A stretch of DNA of 64,000 bases. Origin: Blastocystis sp. Blastoise. Taxonomy: Eukaryota; Protista; Bigyra: Opalinata. The stretch is taken from NCBI GenBank assembly GCA_039096225.1, contig JBBPEB010000025.1, positions 1 through 64,000 of the forward strand. The letters run 5' to 3'. A program made the translations under genes and the position numbers. Shown here piece by piece: positions 1-64,000 of this stretch; positions within the stretch are counted from its first letter, which is position 1; each line of letters starts with the position of its first letter. Below the pieces are notes generated by a model, which did no database searches, had not been told where the DNA came from, and was given only the letters and a program-made list of their open reading frames with translations.

Positions 1-1350
<1,350 letters not shown>

Positions 1351-1370
1351 AGAAGAAAGAGATACAATAG

Positions 1371-1402
<32 letters not shown>

Positions 1403-3901
1403 ACAATAATAGTAATATTTATTTTTTAAGAATTTCTTCAAATTCAGTATGGATTTGTTTCATCACATTATATGCTTTAATATCAAAAACTATTCTATAA
1501 TCATAATATTATTATTTAAAAAAGAATCTCATAAATTATTTTTAAATAGAAGAATATAAGTAAATACATTAATAGAATAATAAATAATGATATTCAAGAT
1601 GTACTATTTTGTTATGACTATATAAAATATATATAAATAATATATAACTATAATAAAAATAAATATATTAATTATAACTATAATAAGAATATATATATAC
1701 CTATAGAATAGTTCTTCTTCCATTTATAATCGATATTTCAATATATATATAAGTTTAGTATATTTAATAATGTTTATATCTTTCTTTTAACACTTCTAAA
1801 CCATATACAACAATTTATTTCTTTTATTCTTAGATAATAATATATCTTATATAAATCTATATATTTATATATTCATTAATAAGATATTTTTTAACATAAA
1901 AATAATTCAAATATAAGCTATTTTCAAAGCTAACAATTCAAATATAATATTCAATTAATATATTTCAAAAAATAATTCCTTTTTAAATAATAAAGACCAA
2001 ATATAGTATATATTGAATATATATAGAATAGCATTCAAATAGCTATTTAATGATTAATATTTGAATTGTTTTCTCTCTCTATATATATATATTCTTATAA
2101 ATTTTTATTGTTAGAAATATATATATATATATACATTATAATGGTAGTAAGTATATTAAATATATCAAATGGATCTCAAATGAATAAGATGAATCATCCT
2201 CTATATAATATTTATGTACTATATATATATATATTATTATTATTAAATATAGTAGATACATATTATACAAACAATATATATATATAATATATATTATACA
2301 ATATATTTATATACATCAAGTTGTTGGAAACCCTTAAGAATATAATTCTTGTAAATGGGATATATGAATTGTTGTAAGGGTAAGAATAATGGATTGAAGG
2401 CAAGAAGATGAAAGGTATGAACTTTTAGAAGATAATAACGTATATAAATCTATATAGATATATATAATATTTATTGTTCTATAGCTTTTATAAAAACATT
2501 TAATTTAAAAGTTTAGAGATAAAGATATAGATTCAAAATAGTAGTTGAAAAATTACAGGTATATATATACTTGATAAAAATAGAATAAGCATAAAATATA
2601 ATAAATAGATTATTAAATGTCATGAATATCTATATAACAAATAAAATAGATATAAAATACTTTACACTATTATATATATAATAATAATACATATATATAA
2701 AACTATCATCTTTAAAAAAGATTAAATTAATCAGAATATCATATAATTCTCTTTATTTAATTTAATAGTATAAATATATTCATAATGGAAAACATACTCA
2801 CCAACTTTTCCCTATATAATAATAATAATAATCTCTCTCTTCCCTTAAACACTTTTTTACAACAATTGTCATAAAAATGTGATAGCTTTGTCAATTTTTA
2901 ACTATGTAAAATAATTATTATTCAACTGTATTAAGCTGATTTAAATGTCTTTCTGTGATAGTCACAACAAGTACCACAAAATATTGGCAACACACCTATA
3001 TTATTTTTATATATTTCATCAAATTTATCTTTTTTATTATTTATTCAAATTTTCTATATTATTCTATTATTTATCTATATTTATACTCTTCATCATAATA
3101 AAACTATTTTCATAATCATTCTTCGTTTATAATAGTTATAAATACTATTAAAATGATCATTTGGCTACTTTTGTAAATTGTATACTATTCATGAATTCTA
3201 TAGTATTCTCAACTTATTCTTGTTTATAAAATTATTTCTTTATTATATTTAAAAACTTTATTTAATTTTATTATTAATATTTAATTACATTTGTTCATTT
3301 ATTTAAATAATAGTCATCCTATATATTTATTTTACACATTTTTATATTTATATTTTTACAATTCAATGATTTAATTTATTTTTATTTATATATTATATAA
3401 ATTGATATTCATACATATAGTATTCCTATTATTATAGTTTATAAAAAAAATTAAATTTTTGATTAATAAAACAATAGAAACATCTTTCATTTTATATTAT
3501 TGATAACTATTTATTGTTTTGAACCTTCAATAAGATTTTTTTATTATTTAAATAAACAATAATGTATTGATGTTTATTATTATCATAGAACTCCTAACAT
3601 ACATATATTTTATAGTTTTTATCCTTATGATTTATATGTTATTCTTTGTTTTATATCTATAAAATAAATATATGTATAAAAAAAATTTCTAATAAAAAAC
3701 TATTTATTTATTATTGAAAATATTGTATAGTAAATAATATTAATAAACTTTTAATATAAAATATAGTTAGAAAACAATTAACAAAACTATTTTTTATATT
3801 CTTTTAAATTTAATATATATAATGAAAAACTTTTCTCAAGAAAGAAAAGAAAAGAATATATATAAAGAGAGAAATAAAGAAATAGTAATTTATTATTCTT
3901 T

Positions 3902-5390
3902 TTATGCTCTTCCCCATACTTCATAATCTTCTACTGTAAACTTATTAGTAGAATTAGAGTTATTTGTATTTACAAATAATGAATGTTTTTGAGGAGTATT
4001 CACTTGAGAATAAGAAGATGCTTTACAAGAAGAATTAGTATTACTATGACATTGATCAGATATATAGATATCACAACCACATCCAAATATGGGACCATAA
4101 GAAGAATAACAATATATAGCTTTACTTCTATCACTATTTATATAATCATATTTAGTAGGAGGAATACCATGTTCATTAGTTAATGTAAAGAGAAATTCTT
4201 TAGAATAATTTTTCCAATCTATATAAATCATATTGAATAATTATATAAAATAAATATATATACCTGAACCAGCCCAACTTTGATCTGTATATCCTCCAAA
4301 TATATTAATATGATTATTATGACTTATATGTTTAATGATAGTTACTGTTTCTCCTTTATTATCACAATATCTATGGAATTCGTCTTTTGAATAATTATGT
4401 TCACTTGCTCTATATATATATATATATATAATATAATATAATAAAGTATAAATACCTAAATAATAATTTCCATTTCTTTTCTTTACCAAGCCAATTCATT
4501 AAGGGTATTTCCATGGATTTATTAGTAAGTATACGTGTATAGGGGAAATATGAATAAGGGATTATACATTCATCCACTATATTTATTACTTTATCACCAA
4601 ATAATCTACACATTTCATTCTCTAATAATTCTTTATTAATATTCTTTGTTTCTTCTTCAGATACATAAATACAATTATATTGAATATATTCATAAATATA
4701 ATCAATATATGTATAATCCATCTTCATAAACATTTCATTATTCTTTTCGTCATAATCTACATATCCATCATCATATTCATTAACAATCTTAGTCCATAAT
4801 CCATTCTTCTTCCAATAATCTCTTAATATATCATCTTTCTTATCATTTATATAAAGAATAACATCATCACTTTCTTTATATTGTTTCATTTTATGATCTC
4901 TTCTATAATAAGTTTTCATTAATTCTTCAGGCATAGGTAGATTACAATATTCAAATAAATCTAATAATTCAATTTGATCTCCAAATTTCAATTTATCAAT
5001 ATTTATTTTCTTATTCATTAAAGAATCAATTAATAAAGGAAAAAGTGTTTCATCACCACGATAATCAAAAAAAATAGTACCATCAACAGTTCTTTGATTT
5101 TCTTGGGAATATTCATATAAATAAGTCCCAACTAAACTATTTGTTATTCTTTTAGGAAGAGAATAAACTGGACCATTATTAGTGAATCGAATATAATCAA
5201 TTCCATTATCATTATTATACATATTTAAATCATTTTCATTCAGAAAAGAAGATTCTTGGATAATTATATGTGGATCATCACCATTCTTATCCTTCATTCC
5301 TTCACAATTTCTTGTTAATCGATTCACTAATTCATTTATAGACTCACCTGAATGAATACAGAAACTTATTGACTTACTTAAAATACCAAT
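3902..5390 (-). pseudogene. 3' part of a TLDc-domain protein gene (BTB-like N-terminal region), cut off from its start by the outer CACTA insertion
   Basis: Exons 5390-4456, 4409-4264 and 4218-3902 joined by GT-AG introns 4455-4410 and 4263-4219. They give TLDc motifs WKLLFRASEH..FHRYCDNKGETVTII..IFGGYT..FLFTL..GPIFG.G.DIYI..F.VEDYEVW. The reading frame continues upstream only at 34243-34335. Confidence 0.85.
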
Positions 5391-5479
5391 CACTAGTAGG
5401 CATATTTACGGTTTTTCTGGCACTACTACATCGAATTGGCAATATTTCCGCAATTGTTAAAATTGCAACTGTAAAAATG

Positions 5480-5599
5480 GCAATTATTGCGATTGCAGAA
5501 ATGGCAATTATTGCGATTGCGGAAATACCAATTATTATAACTTCGGAAATACCAATTATCACAATTGCAGAAACAGCAATTATTACAATTATAGAAATC
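5480..5599. repeat. Subterminal 24-bp tandem repeat (5 units plus degenerate upstream copy), consensus about GCAATTATTGCGATTGCAGAAATA
   Basis: Units at 5480, 5504, 5528, 5552 and 5576, starting about 90 bp inside the left TIR. Contains the inverted motif GCAAT-T-ATTGC. Confidence 0.85.
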
Positions 5600-6044
5600 G
5601 GTTTAAATATTCGATCTATTAAATTCAAAAAATTTTCAGTAATATTATTAATCTACTAATATTTAACAAAACAATTTACTTTTTTATTAAAAAACATATA
5701 AAACACATATAATATTTAAAAATAAGTAGAGAAATAAGCGTTTAATTGTTTTCTCAACTAATGAAGACCAAATCATTTCTGAAAAATAACTCTAAGCAAT
5801 TATAAACATCTAAAATAAATAAACAAGATATAATGATATATATACAAACAAAGCAATTTTTGAATTAAATTTGTATCTACAAATTTTAAATCGAATTCTA
5901 AATAATATAGTACACAAATAATATAGCATACATAGATAATGGTAATAATTGAAAAACTAGCATAGTTTGAATACTATATATAGAACTATAGTGAATAATG
6001 GAAAGAAATAATACATAAATATACATATATACAAAAATAATATT

Positions 6045-6755
6045 CAACAATGTATTAAACCAGACAACAACTTTTCATCCTATATATATTTTAGTTAATA
6101 AATTAAATATATATATATACAGCACAAATACTTGGCAGCAAATCAAAGAACCAAGTATAAAAGTGGTCTATAAATATTTAACAATTAGATATAATACATA
6201 ATAATATATATATAAATATATCTCTGTATGTATATATATTGTATATGTAGAGTATCAATTTATTAAAAGTATTAAACATACTAAAATTCATAATTTATAT
6301 AATTTTCTTGAAGCTTAGCCAGTAAGGACAGTTTTTCGCTGCAACCCTTACACAAATCATCAAGAATACGATATGCTGTATAAGTAGCAGACTATAGAAA
6401 TAGAATAAAATAAGTATAATATAAATATATATACAAATAATGAATTTGTTTCTATATTATTTTGAGCACCTTCATCATTAGGAAAAGATATTGGTGATAT
6501 TCTAAAGAATTTTAGAATCGAGCTTTTGTATTTTTTGTTTCTGAAACAGTTAGCAACCACTATTTGAACTTGAAAAGGATCATTAAAATACTCAGCATCT
6601 TCATCATGTAAAGTATTCCATATAATTGACGATATTTTTATAAATAAATCGCTATTCAAGTTTAAATTATACGCATCCTTTTTCTTTTCCCACATATATA
6701 TAGAATTCGTCCGTTCTTCGTCAGATAAAACCATAGGAATTAAATTAACTGCATC
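6045..6755 (-). CDS. 3' exons of accessory gene B of the outer element (5' exons at 20937-21260)
   Basis: The acceptor at 6756 is followed by DAVNLIPMVLSDEERTNSIYMW..., which aligns by eye with accessory gene A NCLKYIPYVINEGDLIDAKNMF. Intron 6434-6392, then SATYTAYRILDDL. The 3' end is approximate. Confidence 0.75.
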
Positions 6756-6829
6756 CTATATATAAAATAATACTTAACACTGGTAGGCACTTTTGAGTTT
6801 TTGAAGGTTTTTGATTGGCTAATTTTCGT

Positions 6830-7650
6830 TCAAGACTCATTCAGCCAATAAAATTTGAATAAAAAAAAGACTTAGGCAAAAAAATGAAAATTTTGTGAAA
6901 ATTTTCAAGTCGACTTTTGATTTAGACTCAAAGACCCTATTTGACATATTTTAACAAAGAATTGACATTATTTTTTATATATAGAGGGTCACACAATATC
7001 CAAAACGTTTTTCTTTTGTTTTAAGTCGTAATTCCGACAAATAATGGGGTCAATATTTTAAAACCTCTTGTTGCTCTGTTTAAAGTTTAAACCCTCTGAA
7101 AGTCACAAGTATGTGTAAAAGTGAATAAAAAGACCTCTATGGGTCAAAACCAAAATTCAGCCAAAAAGTCAAAAATTTATATTTTTTTTACACTGAAAAA
7201 ATGAACCGAGCCTATTTGTTCCATGGGTAATCAGACCAGAGTTTTCAATTTTTAAAATATTTACGGGAATAATTTTCTCGTTCAAAACTGAGTCTATTTA
7301 TATTTTATTGAATATCAGAGGACATAAGAGTTCTATAAAAGGTTTTTCATTAAATTTTATTATGACTCAAAGTTCCGCATACAAAAAGTATGTCAAAGCT
7401 TATAAATAAAGGGTTCTTTTTCAGAATCAACTAAAAGTCTTTTTTTAAGTCATTTTTAGAGTTAATTCTTCAACGGATGGACATTTTAAGTTATAATTAA
7501 TAGTTTTTGGACGAGTTAGTCAACAGATCAGAGAGTCAACAAAAATGAGTTATTTTTTAAAGGTTAAAAGTGTGGGATGCAGTAGTATTGTATAGATGGT
7601 GTAGTGTGAAACGTGTCATAACTTATAAATATGATAGTGAGTCATAAAAA
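6830..7650. promoter_or_regulatory. TGAC/GTCA/GACTC-rich subterminal region of the inner element (candidate transposase or accessory-protein binding sites)
   Basis: Dense short motifs (gactca, gagtca, aagtca, gggtca, gtcac) in both orientations. A similar block lies at the equivalent end of the outer element. Confidence 0.55.
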
Positions 7651-8282
7651 ATTAAAAAAATTAAAGAAAGGTATTTTCATGAAAAATTTTGTATTTCACT
7701 TGAACATTTGAATTTATTAGTGAATTTATAATTATTTTTATTTTATTGTCTCTAAGAGGAATTAGAGCTTCTCACAGTGTTTATGTATGTTTAGAAGACA
7801 AGAATGTATTGTGTCAGTATTTATTTATTAAATATTTTATATTTATTTTCATAATTCTTTTAGGTTTTCCATTCTGGAGTCCCTCTTCGTATCAGACTGT
7901 CTCCTTGGTCAACCTCAAAAATTTAATCAACAGAGTTGCTGCTACTTTTGTTTAACAAGATTATTTCCTTGTTCTTATTCCAACGCTTTCAAGAAACAAC
8001 TTGCCATGCTATAAAAAGTATATAAATGTATTATTTGTTTTTCTATTCATTACTTTTTTTTTCAATTACTAAATATAAATATGTTTTTAATATTGGCTTA
8101 TTTTAAATTGTATACAATTTATATTAATTATAATTTATATTATATAGAATGATAGGTTTTGTTGTCTATTCATACATCAAATTGTTAGTTAAGTCCTGTT
8201 AAAGATTAAACGGTATATAGATAGAAATTATTATTAATATTATTATTATTATTATATATTATATTATTATTATTATTATTTG

Positions 8283-8318
<36 letters not shown>

Positions 8319-8411
8319 TGATTATTTATTACGGGTATTCTTTAAACAATTAATAAATTACCCTATAATTATTAATAATTTTTTTATTTTCTAAAAATAT
8401 TTTATATATAG

Positions 8412-10147
8412 ATCTAAAAGAGATAGTTCTAGACTAAATAATCTACATATAAATTCTAATAAAATAAATAAAATTGATATAAATGGATCAGCTATAAATA
8501 ATATGAATAAAGATAAAAATAATAAAGAAACAGATGAATCGAATCTCTCTCTTAAAGATAATTCTATTTCTATAAATAATAATAATATACATTCAAATAA
8601 ACATCGTAAAGAATCAAATGTTTCTAATTCTTCATCTTCTTCATCTTTATTTTCATCTCAAGATAAAAATACAAATAATTCAAAAGATATATCAAATAAT
8701 AAGAATAACTCTGCTGTTAAAGGTAATAGTATTCATGATTCTTCTAAAAATATTATAAATTATATAAATTAGATGAATAATAGAAATCATAGTATTGATT
8801 ATTCAAATATAAATAATATACAAGAAGAGGAAAAAGAAAGAAAAGAAGAAAGTATACCAGAACAAAAAGAACAAAAAGAAGAAAAAATAGAAAAACATAA
8901 AGAAAAAGAGACAAAAGAAGAAAGAAAAGAGGAAGATGATGATGAAGAAGAAGAAGAAATAAAAGAAAGAGAAGAAGAAGAAGAAAAAGAAGATAATGAT
9001 AATGATGATGATACTACAAGTATAATAACAGATACCGATAGAGTATCAAATCCTATTATTCGTGGCCGTGGTCGTGGACGTGGTAAATTACGATCTCATG
9101 GAAGAGGAAGAGGTAGAGGAAGAGGAAGAGGAAGAGGTTCATTCTATCATTATGATGATAGTGATAATCAAAGTGAAAATGAAAATGATGAAACATTTGA
9201 AATTGATAATGATAAAAATGATAAAAAAGAAAATTATCATTCTATTTCACGTCATAATTATGATTCTACTTATAATATAGATGGAAATGATTTAGATAAA
9301 TATAAACGTAAAGGTATGAATATGAAATTAAAAAAAAATAAACGTCGTAATAATGATGATGATAGTTCTGATGATTATGTGAAACATAGAAGGAATAGTA
9401 TTTCTAAAGAATCTTTAAAGAGAAAATCAAGTATTAAAAGTGATTATTCTTCTATAAGTAAATCAAAAGAAGATAGTATAAAGAGTTCTACTATAAATAA
9501 TTCTATAAAAAATAATTCTATTCATATTAATAAACCATTATCTTCAATAGATGGTAAAACATTATTAGATCTAGAAGGATCTACTCATAAAAATTCACGG
9601 TTATTTGAAGAATATCATTCTATGGATTTATCAAATGAAACTAATAATAATAATACTAATGGTAATTATAAGAATAATAATAATAATAATTCAAATAATA
9701 ATAATCAAAACTCACCAACAGATACAGTATCAACAAATTCCCGTGGAAATAATTCATCAAATAATCATGCTAATGATAAATCTACTACTACTAATAATAA
9801 TAATACTAATGCTTCTAAAGATATTCCTAATGATAAATTTATTGATAAATCAGGTATATTAAATGATACAAAGAATGATCATGAATCTGAAATGGATATA
9901 GAAAAAGAAGAACGAAAACAATTACCTTATATTAATCCACCTCCAAGAACATGTATATTAAATAATATATAAAAAAGAATGCTCATTATATCAAAGAATA
10001 TAAATATAAAATACAAAATGAAAAAGAATTATAAATCAAATCATAATCATGAAGAAGAAACAAATATAAATGTAGATATGAATAATATTAGAGATATAAC
10101 GATCCAAATTCAAGATAATTCAGTAAAGAATTCAATGAGAATTTAAA
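8412..10147 (+). pseudogene. Cargo: low-complexity N/E/D/K-rich protein gene fragment with RG repeats, interrupted by stops
   Basis: ORFs 8503-8772 and 8773-9972 are in the same frame, separated by one TAG. The frame stays open past TAA 9972 to about 10147. Contains an RGRGRG tract and acidic runs. Acceptor-like atatag near 8411. Confidence 0.6.
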
Positions 10148-10499
10148 ATACTCTATATCGTTTTTTTAATTTTTGTCTTCATCTCATTCTATATATCATG
10201 TTATTAAGAAACATATTTATTATCAAAACACAACTATTGGATGTTCAAATCTATATTGATAAATTTATTCAATAGAAGTCCTTTCTTTAAGTTCATACTA
10301 ATGAAATTTGATCAACACGATTTGAAATTCATTAATATAAATATATCCATGATGACGCATTACTTTTTTGTTTATGAACATGAAAAGGGAAATGTGATGA
10401 ATATAATTATTCGATCATTAATTACTTTGATAATATACATACAAATATTTCGATATCTATATAAAAACTTTCATTCATCTGCTCTTATAAATAATTCGT

Positions 10500-13400
10500 G
10501 AACAATGTGTTTTCTTCAATATACAATATAATTCCTTCTTATTATTCTACTTCTAATACTACTAACATTAATATTATTATTATTATTATATACTATTATT
10601 ATACTATTCTTTTATTATTCTTTTAATGTTATTCTTTCTACTATGAGTTCTTATAAAGCTAAGCATATTTAAATTATGGTTACTTTTCTATAATGATAAT
10701 AATGGTTCCTTTAATATTACTACTAATACTTTTATTGTTTGTGTTATATACTGACACTATTATTATACCTTCTTCGTTATACTAGTAATTATATTCTTAT
10801 AAAATTTCAATCTATCCTGTTATTATTTTTTTATACTATCCAAAAAATACTTTTATAATTCGTATATTATTACTATATTGTTATATATAAATTTGTTGTA
10901 TTATTATTCCTATAATATTACTGATAATAATTATTTCTGCTTCTACTATTTTTATCTCTTACTATGTTATTAGTTGGGTTATAACTATTTCTGCTTGTAT
11001 TTCATTAATTATATCACTATTACAATTATTGCAAAGCTATTATTCTTACTGGCTCATTATTTGTCTATTATTCTTCTAAAATAAAAATTATTACTATTCA
11101 TATGATTCATTTATATGATACTATTACTTCTATTATACTCCTATCTACTATGACTACTGTTTCTACTTTTAGTAATTTTATTTTCATGCTATTATCGTTG
11201 TTTATGTAACTATTGGTAGTACTATTACATACTACAAATATTTAACACTATTACTACCATTCCTATATTTTAATAGCACTTATTATTACTATTATTACAA
11301 TAAGTATATAAAATATTATGGTTAAAATGTATAGAAAAAGCAAAAAGCAAAATATTTTCTGGATAGAATATTATTAGTAATAACAATATAATTAATACAA
11401 TGTTTAATTTTTTATAATATTTAAAATATCAAATAGTATACGTGAAATATTTGATCGAAATAAGATTATAAACTATATTAGATATTAGTATAGTGATATA
11501 ATTAATGGCAGATTAATAATATAAGATAATATATTAGAATATGAAGTATAAAGTAATTATTGCAATCATTATTTAATATAATATTATTTCCATTGAAGAG
11601 TTATTATAAAATAAGATATGCAAAGATAACGAGTTTTATAAAACACGAATATAATACTATCATAGTTTATTATATCTTATTGAAGGAGAGCAAATATTAT
11701 TTAATATAATTAATAATGAAAGCATACTAATCTAATTTAAAATTCCAGATTATTTAATGGTTTCTCTTCATTTTTTAATGAAATAATTATGCAGATTCTT
11801 ATTATTATTAGCATTATAAATCTTGCTATTACATGTTATATAATAATTTTTAATATAAATTTTTCTAGAACTTAAACTTAATATATCAGAAAATATAAAA
11901 AGAAATATCATGGGACATATATATAAATAATATATGATACGATTTTAATCGTTATGAAGCATACACTAAGTTCCAATTATGTATTGTTCATTATAAGCAA
12001 TTCATATAATACATGATATTTTATTTGTACTACTACATTTGTTTTTATATTGTTATATAAAATATTATTTTAATAATACTACATATTATGTAGCTTTACA
12101 ATATTAAACTCTTAATATTTATGTTATATTTTATGCCTTTAGTTATGTTTGATATTCAAAGTATTTTACTGGTCTTAATAAGTATTTAACATATTTAAAT
12201 GCATATTTATATTTTATGTATAATGGGTTATTATTATATCATTATATGGATTCCTATAAAGTAATTAATACTTTATTAGATATACAAATGAGACTATTCT
12301 CTATATTTTTTTGAACAATATGTTATCTTCATATTACCTTTCTCATTTTGTATTAACCACTTTATTGATCTTTTAACAATTATTAGTGTTATCTCAAACT
12401 ATCTATTAGTAATTAGTTGTTACTAATACTTATTTCTAATTTGAGCACTCAACTATTCCTATTGAATATCTGCTATAATGCAATTATTGATGATGTCTGC
12501 ATTATTGAAGATCATTCATTTTGTTTGTAAACTATTATTAGTATAGAAATTCATTAATAGTATAAAATAAATATTTAATATTTCAAATGATATAATGAAT
12601 TGAATAAAGATTTCTATTATATGTATACTATGTCCATACATACTATGAATAATGATACTTATATTTCAGTATATTTAATATTCAAGAATTATCTATAACA
12701 ATTATCAATTCTCTATTAATCTTATCCTTCAATTGATAATGTTTTATATTCGTATTATTCCTATAAACTATTATTCTTATGGTACTACTAATTATAGTGT
12801 TATGATTTATATATTTTTTTGTATCATTATATATATGCTGTGTCATTTTTATTATGAATCGATGATTAATTTAGAACCATTTATACTTATTTATTATATC
12901 TAATATTGTATTTACTTCTATATCTGCATTTTTTTTTATTCCTATTATTTTATTTTACCGTTATATACTAATGTTATTCATACTATAACTATGTTCCATC
13001 AAATTTAATAGGAATTATCATAGTCACGTCAACTTAATGTCCTACTTATTACTACCACTTCTATGTCAATACTTATAACTAGAACTAATTCTATATAATA
13101 ATCAATACTATATTTAAAATGCATATAATTGAACAACTACTTCGTAATAATGTGAATATAGTTATTTATATGGACAATAATAACTCCCTTGATCCTAAAT
13201 GTATTGTATTTAAAGTAATAATTTTGCATCAAATTGATATTAAATCTATCTATCTATCTATCTATTTGTTCATAAAATTTTTAGTTATAATAATAACTAT
13301 CTTAATAATGATAATAGAATAACGTTAATCCTTATAGAAAACTATTAACGAAATCGAATAAATTATTCTTCTAACTATACTTCCTACATCGACATATTTC

Positions 13401-14050
13401 TACAAGCTAGTCTTCATCTTATGTATAGCTATTTTTTTTTATAAATTATGAATTATGCTCTAAACAGTAGATGAGGTAAAGATCTAATAGTAATATTCAT
13501 TTAATTTATTATCAAATAATGTTATTTGAAGAATTTGCATACTATTCATAATAGAATACATTTCTCCTAAATTATTCATTCTAACAAAACTCCTGATGAT
13601 TATATATAATCACTTTTGTAAGACCTTAAAAATATATTAACTGATATGATTATTTTTTTTTAAATATTATTTAAATATAGATAAATAAATGTAATAAACA
13701 TTACCCATTTAAATTGTTATTTCACATAATGAAAGAAATTTATATTGCGTTTATTCTTCTAAATAATCTTCTCTTTCTGTCATATTTTATTACTATATTT
13801 TAAATCATTACGTCCTATTATATTTAATTGGCATGTATTTATTGCTACAACTCTTGTATTACTACAATATAACTTGATTCTTTATACATTATTCCAACAA
13901 TAATACTTTATTTCTTCATTTTAAATGTATACCTAGCATTAATGAGAATAGTTCAAATATATTATCTCATTTTATCTGATTGTTTTATGTAGTAATAGTT
14001 CATTATTAAATTTAATATTGATTAATACAAAGAATATTGATATTATTTGA
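10500..14050 (+). pseudogene. Cargo: heavily decayed S/T/I-rich coding-like sequence, possibly from the giant surface-protein family
   Basis: Residual TCT/ACT/ATT codon periodicity on + with many stops and no long ORF. Composition resembles the sense strand of the 36.6-60.4 kb gene. Not aligned computationally. Confidence 0.35.
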
Positions 14051-14325
14051 AATACAAAATGAAATTATTACATAACTTTAGTTAAAATACGTTAAATATA
14101 TTATAAGAATATAAAAGAAATGGATATTAGATACATATTACAAGAATGTAAAAGATAAAATCATGTATAACATAAAAATATATATATATATATATATGAA
14201 ATTTAAATGATTTATAATATGAAAACATAAAAGAAAATGATATTATATATAATATAATAAAATTATTAGTATTTATAATATAAAAAAGTAAAGGTTATTG
14301 TTATTCATATATTGGCTATCGCAAT

Positions 14326-17300
14326 TATATTGAAATTTTATTACGAGTCATAAATACAGTATTTGTGATAACTGTATTAGAAGTCACAACCCTTTTATTA
14401 TTTCCTTCTTCTCCTTCCTTTTCCTATATACATAAATAATTGTTATATTAAAGAGAATATATATATACATACATTTTCTGGAACATATGAGTCATCAACT
14501 TTTGTTTGCCTATATTCATGAATATCTGCAATAATCAAATTATCTGGTTCAATATTACATATAGATATAAATTTTGGAAAATCTCGTTTTCTTTTTGATA
14601 AAATTTCATTTGAATCATTAATAATATAGAATAATCCTGTATTAGATATTCGTACTTCTGGATATTCATATTGTTTTATTATTACCAACGATCCTATTTG
14701 AATGTAGCAAAGTGATTTAATTAAATGTACCTTTCTTTCTCTTCCTTGATCATGTGTGAAATACATTATGTATGAGTTATCAGTGGTTTCAATCCCTTCA
14801 TCTATATCTGAACAAGTAAATATAACTGAATCGTTTATTAATACTTCTGAATAAAATGTCATAGTTATTCTTCTTAAATTATTAATTATAATATTACATA
14901 TGTTAGAATCAGTTAGAATATCATAAGGAACAATATCATTTTTATTTACATTATGGAACAGTATTTCTTTGAGTGACTCATCATTTGATGCTAGAATTAT
15001 GTTTATTATTTCTTTCATGTCATTATCAGATAAGTCAATTCTTTCTGATCCTCGAATTCCTTTAACGGTACTAATTTTGTTTCTATTAACTATAATGGTA
15101 TTGTAACTTTCACATACTAATTCCTTATTTGATATATCATCGTTAATAATAGATTCCTCTTCATTATATAGTTCTTTATTAATCTCTAGTTGCGTTTCAT
15201 CAGTTATATCATCACTTATATTAGTTGTTGTATTCATATCTGCTACTTCTCTTTCTATAATACGTCTAATAGACGACTCATTAAAATTCTTTCTTCCAAA
15301 AGAAATTCTTTTAAGAAAAGAATAAAACCTTTCTGATTGATAGGTAGATCCAGAGAAGATAGAACCAGAGTTTATTATTGAATAGTAAAGATGTTGTACA
15401 AGATGAATTTGAGTATTTAGAAGCTCCTTTGGTATCAAAAGCTCACACAAAAAGCAAAATATATTACATTGATCTCTAAACACTTCCAATAAATGCTTTG
15501 ATGTATTACCATGATATAGGTATACTTGACGTATTATTGTAGCTAAAGGGTCAATAAGTACAACAAGTGGTGAATCACTGGAATTAAAATCTAAAGTTAT
15601 TAATGGAAGAATACAAGAAGTGAAGAAAATCCTTGTGTGAGAGGACATGTTCCAAAATTTTTTTTCATTTAGAATATACCTAAACTCATATTCATTATCA
15701 TTATATAGTGTATTAATGGCTAAAATCCTGGAGTTAAGAATTGATATATTTTCATCTTTTAAACAAAATGTACTAAGAATTGATTCAGGGTTTAATGCCT
15801 TATTTTTAGATATCTTAGAAGTATAATCGGCTACATTGTAATGAAATAATAAATTTAAAATTAGAGTACAAATATTATTGAATAGATGCATGGGATCTAG
15901 TAAATAACTAGTAGATGCATCAAAGTATGCCAATGATTCGAAGATACCAGGATTATGTTTAATACCTAAGAAAGATCCATTTTCAGATGAATTGCATCTA
16001 TTCATATTTATTGTTTCTTGTGTTCTCTGTGAATATTCCTTTTCTTCAAAAGCATCATAGTATATACATTCATTAGGAAATTTGTCAATAATAGTATTAG
16101 TAGTAACAGGTAAATCATCTATAAGAGGAGTAGTTGGAGATATATTAGAATCATTTATGGCTACAAAAACAGAAGGATATAGAATTTCATTTATCTTTTT
16201 CTTATCTTCTGTTAAATGAATATATTTCTTTATACTCTTATAAGCACATTTTATACCTTCGTGAAAGCCTTCGTTCTTTCTATTCCAAGAAATCTCACAA
16301 TATCTACATGGGAATGTTGAAGAGGGTCCAGTAAAGCTTCCAACGCTTGTAATAGCCATACAATCCCCATAAACATTTAGTAGAACTGCTACAACTCGCC
16401 TTTTTTCAATTCGTTCATTAATAAATACATCCATTTCAATTCCAGATGATAGAAGAATTAACTCTTTCATAAGTAATGCAAGAACAGTATTAGATAGCGA
16501 TTCTTTTGTTATACAATATGTCCAGAATACTCTCTGATCATGTAATCTAGTATTATTATAATTTAATAATTTAAGAAGAATAGGAAAAGATGATTGATTA
16601 GTATCAGAGATAGGATTTGAAAAGACACAAATTCCATCACAAGTTAAATCAAAAAATAAGAAAATATCACCATTATTAATAACTTTATTCATATATTTGC
16701 GATAATTTTGTCCTAACATATATTCTGGAATTGTACTTGGCAAATGTTCTATTGGTATAGATAAATAGTATTGAATTTCCTCCTTCTTGTAATAACTAAT
16801 ATCTTGTATTAATGGTTTAGAAGACATCAAGTAACGTATACGTGGGATTAAAGGTATAACAGACACTTTTATGCCTTTATATAAATAAAATATTAATCAG
16901 AATAATGAAAGTTAATTTATATTCACATATAAATAGTGTATCATATACTATAAGAATATATATAAAACGTTATATATAATAAATAATATCTTGTATTGTC
17001 ATATATTATATGAAGAAAAGAAAATAAATATAATAGAAAGAATAATAATAAAAAGAATAATAGTAGTATAAATAGAAATGAATTATATATATATATATAT
17101 ACTTTTGCTTTCACTACATTCCTCGTTTTTACATTGAGTCTTTTCTTTATTAAGTAGATTTCTTCCTCCATTAAATGATACTAGTTCTTTACAATTATCA
17201 CATATGTAGATATTTTTATGTAGTGGAGTTTCAGAATGGCAAGAACAGTATTTCCGTATTATGTCCTGTCCATTCTTGGGAACAAAAAGTAATTCATGTT

Positions 17301-17748
17301 CAGGAACCAAAAGTTTTATGACATCATTTATTAGTTCGTATAGTTTCTTAATCTTCTCCGTACTTATTTTAAGCTGACACCAACAATCATAAACGAAATC
17401 TTCAATTCTTGAATTATCATTTATATTATTTTTTGATGATGGCTTCTAAATAGTTTAAAGAGAGTTATATGAAATAAAAAATATATAAAATAAAATATTA
17501 TAATGTTTTTAAAATACCGAATTTATAATTTTTTCCAAAAACAAATCAGATATTTGTTTAGTAGTGTTTGAGTTCACGTCTTCATCTGAATCTAATTCTT
17601 CCATCAAGTGAGAAGTTTCGATGATTATATTCTCTTCATGAAGAGAGACATGATCAGTTGAAATTGCTAAATATATAAATAAAATTAAAAGTCTCTTACA
17701 TCTACGTTTTGATGGAAACCCAGGAAGATCATATTGACGTCCTGTCAT
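14326..17748 (-). CDS. CACTA/CMC-type DDE transposase of the inner element (multi-exon)
   Basis: ATG 17748. Introns 17699-17667, 17517-17446 and 17102-16875. N-terminal Cys cluster (CDNC..CKNEEC). Core motifs LTCDG, YGDCMA, FPCRYC, LDPMHLFNN, QIHLVQHL..G.I..ST.QSER are typical of CMC transposases. The last exon below 14470 is uncertain. Confidence 0.88.
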
Positions 17749-18972
17749 TGTAATGTTGAATATAATTTTTTAATTTTTTCTGATTATTTCCTTTTTTTTC
17801 ATGGATAGAAATACTTTTATAACAATTATTCCCAATAATTTTGGTTTCTTAATGAAGTTCATGGTTATGTGTTAACAATTTTTGGAATTACATAAACTTA
17901 ATGTCGGCATGATTTTTATGATTGTAGATTATTTGAATGAAAAATTGATGCTTAATCTTTATTTAGGTAGTTAAACACAAAATAATGTTACAAATGCAAA
18001 TATTAGAGAATATTGGATTTATATTAGAATTAATTTATTGCTGATATTTCAAAATAGCCAAATTTTTCAATATGGAATAAGTTGAATTAAGTTTTTACTT
18101 TCATGGATAAATGATTAGAGAACATATTTACTTTCTATCTTGTTTTTTTCTTCTAATTATTTTCATAAATAAGCGTTTCAATATTAAATATTTCTTTATG
18201 AATAATTTGTTTACATAGAAATGATAATAATATATTTATATCTATATTAACAATTACAAGAATTCTTACTATATGATTCAAACTGTAAATTTAAGCAATA
18301 TGATATATTCTTATATGAATTCTCAAGATGTATATGGTTTAGTAGTATATACTATTATATACTAGAATATATTTTAATTATATTCTATAATATTTTTCAT
18401 ATTTTGTGTTAATAAATCTTTGAATATTTTTTATTTTATATATAGTTTAGATAGTATCTTACAACAATCATTTAATTAAATGAAATAATAAGAAAGTAAT
18501 TGAAAATACACAAAGAATTATATATATATATATATATATAATTCCTTTTATTATAGTAATTCTTCCTCTCATTTTTATTTCTAATTTAGATTGATTATTT
18601 ATATAATTTATTTTAACTTATATAGTTTTCAAATGAAAATAATATTATAAATGATAGTTTGTATACTATTAATATTATCATCTTCTTAATTGAATATCTC
18701 ATTTAAATACTAAGAAACATATTAACGTTGTTCTTATCTATATCCTGTATATTAAGTATATTATTAATAATACAAAATTGTATAATTTTCTTTTTGTTTG
18801 ATAAACCAATTTTTGCAACAAGATCATCAATTATAAGATTTACAGAAATAAATATATTACATAAATATAAATAAAATATATTTTAATAAAATTATTATAT
18901 TTGTTTTAAGACAAACAACAGAAAAATAAATAAAAAAAGATATATTTTTTTATCTTTAGCTTATCGTTAACC

Positions 18973-19930
18973 ATGCAACAAAAGTAACATAAAACTATTT
19001 TATATAATGTTTATACTGGGAATTATAGAAATACTGCAAAAAAAAATGATATTGAAAGAGTAAAGAAATTTAAATTGAAACTGTTTGGAGCTTTTCATGA
19101 GTTTTATCGTTCGATACTATATCCTGAAATGTTAAGTATATTAATTATTAATTATATTACATTTTTAGAAACAAAAAAATGTCATTATTTGACATATGAC
19201 ATGGAAACATTCTTTCGGAAAGAAGCTCTCAAAAGAAATATAAATGTGTCAGCTAATAAAGCTTCGACAAAACAAATAAAGGTATATTATACTCTTATAT
19301 ATTAGACTTCAATACTATAATTTCTATTAAAAATTTATAGAATTGCTTAAAATACATACCCTATGTTATTAATGAAGGAGACTTAATAGATGCAAAGAAT
19401 ATGTTTATTGAAAATAATGGTAAAACACTTCTTGATGATGAAAATAAATTATTGGATATTATTTTAAAAATAGTAAAGGATTATATGTGTCAATATAAAA
19501 ATGTCGAATCACTAAGTGATTACGATATTATTAGATGTGTGAAAAAATCTCTTTATGATAAAAAGACTCATGGAGACTTTGCGTCTTCCTTTGGGTTTTT
19601 ATTACTAGATAAAGATGGATATAAAGTAGAAGATAAAAAAAAAATAAGAAGTGATTTTTTGGTATGTATTATATATTCTATATTAACACAAAAATTTAGA
19701 TGAATTATCATATATAGGTTTTGCAATGGAAAAGGAATCCAGATTTTTTTGATAAAACTACGTATGCGTATAAAACAAATTACGTAGTCATCGAAAGATT
19801 GCAGAATAGTTATGACAAACTTATGGAACACAGTCTTCGTCATTCACAAGTATATCCTATTGGCTATTTATTTTATTATTGTTTCTTTATTTTATAAAAA
19901 TCTAAAATAAGTTGACGCAGTTGAATCTCA
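18973..19930 (+). CDS. Accessory gene A of the inner element, unknown function, divergent from the transposase
   Basis: ATG 18973 and several short GT-AG introns give MQQKNTAKKNDIERVKKFKLKLFGAFHEFY..DMETFFRKEALK..STKQIK|NCLKYIPYVINE..VLQWKRNPDFF... Homologous by eye to gene B. The 3' end is approximate. Confidence 0.72.
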
Positions 19931-20936
19931 TATATATTTAAGATATAAATTGTTTTATATTTTATTATTATTATTCTATTAGGTTTTGTATATTATACTA
20001 TACTATAAAATATTTTCTTTATTTATAATTATCTTTATATAGTAATGAAATATACATTAGTTATGACGTCATGAATTCTTAGATCCTTAAAAACTTATTC
20101 ATTTATTATAATAATATATTTAAAATGTATGTATTATATATATATATATACTAATTTTCATTATTTTTATATAGATTTATTACAATTTGTAAATATAAAG
20201 CATTCTGAGTATATATCTTTTCATTTATTTTATTAATTCTTTTTATATAGATTCTTTTTGATTGTATAATTGCCCGTTACATTCAGTTTAATCTATTCTA
20301 TGTATATATATATATATATATTAAATATTTCTATACATTATTTATTTCATATAATTTATAGATCAGTTTTTCTTCCACAATAATATGAGCAGTGCCTTTA
20401 ATTGTATAAATATATTTATTATTGTATGATATACTATTACTATTTCTATTCATTCTTATTTTTATTTATATAGTTGATTAATATTTCTTTTATATGTTAA
20501 CTAAATATGAGTTATGTAATGCTCTTTAACAAAAAGTTGTTGTTATTATAAATTTTAGTTATAAATCATTGTTTTGTTTGTTTTTACTAATGTTTATATT
20601 GATGTATATTAAAACTAAAAAAAAAACTATTTTTTTAATTAATAACTCTTTTAAAGAATATTCTATAGAATTCTGGAAATATTATATATTATCGTTAGCA
20701 ATAATTTTCCAGAAAAATCGTGATAATACTATTGGACTATTTTCATTATTTTATTGGTTAAATATCATTAATAAACTAATCATATTTTATGAAAGAACAT
20801 AGAAATTCTATACATCTGAAACAGTCTTAAAAATATTTAGCAACAATTTCTAGTTTGTCTTATTTTTAGTCCCATGAAAAATGCCTACCAGTGTAATATG
20901 TAATGATTTTAAGCTAAATAGGTAAATAATACATAC

Positions 20937-21260
20937 ATATATTTTCTTTTTTGAAGATGTATAAGATCCAGAATATCCAAGGTGTTTTACACAGAGTTTT
21001 CTCAAAAAGACTTCAACTTCCATGTCACAGGAATAATTATACGGTCCTAAAACAATTACAAAATAATAAAAACTTACAATACCACCATTAATCAAGTCTT
21101 CGAACCCTTTGAAAAAGGATTTGACTTGTTTAACTGTTCTTCGTTTTAGTCGATGAAGTGATTTCAATTTTTTCTTACCATGTGTTTTATTTTTATCATA
21201 AGTAACAGCAGAAATGGTTTCATCTGTTGATGAAATATCGCTAACCACTGATGAATTCAT
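20937..21260 (-). CDS. 5' exons of accessory gene B of the outer element
   Basis: ..KQVKSFFKGFEDL..EVEVFLRKLCVK..SSKKKIY| with a GTATGT donor at 20936. Matches gene A KKFKLKLFGAFHEF..METFFRKEALK..STKQIK| with the same intron position. Confidence 0.75.
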
Positions 21261-22414
21261 TTTTTTCGTCTGCTGATATAATAAAAAATAATTAACTGGT
21301 TAAAGAAAAACAACTAAAACACAACAGAATTATATTTTTGCGTAATATCCTATATAACCGTGATTTTTTGGAAATAATGGCCATAAATAAACAGATTCTT
21401 TTATTATTGGATCTTTCATACTATTTTCATAATAATCGTTTTCCACGTTCGAATATATATATGCAAATAAACACTATTTTTTCAAAAATATAACATAATG
21501 CAGGCTATTGTAGTAATATCCTTTGTCATTTTTACTTATGTTAAAGAAACAATTATTGACTCTTAATACCATTTTCTTTACTTCATAAAACATGACAACC
21601 GTAAAGCATTTTAAAGCGCATAAAAAACCATCAGTGATTAGTACATATCTATCTATTTTTTGACCAGATTGCATATCAATTATAATTATATACTGTTTCA
21701 ATATTTTTAGAATCAATTCAAAGAAATGTATCCATAAGCAACCATAATCAAATAAACATTTTAATTAACACATTTAATGAAAGTATGTATAATAAAGTAT
21801 TATCAAAAATATCTAAACAATTAAATTTATTAATAAGCTTATTTCATTAAATTCTCAATTGATTATTTCATTTTATATAATATATAACTAACTAATTATC
21901 AGCTATCTATTGGTTTAACATCTTATAGCCAATATATATTGTATACTAGTTAAACTTTTATTATATTTCATTACATGAATCTTCATATGTTGTCTATAGC
22001 CCAGGATATTCGCAAAAATAGCGTTATACTTCGCCAAATTATTGAAATAGCAGTATAAATAATAAGCTTTTATATTTCCATATCATATATTATTCATTTT
22101 AACCATTATATACATATATCGTATTTATATAATAAGGTATTATATAGTAAATACTCTAGCAATTGCTTTTTTGTAATATTATAATTTAGAATATATTACT
22201 ATTACATAATAAATATCTAACTTTATATAAATATCCATAATTAAATTATTATTATATATTTCAGAGCAAATAAAAATGAATTGTAATCAATATATTTATT
22301 TAGATTAGTTTCTAATATAAATAATAATTATATTTATATATTATTGCTTTTTATTTATAAACTGTGCTATTTTTACTTCTTATATGCATTATTTAAATAT
22401 TACTATATATATAG

Positions 22415-25408
22415 AATAAAGCAACGATTTATGGATCAAAATCAATTAAAGATGAATTAGAAGATGAAGCCTATAAGCTGTGGGTAACGCTGGAACTTCC
22501 ATATGAAAAATTCCATGATATTTTAGTTTATACAAATTCAACGTTCAAATTGGTAGATAGTAGTTATAGTACACTTCTGAATAGCAATTATGACTCACAA
22601 ACATACATCAGAAGCATTAGATCTAAACAATTCTTCTTTCCAGCTTCATTGAGACTTTATATATGTCCTGAATGTTTAAAAATTACAAATGCTACATCTT
22701 CTAGAAACAGCCTATCTTACGACGATATTAAATGTTTCGAGCATAACGATATTTCAGATGATAGTATATATATATAATGATATTTAAGTATCTTAATAAA
22801 TACTTAATAAAATTGTACTATTCACTATATTCTATAGAAATATATCATACAACAATACTTCCTATTATCCCACGAATAAAAAGACTTCTTTCTAATGCTG
22901 ATCTTCTAGAAGATATATCGTTTTACAAGAAGGACGATATAATGCAACTGCTAAGTCTTCATAGTCATGAAGACTATTATATTCAAACATCAGAGATGGA
23001 TACTCGTAACATAACACAAAATACATTAGTTGATATCCCTTATTTCTTTTATGGTTCTACATTTTATAAATATACGCAACCTCTTGTAGAAAAAGGCGAT
23101 ATTTTCCTCTTTTTTTCTGTGACTTCTGATGGGATAACTGTATTTAATAAACCTCAAAAGGAAGAAAATAAATCCAGTTATCCTATAACTCTTAAACTTC
23201 TTAATTATAACCAGCAACGGAAATATGATCATCGAAAATTATGGTGTTATGCATGCCCCACGAGTAATATGATCTCTCCCTTAATTGATATACTTAGCAG
23301 CGAGTTTCAACTTTTAAATGAAGGCTTAGATATTTATATAGATAGCATTCAACAAACAAAACGGGTAATAGGAATTCTACTCAATGTATATGGAGATTAC
23401 CCTGCAGTCTCAAAAATGGTAAACACACCTTCATCTTCAAGTGTACACCCGTGCCGTTTTTGTAGAATGACAGTACGTAGATCTAGAGATTCTGCATTTC
23501 ATGAAGGAATCAAGTGTTGTTATGAAGAATCTCGAGAATTCAGAATTTCAGATGAAGGAATAACAACATTTTTTATACCAACTTATTGTCCAAATGATCC
23601 TATGAATACAAACAACATTATAGTAGATTACATCGATGAATCAAATATTGATGCAAATATGTGTGTATCCTTATCATCACCATTAGAGATTCCTTCATCA
23701 AGCATATATAGTGACTCGTTAACATTATATAGTCCTGTTCTTCGTTCATCTGAATCATCTTCTTCAATAATACCTGGAACAAATGAAGTGAGTCCAGAAG
23801 AAAGAAATCTAGGATTCAGTAAACTTACATACTTCAATATACTTCAATCATGTTCCCTTGATCCAATGCACTTAATAAATAATGTAGCTACATCACTCAT
23901 GGAGTACCTATGGAATTATCCAAAGACAAACGCTTATTCCAAATTAAAATATACTATGTCTCAAAATGAAATGCAAGACTTCATTACAAGAATATCGCTA
24001 AATGAGGAAAATAAGAAGATTATTATGGAAAGAATAAAAGATATGAATATATTATATGATACTGATATGTATCAACTTATATCTATTCTAAATGACTTGA
24101 ACTTCTATTCATCAACATCACATACACGTATTCTTCTTTTTTCAACAGTATTTCCTATCCTTCTATCTGATTTTACTTATGAAGATTCACCTTTAATACT
24201 AATAATAGAAATATTTGGTTCTCTTATTAGTGATATAATGAGAATTAATCCAATAACAGAAAAGGATAATCTACTCACTTTTGAGAAGAAATGTATTCAA
24301 TTCGTATCCATAATTGAATCTATTCTACCTTCTGCTTTAATAACAACTCAAATTCATAGTATAAAGCATTTAGCGTCATGTATCAGGGACTGTGGTTCTC
24401 TTTTCTATACTTCGACTTGGGAAGCAGAAAGATCATATCGTAATATCAAGAGAATAACTAAAGGAACAAAATCGTTTAATGAGTCAGTAATAATCAAAGT
24501 TCAGGATCAAGAATCAATACAGATACATATAGCACCTCAGATATCTTCTACTACTGCTGATAACAATACAAATGACGGTAGATTTACATCCTTACAACAT
24601 AAAGAGATTCTAATTAAAGATAATCCAGAAATAAAATCATTTAAAGGTAAAGAAAGCCACTCTCTGCCAAATATCATAGACAGAGATAAACTTGCAATAA
24701 TATTATTATTATCTTCTAAATGCTCTTCTTTAATTCAATCCAAGCTTTTTTCGGAAGTATTTCATGAGTCAGACACTCCTTATAGAAGAGAAGAGATAAT
24801 AAGAAATAACATAGATATCCAAACCAAATTGCTTGATAAATTTAAATTACTGAGAAAATATTGTTATGATTCTGTTATAGTGAATAATAATATTCTATTC
24901 AGAGTATATAAAGGATTAACAGAAGGAGCCAAAAATAATTCATATATATTAAGAATCTCCCCAATCCAGTCTAATTCTGGAGACTTTGTAATGCATCCTT
25001 TTTTGTATAGTATACTATCTTTCATACAAATAGAAGACGTATTAATATTAAAGTTGCATAAGTATCCTGTTTCAAACTACAGTCAATCAAGACTATATGC
25101 ATACTTTATTAATCGTTCTAAAACAATTACATCCCAACTAGAGACAGATTACGAATACTTTCTTTTAGACTCAATGAAACCATTTAATATTATATGTGTA
25201 GATTTCGGTATATCGAAAGAAATAACTAATGATATCAACGGTGAATATGTAAGTAATCTATTGTATTTCAATATATATATAATTTCTATAGATAGGAGAG
25301 AATAATAACAACAACTCAACTTTGAAGAAGATAAATAGAAAGGATTCATATGTTGTATCTGTTTTTATACCATACAAAGCAATTTTATATGAAGATGATA
25401 ATAACTAA
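22415..25408 (+). CDS. CACTA/CMC-type DDE transposase of the outer element (multi-exon; true start further upstream, unresolved)
   Basis: Exon 22415-22763 (CPEC..C..H), intron 22764-22837, main exon to 25248, intron 25249-25291, stop at 25408. Motifs VTSDG, YGDYPA, HPCRFC, LDPMHLINN, QIHSIKHL..G.L..ST.EAER. Collinear with the inner transposase. Confidence 0.88.
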
Positions 25409-25521
25409 ATTTTTTTAATTATGTTTCAATGTTTATTATAACTTTCTAATTTATATAATAGTCTATTCCTGTTATATTAAAAAATTGTATTTCTTTATCT
25501 ACATTCTTTGTTTTGTTATAA

Positions 25522-26290
25522 AATAAGTAGATGTTATAAGGTATAAGTAGATTTTATAAGGTATAAGTAGATATTATAAGGTATAAGTAGATATTATAAG
25601 GTATAAGTAGATATTATAAGGTATAAGTAGATATTATAAGGTATAAGTAGATATTATAAGGTATAAGGTATAAGTAGGTATAAGTAGGTATAAGTAGGTA
25701 TAAGTAGGTATAAGTAGGTATAATAAGATATAAGTAGGTATTATTAGGTATAAGTAGGTATAAGGTATAAGTAGGTATAAGTAGGTATAAGGTATAAGTA
25801 GGTATTATTAGGTATAAGGTATAAGTAGATATTATTAGGTATAAGGTATAAGTAGATATTATTAGGTATAAGGTATAAGTAGGTATAAGTAGGTATAAGT
25901 AGGTATAAGTAGGTATAAGTAAGTATAAGGTATAAATAGGTATAAGTAAGTATAAGGTATAAGTAGGTATAAGTAAGTATAAGGTATAAATAGGTATAAG
26001 AAGGTATAAGGTATAAGTAGGTATAAGTAAGTATAAGGTATAAATAGGTATAAGAAGGTATAAGGTATAAATAGGTATTAGAAGGTATAAGAAGTTATAA
26101 GGTATAAGAAGTTATAAGGTATAATAAGTTATAAGGTATAAGAAGTTATAGGGTATAATGTATTATACGTTATAAGAAGGTATAAGAAGGTATAAGAAGG
26201 TATAATAAGGTATAAGGTACTAGAAGATATTTTGTATAATGTATAAGGTATAATGTATAAGGCATTATAAAGTATAAGATATAAGAAAAT
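25522..26290. repeat. Compound minisatellite: 20-bp ATAAGGTATAAGTAGATATT units grading into 10-bp GGTATAAGTA and 7-bp GGTATAA variants
   Basis: Directly visible and almost devoid of C on the + strand. Lies just downstream of the outer transposase stop. Confidence 0.93.
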
Positions 26291-26389
26291 AATAATGAAC
26301 ATGAAAACATAATTATTACATTATTACTAACATACATGCTAGAAAATATATTTATATAAAACTTGATGAAATATTACGTTATAAATATA

Positions 26390-27620
26390 TATATACATTT
26401 CTTTTTTAGTTTTTGGTAGGATTTGCTGGTTCCTTTTAACAGTTTTCTTTTATATTCTTAGACATAAGATATCGGATACTAATTTATCTCATCACTTTTT
26501 GACAGACTATTCATAATAATAGAATAAGAATCTCTCAATATCATATGAATGATTGACTCAACATAGTTATATTGATCTTCAAATGTAACTCAATATGTTT
26601 GAATAGCAATAGTATATATTACCTAATGAAGTAGTCATAAAGAACTGTATATCAGTAATAGTTTAAAGAGTTACCAATATAAATGAAAAATCTAAAGACA
26701 ACAGCATACTCAAGAAAAACCGTAAATCAAATATATAATGTGTTCTAATAGAAAGAATAGATAATAGATAATAACATGTATAAGAAAATAAACAATAGAT
26801 ACCATTAGATCTTAATATAACGACTGAGATTTGGCAAAACAACAACGATTACATTAATATACTAAATTCTATATATAAAAGAATAATTTTTAAAATAACA
26901 CAATAATATATATTGATATATATACTACCACATTGTACGAGTCTGGAAATCATGACTAGTTTTCAGGGAATGTATAACAGAAATTGAAGAGTAATAGAAA
27001 TATAGAAAGGTAGCATTCACGGTAGAAGAAGTCGTTTTTATATATTTATAAGAATATATAATAGTAAGTGATTTTCAATATTATTAAACAATATTGTAGC
27101 ATTGATGTGTAACATTAGTATTTATTACGAAGACTGAGAAAACGTATACTATGGATATATAAACGATACATTAATACTAATATTTATATATAACATATAT
27201 ATAATATATATACGTTTTATTTCTATCCCATTTAATTTGAAGATACTGATTTTATTATTCGTTTATATATACATCTATTCATGTTGATAAATAATATATA
27301 GTTAAATATATATATATAAATATATATATGTATATATATGTATATAGAAGTTTTGTCTTTACTATTAGAAAGTTAAAGAGTCGATTATGAAGATATAAAT
27401 ACATACTTATGAAGGGAAGAAATGGATTGAAGATATTCAAATGATAGATTTGTAACAATATAATATTATATATAAAAAGTACAGTTCCTAAATATGGACA
27501 AACCAATATTGAGTTCTAAATTCAATAGTAATAATAGAAGCCATTAAATACATCATTAAAACTTTTACTGCAATTTAAAGAGATAATTCTACGAATCTTT
27601 ATAAAACTAGATCATTTCTG
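26390..27620 (-). pseudogene. Cargo: decayed multi-exon gene fragment, unidentified
   Basis: Alternating exon-like and AT-rich intron-like blocks with GTA..TAG ends on the minus strand. Exon frames contain stops. Confidence 0.35.
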
Positions 27621-29499
27621 TATTCTTAAAAAATATCAAACATTTTAAATTGATTCTGTTTCTATATTTAAATAACATTAAAAAAATATATACATGAATA
27701 CAAATATCATTATAAATAATAATACGAATGAAATATTATTATATTATATACAATTATTTCATTAACACTGTATATAAGAACAAAAGCATCATGTAAAATT
27801 CTATAAAAAAAATTTATGAATTAATTAAATAAATGTAGATAAATAAATAATAAATAAAAGATAACCAAAATTATTAAATGTAAGAATATGATATAAAATG
27901 AAAATAAGCTAATCAATAAAACATACCATAGTACTTTCAATAAATGCCAAGTAATTGTTTTTTTCATATCAAATATCCAATCAAGGTATCATCAAAATAA
28001 ATCAAATAGACACTATTTCACGACGTCGCTCAACTTCTTTAATGTGTAATAATGTAATACAAGAATAAATGGTTGATACTAATTAAGAAATTCATTAATT
28101 ATTTAGACAGCTATATTATTACAGTAATGTAGTATAAGCAAATAGAAAAATTAATACTGAAATGTAAATTTTCTATGTATTATACATGAAAAAGTAAAAT
28201 AAAATATGTGTATTTCAAAAATATATTATTCATTGATGTATCCAGTTAAATTGAATCTTCACAACAATTGCTGCTTTCTTGTATGATCATTTGCTTAAAG
28301 ATATTGTCTTAAAAACAAAACACACTTGTGTTTTGTTATGTGTTTTGTAGTGTTTTTGCAATATTTATACTGATATGAAATCGTCGTCATCGATTCAGAG
28401 TTAAACCTTACTGTTGTTAACAATACTAGAAACACTCTACCAAATAGAATCAGATCAAACTATACCATATTTGGCTTATGTTTACATTAATATGTATTCA
28501 CTACAAACAAATCTATTGCGGATATAAATTTATAAACTTGAAAATTTCATCTTTTCAATCATTATATTAAATTAACAAATGTAGTATTGTTCTTTTTGAT
28601 TTATTATTTATCTCCAACATTTTCAGATGCTACAGAGTATTTTATCAATAACAAAATATGTTTTTGTTATTCATGAAAAAACATAATGTCTAAATTTTTT
28701 TCATGTGTTTCACAAACTTGTGTTTTTTAAAATCTACTTTTGGATTGGAGAATATATCATAGTGCATTGATTATATATATATATAGAAAACTATTCATAT
28801 TATATTGTTTTCAAGAATGAAACAAATAAGAAAGGTTTAGATTATTCTTAAGCTCAAACGACTATTTTTAGCAATCTTTTCATTGTATTTCCTATGAGTT
28901 TATTATCTATTTCGTTTTATAATATTAGGATGGACAAAAGACATAAGATATAATCATTTAAAATACTTAAATTTATTTACAAATAAACAATACAAGAAGT
29001 ACTATAATGGAATAGAAATTCTATTAACTCATATCGTTTAATATCTACTGTAAATATATATACAATTCTTAGAACTGTAACAATATCAATATGTAAATAA
29101 TCAGTAAACATTTTACAGATATTATGTTCTTATTGAATAATTAGAAATAATAAATATATTTTTATACAAACTGTATATAAATGAAAATCTATAGATACTA
29201 TTATTATATTATTAATGAGATAATTGATAGAGACAATAAGAACTTTGCATTTATATTTTATATGATTTATACATAATGAACAATCATATTGACTTTCTTT
29301 ACAACTTGAATAGACTAAAGGAGAAAAATGCTAACTTTGTCTAATTCTTTTACAACTAGAAAAAGTCGATCGTTGCATTTCTTTAATTCAAAGAAATCTA
29401 ATTTTTTTCAATAAGACAGAAATAAATTTATTTGAAATATTTCCTTTTTTATAGCATATAGTAAAGATATAATTTTTTACTAAAATGAATTAAAATGAA

Positions 29500-31700
29500 C
29501 CATCAACAAAAAGTAAACATATATATATTAGTTAACATATCATATAGTAGCAAAAGATTTATTAATAACTCATAAATATATGTATTACTACCTTTTTTGT
29601 ACCATTATTTGTTGAATGTATATGTAGATAAGATACAAATGACAATAATACTGAATAATAGCACAAAAATATAATTTAAAAGGAAAAGAAGGAGAAATTA
29701 AATTGAATTTATTTTAATGTTTTATCTCTACTCTGTTATACATAATTAAATAATAAAAACCGGAATGTAAGAATATATAAGACTAGTAATATATATGTTG
29801 AAGAAAGCATCGATTCTGTTTAAATAATAGCATGATTATTGTAGCATCAATAAGTATATTAATCAGTAATCTTAACAAAAAAAGCAGAAGTAAGAAAAGA
29901 ACAAGTAACTATTTAAGTATTATAAGCAAAACTAATAAATAAACTAAAATATGTAGATGTTGAACAATACAAATGCAAAGCGAAGAATTAGTAGTAGTAA
30001 ATGATGATGACACATAAATAATAGTAGTTATCTAATTAGAAAAATATTAAAAATGTTTCAAGTATAACATACTCTGAGGATAAGAAGAGATTCAGAAGAT
30101 TCAAATTTAATTAATATAATACAAGTATGATGAGAAGTAGTGTGGTAATTCTATATATAGCATTACTGTTATGAATTTTAATGGTGGAGCATCAATAGAA
30201 TAATAATAATTTATGAAATAGGAATAAAAATGTAAACAAAAAGGAGAAGTATAACAAGAGTAATATTAGTTATGTAAAAATTTGCTTTAATAACCCAATT
30301 ATAATATAATATTAAAACATAAAAATGAAGTATTAGTATTTGCTATAGAAGATATTGTTTATTTAGGTAACAAAAATATTTCAAATAATTGTTTTTATAT
30401 TAATAAAAGTTGAAATAGTTAATCTTTTCTACGTTATATATGCATATGTAAACGAATATACACAATTATATATTAATTAAGGCAATAGAGATAACTATAT
30501 GAATGTTTATTGTTTAATATAAATAGTAAGAGAATGAGTAATAGAAAGATATAATTAAACATCTAAATATTATATCATTAATGTTATTAGAAGGATTTTT
30601 TGGAATAAAATCAGGTAAATATTATTACTAATAACATAATTAATAATGGTTAAGAAGTAATATTATTTTATAGCCAATAAATATCATGTAGCAATAGTAT
30701 AAATATAATTTGTAGATAGAACAAAAATATTATTAGATTAATGTAATTTATCGAAAACATTGAGAAGAATATAAAGGAATAGTAGGAATACGATTAACAA
30801 AAGATATTCAAATGGATAGAAAAAGTACTATTACTAGTAATAGTATTCATTTATAAACAATATTTCGACAGTAATAGAAGTGTCAGTAGTAAAAGCAACA
30901 CAAGAATGTTACCTGATCATAATTAGTACAAATATATAGAGCTATAACATGTATTATTTTATGTAGGCGGACTAATATAACAATTACGTGTAGTACTAGG
31001 AATAGTTCAATAAAATCATCCTAGAATGCCAAATGAAGTAAAATATATGAGTGGTTAGCCATTTTAGAAATAACTTTAATCGTTATGTTGGAAATAATCA
31101 GATATATATGTCAATCATTGTATAAGTGGAATTATCCAAATATTTATTACAGTATTATGGTTGAAGTAATAACATAAAACAAATAATACAAATCGAGGAT
31201 ATGAATTTATATCTAGGGGTTTTTGGATTTACATGGCTTTTATAATATAAAGAATAAAAAGAGAATTAGTAAAAGTATCACACGAGAGAAACTAGTTGTA
31301 GTAAGAGTAAAAGCATATGCATTCAAAGAAAATACAAATGATCCAATTATTAAGGCACATCAAATTAATAATAGATATAGAAGATTATTATGATTAGTAT
31401 AAACACAAAAAATTATTATCCATTAGAGAAGGAAGTACTCAATAATAAATAAATTGTTTAAAGAATAGTTGAAGCAATAATATGGCAGTTATAGAAGTAG
31501 AAGAAGTATAAATAAACAAATCTAATCTTATAAAAAAATATATGTATATATATAAATATATCATAATAGAATAATAATAGGAATATTGGCTATTTAAATA
31601 GTAGCAAAGATAGAATAATAGATTGAAGACTGGTAGTTTACTGTTATCAAAATTCAGTAATACGATATATTGTACAAATATAGAAGATATAAAATAGGTA
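29500..31700 (-). pseudogene. Cargo: decayed S/T/I-rich coding-like sequence resembling the giant surface-protein family
   Basis: AGT/AGA/AAT periodicity on + like the giant gene region, with many stops. Not aligned computationally. Confidence 0.35.
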
Positions 31701-31979
31701 CAAATCCATAATTAAGTAGACATTTTCATGAGAACCAACAAATGTAAGAAAACAATAAACCAATATAAGCAGTATATAATATTACAAATAAATAAATCAG
31801 TAGAATCAATACAACTAATAAAAGGACTTTCATAATAAACAATAATAGCTAATACTAATAACTGAAGATAAAACTTACTATATATAAAATTGTATATAAA
31901 TGCATACATATGTATATATGTATATATGTGTCAAAATATAAATATATGTTTATATATATGTTTATATACATTTCATAAT

Positions 31980-33000
31980 TATTACTTTCTTCGTTGAATT
32001 AAACTCTACAAAATGTTCATCATCCTTTATTCACAATTTTGAAATAATTACCATGGTTTATTTACAAATAAATGTTCATAGCCACTATATGCAACCTCAT
32101 CTATATAAAAAGAAAATAGTTATATTATTAATACATATGTATTTACATAATTAGTGTGTACCTAGAACAATGTATTATACATATATTTGCTCAATCATAA
32201 TAAGTACTATGATTCACATAAAAATGTCTGAAACAGACTCATGAATAGAATCAGATAAAATAAGGAACGATTGAACAAAACCTAGTTAATAATATAATAG
32301 ACAATATGTATATATATAAGATACTTTCATAACACATATTACGATCATAATTCCTAATCTGTTTATTTCCATAAAATAATACACTAGTTCCACATATTGA
32401 ATAATTTGAAAATTCTTTCATTCATTGATACAATGTAAAAACCAAAATTGTATAGATCATAGAGATTGTTCAAGATCATTGAAACACTTTATATACAGCA
32501 AAAGTAGATAAATTCATAAATAATAAGATGATAAAATAATAAAATCAAAAGAAATGTGTTAATGTCAACCAAAACTTTAACCTAATATAACATAAAACAG
32601 TCAACAATGTTAGTATTTAATAAATAAAATAAGAGTATAACTGAAATACAACAAAGAAGAAAAAATAATTTATAATTATATACGGAATGTGAATAACAAT
32701 AATAACTTCCTATATCGTTAACATCTGAATTGTTGACCAACCAAGAAAAAGTAAAGAAACTTTTGAAATATTGATATCTTAATTCATTGACTTAGTGAGT
32801 ATTCATAATTACAAAGAGACCAACAATCAAGACTACGAAGAATGAATTCTAAACTATAGTAGAACACATTTCTGTATATAAAAGACAAATCAAAAGAAAA
32901 ATCAAAATCAGCTTTCTTTTTTAAATTTTTTGACTCAATTCTTGTTTTCTTTGCCATCTATTTATTATTTGAAATATGCACATATTTAGTAATGTGTGTT
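31980..33000 (-). pseudogene. Cargo: decayed intron-containing gene fragment, unidentified
   Basis: Exon/intron-like alternation on the minus strand with no intact ORF. Confidence 0.3.
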
Positions 33001-33559
33001 GTATTGAATGTAACCGATTTATTTTTGGTTACTATATTTGTTGAGAAGAGTTGATTCAATTCATTCCATTTTTTTTAAAGTAACACAATGATCATATTGC
33101 ATGCTTCTTACATATTCTGTGTACTTTCCGCACTCATAGAAAGCTATCATTCTTCAAATGATTATCAACACTTCTACATGAATTTCAGAAACAACTAGTC
33201 TATGCAAATATTTCTTGTCATACTTATGGATATGACTGTAAGAGCTAATATGTATCATAAAAAGTCTTATTGAATTATTATTAGAATAATCATGTCACAA
33301 TGTGCTGAATGTATTTTCTTTATGTATTGTTGTGATTGCAAATAATGTTTCTTTATCATTCAGAGTCACACTGTAATGAATTATAGATATTTAATTATTT
33401 TAATAAGTAATTGTAATAATTAAAGAATTCTTTTTTCCTTATATGTATTATTTTTACTTGTTTCATAATTTTTATAAACGACATAAACAGTATATAGAAT
33501 ACAAAGAATAATAATTATTAATTAATTAACCTATTTAAAAAACAAAATAGCACCATACT

Positions 33560-34230
33560 AGAGTGTCATTATGGGAATTTTTTTTAAAGAAATCCTAATT
33601 AATTTATTAAAATTTATTTATCTCTTTTTATCATTTTATTTTATTTTATTTTAATTTTTTATGTTCAGATAAACTAGATATATCATATGTGACTCATTTA
33701 TATGATAATTCTTATTTTACAAGTCACCTAACACATTTACTGATTTTGAGGTAAATATTATTATATAAACTCATTGAGTTGCTAATCAGACTTGAAATGA
33801 TAGCGTAAACAATAGTATAATTGTATAAATATTCAAAAATTAATATTTAAAAAGTTGACTGAATTACGACTCCTGTCTATTTGTTTTCAATAATAGAAAT
33901 AACTGTCACATTACAGATAGTTGTCTATACATAAGTATATAATTAACAAACAACAACTCTTACTTGCCTAATTGACTGATTATAAAAAGCCTTTAAAAGT
34001 GACTTATTTTTGCCTTTCTATGCCTCAGACACCACATTAAGTCATTATTATGTGTTTATTGTCTAAAAGGACTCTAAATGAAAATTCATTAATTAAACTT
34101 TTATCAAAAATTTCTCTAAGTCAGTGAAAAAGAGTCAACCTTTTGCATTTTTTGAATTTAAAAAAAATATTAGGTTATCCCCATGGGAAATACACCTTTT
34201 TGACTGAAAAAAAAATACCAAATTTCTTCG
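33560..34230. promoter_or_regulatory. TGAC/GTCA-rich subterminal region of the outer element
   Basis: Dense gtgactca, aagtca, ttgact and gagtca motifs. Shares a TTA(T)CCCATGG-like segment (about 34175-34190) with the reverse complement of about 7215-7230. Confidence 0.55.
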
Positions 34231-34242
34231 TGCCTACTAGTG

Positions 34243-34335
34243 AATCAAATCACCAATCAGTCTTTCAAAATGAATTACATCCTTCTGAACATCACCAATC
34301 TTATTACCATCAAATTCTACCTTCTCTTTCACCAT
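34243..34335 (-). pseudogene. 5' end (31 codons) of the disrupted TLDc gene
   Basis: ATG 34335: MVKEKVEFDGNKIGDVQKDVIHFERLIGDLI joins in frame through the TSD to GILSKSISFCIHSGES at 5387. Confidence 0.85.
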
Positions 34336-36659
34336 TCTTAATAATAAAAAGAATAAAAGAAATATGAAAATTTTTTTTTAATTAAAATTGTGGAAAAAAG
34401 TTTTCGTGTGAATAAACGAAACATAAAGTTAATTGAAACAATTATTCATGATTATTTTTGTCGAACAATTTTCGGAGATTTTTCTCTATTATTTATATAC
34501 TTTTCCGAAATAATGCATTATTTCTTTTTCAAGCCCAATTTTTACTTTTTATTTCAAATAGAATTTCAATATATGTTATTGCCAACGTTGTGAATTTGTT
34601 TTAATTAATAATACCACTAATCAGTCATAATTGTATATATCAAATTATCAAAGTGAAGTATATACAGGTTTATACTATTATAATAATATATGTCATTAGT
34701 TTTATCATCAAATGAATACACATTTGTTAAAAAAAGTATACTTTTTAAGCTCAAATGAAAACAAATCAACAGTTTCAGTTCTTTAAATATGCATCTAGAT
34801 TTCTGAAGAAGTTGATTTATATATCGTTATTTACAAAATAATTACCGACAGAGCTTAATTCGTTTATTCTAAAGTTACACTTGCCTTAAAGACATCTAAT
34901 TTCTATCAATTAGCGTTATTTATCTATTATTATGTACTTTAAAGTCACAATTATTAATTTATATTATTTAAAAATAGTTTTTCTAAGTATATGAGATAAA
35001 ACATGTCTTTAACGAGAATAACTAATATGAAAAAAACTTATATATAATATCAAATAGAATTAAATCAATACTATTTTCCTTGACTAGAACATATTTTTTA
35101 TTTGCTATTAATAATTCTTATTTTACATATACGTTTATCTCTAGATTTTTATGTAATATTCATAAGTATATAAAACAAAATTAATATCTATAAATATATC
35201 AAAGTATTAGTATTATTATAGAATATGTACTCAAAAAGACAACTAATATAATGTATGTCTCTTATTTACCAAAATATAAGCTAATATTCAATTCTTTAGA
35301 TTAAGAACTTTATATAATAAATACTTTTAAACTATAGTTAATTATTATATAAAATATTTATATTATTATTCTTTTATTATTATATATTTCAATGTAATAT
35401 TTACTAATTCTCTCATTATTTTTATAAAAATATACATATACTATTTTATACTTATCAATAAGACTAGCCTATTTTATGATATCAAATATATGTATACTTT
35501 CTGTACAAGTAAACAAGACTATAAAATAAATTAATTACAACTTTAATCTACATAATTTACACGTTTCTAAACGTTACAAGATTTATGGTGAGGATATATG
35601 GAGTATTTAGAGTCCTATTTACTACAGCTGAATATATAGTTGACTAATTCTTTCTGTGAAAAACTAAATAAAGAAAAATTACAAAACTCTGTGATGTTTG
35701 TATAACTACAAAGAAATCTTTTGGAAACCTCTGTAATAAAACTATAATAAATAGTTAATATATACAAAAGAATGATATCTGAGAAAAAGAAACAAAAAAT
35801 ATAATAGTACTCTTCTTTCTTTAACAGAAAATATCAATCTCTTTCCACATCACTAGGAATTGTACAGTGATCTGTATCATCAAAAATTGATGAAAATGTT
35901 TTTTTGTCTTGACATTTCAATATAACTTTTTTAACAAATAAAGTATCTTTATATATGATAGTCAATTATTGTCAAGAAAAATATGATAAATGAAAGGAAG
36001 ATTTTGAGTGAGATAAAGATTTATTGACAGAATAATGTGACTACTATCATAGAAACTATCACAAAAAGTCTTTTTATATGTTCGAAATCTAGTTTTGAAT
36101 TACTATTTGTAAAAATTCATTATATACTGATCATTTTTGCTAACATGCTGTTTTAAACAAAACATTAATATGAACGAGAACGATAAAATAATTTTTAGAA
36201 AATAATGAAAATATATATAATTATATTTAAAACATATTGAATTTAAAATAAGAAGAATGAATTTATATTTACATATTAAGATTAATATATATATAGAATT
36301 AAAAAGACTAAGTATTCTACATTTACAAATATTTGAATATATAAAAAGGATATTATATGAAAGATAAGAAGAGTTTTATTTTTAGTTTTATGAGAGAGAA
36401 AGTATGGAGATATAGGATATGAGATGATTAAAAAATAATAAAATAAATAAAATCATTTTTTTTATATACAGGCATTATATACAATAAGCGTTAGACACTA
36501 ATAAGAAAACTATAAATATGAATTATATTAAAAAGAAAAAATACATATAGACAAGTCGATATGAAATAGAAAAAAAAATTTAAAAGGAAATAATCTATGA
36601 TATGTAATAAATTTTAAAGTATAATATATAAATATATATATAATATCAAATATTAAAAA

Positions 36660-39600
36660 TTAAAGTGAACGAAGTCTTCGTTTATTAGCATTAACAATAT
36701 GAATAGAATTAGGTTCAAGAGTAATAGTAGTATCACTATAGATCATTCCTTTGTTTTTAATAAAGAATGATTTGAGTGGATCTTCTAAAGATGATAATAT
36801 ATCAACAGTAGTATCAGTATAAGAAGTAGGAACAGAAGCACGAATAGTAAAAGAAGTCCTAACATCTAAATTATCATTATTATATTCATGGAAATTATAA
36901 ACATCCATAGAATAATAGAGTTGTTTTGTAGTTTGAAGAATATATCTCTTAAGAAGAATCTTGATTTCACAAGTAAATTCTTGCATAAATATATCAGAAG
37001 CAGAATAAGTAATATCAATATAGGTAAGATCACTTCCAAAAGGAGGATTAATAGGTTTACATTGATATTGACGTCTAGTATTATAAGAATCATAATGACG
37101 TTGTAAACATCTTTCACTTATTATACCTGTATAACCAGAAGGACATGATTCATAATGATATTCAGTAAGAGACACACTTGATAAATCATCATATTCACAT
37201 ATATCATTAAGAGACTTAGAGTCAATAATACTAGGAACAGAAATATAAATATAATTATGGAAAAGATAAGGATTAGTAGAATGTAAATTATCAATAATAG
37301 AATTAACAGAAACAGGAATATATTTTTCTAATGTTGTTAAACTAATATAATTTGATTCAAAACGGAAATGAAGTGTAACAGTAAATATACCCTATAGATA
37401 TATATTATAGATTTATTATTAAATTAGTGATTTATTATTATACTATAAAAAAATATAAATAAATAAAAAATAATACATACATTTTCAAAAGTATAACTAT
37501 AAGCATAATCACGAATAGATCCTAATTTATAAGCAAAAGAACGAATTACACTTTGAGAAATAAGGAATTCAGCATCACTATCATAATCATATATAGCAAG
37601 ATTATTAAATATATAATTAACATCAATAAGTGAATGACCAGCTTGAATATTCTTATCAACTATAAAAATAATATATTAATATTATAAAGTAAATAAAATA
37701 AATAATAATAATAAATAATAATAAAATAAATAATAAAAAATATACCTAATCCAGAATAATCAGTTTGTTCAAATTGTGGACCATTAATAGTAGAAATACA
37801 ATTCTTAGTAATATAACCTATATTAATATCATTATTAATATATAAAGAAGCTCTATATCCAACAAGTGTTTCAGGCCATATTCCATCTTCATCTATTATA
37901 CTAGAACAACTAGTCTTCTTTATACATTCAGATTCATATACATATTCATCAGATTTACATTCTGTACACATTGTATTACCATTTAATAATTTATTTGTAT
38001 AACCATTTATACATAATTGACATATCTTAGATCCAGATGTAGACCAATATTGACCATAACAACCTGTCATAGTTTCTATAGATCCATCAGGACATATCAT
38101 ACCAGAAGGACAAGTATCACATACTTTTGTTCCATCATCAGGATTTATATATACAGGATATTGACCAGAATTACATTCAGTACAATTATTTTCTATTGTT
38201 TCATCCCATTCACCAGTTATAGAACAGGATAACCATATACCACCTTCATAACAATGCATTCCTGATTTATGACCAGCTGCTGTTTCTGGTATACTAAATT
38301 CTAATTCATGATAATTCACTATCTTTGAAGGACAATATATTTGTTTACATGTATTTATTATTGGAGACCATAAATTATCAGATAAACAATTACGAATTAT
38401 ACTACCAGAATAACCATCTTCACATTTTAAGGATACTGATCCACCTACACTTGTATCAGGGAATATATAACCATTCTCTTCTATAGAATTACAATAAGCA
38501 GAACTACTTACTATTGATATTATTACATCTATACTACCACCTTCATTTCTTAAAGTAATTGTATAAGATGATAAAGGAATAATAACAGTAGGAGTACCAC
38601 TTATCATACCTGTATGAATATCAAAAATAAGATTCGAAGGTAAAGAAGGAGTTATAGAAAATTGAACATTTAATCCTTTATAAGTAGGAATAAGTGGAGT
38701 CATAGGTGTATTAATAGGAATAGAAATTTGATTTTGAGGATAAGAAACATCATAAGGAGCACGTAATTCACATGAATCTTCTATAATAGATCCCCATGTA
38801 GCAGGATATACATTATTACATATACGATGAGAATTACCTATATAATACATAGGATCATTACAATTTATAATACTTTCTTCTCCAGCAATAGTTTTAGGCC
38901 ACATACCATCACTTTCACAATATAATTCATTTATAGTTATGGATATAGTAAATGAATCATTATAAGGTTCAGATAAAGATATAGTATATATAGTAGTATC
39001 AAGTATAGTAGTAGAAGAACCAGAAATAATAGCAGTATGAGTATCAAATGAAAGTCCATTAGGTAATAAAGGACTAATAGTAAATGATTGAATAGGTTTA
39101 GAACAAGGAATATCATATATAGGCATAGATTCTAATCTACTTATACTAAATATATTTTGAGAAGGAATACAAGATACAGTTGGTATATAACAATGATTTT
39201 CTACAGATTCCCATATACCTTCTGAATTACATTTTCTTATATAAACACCTTCATAAGGAGTAGAACAGGAAATACTCATACTTGTATTAATATCAATAGA
39301 ATTCCATTCTAAATTATAAACAGAATCTATATCAGTCATACATTGCTTTATAGAACATGTATTAATAGTATTAGACCATGTACCATCTAAATTACATTTC
39401 TTTGTTATACTACCTTCTAATCCTTCATCACATGATTTAGTTACTGTTGTATTTGTAGGAGTAATATCCCATATAACATCATCTTCAATTATACTATTAC
39501 ATGTATTTCTAGTACATGTATTTATAATTTCACTCCAATAACTATTATCATTATCTATACATTCACGAGATATTATACCATTATATAATTCATTTTCAGG

Positions 39601-42600
39601 ACATAATAATTCTATCTTTGTACCAGCAACACTTTCTTCATATTTACCATCTTCACTAGCATCACATATCTTATTAAGAATTGTTATTGATATTATTACA
39701 TTATTAGATTTATCTTCATTATAAGCAGTAATTGTATATTCAGTAATATCAGAATAAATTAAAGGAATACCACTAATAGAACCATTTTCATTATTAAATA
39801 TTAATCCAGATGGTAATTCAGGACTAATACTATAAGATGATACATAATTTTCTATTATAGGCATTATATTTACATTAGATGTCTTTCTATACCAAATATA
39901 ACTACTTTCATCATAACTAATAGTAGGAATCTTATATTTACATGTATTTTCTTCATCTTCCCATGTAGCAGGATATACATTATTACATACTCTAGTAATA
40001 CTACCTTCTTTAAAAGAATCACATTCATGTGTAGATGTTGTACCACCAATAGCAAAATTCCATTCACCATCAACATTACAATATAATTCATTTATTACTA
40101 TATTCATTTCATAACCACCAATTAATGGACTATTTACACTTATTATAAATTTATTTGATGGTATTAATGTTGTTGTAGGAATACCAGATATTATACCAGT
40201 TTCACTATTAAATATTAATCCAGATGGTAATTCTGAATTAATAGAATAAGATTCTATTATTTCACTATTACAACTAATACTATATTCAGGAACAGGTTGT
40301 AATCTAACTATATTTATTTCTGTTATACTTGGTATACAAACAACATTAGTAGATGTACAATGATCAATTGGTTCAGACCATGTCTTATCTAAATTACAGA
40401 ATCTTTCATAAGTACCAATAAATCCATCACCACATGAAATTGAAATTGATGTATTAGTAGGAATTGATTCATAAGTCTTACCATCATAAATATTTTCAGG
40501 ACATTTCATTCTTATACAACTATCAGTTTCTGTACTCCAATAACTATTATCATTATCTATACATTCACGAGTAATACTACCTTCATATAATTCATTATTT
40601 TCACATGGAATACTAAATGAATTACCACTACTAGTTTCTTCATAACCATCTTCTGTAGCATCACATATCTTATTAAGAATTGTTATTGATATTATTGTAC
40701 TATTAGATTTATCTTCATTATAAGCAGTAATTGTATAATTATTTAATGATTTATATATTAAAGGAATACCACTTATAATACCATTCTCATTATTAAATAT
40801 TAATCCAGATGGTAATGTAGGATTTATAACCCATTCTGTTACTATATTCTCTATATTTGGTATTATATTTACATTTGATGTCTTTCTATACCAAATATAA
40901 TTTATTTCATTATAACTAATTATAGGAGATTTATAAACACATGTATTAATTATTGATTCAGACCAACTAGCAGGATATTCATTATTACATAATCTTGTTA
41001 TACTACCTTCTTTAAAAGAATCACATTCATGTGTAGCAATTGTACCAGCAACAGTTTCAGACCATTCACCATCAACATTACAATATAATTCATTTATAGT
41101 TATTGATAAAGATATACTACCAATATAACCAACAGGTTGAATAGTATATATTTGTTTAGACATTATAGAACTATAATATCCAGATATAATACCAGTTTCA
41201 GAATTAAATGATAATGTTTCAATATCAGAAATAATAGGATTAATAGTAAATGTAGTAATAGGTTTATTACAAGTAATAGTATAAGTAGGAATAGGTTGTA
41301 ATCTTACAATAGTAATTTCTGATATATCTATAGTACAATCAATAGAAGGTAATCCACAAGTATTAATAGTATTAGACCATGTACCATCTAAATTACATTT
41401 CTTTGTTATACTACCTTCTAATCCTTCATCACATGATTTAGTTACTGTTGTATTTGTAGGAGTAATATCCCATATAACATCATCTTCAATTATACTATTA
41501 CATGTATTTCTAGTACATGTATTTATAATTTCACTCCAATAACTATTATCATTATCTATACATTCACGAGATATTATACCATTATATAATTCATTTTCAG
41601 GACATAATAATTCTATCTTTGTACCAGCAACACTTTCTTCATATTTACCATCTTCACTAGCATCACATATCTTATTAAGAATTGTTATTGATATTATTAC
41701 ATTATTAGATTTATCTTCATTATAAGCAGTAATTGTATATTCAGTAATATCAGAATAAATTAAAGGAATACCACTAATAGAACCATTTTCATTATTAAAT
41801 ATTAATCCAGATGGTAATTCAGGACTAATACTATAAGATGATACATAATTTTCTATTATAGGCATTATATTTACATTAGATGTCTTTCTATACCAAATAT
41901 AACTACTTTCATCATAACTAATAGTAGGAATCTTATATTTACATGTATTTTCTTCATCTTCCCATGTAGCAGGATATACATTATTACATACTCTAGTAAT
42001 ACTACCTTCTTTAAAAGAATCACATTCATGTGTAGATGTTGTACCACCAATAGCAAAATTCCATTCACCATCAACATTACAATATAATTCATTTATTACT
42101 ATATTCATTTCATAACCACCAATTAATGGACTATTTACACTTATTATAAATTTATTTGATGGTATTAATGTTGTTGTAGGAATACCAGATATTATACCAG
42201 TTTCACTATTAAATATTAATCCAGATGGTAATTCTGAATTAATAGAATAAGATTCTATTATTTCACTATTACAACTAATACTATATTCAGGAACAGGTTG
42301 TAATCTAACTATATTTATTTCTGTTATACTTGGTATACAAACAACATTAGTAGATGTACAATGATCAATTGGTTCAGACCATGTCTTATCTAAATTACAG
42401 AATCTTTCATAAGTACCAATAAATCCATCACCACATGAAATTGAAATTGATGTATTAGTAGGAATTGATTCATAAGTCTTACCATCATAAATATTTTCAG
42501 GACATTTCATTCTTATACAACTATCAGTTTCTGTACTCCAATAACTATTATCATTATCTATACATTCACGAGTAATACTACCTTCATATAATTCATTATT

Positions 42601-45600
42601 TTCACATGGAATACTAAATGAATTACCACTACTAGTTTCTTCATAACCATCTTCTGTAGCATCACATATCTTATTAAGAATTGTTATTGATATTATTGTA
42701 CTATTAGATTTATCTTCATTATAAGCAGTAATTGTATAATTATTTAATGATTTATATATTAAAGGAATACCACTTATAATACCATTCTCATTATTAAATA
42801 TTAATCCAGATGGTAATGTAGGATTTATAACCCATTCTGTTACTATATTCTCTATATTTGGTATTATATTTACATTTGATGTCTTTCTATACCAAATATA
42901 ATTTATTTCATTATAACTAATTATAGGAGATTTATAAGCACAATAATTATTTGTAAGTATCCATTCATAAGAATCACTACGTTGACAAGTATATTCAATA
43001 TATCCTTCTTTAAGTAAATCACCGCAATCTCTTTCAATTATACTTCCAACACTATATTTAACATCATTTTCCATACAACCTCCATTAATTCTAGATATTA
43101 CTACTTTAACTGTAGCTTGTTTGTTATTCATATCTACAGCAGTAATAAATATTGTATAAATACCTTCCATTTCAATAGAACCACTAAGAGTACCATCTCC
43201 TGTATTAAGTGTAACACCTTCAGGTAATGTATTTGAAGAATATAAACGTATATTTGAGGTAGTAATTGGATGTATAGAAAATACATCATTCATATCAAGT
43301 TCTAAACTATTTTCTGAATAACTTAAATCAAATTCAGTAATAGGAGAACATAAATATTCTTCATTAGTATAAGAACCTTCAGTACAAGTAGATTGTATAT
43401 AACCAATTGTACCAGAAGGACAAGCCTTAGTAGATAAGCCATTTTCATAAGCATCACCATAACCATCAGTAGCAGAACATGATTTAGGAAGATTACCTGT
43501 ACAATATTGTATTTCTGATAATTGAAGAGCATTATCATAAGCTAATGCATTATTAGTAAATATACTAGTTTGACATTTAGTAAATTGTATTCTATATTTA
43601 CTATAAGCACCAGGCGTATCAACATCAAAACTAAGAGATTGATAAGTTTGTGTAAATACATTACCACTAACAGTATCTACAATAGTTTCAGTAATAAAAT
43701 CATCATTAGAACCAATTAATGTCCAATCAGAAGGATGTCTCTTACCACAATCATTAGCAGCAATTAATGTATAACGAGTAATTACTGTAGGTTCACTATA
43801 AGAATATTCAATATAGAATGTTTTTTCTGGACAACCACCTTCAAAATAACCCTTAGTAGAAGTTAAACCATCAAATAACATAGCTAATGTTTCAGTATTG
43901 GAAGCAGCAATACTACTACTAGCATTAGAAGCATTCATATCACAATTACCATAAATAGGAACAATAGAATATTCAAGTTGAGTAGACATATCAGATTCAG
44001 GTAATTCAATACGAATAGCTAAAGTATTAGTACCTGTATGTATAATATCATAAGTACTTAAAGTAAATGTATAAGTAGCAATAGTAAATGGTTTATTTTC
44101 AGTACTTATAAATACACTTTGACCATTTATATAAACTTCAATACCACCAATAGTATTAATAGTAAATGTATATTGCATAGCTTCTTCATCATATATAGTA
44201 AAATGAGTTCTATAATAAACAGTAGTTTCAGTATGAGTATTAGAAGCAAAAGTAATAGTATTCCAAGTAGAATCATCATAATTATATTGAGTCCATTCAG
44301 TAGTATCTTGAGAAACAATACTTTCTTTCCAAGTATATTCTTTAGTAGTTGTAGAGACAGATAAAGTTAAAATAACAGTATTAGAACCTTCAGAATTACC
44401 AAATGTAACAGTATATTCAGTAGAATCTAATGTTTCAGGAGCATTACCACGAATAACACCTACAGTATCTATAGATAAAGATCCAGGAAGAGCAGGAGAA
44501 CAAGATATAGATTCAACAATACCACTAACAGTAGGTATAAGATGTACTGATTCTCCTTTGTAGAATGAATAATTATTAGAATCCGAATAAGAAATATCAT
44601 AAGGAATACGTTTAACACAACCATTAATAATAGGTCCAAATTCTATAGTACTCTTTAAACAAGTACGTGTATAATCACCAGTATAAAGAATAGGATCACA
44701 AGGTTTAGTAGCAATTTCACCAGGAACAGTTTGAGCAAAACCATCAACTTCTTCACAATAATGATCATATATATATAATTCATAAGTAAATTCAACAGAA
44801 CCAGCAGCATTAGTAGCAGTAAGAGTATATATATAAGTACCTATAGTAGTAGCAATACCTGAAATAACACCAGTTTCAGTATCAAATGTTAATCCAGAAG
44901 TAGTAGGATCAGGAGTAATACTATAAGAATCAATAATACCAGTAGTAACAGGAGATTGCATAGGAATAGCACTATTAATATATAATGCATGATAAGCTAT
45001 ATCATAAGAATAATGTTCAATAGGATTAGCAGTACAATTAATTAAGATTAAATCACTCCAAACACCATTACCTTCTACAAGTGTACATGTATAATAAGCA
45101 TTACCAGAATAATACATAGGACATTTTAAATCATAATTCATTTCAACATTAGTTTCAGGAAGAGTAATAGTATCATCATTAACAGTAGTACTAGCACAAG
45201 TAATACGTGTACAATCAGAAGTAATTTCACCCCATGTACCATCAACTTGACATGTTCTATGTAATACACAACGATCTAAACCACCATCATAATAATCTAA
45301 ATCGATAACTTCTGTAGCTGTCTTAGTTTCCCAAGTTTGATTATAAATAGTATCCGTATCTTCAGAACAAGATCTTAATTCACAAGTAGATACAATTTCA
45401 CTCCATGTAGCAGGATATTGAGGAAGACAAGTTCTAGAAGTATTACCATATTCAATAGGATTCTCACAAGAAATCTCTTTAGATTCTCCAGCAATTACAG
45501 AACCATAAGATTCATCTTCACAATATAATTGATTAATAACAATAGAAACAGTAGTTTCATAAGAACCAGCACCATTAGTAACAGTAATAGCATAATCTTG

Positions 45601-48600
45601 AATATCTAAAAGAATAGCAGATGAACCAGAAATTACACCAGTAGTAGGATCAATAGAAATACCTTCAGGTAAAACAGTATATTCAAAAGTACGTGCAATA
45701 CCAACAATAGTAGGAATTACTTCAATAGATTCATATCTATGAACAGAAATAGCAGGATAAGTAATAGATGTAATAGGCATATCAACACAATTATTAACTA
45801 ATTCACCCCAAGTAGCAACATTATCTATAAGTGTACATTGTCTATAAAGAGATCCACTTTGATATTGAGGACAATTAGCATAACGAATAGTATTAATATC
45901 AGCAGCTAACCATAAGAAATCATCTATTTGTTGATTAGCACATTTCTTAATAATACAACTATTATCAACAACACCCCATAAACCATTTAATTTACAATAT
46001 CTCTTAATAATACCATCATATTCAGATTCACAATTAAATGTAGAATAAGTACCAATAGGAGTCATAGGCCATTCAAATCCTTCACTAGTACCAGCATTAC
46101 AATGAGTAGGACTATAATAATACATAACAATATTAGATTTTGTATTATAAACACCTTCAGCATAACTAAGAATACCTTCAGGAAGATATATAGTTACAAT
46201 ATCAGAAGATTGAGCAGTTATACTTAATTTATATGTATTTTCATTAATCACTTCAGAATTTATTAAATCAGCATTAGTAATAGATAATAAACTTAATGAA
46301 GCTGTAGATAAAGGAAGTGAAGATACAAGATAAACTATAAATTCATTAGTAGATATATAGAAACCAGTAGATTCAGGAATTAGCCAAGAATTGAATGTCT
46401 TAATATTATAAACACCAGTAATAGTATTAGAAGCAGCAATAGGTTGATCATTAATATCAGTTATAGAAGTAGGTAAACCAATAGAGAAAGTACCAAGAGA
46501 AGAAATAGAAACAGTTAATAAATAAACAGTATCAGACAAAGCTAAAACATTAGAAACAGCACAATTACTAACAACAAAAGGAGAATCAACTGTAAGTAAA
46601 ACATTTTGACTAAAAGTAACATAAACAGAAACAGTATTACTATAAACAGTTGAATCGATAGTAGAACTTAAAGTAGCAGTTGTTTCAGCAAATGTAGTAT
46701 ATAACTTAAAATCAGAATATACAGTAGCTTTACCCATATTAACACTCTTTCCAAGAAGATTAAGACGAGTAGATGTAGTAGCAGTCTTTGTATTATCAGT
46801 ATATTCAACTGACCAAGAACCACCAGCACGTTTATATGAACAATAATAATTATTATTAGCATCTCTTCTTAAACGAAGGGAAACATCTGTTAAAGCACTA
46901 CCAATGTTAGTATAATAACTACTAGCAGAATTATATGCTTTATAAGCTAATCCAGGTGCATTATATGAATAATAATCAATAAGACATAAAGTAATAGGAT
47001 ATTGACCATCTTCAGAAGTAATAGCATAACCAGCAGCATGATTGGATGTTCCTGTGGGGAAATGAATAGTAACTTCACTTGTAAATTCTTTAGGCATAGG
47101 TTTATACATGAAAGGAGCATTATTTCTAGTAGTACCAGTAATATCAGTATTAGCAGTAGTAGTAATAGTCATTTGACCATTAGCATAAGAAACACTAGCA
47201 ATAGAAGGATTCGGGAAATCTTGTTTCCATCCAGAAGTAGCAGAGAATGGTTCATTATAGTAAAGAGTATTTGTTGTTGGAATAACATACATATTATCAC
47301 TACCACCACAATAAGATAAATTATCACCAGTACAAATAGTAGTACATAAAGAATTATCAACATGTTGAGTTAAATCATCATATGTAGGTATACAAACACA
47401 TTTATTACCTTGAGTTAAACCATAATATTCAGAAGAAGCACATTCAGCTAAACAATCTTCAGGAGACATATTATCAATAGTAATAACAGGAAGAGAAGAA
47501 GACATAGACATACAACCAAAAGTAGACGTAACTTGTTGAGGAGCTATAGGTACAGTAACTACCATATGTGAGAAATAAGTCTTAGCTGAACTAGAAACAG
47601 CACTTCCATTTTCATCATAACCATGAATACATAATCTATTAACACCACTCATATCACTATCACTTGAAGAAGAGAATTTAGTCCATTCGGTATGAGCAGC
47701 AGTTGTATCTTGTTTGAAATAATAATCATATTGAGTATCAGATACTTTAACAAATTTAAAATCAACCCAATCAGTATAAGTACCAGAGAAAGTAGCATCA
47801 CCATTATAAGACCAACCACTTAATTTTCTTTGATGTTTTACAGAATATCCATCAGTCCAATGTTGAAGACATATATCATCAGCCAGCCAACTTAAGTCAC
47901 TTGTTTTAGCTAAACCAATACATCCTTGTTGATTATTACCAGTAGTTTCAGTAAATTTCATACTAAAAGTAATTTCAGTCCAACCAGTAGGAAGAGTATG
48001 AGAGAAATAAATAAGATTAGTTCTACTACCCCATTCAACATTTCCTGAAGTAAGATAACTTAATGCACCAACAGTTTCACCATCAACATTTTCAGAAGCA
48101 AAAGAAGTACGAACAACACTTGTATAACCATCATTTGGCCAATCTTCTACAGTTTCAAAATTAGTAGAATAACTAATAGAGGTAGTACGAATAGATATAG
48201 TATGAATAGTATCTTTAGATGTTAAATATCCATCAGTAATAGAAGTACTAGCAGCAAATGTGAAATAAGTAGCATCAAGAGAAGAATCTAAAGGAATACT
48301 AACATATACAGTACCTGTACTAGACTTTAAATAAATAGTTGTTGAATCAACTAATATTTCATAAGCAGCAGAAGTAGAACAATCAACAGGAGTACCTAAA
48401 ACAGTAGAAACAGTTTCATCATTAATAATTGAGACAATCTTACTATTACCACAAACAGTTATTTCATATCTATTACTATTAAAAGCTTCTAAAGAATTAC
48501 TAAAAGTAATCTTAAGATTATTATCATTAGTAGACATATAATTAAATTTAACAGATCCAAAATTAGTAGTAGGTAATTTCCATCCTGAAGATATATAATT

Positions 48601-51600
48601 ATAATAATTATTTTCTTGAACAGCAGGTAATATATAAGAAGTTAATCTAGAAGGAATAATATAAGAATAAGCATTAGATTGAGCAGAAGTCATAGTAGAA
48701 GTCTTAACAACACCAGTAGGTAAGAAGAAAGTAGAGATGCCATTAATATTAGGATAGAATAAATATTCATGATTATTTGTACCTGATAACATAACACCAT
48801 TTCCTACAATCCATTGAGAAGGAAGAAGAGTAGTTCCTTCAGGTAATTCAACATTAATAACAATAGGAATAACAGTAGTACCAGAAGAAGTATCAGATAC
48901 AGTTATAGTAAGAGGAGTATAAATACTACTACTTGATCCAGAAGAAATAGAAAGATTCTTTATATAAGCAGGAGATTCACCAGTACTAAATGTAAAATAT
49001 GTAGCTACAATAGTATTATATTCATAAGAAACAAGAGTAGATTCACTAGTTGATTCAATACCTGTACCAATAGAAATAACATTATTTTTATAATTAACCC
49101 AATAAGTTTGATAATTATCACTTACTATAGTAATATCATGAGTTATAGTAGATAATACAGTACCAGCACCATTAGAAATAACAGTTTGAGTACCAGTAGA
49201 TTTACCGAAATTAATTATAAGACTATTATCATTAATAGATTGAGCAGTAGATAAAGCAATAATAATACCTTCTTTAGAAGATAAACTTAAAGTAAAGAAC
49301 AATTCACCATTTGAAATAGCATATGTAGCAGGCCAAATTGGATAATTACTATTAGAATTAATATAAGGAATAATAGTAGCTGTTTCACTTCTATGAATAT
49401 CAAGAGAAGCAGCAGGTGAAGAAGTACCACCAAGAGTAACTAAACCTTCAGGAATAGTAACAGTAATAGGAGTAAGAGGAGCATTAATAGTAGCAATACA
49501 ACCATTACCTGTATTATATACATCAATTACTTGATATCCATCAGAAACTTGTATATCACTGCTATAAACTGTCACAGGTACATTAAATGTTAAAGTAACA
49601 GGAACATAGATATATTGAGAAGCAGTTTCAGGATTCCATGTTAGAGATACAGTAATAGGAATAGATTCTCTAGACCATGTAGTAGCAGAATTACCCATAG
49701 TAGATTCACCAACTTGAAGAGATACAGAATTTTCAGGAATAGTAATACTATGAACATTATCATTAATACCAGTATTTACTGATGACACTTTAAATGTATA
49801 TTCATCATTAGATACTTTAGTAAATTCAGATATTTCCATATTAACAGTTTGAATAGAAGAACTAATAAGTTCAGTAGTAGGTACACGAGTAAACTTTAAT
49901 GTAGCACTATAAGGAGAAGAAGAAGTATCTATAGTAAGATCAGGAACAGGTATTCTAGTATCATTATCAGTATTTAAACTTGTAATACGAACATTTCTAT
50001 AATAAACAGGATTACCCCAATTATCTAATACAGCTACAAAAGATGTATATGTAAATTCAGGGAATGAAGCATAAGAAAGAGCAGCAGTAGCACCATCCGA
50101 ATATGTACCTTTACCAAGAGTAACAGTAGTACCAACTTTCTTTACCCACATAGGTACATAAGTACCGCTTGTACACCAATTAGCTTGAGTGCCTGCAGCA
50201 AGATTTGTATTAGTAGAATCAACAGTCTTTCTTATAGTTAAAGCACTATTACCACCACCACCTAAAACAAAAGTTAAATAAGTACTTGTAGTAGAAATAG
50301 GATATTCACGAATACCAATAAGTGCATCATTTTGACAATTAGCTTCAAAAGTAATAACAAAATCTTTACTACCTGTATTCCAACGTAATTGTTGATAATA
50401 TTCACTATCAAATTTTTCTTTATTACCATCATCAGCAGCAGTTCTTAAGTTTTCAGTTGCAGTTAAGAATGAAGCAAAAGGAATTTCAAATACACAAAGA
50501 GAATTACCATCATCACCACAAATATTTCTATTTAAAGTAATAACACCAGGTTGAGATATATCAGTATTATCAGCTAATTTAAATATACCAGTATAAACAT
50601 AACCAGAAACAGAAGATGATTTAATAGTACCATAACTAGGAGATACTTCAGAAGTAGCAATAGTAATACCTAAAGCACTAGTATCAATAGTAAAAGATAC
50701 AATAGCTGAAGTAGCAGGTACAGCAGAAAGAATAGTGAATATTGGTACAATATGACTAGTAGCAGTATTTGTAATAGAAATAGTATTACTCATAGAATTA
50801 TAGATTTTATTAGAATCAAAAGCAACTTTAGCTTTAACATGAAGAGAAATAGTACCTAAAGTAAGAGGAGTAATAGTATATGTAAAATGAGTAGCATCAA
50901 TAGGAGTAGGAAGATTAATAGTAACAGCATCCATAGGTACAGTACTAAATATAGTATTATCAATACCAGTAAGTTCTTTAGAAGTAGTTACAGAAATAGT
51001 AAAAGGAGTAGAATCAGAAATAGAAGTAGTTTCACTAGAAATTGATATAGTAGGTACAGATTTTTGATTATATAAATTATCTACTATAGCATCATTAATA
51101 GGAACACCATAAATACGTACTTGACTCATAGTAAAACTACCAGAACTACCAATATATAAAGGATTAGCTTCATTCTTGAAAACTTTACCGAAATCAAGAG
51201 ATTTAATAAACTTATTATCAATATAAATAGACACATTAGAATTAGTTGTTGATGTTGCTTGTAAAGTATATACAATATGATGCCATTGATTAACAGCAGG
51301 AGCTGTATAACTCATTAAATATAATCCAGTACGATCACCAGTATAAATATAAATTAAATTTTCTTTCATACCAATTTCATAATCTAAATGATCATTATCA
51401 GCAAACATCTTCTTAATAAATGTAAATGTTTGAGAATTATCAGAAGTCTTATACCAGAAACTAATAGAAATACCACTATTAATAATAGGAGTAGAGAAAG
51501 TAATATCTTCAGTATTTTCACATTCCCAAGAAGGAGTAGTAGAAGTAAATGTATATGCAGAATTAGAAGTACTTGAAGAATCATAAGTCCAAGAACTAAT

Positions 51601-54600
51601 AGTATTTTGATAAATACAATTCTTATTAGCTATTTCATCATTACCTGTATTCTTAAATGAATAATCACGTACAAGTGAATAAGCAGTAAAAGATTCACTT
51701 ATAATACTAGTAGAAGTAATAGCAGGAATAGAATAATCTTCAGCAACTTCAGAAGGTAATTCTATAGAAACATCAACAGATTCTAAAATTTCTGTTTCTG
51801 TTATAAATACAGGAGCAATACCAAAAGTAACAACATTCTTATTAATAGAAACAGTACTTAAAACAGCATTAGTTATAGAAATTAAAGAACTATCAAATGT
51901 AGCTACTTGACGAGGATAAGTAATAGTATACATAATAAGAGAAGCATATTTATTATTACCTTCAATAGATTTCACAACAGTACCAGTAAAAGGAGAATTA
52001 GTATTAAATATCCAAGTATTTTCAGAAGAAACATTAGGACAAGGAGTACCATCTAAAGCAGTACATATATTACTATCTATAGAGAATTGAATAGAACGTC
52101 CAAGAGCAAATCCACCAGGTAATATAATATATAAAGTAGTAAGAGATGATTCTAAAGAAGAAATAAGAATATCACCATTATATTCATCACTATGTTCACT
52201 ATCAAAATAATGAATAACACTATTACCATTAAAGAGAACTTCTTGACCAAAAGAGAAAGTAATAGGAGTATTAGAAGACATACTAGTAGAAGATTCAGGA
52301 TTAAATATAGGAATAAATGAACCAGATTCAGGATTTTCAACAATAGAATTATAAGTAATTATATATTCAGTATATTTATTATATATATCAGTAGTAGTAG
52401 ATTGAATAAATTCAGTATCAAATATTAATTTTGTAGTTAAAGTACGAGTACCTGAAGAAATAGGGAAAGAAATATGAATAGAAGGAGAAGGTAAAGTAGT
52501 AGATGTCCAAGACATAATAGTATCTTTACCACCAATAGAATTCATAATAGATACTTTATTTATATTTATATTCTTTACAGATTCACTAAATTCAATAGGA
52601 ATATCAATAATATTTGAAGTAGTAGTTAAAGGAACTGTAATACGAATAGAAGGAATAGCAAATGTATTATATAATTCAATCATTTCATTATTAGTTAATA
52701 CATATTTATATAATTTGAAATCAGAAACAGTAATACCACCAGTTTCACCAAGAATAACAGGAGATTGACTAGATATATACATAGAAGAATAAGTACATGT
52801 AGTAGATTCACCATTAATATATATAGTTTTAGTACCAGAATAAGCACTAGTAGTTTTCATAGTAAAACCTATATGAGTCCAAGTATCTATATTAAGAATT
52901 ACATTAGTATTATAATAAGCACAAGTATCCATTTCATTACCAGTAGATATAATTAATTCATTATTATCATTTATAAAAATAGAATAATTATTACCACTAG
53001 TACCAGCTTTAGTAAGAATATTCTTTGAACCTATAGAATCTATCTTAAACCATAAAGAAATAGATAATTCATCACCAATAGAAGAATAAGGAGAAGTTGA
53101 TATTGAATAAGGAGTATTTATATCTTTATCTTCATAAGAAAGACCACCAGTAAGAAGTTGAATAGCCTCATTCTCTGTATTTCTTGAATCTACTACATAT
53201 TTATTAATACCTAATTCAGTAGCATAACCAATATGATTATTATAGGATTCATTAAGAACAGGTATAGGACGATAAGCAATAGTAAGTGTAGTAGAAAAAG
53301 GACTACGAGGAGTAAGAATCTGATTTTCAGTATTTAAAAGGAATCCAGTATTAAATGTAATTATACATTCAGATGAACGACGAATAAGAATTGTATATTG
53401 AGGTAAAATAGAAATATCATTAATAGTTGATTGAATAGAACAACCTTCACTTAATAATATAGAATTTATATCAATATGATAATTTTGACCATAAAAATCA
53501 AAAGAAATAGGAATTTCTTTCATTACATGAGATGAAGTAGGAATAGATATATCTATATTAACAGGAGCTATCATACATTCACTACTATCAATTATATTAG
53601 ACCATTCACCTTGATTACTATCATTACTAGAAACATTACAAGATCGTTTACGATTCCCTTCAAGTCCTTCACCACAAGCAATAGAACGTATTGTATTTAT
53701 TTCTGTAGCAGGCCATATATATCCTTCATATTCTTCTTGAGCACATAATATCTTACCACAATTATTCTCTATATCACCCCAAGTCATATCTAAATTACAG
53801 AAACGAATGATAGTACCATCATTATTAGGACAAGTAATAGAAGCATAACTATTTGTATTTGTAGTTTCAAATACCAGATCATCAGTAGTAATAGAACTAC
53901 ATTGATTACGAGAACAAGTATTAATTATATTAGTCCATGTAGCAGGATATATAGATCCACAAGTAGCTGATTTAGAGCCACTAAATAAAGAACTATCACC
54001 ACAAGAACCAATAGCATTCTCACCAGCAGCAGTAGTAGGATAATTATCACCACTACAATAAGTTTCTACTACAGAAATAGTAATAATAATAGAAACAGTA
54101 TTAACAGGATTAGATAAAGTAACAGTATAATTAGTTGCTGGAATAAGTTCAGTAACTGTACCTGAAATAAGACCATTATCTTCATTAAAAGTTAATCCAG
54201 AAGGAAGAGAAGGAGATATAGTTATAGAAGTAGCAATATTATCAAAAGTTAATGCATTTGAAACAGTTTCATATCTATGTAAATCTAAAGTAGTTAAAGG
54301 ATAAACAGCATTAGAAATAGGATTATAATAGCAAGTATCTCTTTGTTCAGTACTCCACATACCATAAGCAAATGGTTTATCTTTAGGATCAGCACAACTA
54401 AAATATGCATAACCATTATAACCAGAAGGACAATCTAATGTATATTTATAATTTAAATAAGTATATGGTAAAGTTAAAGAATCAACTTCACTTTGGAAAC
54501 AACGAGAATAATCTTCTCTATACATATTAGAAGAAGGAATTAAGACTTTTTCAGCCATATCTGAAGTCTTCCAATATAATTTTAATTTATGAGAAACACC

Positions 54601-57600
54601 ATTTGTTCTATATTGTATAAAAAACATAACAGGTGTATTAGCTACAAGATCTAAATCAAAAGATCCAGTATATTCACCACAAACATTATTTGTAAGTTTA
54701 GTTACACCATCAACATTAATCTTAATACCATCAATAGCTTCTACACTAATAGTATAAGTATTTGTATCTGTAGGATATAAAACAAAAGTATAAGAAGCAA
54801 AGAAATTATCAGTTAAACTATTTCCAGAAGTACCAAATGTATTACCATTTTCATTAGATAAATCCATCATTAATTCACTTGTAAAGAATGTGTTTGTAGT
54901 ACTTGCATAATAATTAACAGTACAACCAGTAGATGTTTCTGTTTTATATTGAGCTAAAATACCATGAGTACTCATACGATATTGACCTGCTATTTCTTTG
55001 AAAGCACTATCATTAGGTCCTTTCATTTGAATTTCAATACCACCAGCACCACCACCATTATAATTAATAACATAAGCATTATGCCAACCTTTTGTAAGTG
55101 TTTTAGGAGTTACAGATGTCCAACTACCAATATATGTATTTTTATTAATTACAACGTTATTTACATTCAAGGAATCAATTAAGAAATATACTTGATCATC
55201 TACTTTATATTGGAAAGTATAACTACCTGTAGTATCAATATAAATCATAGAATGAAATGTAAAAATAGAATTTTCAGCAGTATCAACATTAGTAGGTGCT
55301 GATCCAGAAGAATATGCTTGATTAATAGAATCATAGAAATATACTTGTCTTGGAAGAACAGGTACAATATTATTAACACCAGTATAAGCAGTAAAAGAAG
55401 TATGATGTCTCATAATCCATTTATTAACTTCAACAAATGATTCATCAGCATTACAAATATCAGAACAAGTAAATTCATCATGACTACAAGTAACTGCATT
55501 CATCTTTCTACCATCTTTACAAATACAATAACCAGATACAGAAGAAGGAATCATAGAAGAGCAAGTATATGCATTAGTAGTATCAATAAGACCAGATGGA
55601 GAACAACCTTGAGTAGCTATAAATTGTTGACAATTTGAAGAAGATAAAGTAGCAGTAGCTACAGCAAGTGTTTCAATAGAATCTTGGGAAACAGCAAAAA
55701 TAGTATCTTTTTCAGCATACAAATATACTTTATAAGCAGTATCAGAAATAAGATTATTAAAAGTAGTTGATTGATCTACACCTACAAGAACAGATACATG
55801 TTGACCATTAATCTTTATAGTTTCAATAGAAGGAACATCATCAGTAGCTAAAGCAGAATATATATATACATCAATAGGAGTAGTAATAGCTAATTTTAAG
55901 ATTCTATAATTATAAGTAATAGAATCAACAGTAGTAGTTGTAGAAGCAGAGAGACCAAGTTCTAAAGGTTTTTGACTATCAGCAGCAGCGATTTCTTCGA
56001 TAGAAAGTGTACTATGATGGAAAATAACATTCTTTAAAGATCCTTGGAAATCACCATAAGTACCAGAATAGTAATAAACCATATAAGCTTCTTCTAAAGT
56101 ATTTATAGTATAACTATCATCAAGTTGAATTGAGCCTTGTAATTCTTGATCAATATATAAAGAATAAGTCTTTGTTGCCATAGAATAAGTTAATACAATA
56201 CTATGCCAAACATCATTATTAATAACAACATTAGATACAATTTCAGCATTACGATAATGTTTAGCAATAAATCTTAAATAGCCAGAAGAAATATATAAGA
56301 ATTTAGATCCAACAGTAGTTAAATAAGCACCATCAGTATAAGAAAGAAGAGTAGCAGTAGCTTTAGTAGTTAAAAGAATGAAAGAAATAGAGAAATCAGA
56401 TATATCTTCTCTCATAGGTAACCAGAAATGATTCTTATCAAAACTAATAAGAGAAGAAGATACAGTACTATCCGATATAAGTAATTCAGAATTAGCATGT
56501 ATTAATACCTTATTAAGAAGCATGATTTCATTAATAGTAGAGATAGAATCACTCTTACCAGCACAAACAACATAATAATTCTTTGTAATATCAGTAATAG
56601 GAATAGTTATAGTAGAAATAGAATGTAATGTATATTCAGTAATACTATTTGAACTAGCAACAGTATCAACAGAAGGTATTTCAGTATTTTCTTCAATAGC
56701 CATACAACCAAATTGAACATTAGTTAAAGTTTCAGGAACACTGTTAGGAATAATATCTACTTTAATAGAATCAGTAGCATGATATACAGATTTAATACCA
56801 ACAGCAATATCTTCAGGTTTTTCAGATTTAATAATATCAAAATATTCAGTACTAAGAGCAACACCAGGATAATATTCTAAATCTTTAAAAGCAAGTGTAC
56901 TATGAATAGTACGAGGACTTAAATTATTTTCAATACTACCAATAGACATATAATTCTTATCAGGAGTAGTAGCCCAATTAGCTAATAAAGAACTTGTATA
57001 AGTAAGACAAACAGTATTATCAAAGATTACTTCTATTTTCTTTTGAGAATTAGTTTCACTATGAGTATAACGGAATATTAAATATCTCCAAGTATTATCA
57101 GCTATTTGAGTACAAATACCAGTAGTTAAACCATTTGTATCAACACTACTACCCCAAGCATCTAAATGAAGAGTATCATAAGCATCACCAGAATTTAAAT
57201 GTCTTGCTTCTAAAAATCTAAAACCATTACTAATATATTTAGTACCATCAGTTAAAGCAAATATAGTAGCTCTTGTATCACTATTAGCTTTATACATTCT
57301 AAACCAACCAGCAACAGTCCAAGATTCATTAGTATTCATTCTCCAAGAAGTAGTTACTTTATGACCACCAGCTTGCATATTATCTAATGATAAGTAAGTA
57401 GCAATAGTTTCTTTATTAGAAAGAGAAACACATAATGAAGAATCAACATCACTCCAAATACCACCAGCTAAACATGTTCGTTTAGCTATACCTTTATATC
57501 CAGATTCACAAGAAAAAGTAGCAACTTCTCCAATAGTAGTAGAAGGCCAATTATCAATAGCATCACAACGACCTTCAGGGAATATTAAAGTAACACTAAG

Positions 57601-60444
57601 ATCTTTTGTAGAATAACCACTTGAAGCAGTTATAGTATAAGTAAATGATCCAGTAATGGTAGGAGAACCAGATAAAACACCTGTAGTAGTATCAAAAGAG
57701 AAACCTTGAGGTTCAGGAGTTATAGACCAAGAAGATACACGATCTGTTTGAAGAGGAGATATATCTACAATACCATTATCAATAGTATATGTTTCAAATT
57801 GATAATGAACATTAGAGATATCATAAGAAAGAGAATAAGAAGTATCAATTGAAGAAAATTCAAAAGATGTACCATCAACAGTAGAAGTAAAAGAAGTGAA
57901 AGTGTATGTACTAGGAATACTAGTAGTACCAGAAGTTAATTTAAAACGCATTGAATTTGCATTATTACCACCATTTCCAAGATTGTATACTGTAGAATCC
58001 TTAATAACAGGTTTAGCAACAGATTTAGCAGTATAATAATTAGTACTATAAATAGGACGAATAGCATGAAGAACAACAGTATCAAAGAAAGAGAATCTAG
58101 AAACAGAGCCGAAAGTACCAAGAGCAATTAATTGTTCATAAGTAATTTTAAGGGAAACATCAGTTCTACCTCCAAGAAGATTAAGATCAATAGTCTTTAT
58201 ACCTGAATCAGTATGTAAATACATAAGAAGAGAAGAAGGAATAAGACCTTTGAAATCAACAAAGAAATAATCTCCAGAAACAAGTTTATCTATAGGATAA
58301 GTTAACCAAGTATTAGCAGCTAAGTTCTGAGCAATAAGAAGAGAAGGAATAGTATATTTACCAGAAGGAATAGAAGCAGGAGTAATATCAACAGTAGAAG
58401 CGCTTGTAACTTCAAAGGCAAGACGTGAAGTAGCTCTCCAAATAGGTCTATCAATATAAATATGATTTAAGTTTACATTATCAGAAACACGAATATCTGT
58501 AATTGTACCAATATATAAACCTTGAGGTTTATTGTCACTTAAACCTAAAGCTAAACCATTAGTACCTGATCCGGTACAAAACAAAACAAAATCAGCTTGT
58601 ACATCATCATAAGTATAAGTAGCCTTTTGATTAGCATTTGTGACACCACCATATTGATCCATTAAAGCTATTTTTTCTGTTCCAGCAATAACATTTGTAC
58701 CAGTTGTACCAGTTACAATATGTAGCCAGAAATCCATAGGATTATCAGAAGATGTTACTAAACTGTATGAGACTCCATCAATAGTAACAGCAGCATCACT
58801 ACTACCATATTTATATTGTAAATTACCATTTAATACTTTTTGAATGACACTACCTCCATTAACATCTCTTATAGGTGTACCTGAAGTAATAGTACAAGTG
58901 AATTTACCATATCCTTCATTACCAAAACCAACAGTAAAAGAAGAAATAGCATTACCAGGGAAAGAATTGACACCATAAATACCAATAAGAGGTGATTCAT
59001 TATTATTAAAATAAATACGAGGAACACCAAAAGTCTCAGTAGGAATGAAAGAAATAAGGAAAGTATCATAAGTAATATAAGAGCAAATAAGTGTAGCATC
59101 ATCTTGATTAATAGTACATCCACTTAAAGTAGGAGAGAAATAGAAATCAGTAAGAGAAGGTACAGGAAGATGAATAGGAGTAAAAGGAGTAGAAGGAATA
59201 TAAGTAATTTCAATATCAATATAAGGAATAGAATCAATAGTTTGACGTTCTTCAGTAAGCATAGAAGAAGTAATAGGTGTATTGACATTATGTATATTAA
59301 TAACTTTAATATATAAAGTACCAAGATCACATTCTTTAGCATACCAAGTAGTACCATAAGGAATAGAACTATCAATCCAAGAATTCATATCATCAATATG
59401 AGCATTAAGTAAAATAGATTCATTATCATTATATCCTTCTTTATTAATAATACCAGAGACTATACGTAAACCTTGATTACCAACACCACCAACAATAGAT
59501 TTATCAAGATTATATCTATATTCTAAAAGAATAGAAGCTTCAGAAATAGAAGAATCTAAATTAGAATACATAGTTGTTTGACTAATAGGAATATTTAAAG
59601 AAAGAACATGATTTTTAAAGAGGATTGAATCAATAGAATCCTCTTCATTTTGAGTAGATTGAGATTCACCAAGGAATGTTCTAGAATAAGGATGATCCCA
59701 AGCAAGTATACGATATTTTTGACTACTACCATTTTCAACAGTTTTAATCCAATGGGAGGATAAAGTCTTTTCTGAAATAATATTTACATATTGAGAAACA
59801 GTAGGAATAGAGAGCCATCCATTAGTAGAAGAACCCATCAAAGTAGCATAATCATCTTGAGAAGATGTTTGAGTGAATTCAAAAGTATTTGTAGTAGAAG
59901 TAGATTTACTAGCATTACCTAAACCAAGAGTCTTTGAAATATGATACAAGAGAAGAGATTCTTGCGAATTCTTCTCAGAAAGAGTTGAGGGTATTGATAT
60001 ATAAGGGAAAATAATAGGTTGAGAGGTATAACCAGTAAAAGTGGATAAAGATCCAAGGGAAGAATAAGCAACACGATTACCACCAGAAGAAGTTAATATA
60101 ATCTTAATATTATAATCTCCAGTTGTTTCACTTGTAATTTGATTCATAAAATCAGTATCTGTAGATTCATAACAAGTAGAATCACAAGTAATACAATCAG
60201 AAACAAAAATATTTTCTGAAGGAAGAGTTATCGAATTACCTAAAAGAAGCTTAAAATAATTAAGTATAGATTCAGTATAAGTCTGAATAGTTTCTGTTGT
60301 CGAGCAAATAGAAGAGTCACTCAAATCATTAACACGGAAGAATGCAACTTTTAAAGCTGTGTTTTGAAGAGGAACCTCTGCATGTACGCCCATCAGAAAG
60401 GAAGCGAAAAAGACCACACACAATAGCAAAAATGAAGAATTCAT
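36660..60444 (-). CDS. Giant secreted/surface multidomain protein, about 7,869 aa, 3 coding exons
   Basis: Exons 60444-37746, 37659-37481 and 37391-36660 (introns 86 and 89 nt, frame preserved). N-terminal signal peptide. Motif-level recognition of putative-Ig (LPSGL.F...G.ISG.P) repeats, Cys repeats (C..W..T..C..G..R.C..W..C), 4 LamG/ConA-like, 2 PA14-like, FAMeT-like, WSC and discoidin/F5-8-like domains. Ends in KRRLRSL. Confidence 0.92.
39359..42937. repeat. Near-perfect 1.58-kb direct duplication (39359-40936 and 41360-42937; period 2001 bp = 667 codons) inside the giant gene
   Basis: Identical translated text in both copies. Identical shadow ORFs at 39870 and 41871, offset 2001. Confidence 0.95.
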
Positions 60445-62747
60445 CTATAGAGATTTGTCATAAATTTGAAATATATTAAAAAACATAGAATATTAAATGA
60501 AGAAAATAATATATACTTTAAGAATAAAGTCTGTGTACTTCGTTATATTAAAGAAAACGTTAAAGAAAATGTGAAAGATATAAGTTTTCAAAATTTCATT
60601 ATTGCGGATGAATGTTAATGAAAACCACAGAAGTCATTGTATATCTTAACGTATTATATTCATAACCAAATAGTATTGTCGACTGTATTCGGCTTAGGGC
60701 AAGAAACACAATAAGATTTTATGGAATCTCTTGAATCGCCAAAAAGACCTTTAAAAACGCCGAGATTAATCCCTAGAGAATGTTCTTAGGGAAACCTGTT
60801 AAAGATCTTGTATTTAACCACGGGGAAAACAGTTCTTATTTACGATCTTTTAAAAGTCAAATAAAATGCATAAAAAACAACGAATGGGGTTTTAATCCTT
60901 ATGACTATTACTTCATTTTTTCCAGTTACGCTTACATAACATAATGTTTCATTGTTTTTTGTTTATTCAAATGTATGTATACTACGGAAAAAGCAAGACA
61001 ATTTATAATTGGTTAAGAATGACAAATTTTAATCATTTTCATTCTTTTATTAATCAATTAATACTCTAGCAGACGATAAAGAGTTTGTGAAGAAACTAAT
61101 TTCATTAAATAAAAACAAAATGAATAAATCTACGTAAATCACACGAATAATAACATTTTATTTTTAAAAAAATGTACCAAATAACTCTTGATTTCATTAT
61201 CAGTAATTTCAACACATAATATTCAATGGATTCTCTTATATGTGTTATCTGATTGAGAATAGTTGTCATAAGTCAATGTTTCTTCATTCTTTCATACATC
61301 TAGAGTTGTTTTAAAACTTGTAAAGTTATTGTTGTCCAGAAGTATTATCAAATAGTTTTATTTATAAAAATTGACTTATCAGTAGCAACTCTTTCTGCCT
61401 TTTGAATTCATACACAGCAACTCTTTCGTAATATAATTAATATTGAAGTAGCATAATCTGAAGTTTCTTTAATTCATTTGTTTCTATTCTATTTAATAAT
61501 AGGTATTTGATCAACATTTTTTTCTAAAAATATTTGTAACGTTCATACATGTATTTTATTATGTTAACCAGCCATTTCCAAACATTTTCATGAATCAAAT
61601 TATCTACAAAGATGTTTATTTAATTCTAAATAAGTTATTTATTTATCAAGCATGTTAAGATAGCATAGTTTGTACAAAAACTGACAATATTTTTAAATCT
61701 TTTAAAAACAAAAACAAAAATGTATTTTTAAGAAAGGTTTCTAGTTTATCTATTATATCACCAACAGTATTGACATTTAAAAAAACAAACTAAATGAAGA
61801 TAATTGGAACTTTTAAGTATAACACTTCCAGTGTCTTCCCTGTCACTGGAAAAAATTGCCACGTGGCAATTGTCACAAATTTTTCTGACAAAAAAGTGAC
61901 GATTGCTCATAACTTTTTTGTTTTTCATTTTAAAAATCTAAAAAAAATATTTTCGAACTCAGCTCATCAAGACACGTCGATTTACACACTTTTCATGAAA
62001 AAAGGACCGGGTGACATAAAAAAGACAATTCATTCATTGACTATTATATTATGACATGACAGTTTTTGACAAAAAACACATTATTCTAGTATATAATGTA
62101 TGACCATTTGAAAATAAGTCAAATAAAACGTTTTTTGTGACACATGTTGTGACAGATACATGACTGAAAAGGTTATAACTCATTAAATAACAACAAGTAT
62201 AAGTTTAATATGTGACTATTTGTGTTAAGTTGGGTGACAAATAAAAATTATTTTGTGACAATAGTCAATTGTTATATATTTTTGTTGTATATTATTTCAA
62301 ATAGTTTTATATAATGTTTATAATGTAAAATAAAGTCAATAAATGTAAAAAAATATATATATATATAATAATGTAATTAAAAAGTTTTTTTTTTATAAAA
62401 TATCATGAAGCAGTCTTGTAGGGACTCTACAGATACACCCTGACTAGTAAAAATAAATAAATAAACAAAAAACATATTAAAATAGTTTTTTCAAAAACCA
62501 AACAAAAAACAACAATATAAACAAAAGTCGGATTTGAAAAACAATACTTCCAACAAAATGATTTTTAATAGTCTTATTAAATGATTTTAAAATATATTTT
62601 ATATGAAGAATAAGTCACACAACACATTTATAATATTTATATTATAAAATATATTGTTTTTATGTTAAAAAAGAGAAAAATAAGAAAACGATTAGTAGTC
62701 ACTTGTTTTATAATTATTATATCACTAAATGGTAAATTAAATAAAGA

Positions 62748-62818
62748 GGTTGTTTGGTCAAGTGGTTAGTGCTAATAAAATTTTTACTTGGTCGACGGAT
62801 CGATTCTAACAAGGAACT
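62748..62818 (+). pseudogene. Degenerate tRNA-like sequence
   Basis: A-box-like TGGTCAAGTGG, B-box-like GGATCGATTC, tRNA length and a following T-run. Stems pair poorly. Confidence 0.4.
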
Positions 62819-63104
62819 ATTTTTTTTTAAATTTTTTAGAACTGCTAATTTACTAATGATTCAATAAAAAAACAGCTTTGTTTCATTTTTTATAGTTTAC
62901 AAACATTATCTGCATCATTGATATGTGTTTTTGGTTTAGAATCAACACATTAGTAGATAATTTCTTTTCAAAAATTAGTAAATTATGTTTATAAGAGATT
63001 CTTAGAATGCCTAAAATGCTACAAATATAATAAAAGATGATAAATATAATATTTGAAGATTTTAAATAAATTCAAACTTATTATATAGAATAGTTAATAT
63101 TCAA

Positions 63105-63186
63105 AGATTGAGTAACATGTTAGTATTGTTGACCAGCGCTGTAAACGTAAAGTTGGATATCCACGGTTCGAGTCTCATCCAAGGCA
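63105..63186 (+). pseudogene. Degenerate tRNA-like sequence (CTGTAAA loop, Tyr-like)
   Basis: B-box GGTTCGAGTC, anticodon-loop-like CTGTAAA and a T-run terminator. The acceptor stem does not pair. Confidence 0.4.
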
Positions 63187-63630
63187 TTTTTATTCTTTTA
63201 GTCATTTTTGTGGATTTTAATTTTTTCATTTCTTTCGTTTTATATTTGACTTTCTGGACATAAAACTATGTTAAACATATGACCCAATATGTATTCATTT
63301 AATTATTAAAATAAGGGACGATTTTAAAATTTTGAAGTTAATTGCCATTCATCGCTCATCCATTACCTTCAAAAAAATGAAAGTATCACCAATCGATAGA
63401 GCGCATGTTTGACACCCCAGCTGGACAAATGAGACCTATTAAAGAGGAATTAAGCAGTTCAAACGCCGTTTTAAAACAAAAAACGGTCATTGAAATAAGA
63501 TTGTTTAATTTTTTTAATAGTTTTTTTTACACTTTTATTTTTTCAGTAAAAATATTAATATAACCGTGAAATTTTTTTAACAAATTAATAATAATTTATA
63601 TATATATATTTATTTCTCAATTAAAAAAAA

Positions 63631-64000
63631 ATGATATCAGCGTCATTTATTATATTTTCATTACCAATATATGTTAGGTTATATATTGGTCAAACTAAAG
63701 AGGAATATTATGAAGATATGAATGGTAAGTATTCAATAGATGATCTTATTCCTCATTTTAAGGTATATATAATACTTCTTAGTTATTATTATATAGAATG
63801 GACGAGCAATGAAATGTAAAGAATATAAACATTTCATTGATTCTTTAAAAAAGTCAAATTTCAATATTCCATATGTCATAGAAGGTATACAAAGATATTC
63901 TTTTTTTTCATTATATAGAAATTGAAAACCAACAAAAATCGTTTGTCAAAGAAAAGGAAAAGTATTTCGTGTTGTCGTGTACAGGTATATTAATTCATTA
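63631..64000 (+). CDS. Multi-exon gene fragment of unknown function, runs off the window
   Basis: Exon-like blocks LYIGQTKEEYYED..IPHFK|NGRAMKCKEYKHFIDSLKKSNFNIPYVIE| separated by GTAT..TAG introns. Start uncertain. Confidence 0.45.

What the first reader, a model, noticed from the sequence alone, without database searches (positions are those of the whole stretch)
5391..34242. A 28.9-kb CACTA transposon that splits a TLDc gene exactly
Seen: perfect 12-bp CACTA TIRs, an AAT TSD, and an in-frame rejoin of the host exon (…ERLIGDLI|GILSKSISFC…) across 28.85 kb. Known: CACTA/G ends with 2-3 bp TSDs define the CMC/EnSpm superfamily. Inference: the insertion is recent, since both gene halves are still open. 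I am not aware of large autonomous CACTA elements being described from this kind of protist genome, but cannot verify novelty here.
Basis: partly seen in the sequence, partly recalled or inferred. Interest (0 to 1): 0.85.

Follow-up and report, generated by a model that had tools for sequence, protein, structure and literature searches.

The report
Nested CACTA transposons splitting a TLDc gene
Two large cut-and-paste (CACTA/EnSpm-type) DNA transposons, one nested inside the other, have inserted precisely into the first coding exon of a gene in a tortoise-gut Blastocystis genome; this is an ordinary kind of mobile element, but the family looks recently active and has not been described in this organism.

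Summary
Perfect 12-bp inverted ends (CACTAGTAGGCA) lie at 5391-5402 and 34231-34242, flanked by an AAT duplication. Removing the insert rejoins a TLDc gene in frame at codon I31. Nine paralogous TLDc genes carry the uninterrupted site with a single AAT.

The 28.9 kb is not one element. It is a 14.7-kb outer element with a 14.1-kb relative nested inside it at 6778-20893 (ends CACTGGTAGGCA, duplication TAA).

Each element encodes an open transposase of about 1,000 aa; the two are 29% identical. Pfam does not recognise them directly. A profile-profile comparison with Tnp2/Transposase_21 proteins gives 99.9% probability. The D, D, E residues and the C(2)C and H(3)H motifs are conserved, and the predicted fold matches RAG1/Transib.

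The genome is Blastocystis sp. 'Blastoise'. It holds about 100 such ends, at least 45 transposase loci and several subfamilies with copies 97-99.98% identical. Sister copies sit in unrelated flanks with their own 3-bp duplications. A conserved accessory gene lies head-to-head with the transposase; in this copy the nested element interrupts it.

Verdict: a real, recent CMC/EnSpm insertion and a new family of a known kind. First readers of this scan noted similar CACTA elements on other pieces of this genome. Reads could not test junctions or expression.

The parts
3902..5390 (-). Downstream part of the host TLDc gene: the rest of exon 1 from codon I31, then later exons with the TLDc domain
   Evidence: ORF 4410-5393. 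tblastn of annotated P0006 (100% identical) and paralog P0007 maps to 5393-4455 and 4417-3905. P0006 carries PF07534 and paralog P0007 hits the TLD domain at 1.4e-24.
5388..5390 (.). Left copy of the 3-bp target-site duplication AAT (ATT = Ile31 on the gene strand)
5391..5402 (+). Left terminal inverted repeat of the outer element, CACTAGTAGGCA
   Evidence: inverted repeat is exactly 12 bp
5462..5598 (.). Subterminal array, about 5 copies of a 24-bp unit, found at the left end only
   Evidence: Tandem Repeats Finder; k-mer enrichment
6360..6734 (-). Outer element's accessory gene, downstream exon ('exon B', 124 aa)
   Evidence: ORF. It is 100% identical in the C5 and C8 sister copies and 29-49% identical next to transposase genes of other subfamilies. 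No Pfam hit.
6775..6777 (.). Left copy of the TAA target-site duplication of the nested element
6778..20893 (-). Nested inner element, 14,116 bp, ends CACTGGTAGGCA (6778-6789 and 20882-20893). It sits in the roughly 62-bp spacer or intron between the two exons of the outer accessory gene.
   Evidence: Its sister copy at C23:437100-451244 is 98.3% identical end to end, in unrelated flanks with duplication CAA. In the C5 and C8 copies the two accessory exons lie 62 bp apart.
14328..17748 (-). Inner element's transposase gene (main exon 14473-16878; open 807-aa ORF at 14443-16866)
   Evidence: tblastn of annotated P0004. Motifs TCDG, YGD, PCRYC, DPMH, QIHLVQH and SER are present.
20894..20896 (.). 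Right copy of the TAA target-site duplication of the nested element
20916..21260 (-). Outer element's accessory gene, upstream exon ('exon A', about 115 aa), head-to-head with the transposase
   Evidence: ORF. Conserved beside transposase genes in at least 5 loci, 30-49% identical.
21975..25405 (+). Outer element's transposase gene, four exons by homology (21975-22052, 22415-22771, 22837-25254, 25292-25405). Motif residues begin at: D240 nt 23128, D329 nt 23395, C348/C351 nt 23452/23461, H649/H653 nt 24355/24367, E673 nt 24427.
   Evidence: tblastn of P0001, 97-100% identical in all four pieces; residues checked; hhalign against Tnp2 proteins; predicted fold matches RAG1.
25539..26230 (.). Internal satellite with periods of 10, 27 and 54 bp, just downstream of the transposase. 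Its length differs between copies.
   Evidence: longer arrays in the C5 and C8 copies
26231..34230 (.). Right arm of the outer element, about 8 kb and AT-rich, with no ORF over 75 aa. Function unknown.
   Evidence: No significant similarity to the inner element's corresponding arm or to the neighbouring giant protein.
34231..34242 (-). Right terminal inverted repeat of the outer element
34243..34245 (.). Right copy of the AAT target-site duplication
34243..34335 (-). Detached 5' end of the TLDc gene's first exon (M1-I31), with its upstream region beyond 34335
   Evidence: 28 of 31 residues match paralog P0007. The DNA flank, about 135-153 bp, is 86-95% identical to 39 paralogous loci.

Best explanation
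Positions 5391-34242 are a cut-and-paste DNA transposon of the CMC (CACTA/EnSpm-Mirage-Chapaev) group. On its own it is 14.7 kb. It inserted into the first coding exon of one member of a large TLDc gene family in Blastocystis sp. 'Blastoise' and duplicated the AAT triplet that encodes Ile31. A second element of the same Blastocystis clade, 14.1 kb long with ends differing by one base, lies nested in the spacer between the two exons of the outer element's accessory gene. Each element encodes its own DDE transposase.

Inferred mechanism, from what is known of CMC/Transib/RAG1-type enzymes: the transposase binds the CACTRGTAGGCA ends, excises the element, and integrates it with a 3-bp staggered cut that is repaired into the duplication.

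Shown here: the ends, the duplications, the paralogous empty sites, transposase homology and intact catalytic motifs, and multiple near-identical copies at unrelated sites. Inferred only: present-day activity, the role of the accessory gene, and loss of function of the host gene. The existing annotation already starts that gene at internal Met62.
For: Ends, duplication and chance control.

Exact in-frame rejoin against 7 paralogs and 9 paralogous empty sites with a single AAT.

Nested element with its own ends and TAA duplication.

Sister copies end exactly at the inverted repeats, lie in unrelated flanks, and have different 3-bp duplications (AAT, ATT, TAA, CAA).

Genome census: 51 forward and 50 reverse end motifs against 2 and 2 for the control, with about 35 convergent pairs 6.5-33 kb apart.

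At least 45 transposase loci, many open. Copies within subfamilies are 97-99.98% identical.

In the profile search, 17 of 20 distant hits tested carry Pfam Transposase_21, with or without DUF4218.

hhalign 99.9%, E 1.2e-32, over 494 columns, with D, D, CxxC, DxMH, HxxxH and E aligned. These residues are invariant or nearly so across 42 sequences.

The AlphaFold model (pLDDT 77, pTM 0.72) has RAG1, RAG-like and Transib chains as all of its top 43 PDB matches.
Against: Pfam's Transposase_21 model does not hit either window protein directly. The only direct hit is a sub-threshold DUF4218 match, E 0.0083.

No DNA reads could be laid on the junctions, so the assembly of the two ends and the presence or absence of empty-site alleles remain untested.

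Expression is unproven. Only a few short, low-depth contigs from a run of uncertain type lie on the outer transposase.

Confidence: 0.9

Rival explanations
1. The 28.9-kb composite moved as one unit. The inner element had already nested in a donor copy of the outer element, and the outer ends then carried both into the TLDc gene. The alternative is two successive insertions at this locus.
For: The outer ends are perfect, and a transposase acts on ends whatever lies between them. Another convergent pair 32.9 kb apart on C15 encloses two transposase genes, so large composites do exist in this genome.
Against: Neither sister copy of the outer element (C5, C8) carries the nested element at that site. 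No second copy of the composite was seen. Successive insertion is the simpler reading. The data here cannot decide the order of events.
Confidence: 0.2
2. The copies are immobile relics spread by segmental duplication, or the junctions are an assembly artefact, rather than the product of transposition.
For: The TLDc family is large and many paralogs lie near contig ends, where duplications and mis-joins are common. No reads were available to check the junctions.
Against: Similarity between sister copies stops exactly at the inverted repeats. The flanks are unrelated (10-16 of 40 bases identical) and each copy has its own 3-bp duplication. Nine paralogs show the precise empty site. A mis-join would not produce a duplicated triplet and an in-frame rejoin.
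Confidence: 0.03
3. The element belongs to another lineage of the wider CMC-Transib clade (Transib, Plavaka, ESTA, Lanisha) or to a new sister lineage, not to EnSpm/CACTA proper.
For: Pfam Transposase_21 fails to hit directly. The Blastocystis proteins lie together on one side of the tree, apart from all outside Tnp2 proteins, though the support is weak. The nearest outside relative scores only E 7e-15. The accessory gene is transcribed divergently, unlike En/Spm, where (from my own knowledge) TnpA and TnpD come from one transcription unit.
Against: Ends CACTA/CACTG with 3-bp duplications are the EnSpm signature. PlavakaA and PlavakaB termini and ESTA duplications differ (PMC12730594), and Transib makes 5-bp duplications (my own knowledge). 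The distant hits are Tnp2 plus DUF4218 proteins, including a named fungal Tnp2 transposase.
Confidence: 0.2

Closest known systems
En/Spm (CACTA) elements of plants and fungal EnSpm families (Tnp2 / Pfam Transposase_21 transposases)
   Same: 5'-CACTA/G...TAGTG-3' ends, short inverted repeats (12 bp here) and 3-bp target duplications. The DDE transposase has C(2)C and H(3)H motifs and a DUF4218-like region. The elements are large, over 10 kb, have subterminal repeats, carry a second gene and nest readily.
   Different: The transposase is too divergent for a direct Pfam hit (29% identity even between the two window elements; about 15% to outside Tnp2 proteins). The second gene is transcribed divergently and has no detectable similarity to TnpA or to any Pfam family. 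The subterminal array is on one side only. The host is an anaerobic gut stramenopile with a 23% G+C genome.
RAG1 / Transib transposases (solved structures such as 3JBX, 6CG0, 6PQX)
   Same: The predicted structure aligns with the RAG1 catalytic core over more than 700 columns (target TM-score about 0.5, Foldseek E about 1e-6). [quoted passage not shown]
   Different: Sequence identity is only about 10%. Transib makes 5-bp duplications (my own knowledge). No RAG2-like partner was identified. The resemblance is at clade level, not membership.
Mirage / Chapaev lineages of CMC
   Same: They belong to the same superfamily. Several distant hits of the profile search also carry DUF1258.
   Different: The window proteins did not hit DUF1258. 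No labelled Mirage or Chapaev references were available, so placement relative to them is untested.

Membership tests
CMC (CACTA/EnSpm-Mirage-Chapaev) DNA transposons | Termini 5'-CAC(TA/TG)...GTG-3' forming short terminal inverted repeats | tested here: met
   CACTAGTAGGCA (outer) and CACTGGTAGGCA (inner) are perfect 12-bp inverted repeats. The same ends bound the sister copies. The genome holds 101 copies of the motif against 4 for the control.
CMC (CACTA/EnSpm-Mirage-Chapaev) DNA transposons | Target-site duplication of 2-3 bp (3 bp for EnSpm) | tested here: met
   AAT, ATT, TAA and CAA in four complete elements. Nine paralogous empty sites carry a single AAT. A wider census could not be made.
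CMC (CACTA/EnSpm-Mirage-Chapaev) DNA transposons | [quoted passage not shown] | tested here: met
   D240, D329, C348-x2-C351, H649-x3-H653 and E673 are invariant in the 6 Blastocystis proteins and invariant or over 90% conserved across 42 sequences. They are present in both window ORFs and align with the same motifs of Tnp2 proteins.
Pfam PF02992 Transposase_21 (Tnp2) | Direct match to the family HMM above the gathering score | tested here: not met
   There is no hit at E<=0.01 for either window transposase. The only hit is DUF4218 at 16.4 bits against a cut-off of 27.
Pfam PF02992 Transposase_21 (Tnp2) | Homology to family members detectable by profile methods | tested here: met
   In the profile search, 17 of 20 distant hits tested carry PF02992. 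hhalign against 14 such proteins gives probability 99.9%, E 1.2e-32, over 494 columns.
CMC (CACTA/EnSpm-Mirage-Chapaev) DNA transposons | RNase H-like DDE core resembling RAG1/Transib, the only solved relatives | tested here: met
   The AlphaFold model has pLDDT 77 and pTM 0.72. Its top 43 Foldseek matches in the PDB are all RAG1, RAG-like or Transib chains.
En/Spm-type autonomous element | A second, TnpA-like protein and subterminal binding-site repeats at both ends | tested here: inconclusive
   A conserved two-exon accessory gene lies head-to-head with the transposase in at least 5 subfamilies. It has no Pfam hit, and only a weak, sub-threshold Atlas lead to a Myb-like cluster at score 0.75. 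A 24-bp array lies at the left end only.
Active transposon | Observed excision or new insertion | not testable with these tools
   The support is indirect only: open transposase genes and copies 97-99.98% identical at unrelated sites. Read evidence was inconclusive.
TLDc-domain proteins (Pfam PF07534), the host gene | TLDc domain in the encoded protein | tested here: met
   The annotated product P0006, 100% identical to the window gene, carries PF07534. Paralog P0007, 87% identical, hits TLD at 1.4e-24 over residues 327-492.

The most novel reading that the evidence does not exclude
The Blastocystis elements are a deep, unnamed lineage of the CMC clade that has diversified inside tortoise-associated Blastocystis. 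Transposase subfamilies fall to under 30% identity, and all relatives down to E about 1e-24 come from this one genome. The lineage carries its own conserved, divergently transcribed accessory gene of unknown fold and is still transposing. It would then be the first natural, mobilisable DNA transposon system known in Blastocystis.
Probability: 0.3. Interest if true: 0.55.

Novelty: new member of a known kind. Interest (0 to 1): 0.4.

Why it matters
Blastocystis is the commonest eukaryote of the vertebrate gut, yet its mobile DNA has been reported only as a bulk percentage. All the transposases found here are annotated as 'hypothetical protein'.

This locus gives a fully delimited reference element for the family: ends, target duplication, transposase gene model, accessory gene and a paralogous empty site. 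With it, about 100 ends and at least 45 transposase loci in the genome can be annotated.

It also shows that transposons are currently breaking members of a large TLDc gene family, many of whose members lie near contig ends. If the family is still active, it is a candidate starting point for insertional genetics in an organism that lacks genetic tools.

For transposon biology it is an ordinary, if very divergent, CMC family.

Tried and rejected
Direct Pfam scan: the two transposases, the accessory exons and the 399-aa low-complexity ORF gave nothing usable.

Word-indexed protein search with the outer transposase: it found only five paralogs from the same genome. The exhaustive profile search was needed to reach outside relatives.

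The look-up of encoding contigs for annotated proteins P0001 and P0006: not on record, so no annotated gene context could be obtained.

Adding N to the search pattern did not show the flanks, and I did not pursue this further.

Sequencing runs: only two runs held small shares of the query. Laying them on 20894-26500 gave a few short, low-depth contigs, so there is no verdict on expression or splicing, and no DNA reads for the junctions.

Protein Atlas look-ups of the two accessory exons: scores of 0.75-0.77, below any useful threshold.

The two elements' roughly 8-kb downstream arms: no meaningful similarity to each other.

Supplementary tables of the genome paper are not held, so its repeat classes could not be checked.

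The joined (spliced, rejoined) TLDc protein model was not sent to any search. The two halves were searched and aligned separately by reference.
Full report
**What is in the sequence**

The window is the first 64 kb of contig C18 of a 33.3-Mb, 34-contig assembly. Its proteins are deposited as Blastocystis sp. 'Blastoise'. This is a tortoise-gut isolate with about 23% G+C, of the kind described in PMC10690189.

At 5391-5402 the plus strand reads CACTAGTAGGCA, and at 34231-34242 the minus strand reads the same. With one mismatch allowed the window holds four matches, against 0.03 expected from shuffles. The other two, CACTGGTAGGCA at 6778-6789 (+) and 20882-20893 (-), are the ends of a second, nested element.

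The outer pair is flanked by AAT on both sides and the inner pair by TAA. The inverted repeats are exactly 12 bp in both elements. So the 28,852 bp consist of a 14,736-bp outer element and a 14,116-bp inner element.

**The host gene and the empty site**

On the minus strand, 34335-34243 encodes MVKEKVEFDGNKIGDVQKDVIHFERLIGDLI. The reading frame that continues from 5390 downwards starts IGILSKSISFCIHSGES....

A search with the downstream half alone found 86 paralogs in the same genome. Nearly all carry Pfam TLDc, and most are about 494 aa long. Seven of them, aligned with the two window pieces, read ...ERLIGDLIGILSKSISFC... without a break. The two window pieces overlap by exactly one Ile, the duplicated ATT/AAT triplet.

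At the DNA level, nine paralogous loci show both window flanks joined by a single AAT, with 110-115 of 117 positions identical. This is as good an empty site as paralogs can give.

The deposited gene model for this locus (P0006) begins at internal Met62. The insertion has therefore already truncated the annotated gene. Both halves remain open.

The two halves were searched separately by reference. The joined protein model was not sent to any search.

**It moves: sister copies**

The outer element has sister copies on C8 and C5. The C8 copy is 97.5% identical and 15,982 bp long. The C5 copy is 99.4% identical over the part compared; its first base has mutated to A, and it is interrupted by another insertion. 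The inner element has one sister copy on C23, 98.3% identical and 14,145 bp long.

Similarity stops exactly at the inverted repeats. The 40-bp flanks are unrelated (10-16 of 40 identical), and each copy has its own 3-bp duplication. In element orientation these are AAT, ATT, TAA and CAA. This excludes segmental duplication.

Genome-wide, CACTRGTAGGCA occurs 51 times forward and 50 times reverse, against 2 and 2 for the reversed control. About 35 convergent pairs lie 6.5-33 kb apart. The longer pairs enclose transposase loci. Many 6.5-10 kb pairs enclose none of the scored loci and are probably non-autonomous derivatives, though that scoring gives only a lower bound.

A profile of the transposases finds at least 45 loci, many with open frames. 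Within subfamilies the copies are 97-99.98% identical over about 5.4 kb. This points to recent, possibly continuing, activity.

**What kind of transposase**

The outer element carries an open 842-aa ORF at 22777-25305. By homology to the annotated C8 protein P0001 (984 aa) it is a four-exon gene at 21975-25405, and all four pieces are 97-100% identical. The inner element carries an 807-aa ORF at 14443-16866, within a gene spanning 17748-14328. The two proteins are only 29% identical.

Pfam does not recognise either one directly. The only hit is a sub-threshold DUF4218 match.

An exhaustive profile search of 1.84 billion representative proteins gave 108 hits. Of the ten looked up by name, the nine with E-values of about 1e-24 or better are 'hypothetical proteins' of this same genome, and the tenth (E 7e-15) is an unnamed metagenome protein. 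Of 20 more distant hits tested, 17 carry Pfam Transposase_21 (Tnp2), often with DUF4218 and sometimes with DUF1258. One is a named fungal Tnp2 transposase.

A profile-profile comparison with 14 of these proteins gives probability 99.9% and E 1.2e-32 over 494 columns. The motifs (S/T)xDG, GD, PCRxC, DxMH, IHxxxH and ER all line up.

The residues that define the clade are D...D...C(2)C...H(3-4)H...E (PMC12730594). Here they are D240, D329, C348/C351, H649/H653 and E673. They are invariant or over 90% conserved across 42 sequences and are present in both window ORFs.

An AlphaFold model (pLDDT 77, pTM 0.72) has only RAG1, RAG-like and Transib chains among its 43 best PDB matches. Those were the only related solved structures returned. 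As far as I know, no CMC transposase has been solved.

With CACTA/G ends and 3-bp duplications as well, membership in CMC/EnSpm is well supported.

In a quick tree the 15 Blastocystis proteins lie on one side of a branch, but with weak support. The ten core members have 97% support. Without labelled references, their position relative to EnSpm, Mirage and Chapaev is open.

**Other anatomy**

A two-exon gene lies head-to-head with the outer transposase (exon A 20916-21260, exon B 6360-6734, minus strand). It is 98-100% identical in the C5 and C8 copies. In those copies the two exons are 62 bp apart.

Copies 29-49% identical lie in the same position beside transposase genes of at least five other loci. 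It is therefore a conserved element gene. It has no Pfam match, and only a weak Atlas lead to a Myb-like cluster that does not count as evidence.

In the window copy the inner element sits exactly in the 62-bp spacer. This copy's accessory gene is therefore split by 14 kb, and its autonomy is doubtful. The inner element has ORFs in the corresponding position (18988-19700, plus strand), with only marginal similarity to exon A (E 0.29).

A 24-bp array lies inside the left end only. A satellite of variable length follows the transposase. The remaining 8 kb of each element is AT-rich, lacks long ORFs, and is not shared between the two elements.

**Mechanism**

Shown: defined ends, 3-bp duplications, a precise empty site, intact catalytic motifs and young copies at unrelated sites.

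Inferred from the known chemistry of CMC/Transib/RAG1-type DDE enzymes: the transposase pairs the two CACTRGTAGGCA ends, excises the element, and integrates it at a 3-bp staggered break.

The order of the two insertions is not decided. Either the outer element landed in the gene and was then hit by the inner one, which I favour, or a composite moved as a unit.

**Limits**

No DNA reads were available. The two runs offered held only small shares, and when laid on 20894-26500 they gave a few short, low-depth contigs. Junction support, empty alleles and expression therefore remain untested.

The duplication census is limited to four elements.

**Comparison and novelty**

This is a new, very divergent family, or set of families, of a well-known superfamily.

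The genome paper gives only the total transposon content, 5.6-7.5% for the tortoise isolates. No paper in the library links Blastocystis with CACTA, EnSpm or Tnp2. CMC annotations exist for other stramenopiles.

First-stage readers of this scan had noted the nested element, the two transposases, the accessory gene and similar CACTA elements on other pieces of this genome. The points I tested agree with those notes, except the suggested surface-protein cargo, which I could not reproduce.

Noticed in passing
window 37660-60444 (-): A single uninterrupted 7,594-aa ORF with repeated He_PIG Ig-like, HRM, Laminin_G_3, PA14, WSC and Methyltransf_FA domains. It looks like a giant extracellular adhesin-like protein and lies next to the disrupted TLDc gene near the contig end.
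   Followed up: partly
window ~61844 onwards: A possible end of a third element that starts CACTGGAAAAAATTGCCACGTGGCAATTGTCAC. It is preceded by the mirror sequence TTCCAGTG and followed by many TGAC/GTCA motifs. Its sequence after CACTGG differs from both elements studied here.
   Followed up: no
L031+L034 (C5:~686,250-692,700), just downstream of the transposase of the C5 sister copy: The C5 copy of the outer element carries an extra insertion of about 6.4 kb. It begins with a GC-rich stretch (…GGGTCACGCCGCAGGTCCGGGGCC…), and parts of it recur beside other transposase loci (L009, L018, L019). It is probably another, unrelated mobile element with GC-rich hairpin ends.
   Followed up: partly
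genome G000, e.g. C8:1380378/1380595, C13:330172/330390, C16:1433300/1433517, C29:636954/637171, C31:1141937/1142154: Several short CACTAGTAGGCA-type elements carry the end motif twice at one end, 217-218 bp apart. This indicates a terminal duplication in one non-autonomous subfamily.
   Followed up: no
genome G000, C15:1019301-1052225: Another convergent pair of CACTGGTAGGCA ends, 32.9 kb apart, encloses two transposase genes in opposite orientation. It is probably a second nested pair.
   Followed up: no
genome G000, TLDc paralogs: The TLDc family has at least 86 annotated members. Their first exon plus about 40-60 bp upstream is 86-95% identical at the DNA level. Many copies lie within about 50 kb of contig ends, which suggests a subtelomeric multigene family.
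   Followed up: partly
window 8503-9972 (+), inside the nested element: Two adjacent ORFs (89 and 399 aa) of low-complexity sequence, rich in E/K, N and RG repeats, with no Pfam match. It is unclear whether they form a real gene of the inner element.
   Followed up: no

Follow-up and report, generated by a model that had tools for sequence, protein, structure and literature searches.

The 14.1-kb CACTG element at 6778-20893 lies within an intron of the accessory gene of a second, larger CACTA element, which itself interrupts a host gene. The assembled copies show directly both insertions and their order, as well as the intron and the empty sites, and the locus is very probably an ordinary nested insertion between two young CACTA families. 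The window, meaning the whole 64,000-nucleotide stretch of DNA analyzed here, was compared with the contigs of Blastocystis sp. Blastoise (33.3 Mb in 34 contigs), among which the nested locus lies on contig C18. The assembly of the Russian-tortoise strain Rus-B is described as 33.3 Mb in 33 scaffolds, with 23% GC and Nanopore reads (PMC12129017); the main text of the genome paper gives transposon content just as total fractions, and our literature search found no report of CACTA/EnSpm elements in Blastocystis. Transcript evidence comes from contigs of one public run (X1), the only run containing part of the stretch and probably an RNA run. The features of the locus, with gene B denoting the accessory gene of the outer element and gene A that of the inner, are as follows.

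5391-34242: outer CACTA element, TIR CACTAGTAGGCA, TSD AAT; 14,733 bp long when the inner element and one TSD are left out
6281-6755, minus strand: gene B 3' half, exons 6755-6435 (107 codons) and 6391-6281
6756-20936, minus strand: gene B intron 2, lengthened from the 62 nt of un-nested copies to 14,181 nt
6775-6777, plus strand: left copy of the inner TSD, TAA, present once in empty sites
6778-20893, inverted relative to the outer element: inner CACTG element, 14,116 bp, with TIR and TSD; sister copies on C6, C14, C23, C1 and C10
6778-6794, plus strand: inner left TIR, CACTGGTAGGCA at 6778-6789; perfect over 12 bp and with one mismatch over 17 bp
7800-14300, plus strand: inner-element cargo, without family assignment
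14328-17748, minus strand: inner CMC/CACTA transposase gene, ~1,000 aa, open
18973-19897, plus strand: gene A, inner accessory gene, 243-aa model; introns of 45, 33, 59 and 56 nt; terminal exons uncertain
20877-20893, minus strand: inner right TIR, reverse complement of CACTGGTAGGCA at 20882-20893
20894-20896, plus strand: right copy of the inner TSD, TAA
20937-21260, minus strand: gene B 5' half, exons 21260-21083 and 21046-20937; the sister copies have the NCBI models P0006 and P0013
21975-25405, plus strand: outer CMC/CACTA transposase gene, placed head-to-head with gene B; open, modeled by NCBI at 984 aa

A scan of the whole window for CACT[AG] pairs, filtered for a 3-bp TSD and for a GC-containing TIR that matches perfectly over 12 bp, left two pairs, 6778-20893 and 5391-34242. 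For the inner TIR 12-mer alone, the chance expectation in the window is ~2e-4. The original prediction had placed a CACTG element of 14.1 kb at 6778-20893, flanked by duplicated TAA, and the TIR pair, the TSD and the matching empty sites bear this out. It had also expected un-nested outer copies to be contiguous between 20894 and 6774, as those on C5 and C8 are: at C5:681745-681747, and near C8 position 2030023, the equivalent of 6777 runs directly into that of 20897. Both empty sites reproduce the in silico excision letter for letter around the junction, and this sequence comparison confirms the nested insertion of the inner element into the outer as real.

When the inner element is taken out together with one TSD, the original GT-AG intron of 62 nt and 16% GC reappears (donor 20936; the acceptor AG ends at 6756), which joins ...KKKIY to DAVNLIP... 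in phase 0. Exactly this intron had been foreseen; it is present in the C5 and C8 copies of gene B, whose NCBI models use the same junction, and the other introns modeled in genes A and B measure 33-59 nt. On the nested contig, NCBI models only the 3' half of gene B (P0012, 106 aa from an internal Met). We do not accept the additional intron that NCBI places within exon 3 of gene B, because the homolog P0018 retains that segment, and the TGTTTGTT 3' motif was scanned for and set aside, since none was found in tortoise isolates (PMC12129017). Gene B intron 1 (21047-21082) is 36 nt long, in frame and stop-free; it is optional and is retained in the C8 contig. Its counterpart in gene A, the 33-nt intron, is likewise in frame.

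Contigs of run X1, mapped onto the C5 copy of the outer element, include one (depth 2) that lacks exactly the 62 nt, with GT-AG ends, and in which both variant letters are C8-specific alleles (window 21053 and 21073). Because the skip is exact and the contig carries C8 alleles, the gene B intron is real and is spliced in an un-nested copy; such precise loss of an intron contained in all three genomic copies also fits X1 being RNA. The junction 20937-6755, proposed as a check on the nested gene, was thus recovered in spliced form from the un-nested C8 copy, not from the nested allele, and no transcript across the intron assignable to the nested allele was seen among the run X1 contigs.

The outer family has three genomic copies at 98-99% identity: the window copy, C5:680361-712541 and C8:2015452-2031433. 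Within the window, the outer element splits a host gene with a TLDc domain (3902-5393 and 34243-34320, minus strand) in its first coding exon, at ~codon 31; the frame of the gene is regained upon removal of the element. The window copy carries 5 private substitutions in ~2.9 kb and none in the gene B coding sequence, and so few private substitutions point to a very young nesting. Among the positions that tell the three copies apart are 21471, private to the window copy, 21053, 21073 and 21267, where C8 differs, and 6519 and 6624, where C5 does. DNA comparison of the inner with the outer element gave no match at E<1e-4. A G-rich, strand-biased minisatellite (25520-26290) lies directly behind the outer transposase, and the C5 outer copy has several kb extra at about this position. 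Upstream of gene B lie two short open frames (21331-21716, minus strand), which are confined to the three outer copies. Farther along the window, 37660-60444 on the minus strand holds one 7,594-aa open frame; the giant, repetitive protein that it encodes is surface-like, and the frame contains an exact internal 2-kb duplication near 39.4-43.4 kb.

Each transposase has a 99% match among the NCBI proteins of Blastocystis sp. Blastoise, and the two share ~29% identity with each other. Their invariant residues (P0001 numbering) are D240, D329 and E673, C348/C351, and D484-M486-H487, forming a DDE triad, a CxxC motif and a D-x-MH motif. DUF4218 is matched in 7 of 7 transposase members and Tnp21 in 1, all below the Pfam cut-off and in the expected order, and a transposase profile reaches PF02992 proteins with the motifs aligned (E 4e-3 in 5.8 billion sequences). 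Both elements have the CACTA/CACTG ... TAGTG/CAGTG termini and short TIRs by which CACTA elements are recognized (PMC10741241), together with a 3-bp TSD, TAA for the inner element and AAT for the outer. Subterminal repeats consist of a 24-bp array at the outer left end and weakly repeated 7-mers elsewhere. On the strength of the transposase motifs, the weak Tnp21/DUF4218 matches and the PF02992 profile match, taken with the termini and the 3-bp TSD, we file both elements as new members of the known CACTA/CMC superfamily; the termini and the Tnp2 matches favor the CACTA clade over Mirage or Chapaev. Both families would be young, judging from their dispersed copies, which are 98-99% identical.

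The sister copies of the inner element on C6, C14, C23, C1 and C10 are dispersed, have different flanks and diverge by 0.7-2.4% in the compared stretches; the C23 copy was placed by its coordinates. The C14 copy is scattered over 91 kb in at least 5 pieces, and the C6 copy has its transposase interrupted by 2.7 kb. The cargo includes a low-complexity acidic/RG-rich frame interrupted by stops (8412-10147); against the host genes of the window it gave low-complexity matches only. The copies at C1:398842 and C10:28627 (L009:3868 onward and L010:1-1500) are cut at a (TA)n tract, window equivalent 18519-18545, by a Helitron-like element with a GC-rich hairpin end followed by CTAG; L009 and L010 are 99.96% identical, flanks included. 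The C6 copy stops with its contig in the same (TA)n tract and has an AAG flank in common with C1 and C10, which suggests that C6 may join C1 or C10 via the Helitron-like element. Four further elements (C2:77035-93168, C17:856638-872548, C8:2194228-2215457 and C15:1019301-1052225) share their left 2.9-3.4 kb with the inner element at 94-95%, and their accessory genes are just 48% identical to gene A; on these identities they are mosaics with swapped ends or cargo. A TIR-bounded family of 7-9.5 kb, with the TIR twice at one end, 217 bp apart, occurs on C5, C8, C13, C16, C21, C23, C29 and C31.

Homology between the two accessory genes, part of the original prediction, stands at the level of profile and gene structure and falls short in pairwise alignment. 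BLASTP of the 107-aa exons of A against B returned nothing significant (E=9.2), and local alignment of the joined models, built from window coordinates, was marginal (shuffle p 0.04), whereas a profile of B with two relatives places A first of 5,002 sequences, 5,000 of them shuffles, at E 0.005. Three introns lie in matching phases, each gene has a 321-nt exon, and the gene A junction QIK|NCL (intron 19282-19340) aligns in register with KIY|DAV of gene B, the shared junction that had been claimed. Exons of A and B also match intermediate copies at the same positions, e.g., C28:439277 and the C3:1152575 family, and an accessory gene stands head-to-head with the transposase at 40 of the 44 transposase loci. 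Profile rank, register and phases, intermediate copies and position together support A and B as distant homologs. That the invader carries its own homolog is therefore true but trivial, this anatomy being the common one.

Database searches for the accessory family, run with single exons or the NCBI protein, found no credible match outside this Blastocystis, and the protein has no Pfam and no ESM Atlas match; its AlphaFold model is unusable (pLDDT 37). An ENA match, P0020 (E 4e-5), was rejected as compositional, being a repetitive protein without Blastocystis annotation. By its position, the accessory gene, of which the genome has roughly 50 copies, would be the equivalent of ORF2/TnpA (PMC4158355; PMC2613891). 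Gene A sister copies at C23:438344, C10:29449 and C14:1031766 are broken at or near an A-run (window 19630-19636); those on C10 and C14 have a 2-bp deletion at the run that may be a homopolymer assembly error, and the window copy is open. One accessory homolog, P0019 (NCBI WA158_004260), is annotated as fused to ABC-transporter sequence, probably through insertion of an element in a host gene or as a prediction artefact.

Nesting is common in this genome and is an ordinary arrangement. At least 4 clear CACTA-in-CACTA cases stand beside 37 exact TIR pairs, which span ~1.5% of the genome. The C5 outer copy holds another CACTA element at a different site, 143 bp from its right end and with a 3-bp overlap, and has a further insert of several kb; by coordinates, C15:1019301-1052225 contains two CACTA modules, and at C15:775039-782944 a TIR pair spanning 7.9 kb lies between a transposase and an accessory gene. 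In an informal comparison, nesting appears somewhat commoner than the ~1.5% predicts, which could hide some targeting. We give little credence to anything more unusual at this locus, be it a lineage with an orphan divergent accessory gene whose elements insert preferentially into one another, or a 14.2-kb element spliced whole from a gene with ~50-nt introns.

The first of these ideas, in the form that the elements target each other, for example through shared accessory proteins at their ends, and that the newcomer profits from knocking out the accessory gene of the element it enters, having one of its own to offer, is very unlikely. It draws on the several CACTA-in-CACTA nests in a compact genome, on the location of the window and C5 nests within 1.4 kb of an element end, on unpaired ends on C21 and C23 that hint at further nests, and on a C29 accessory exon likewise split, by ~4 kb. 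Insertion sites nevertheless vary among cases, an element of another superfamily (a Helitron-like end) also nests in these elements, and selection against host-gene insertions predicts the same enrichment. Complementation is doubtful in view of the weak A/B alignment, and intact copies of B exist elsewhere. The implication that the invader replaced its host's accessory gene is not supported: nearly all transposase loci carry such a gene, the C5 and C8 copies of B are intact, and the other nests occupy unrelated positions.

Given an ordinary nested insertion, inactivation of the nested gene B allele is likely. To reach the 3' half, a transcript would now have to traverse 14 kb, with gene A in antisense and the inner transposase gene in sense orientation. 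A TAG in the inner right TIR could serve as a cryptic acceptor at 20885, 52 nt of intron from donor 20936, whose use is predicted to yield a 111-aa truncated product. It is the first of at least 10 YAG sites in the 310 nt that follow the donor, and every acceptor in this stretch leads to a predicted product of 99-133 aa, versus 239 aa. Inactivation is made plausible by the 14.2-kb intron with its same-strand transposase gene, by the TIR acceptor and by the NCBI model of the 3' half alone. Both halves of gene B are without coding lesion, as expected of a young event, and the family would still have the protein if the nested allele were lost, since gene B is intact on C5 and C8 and spliced in the latter.

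The lesion-free halves, together with the intact donor and acceptor, could also be taken to mean that the 14.2-kb intron is still spliced, with the invader hidden inside it and gene B functional. An unspliced X1 contig from upstream of gene B (21443-21636) has two differences from C5, the number expected of the window copy, so the promoter region may be active. This reading is nonetheless very improbable: neighboring modeled introns span 33-62 nt, the intron holds a whole same-strand transposase gene and numerous YAG sites close to the donor, the sole spliced contig derives from C8, the NCBI annotation on this contig covers the 3' half alone, and youth by itself would explain the absence of lesions. 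Least credible of all is an assembly artefact fusing two repeats, which the inner and outer elements both are, because both junctions fall exactly at TIR ends, the duplicated 3 bp occur just once in each of the two empty sites, the inner element carries variants that the compared sister copies lack, and the assembly, if that of strain Rus-B, used Nanopore long reads (PMC12129017).

Under the ordinary nested insertion that we favor, two diverged CACTA (CMC/EnSpm-like) families, apparently young in this Blastocystis genome, would share one unit: TIR, an ORF2-like accessory gene head-to-head with a DDE transposase, cargo, TIR. An outer-family copy first entered the first coding exon of the TLDc-domain gene, generating the AAT duplication; an inner-family copy then, very recently, entered an AT-rich TAA within the 62-nt gene B intron 2, duplicating the TAA. 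The site was probably not specifically chosen, and the nest may have persisted because the host pays little for an insertion into another transposon. The gene B allele here is probably silent or truncated, through the TIR cryptic acceptor and termination inside the inner element, and its loss would matter little if the intact C5 and C8 copies act in trans.

The locus offers a clean, datable case of large autonomous-type CACTA elements recently mobile in a tortoise Blastocystis, and its three alleles, nested on C18 and un-nested on C5 and C8, form a natural test of the intron length that this spliceosome can manage. Nesting itself leaves the general picture unaltered; of greater interest are the orphan accessory family, with its head-to-head arrangement, and the question of allele-specific splicing.

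In their short CACTA/CACTG TIRs, 3-bp TSD and length above 10 kb, the elements resemble CACTA/EnSpm elements such as maize En/Spm and soybean Tgmt* (PMC2613891), with which they also share a DDE transposase of Tnp2-like type, carried host-like sequence and a second gene, poorly conserved and possibly equivalent to theirs. Cryptococcus CNIRT6 (10.1101/2025.05.19.654958) has CACTG ends, as does the inner element. The Blastocystis transposase differs in lying far from every library member, below Pfam cut-offs; the second gene has no detectable relative outside this Blastocystis, and the subterminal repeats are weak or one-sided. Whereas TnpA and TnpD of En/Spm are alternatively spliced products, the second gene here is separate and divergently transcribed. 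Defective Spm insertions are spliced from transcripts, and element termini can supply splice sites. The inner TIR, with a YAG 52 nt from the donor, is similar in this respect, but use of that acceptor here would truncate the protein, and there is no sign of the element being spliced out. Nested insertions are known from plants (reviewed in PMC10741241), with 30,199 reconstructed nests on wheat 3B (PMC4290129). As in the nests of maize and wheat, a younger element splits an older one, with a TSD at the junction and an empty site in sister copies; the described nests, however, mostly involve LTR elements in large plant genomes, whereas here two large DNA transposons of the same superfamily are nested in a 33-Mb protist genome.

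Follow-up and report, generated by a model that had tools for sequence, protein, structure and literature searches.

Which protein is encoded next to the transposase, and in the opposite orientation, at this locus, and what could it do for the transposon that carries it? The window (the whole stretch of 64,000 nucleotides that was analysed) contains two such genes, A and B, each of which lies divergent to a transposase of its own. From their appearance, the original prediction had proposed that they form one unrecognised accessory family and may mark a new CACTA lineage. We asked what elements carry the two genes, whether the genes are related, how tightly they are tied to transposases and what role their product may have.

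Nested CACTA-type elements and their genes

Blastocystis sp. 'Blastoise' (Rus-B), the source of the window, is a Russian-tortoise isolate with a genome of 33.3 Mb and 23.1% GC, an annotation supported by RNA-seq, canonical stop codons, introns that exceed the 30 nt of human subtypes in length and vary more, and a transposable element content of 5.6-7.5% (PMC10690189). The two CACTA elements of the window, whose GC content is 17-30%, are not described in the Rus-B genome paper (PMC10690189). Inverted ends were located by a terminal-motif search, which returned two nested pairs.

5391 to 34242, no strand: outer CACTA element (element 2), delimited by terminal inverted repeats (TIRs) and a target site duplication (TSD), with near-identical copies on contigs C5 and C8
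5391-5404 and 34229-34242: TIRs of element 2, starting CACTAGTAGGCA
5388-5390 and 34243-34245: TSD of element 2, AAT, 3 bp
6778 to 20893, no strand: inner CACTA element (element 1), 14,116 bp, delimited by TIRs and a TSD, lying within an intron of gene B
6778-6791 and 20880-20893: TIRs of element 1, starting CACTGGTAGGCA
6775-6777 and 20894-20896: TSD of element 1, TAA

The near-identical copy of element 2 on C5 is continuous across the insertion point of element 1 and has a single TAA there. This pair of filled and empty sites is proof of the 3-bp duplication, and it shows element 2 to have been the target into which the 14.1-kb element 1 jumped. Copies of both elements elsewhere in the genome are 95-99% identical to them, indicating that elements 1 and 2 were both recently active. 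Both are CACTA-type by their ends and target duplication: each has TIRs of the CACTA/CACTG type, the same end being found in subfamilies S2 and S3, and each has a 3-bp TSD. In the subterminal regions, the ends away from the transposase carry short motifs of the GTCA/TGAC type, and positions 5440-5600 hold a 24-bp array. The elements are asymmetric at their ends; neither a common subterminal motif nor a repeated motif tied to the accessory protein was found in them.

Each element encodes a transposase.

14443 to 17748, minus strand: transposase T1 of element 1, with the main ORF at 14443-16866 and upstream exons reaching to the ATG at 17748
22420 to 25305, plus strand: transposase T2 of element 2, with the main ORF at 22777-25305 and an upstream zinc-finger-like exon from about 22420

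The start of T1 at 17748 is given by the annotated protein P0017 (1004 aa), to which T1 is 99% identical. T1 and T2 are homologous but diverged, with 32-47% identity in blocks. When 12 transposases were scanned, DUF4218 matched at an equivalent position in 11 of them with 13-22 bits against a cut-off of 27, and Transposase_21 gave a single sub-threshold match of 13.8 bits, in T2.

Gene A, the accessory gene of element 1, was modelled by comparison with subfamilies S2 and S3 and with P0007, an annotated 227-aa protein of a sister subfamily.

18973 to 19897, plus strand: gene A, with five exons at 18973-18983, 19029-19135, 19169-19281, 19341-19661 and 19718-19897 (stop included)
17749 to 18972, no strand: spacer of 1,224 bp between the divergent starts of T1 and gene A, delimited by the ATGs of P0017 and of the gene A model

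S2 and S3 share about 67% DNA identity with element 1; between them and element 1 the coding blocks are conserved and the short introns in between cannot be aligned. The resulting model agrees with P0007 exon for exon. Its introns are 45, 33, 59 and 56 nt long. Gene A and P0007 share the 11-nt first exon; the intron after it measures 45 nt in gene A and 41 nt in S2. The 33-nt intron is in frame and would be read through as a hydrophobic stretch; P0007 has the same layout. We rejected this stretch of the first large exon as a coding or membrane segment, because most subfamilies have a stop there and the annotated models also splice out an in-frame intron of 33-36 nt at this place. A variant of gene A with a 38-nt intron was rejected because it breaks the frame.

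Gene B, the accessory gene of element 2, lies in two parts on either side of element 1.

20937 to 21260, minus strand: 5' part of gene B, with exons at 21260-21081 and 21044-20937 separated by a 36-nt in-frame intron
6281 to 6755, minus strand: 3' part of gene B, with the large conserved exon at 6755-6432 and the last exon at 6391-6281 (stop included)

The two 5' exons sit in a 136-codon ORF (21260-20850). The intron that follows exon 21044-20937 is interrupted at 20894 by element 1, so that gene B is broken in the window; in intact copies, which are represented by P0015 on C5 and P0009 on C8, this intron is only about 62 nt long. The truncated model P0014 is probably the gene B copy of the window, with which its sequence is identical. 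Within 18973-21260, gene A is complete and gene B is represented by its 5' third alone; the stretch also takes in the end of element 1 with its 1-kb subterminal region.

That each gene is divergent from its transposase across about 1.2 kb, as had been proposed, was confirmed for both: the ATGs of gene A and T1 are 1,224 bp apart, and the ATG of gene B at 21260 is about 1.2 kb from the start of the upstream exon of T2. The 1,224-bp spacer is presumed to be a bidirectional control region with promoter activity. The orientation of the genes, together with the RNA-seq-aided annotation, which calls spliced genes for several family members (PMC10690189), suggests that A and B are transcribed divergently from the transposases.

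Homology, relatives and predicted fold of the accessory proteins

A and B had been thought to align by eye along their length. Direct pairwise comparison did not bear this out: in Smith-Waterman alignment with shuffles the large exon of A against that of B gave p = 0.7 and the upstream exon p = 0.03, and a tblastx comparison of element 1 with element 2 found similarity between the transposases only and none between A and B. Since the direct pairwise test was not significant, evidence of homology had to come from profiles and intermediates. An HMM built from nine A-like subfamilies matches the gene B exon with an E-value of 2.6e-6 (Z = 1e6), and an HMM of the intermediate subfamilies matches A at 1e-16 and B at 1e-12. 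Alignment of the A clade with the B clade by hhalign gave a probability of 96.5% and an E-value of 8e-10 over 89 columns. By these profiles and the intermediate copies A and B are homologous and form one family, and the motifs E.F.R+, IP.V and LF that had been picked out by eye are real.

For the extent of the family, exons were searched one by one, and the full-length work used the database proteins P0001, P0002, P0005, P0007, P0008 and P0015. Searches of the genome with the large exon led to 44 places for A and 30 for B; the two lists overlap and give 49 loci in total. Iterated exon profiles unite all 20 of the subfamily loci that were fetched. The family proteins are about 210-255 aa long. 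The prediction of a conserved intron held well beyond A and B. In 19 of 20 subfamilies the exon with '..IP..' is directly preceded by a phase 0 intron whose position does not change; its donor is GTA and its acceptor TAG or AAG, and in subfamilies S1-S16, where both boundaries are resolved, it is 34-62 nt long. In the subfamily of contig C30, represented by P0001, both introns that flank the large exon have been cleanly lost, leaving a single ORF of 228 aa. P0001 was considered as a domesticated or retrocopied host gene, and this was rejected because the N-terminus of a transposase lies 1.3 kb away in divergent orientation.

A match to the TnpA family Transposase_24 (PF03004) would have assigned the protein to a known group; no member tested matches it. 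No Pfam family, Transposase_24 included, was found at E <= 10 with eight pieces or proteins or at E <= 1 with 34 members, and a sequence profile search of the PDB gave no match. When 1.84 billion representatives were searched exhaustively with HMMER, 12 matches came back, 11 of them to hypothetical proteins of the same genome and one to a low-complexity repeat protein, so that the family was found in this genome only. Word-based protein searches likewise found only proteins of this genome. The absence of the family elsewhere applies to public annotated proteins, and sister tortoise isolates may lack such gene models.

AlphaFold2 was run on P0007 with a checked alignment of 34 rows and predicted a compact alpha/beta fold with a pLDDT of 93.7 and a pTM of 0.85; a run on the core only (residues 66-200) gave the same secondary-structure elements. 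In the model of P0007, a long N-terminal helix is followed by a helix with the E.F.R+ motif and then by a core in which helices are combined with two small hairpins; another long helix forms the C-terminus. The predicted core of three helices and a hairpin bears the most conserved motif of the family, the basic DKK.KG....FFGF, and would be clamped between the long N- and C-terminal helices. The description of the product as a basic helical protein is thus right in part. Most members have a pI of 9-9.7, and the A clade is basic (pI about 9.5); the gene B clade, however, is close to neutral apart from a basic patch at the N-terminus, and the predicted fold is alpha/beta rather than purely helical.

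Searches by profile and by structure, which had been suggested as a check on the protein, gave no clear match and some weak leads. Foldseek against PDB and BFVD returned nothing better than an E-value of about 0.4 to 1, and all its matches had E >= 0.3. In the ESM Atlas, whose model of P0001 is poor, a feature search found nothing and a shape search gave TM scores of at most 0.36. A structural aligner independent of Foldseek gave Z scores of at most 5.0, below the level that its own notes call meaningful. With this aligner the core weakly matches winged-helix domains, namely H5, the WHB domains of APC2 and cullin, E2F/DP and Stn1, with Z of 4.1-4.8 and an rmsd of 2.7-3.5 A. For residues 66-165 of P0007, 65 of 74 residues of H5 are superposed at 2.8 A and 68 of 72 residues of the APC2 WHB domain at 2.9 A. 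Weak matches (Z 4.1-4.8) also exist to a segment of the P-element transposase and to one chain of the TnsABCD transpososome entry. On the winged-helix question Foldseek gave E >= 1. Because the scores are within the range that the notes of the tool call common, a winged-helix-like core is for us no more than a lead. The predicted protein also differs from winged-helix domains in that it has an additional helix-hairpin insertion and is flanked by long helices. Among the domains weakly matched, cullin WHB domains bind protein rather than DNA.

Linkage to transposases, selection and possible roles

The proposed linkage to transposases holds genome-wide: at 47 of the 49 accessory loci, the closest transposase homolog lies in divergent orientation. 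In 45 of these 47 loci the gap is shorter than 6 kb; its median is 1.9 kb, and the spacer between the head-to-head genes is 1.1-2.5 kb across the family. The two exceptions, on contigs C1 and C10, are without a transposase and represent one truncated 2.4-kb end fragment that has been duplicated; they were set aside as exceptions to linkage. At all 20 accessory loci that were fetched, the N-terminus of a transposase is present. The accessory gene appears to be confined to autonomous elements, since the copies found adjoin transposases. In the reverse direction, no accessory exon was found within about 5.5 kb of transposase-bearing copies on C16 and C23 (two on the latter), which may be decayed, and one further transposase-bearing copy keeps only a remnant of the accessory exon. 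The pairing of accessory gene and transposase is thus a rule that holds for subfamilies and not for every decayed copy.

The two genes have also diverged together. Distances between accessory exons and distances between transposase N-termini are correlated over 18 subfamilies (Mantel test, Spearman r = 0.75; none of 5000 permutations was as high), which indicates joint inheritance of both genes throughout the radiation of the family. The rate of change of the accessory protein is roughly double that of the transposase. In one example, where the transposase N-termini share 37% identity, the alignments show about 13-15% for the large exons of the accessory gene. In comparisons between subfamilies, dN of the large exon is 0.28-0.41 and dS, which is saturated, 1.2-2.1, so that dN/dS is about 0.14-0.30. 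This exon of 107 codons has kept its reading frame open in 46 of the 49 copies counted, the GC content of the DNA being about 20%. A and B are therefore element-encoded genes under purifying selection and co-diverging partners of the transposase genes.

What such a partner does can be proposed by analogy. We consider it plausible, with a probability of about 0.5, that the accessory protein is a DNA-binding partner or cofactor of the transposase, doing a job like that of TnpA with an independent origin. Its gene would occur only in the autonomous CACTA-type transposons of this Blastocystis lineage, and accessory gene and transposase gene would presumably be controlled jointly, in both directions, from the spacer of 1.1-2.5 kb. 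The protein would then act in trans, binding DNA as the partner of the transposase of its own element; it may recognise sequences in the subterminal regions or in the control region, and may help to assemble or regulate the transposition complex. We infer that the protein is expressed, that it binds DNA and that it has a role in transposition. It is more doubtful that the protein is a structurally new, obligatory and co-evolving second subunit of the Blastocystis CACTA complex, independent of plant TnpA. If it were, transposases of the CMC group would repeatedly have recruited unrelated DNA-binding partners, and a defined two-protein system would be at hand for a protist without genetic tools.

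The protein might instead be a regulator encoded by the element and not part of the machinery, that is, a repressor or activator of the shared bidirectional promoter or a sequence-specific anti-silencing factor in the style of VANC of the VANDAL (Mutator) elements or of TnpA on the Spm promoter. We regard this as possible but rather less probable than the role of partner or cofactor. The gene and the transposase flank one 1.2-kb control region on opposite sides, and the very fast evolution of the gene with co-divergence would fit element-specific recognition or an arms race. The basic charge and the winged-helix leads apply to a regulator equally, and TnpA itself regulates a promoter (PMC1636069). 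A brief look at the spacer, however, found no repeated operator-like motif there. The present data do not separate a regulatory role from one in the transpososome, and the two are not mutually exclusive.

It is improbable that the gene is a passenger, acquired by an ancestral element from its host in a single capture and carried since then without a role. Elements 1 and 2 do hold 7-9 kb of other material, in line with a capacity for cargo. However, no copy was found outside a transposon among the 49 loci, and no homolog from another organism among the 1.84 billion representatives. Moreover, position and orientation have been kept in 20 subfamilies, down to 32-37% transposase identity, and both the co-divergence with the transposase and a dN/dS well below 1 argue against a gene without a role in the element. 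Although several models are truncated, chimeric or inconsistently spliced (P0004, P0006, P0010, P0013, and P0009 as compared with P0015), it is very improbable that the annotation pipeline made the genes out of chance or decaying frames, given the 107-codon exon open in nearly all copies despite the low GC content, exon boundaries that are kept while the introns are unalignable, dN/dS of 0.14-0.3, and two AlphaFold runs that were confident and reproducible from a shallow alignment.

Comparison with the second genes of known transposons

Plant En/Spm families make their products from one alternatively spliced transcript or from two head-to-tail genes (PMC1636069, PMC13547354). Therefore, the head-to-head layout is a real difference, and the view that the arrangement departs from canonical En/Spm can be maintained: it is divergent at 47 of 49 loci here, as against a shared transcript or head-to-tail genes in plants. 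In known CACTA elements a second, poorly conserved protein binds subterminal repeats, regulates the promoter and is needed for excision (PMC1636069, PMC4158355, PMC13547354); TnpA binds subterminal repeats and regulates the promoter of its element (PMC1636069, PMC13547354).

The Blastocystis protein resembles plant TnpA (PF03004) in being a second, non-catalytic protein beside a DDE transposase and in being small, fast-evolving and restricted to a lineage. It differs in its gene, which is separate and head-to-head here, whereas TnpA is made from the TnpD transcript or from a head-to-tail gene (PMC13547354). The globular part of TnpA is described as a small beta-barrel (PMC13547354), whereas the fold predicted here is a helix-rich alpha/beta one. 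Judged by its sequence and arrangement, the accessory protein is not a member of the TnpA family; by fold it is probably not a member either, the TnpA fold being taken from the published description and ours from a model.

A fast-evolving, lineage-specific second ORF is already known for CACTA elements (PMC4158355, PMC1636069). This ORF2 is described as having no assigned function and no detectable conservation between lineages (PMC4158355, PMC1636069), a description that the present family fits. Compared with CACTA ORF2 and with PrA of SmTRC1 from Schistosoma, the gene studied here is divergent, presumably has a promoter side of its own and belongs to a stramenopile gut protist; the products of SmTRC1, unlike those here, arise by alternative splicing of one unit. 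A lineage-specific ORF2 is thus expected for the superfamily.

The mudrB gene of MuDR and VANC of VANDAL are also comparable: each is an accessory gene in its own right within the element that encodes the transposase, evolves fast and is limited to a lineage. The action of VANC is sequence-specific and directed at its own element family. MuDR and VANDAL, however, belong to another transposon superfamily, and no match in sequence or structure to their proteins was found for the protein described here.

The partner protein of CACTA transposases is almost uncharacterised outside flowering plants. With about 20 subfamilies, a fixed head-to-head module, co-divergence and a predicted fold without known relatives, the recently active Blastocystis elements offer a system in which the co-evolution of a transposase and its partner can be tested. 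An active two-component transposon could in principle also become a tool for mutagenesis in Blastocystis. For annotators of Blastocystis genomes, hypothetical proteins and chimeric models of this family become recognisable as transposon genes; in the annotated models of gene B, the most conserved motif has been spliced out.

Intron loss and splicing in the accessory family

Both introns flanking the large exon, the conserved exon of the accessory family, are precisely missing from one subfamily, found on contig C30 of the same genome:

L019:6777-7460 (C30 locus), (-): accessory-gene copy without the introns flanking the large exon (KAK8807855.1)

In this copy the conserved region of the family is a single 228-aa ORF, and the head-to-head arrangement with a transposase is retained. 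The C30 copy is a clean loss of introns within a DNA transposon.

Every annotated model of gene B, the accessory gene of the outer CACTA element, removes an in-frame 90-nt GT..AG segment as an intron (window 6501-6590 (-), and the copies on contigs C5 and C8). This segment encodes NKK..FF, the most conserved motif of the family. Either the annotation is in error here or the splice marks an alternative isoform.

Two annotated proteins of the same genome that match the family are extended models. KAK8797050.1 (P0010), on a 905-kb contig, is annotated as 1,141 aa, of which the N-terminus belongs to the accessory family and the body to an ABC-transporter; either the gene model is chimeric or the transcript is a fusion of transposon and host sequence. 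The second (P0013, 365 aa) resembles it.

Additional DNA and ends of the two elements

Besides the transposase and the accessory gene, both the inner and the outer element contain long stretches of DNA, with about 7-9 kb separating the transposase from the far TIR in each. The following features were found in this extra DNA and in the upstream exons of both transposases, respectively:

8773-9972, (+): 399-codon ORF, with no Pfam match
17083-17310, (-), and 22550-22777, (+): cysteine-rich, zinc-finger-like segment

The zinc-finger-like segment gave a weak match to RYYR-CCHC (16.6 bits, below threshold). The extra DNA also includes tandem repeats, at about 25520-26290, and this region has been multiplied in the copies on C5 and C8.

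The element ends are asymmetric (window 6778-7200, 33850-34242 and 5440-5600). Short GTCA/TGAC-type motifs are dispersed at the ends distant from the gene pair, and a 24-bp tandem array adjoins the accessory-gene end in the outer element only.

A giant ORF beside the elements

One further feature lies beside the elements:

37660-60444, (-): uninterrupted 7,594-codon ORF with Laminin_G_3, many He_PIG, HRM, WSC and PA14 domains

This ORF looks like an intron-free gene for a giant adhesin-like surface protein.
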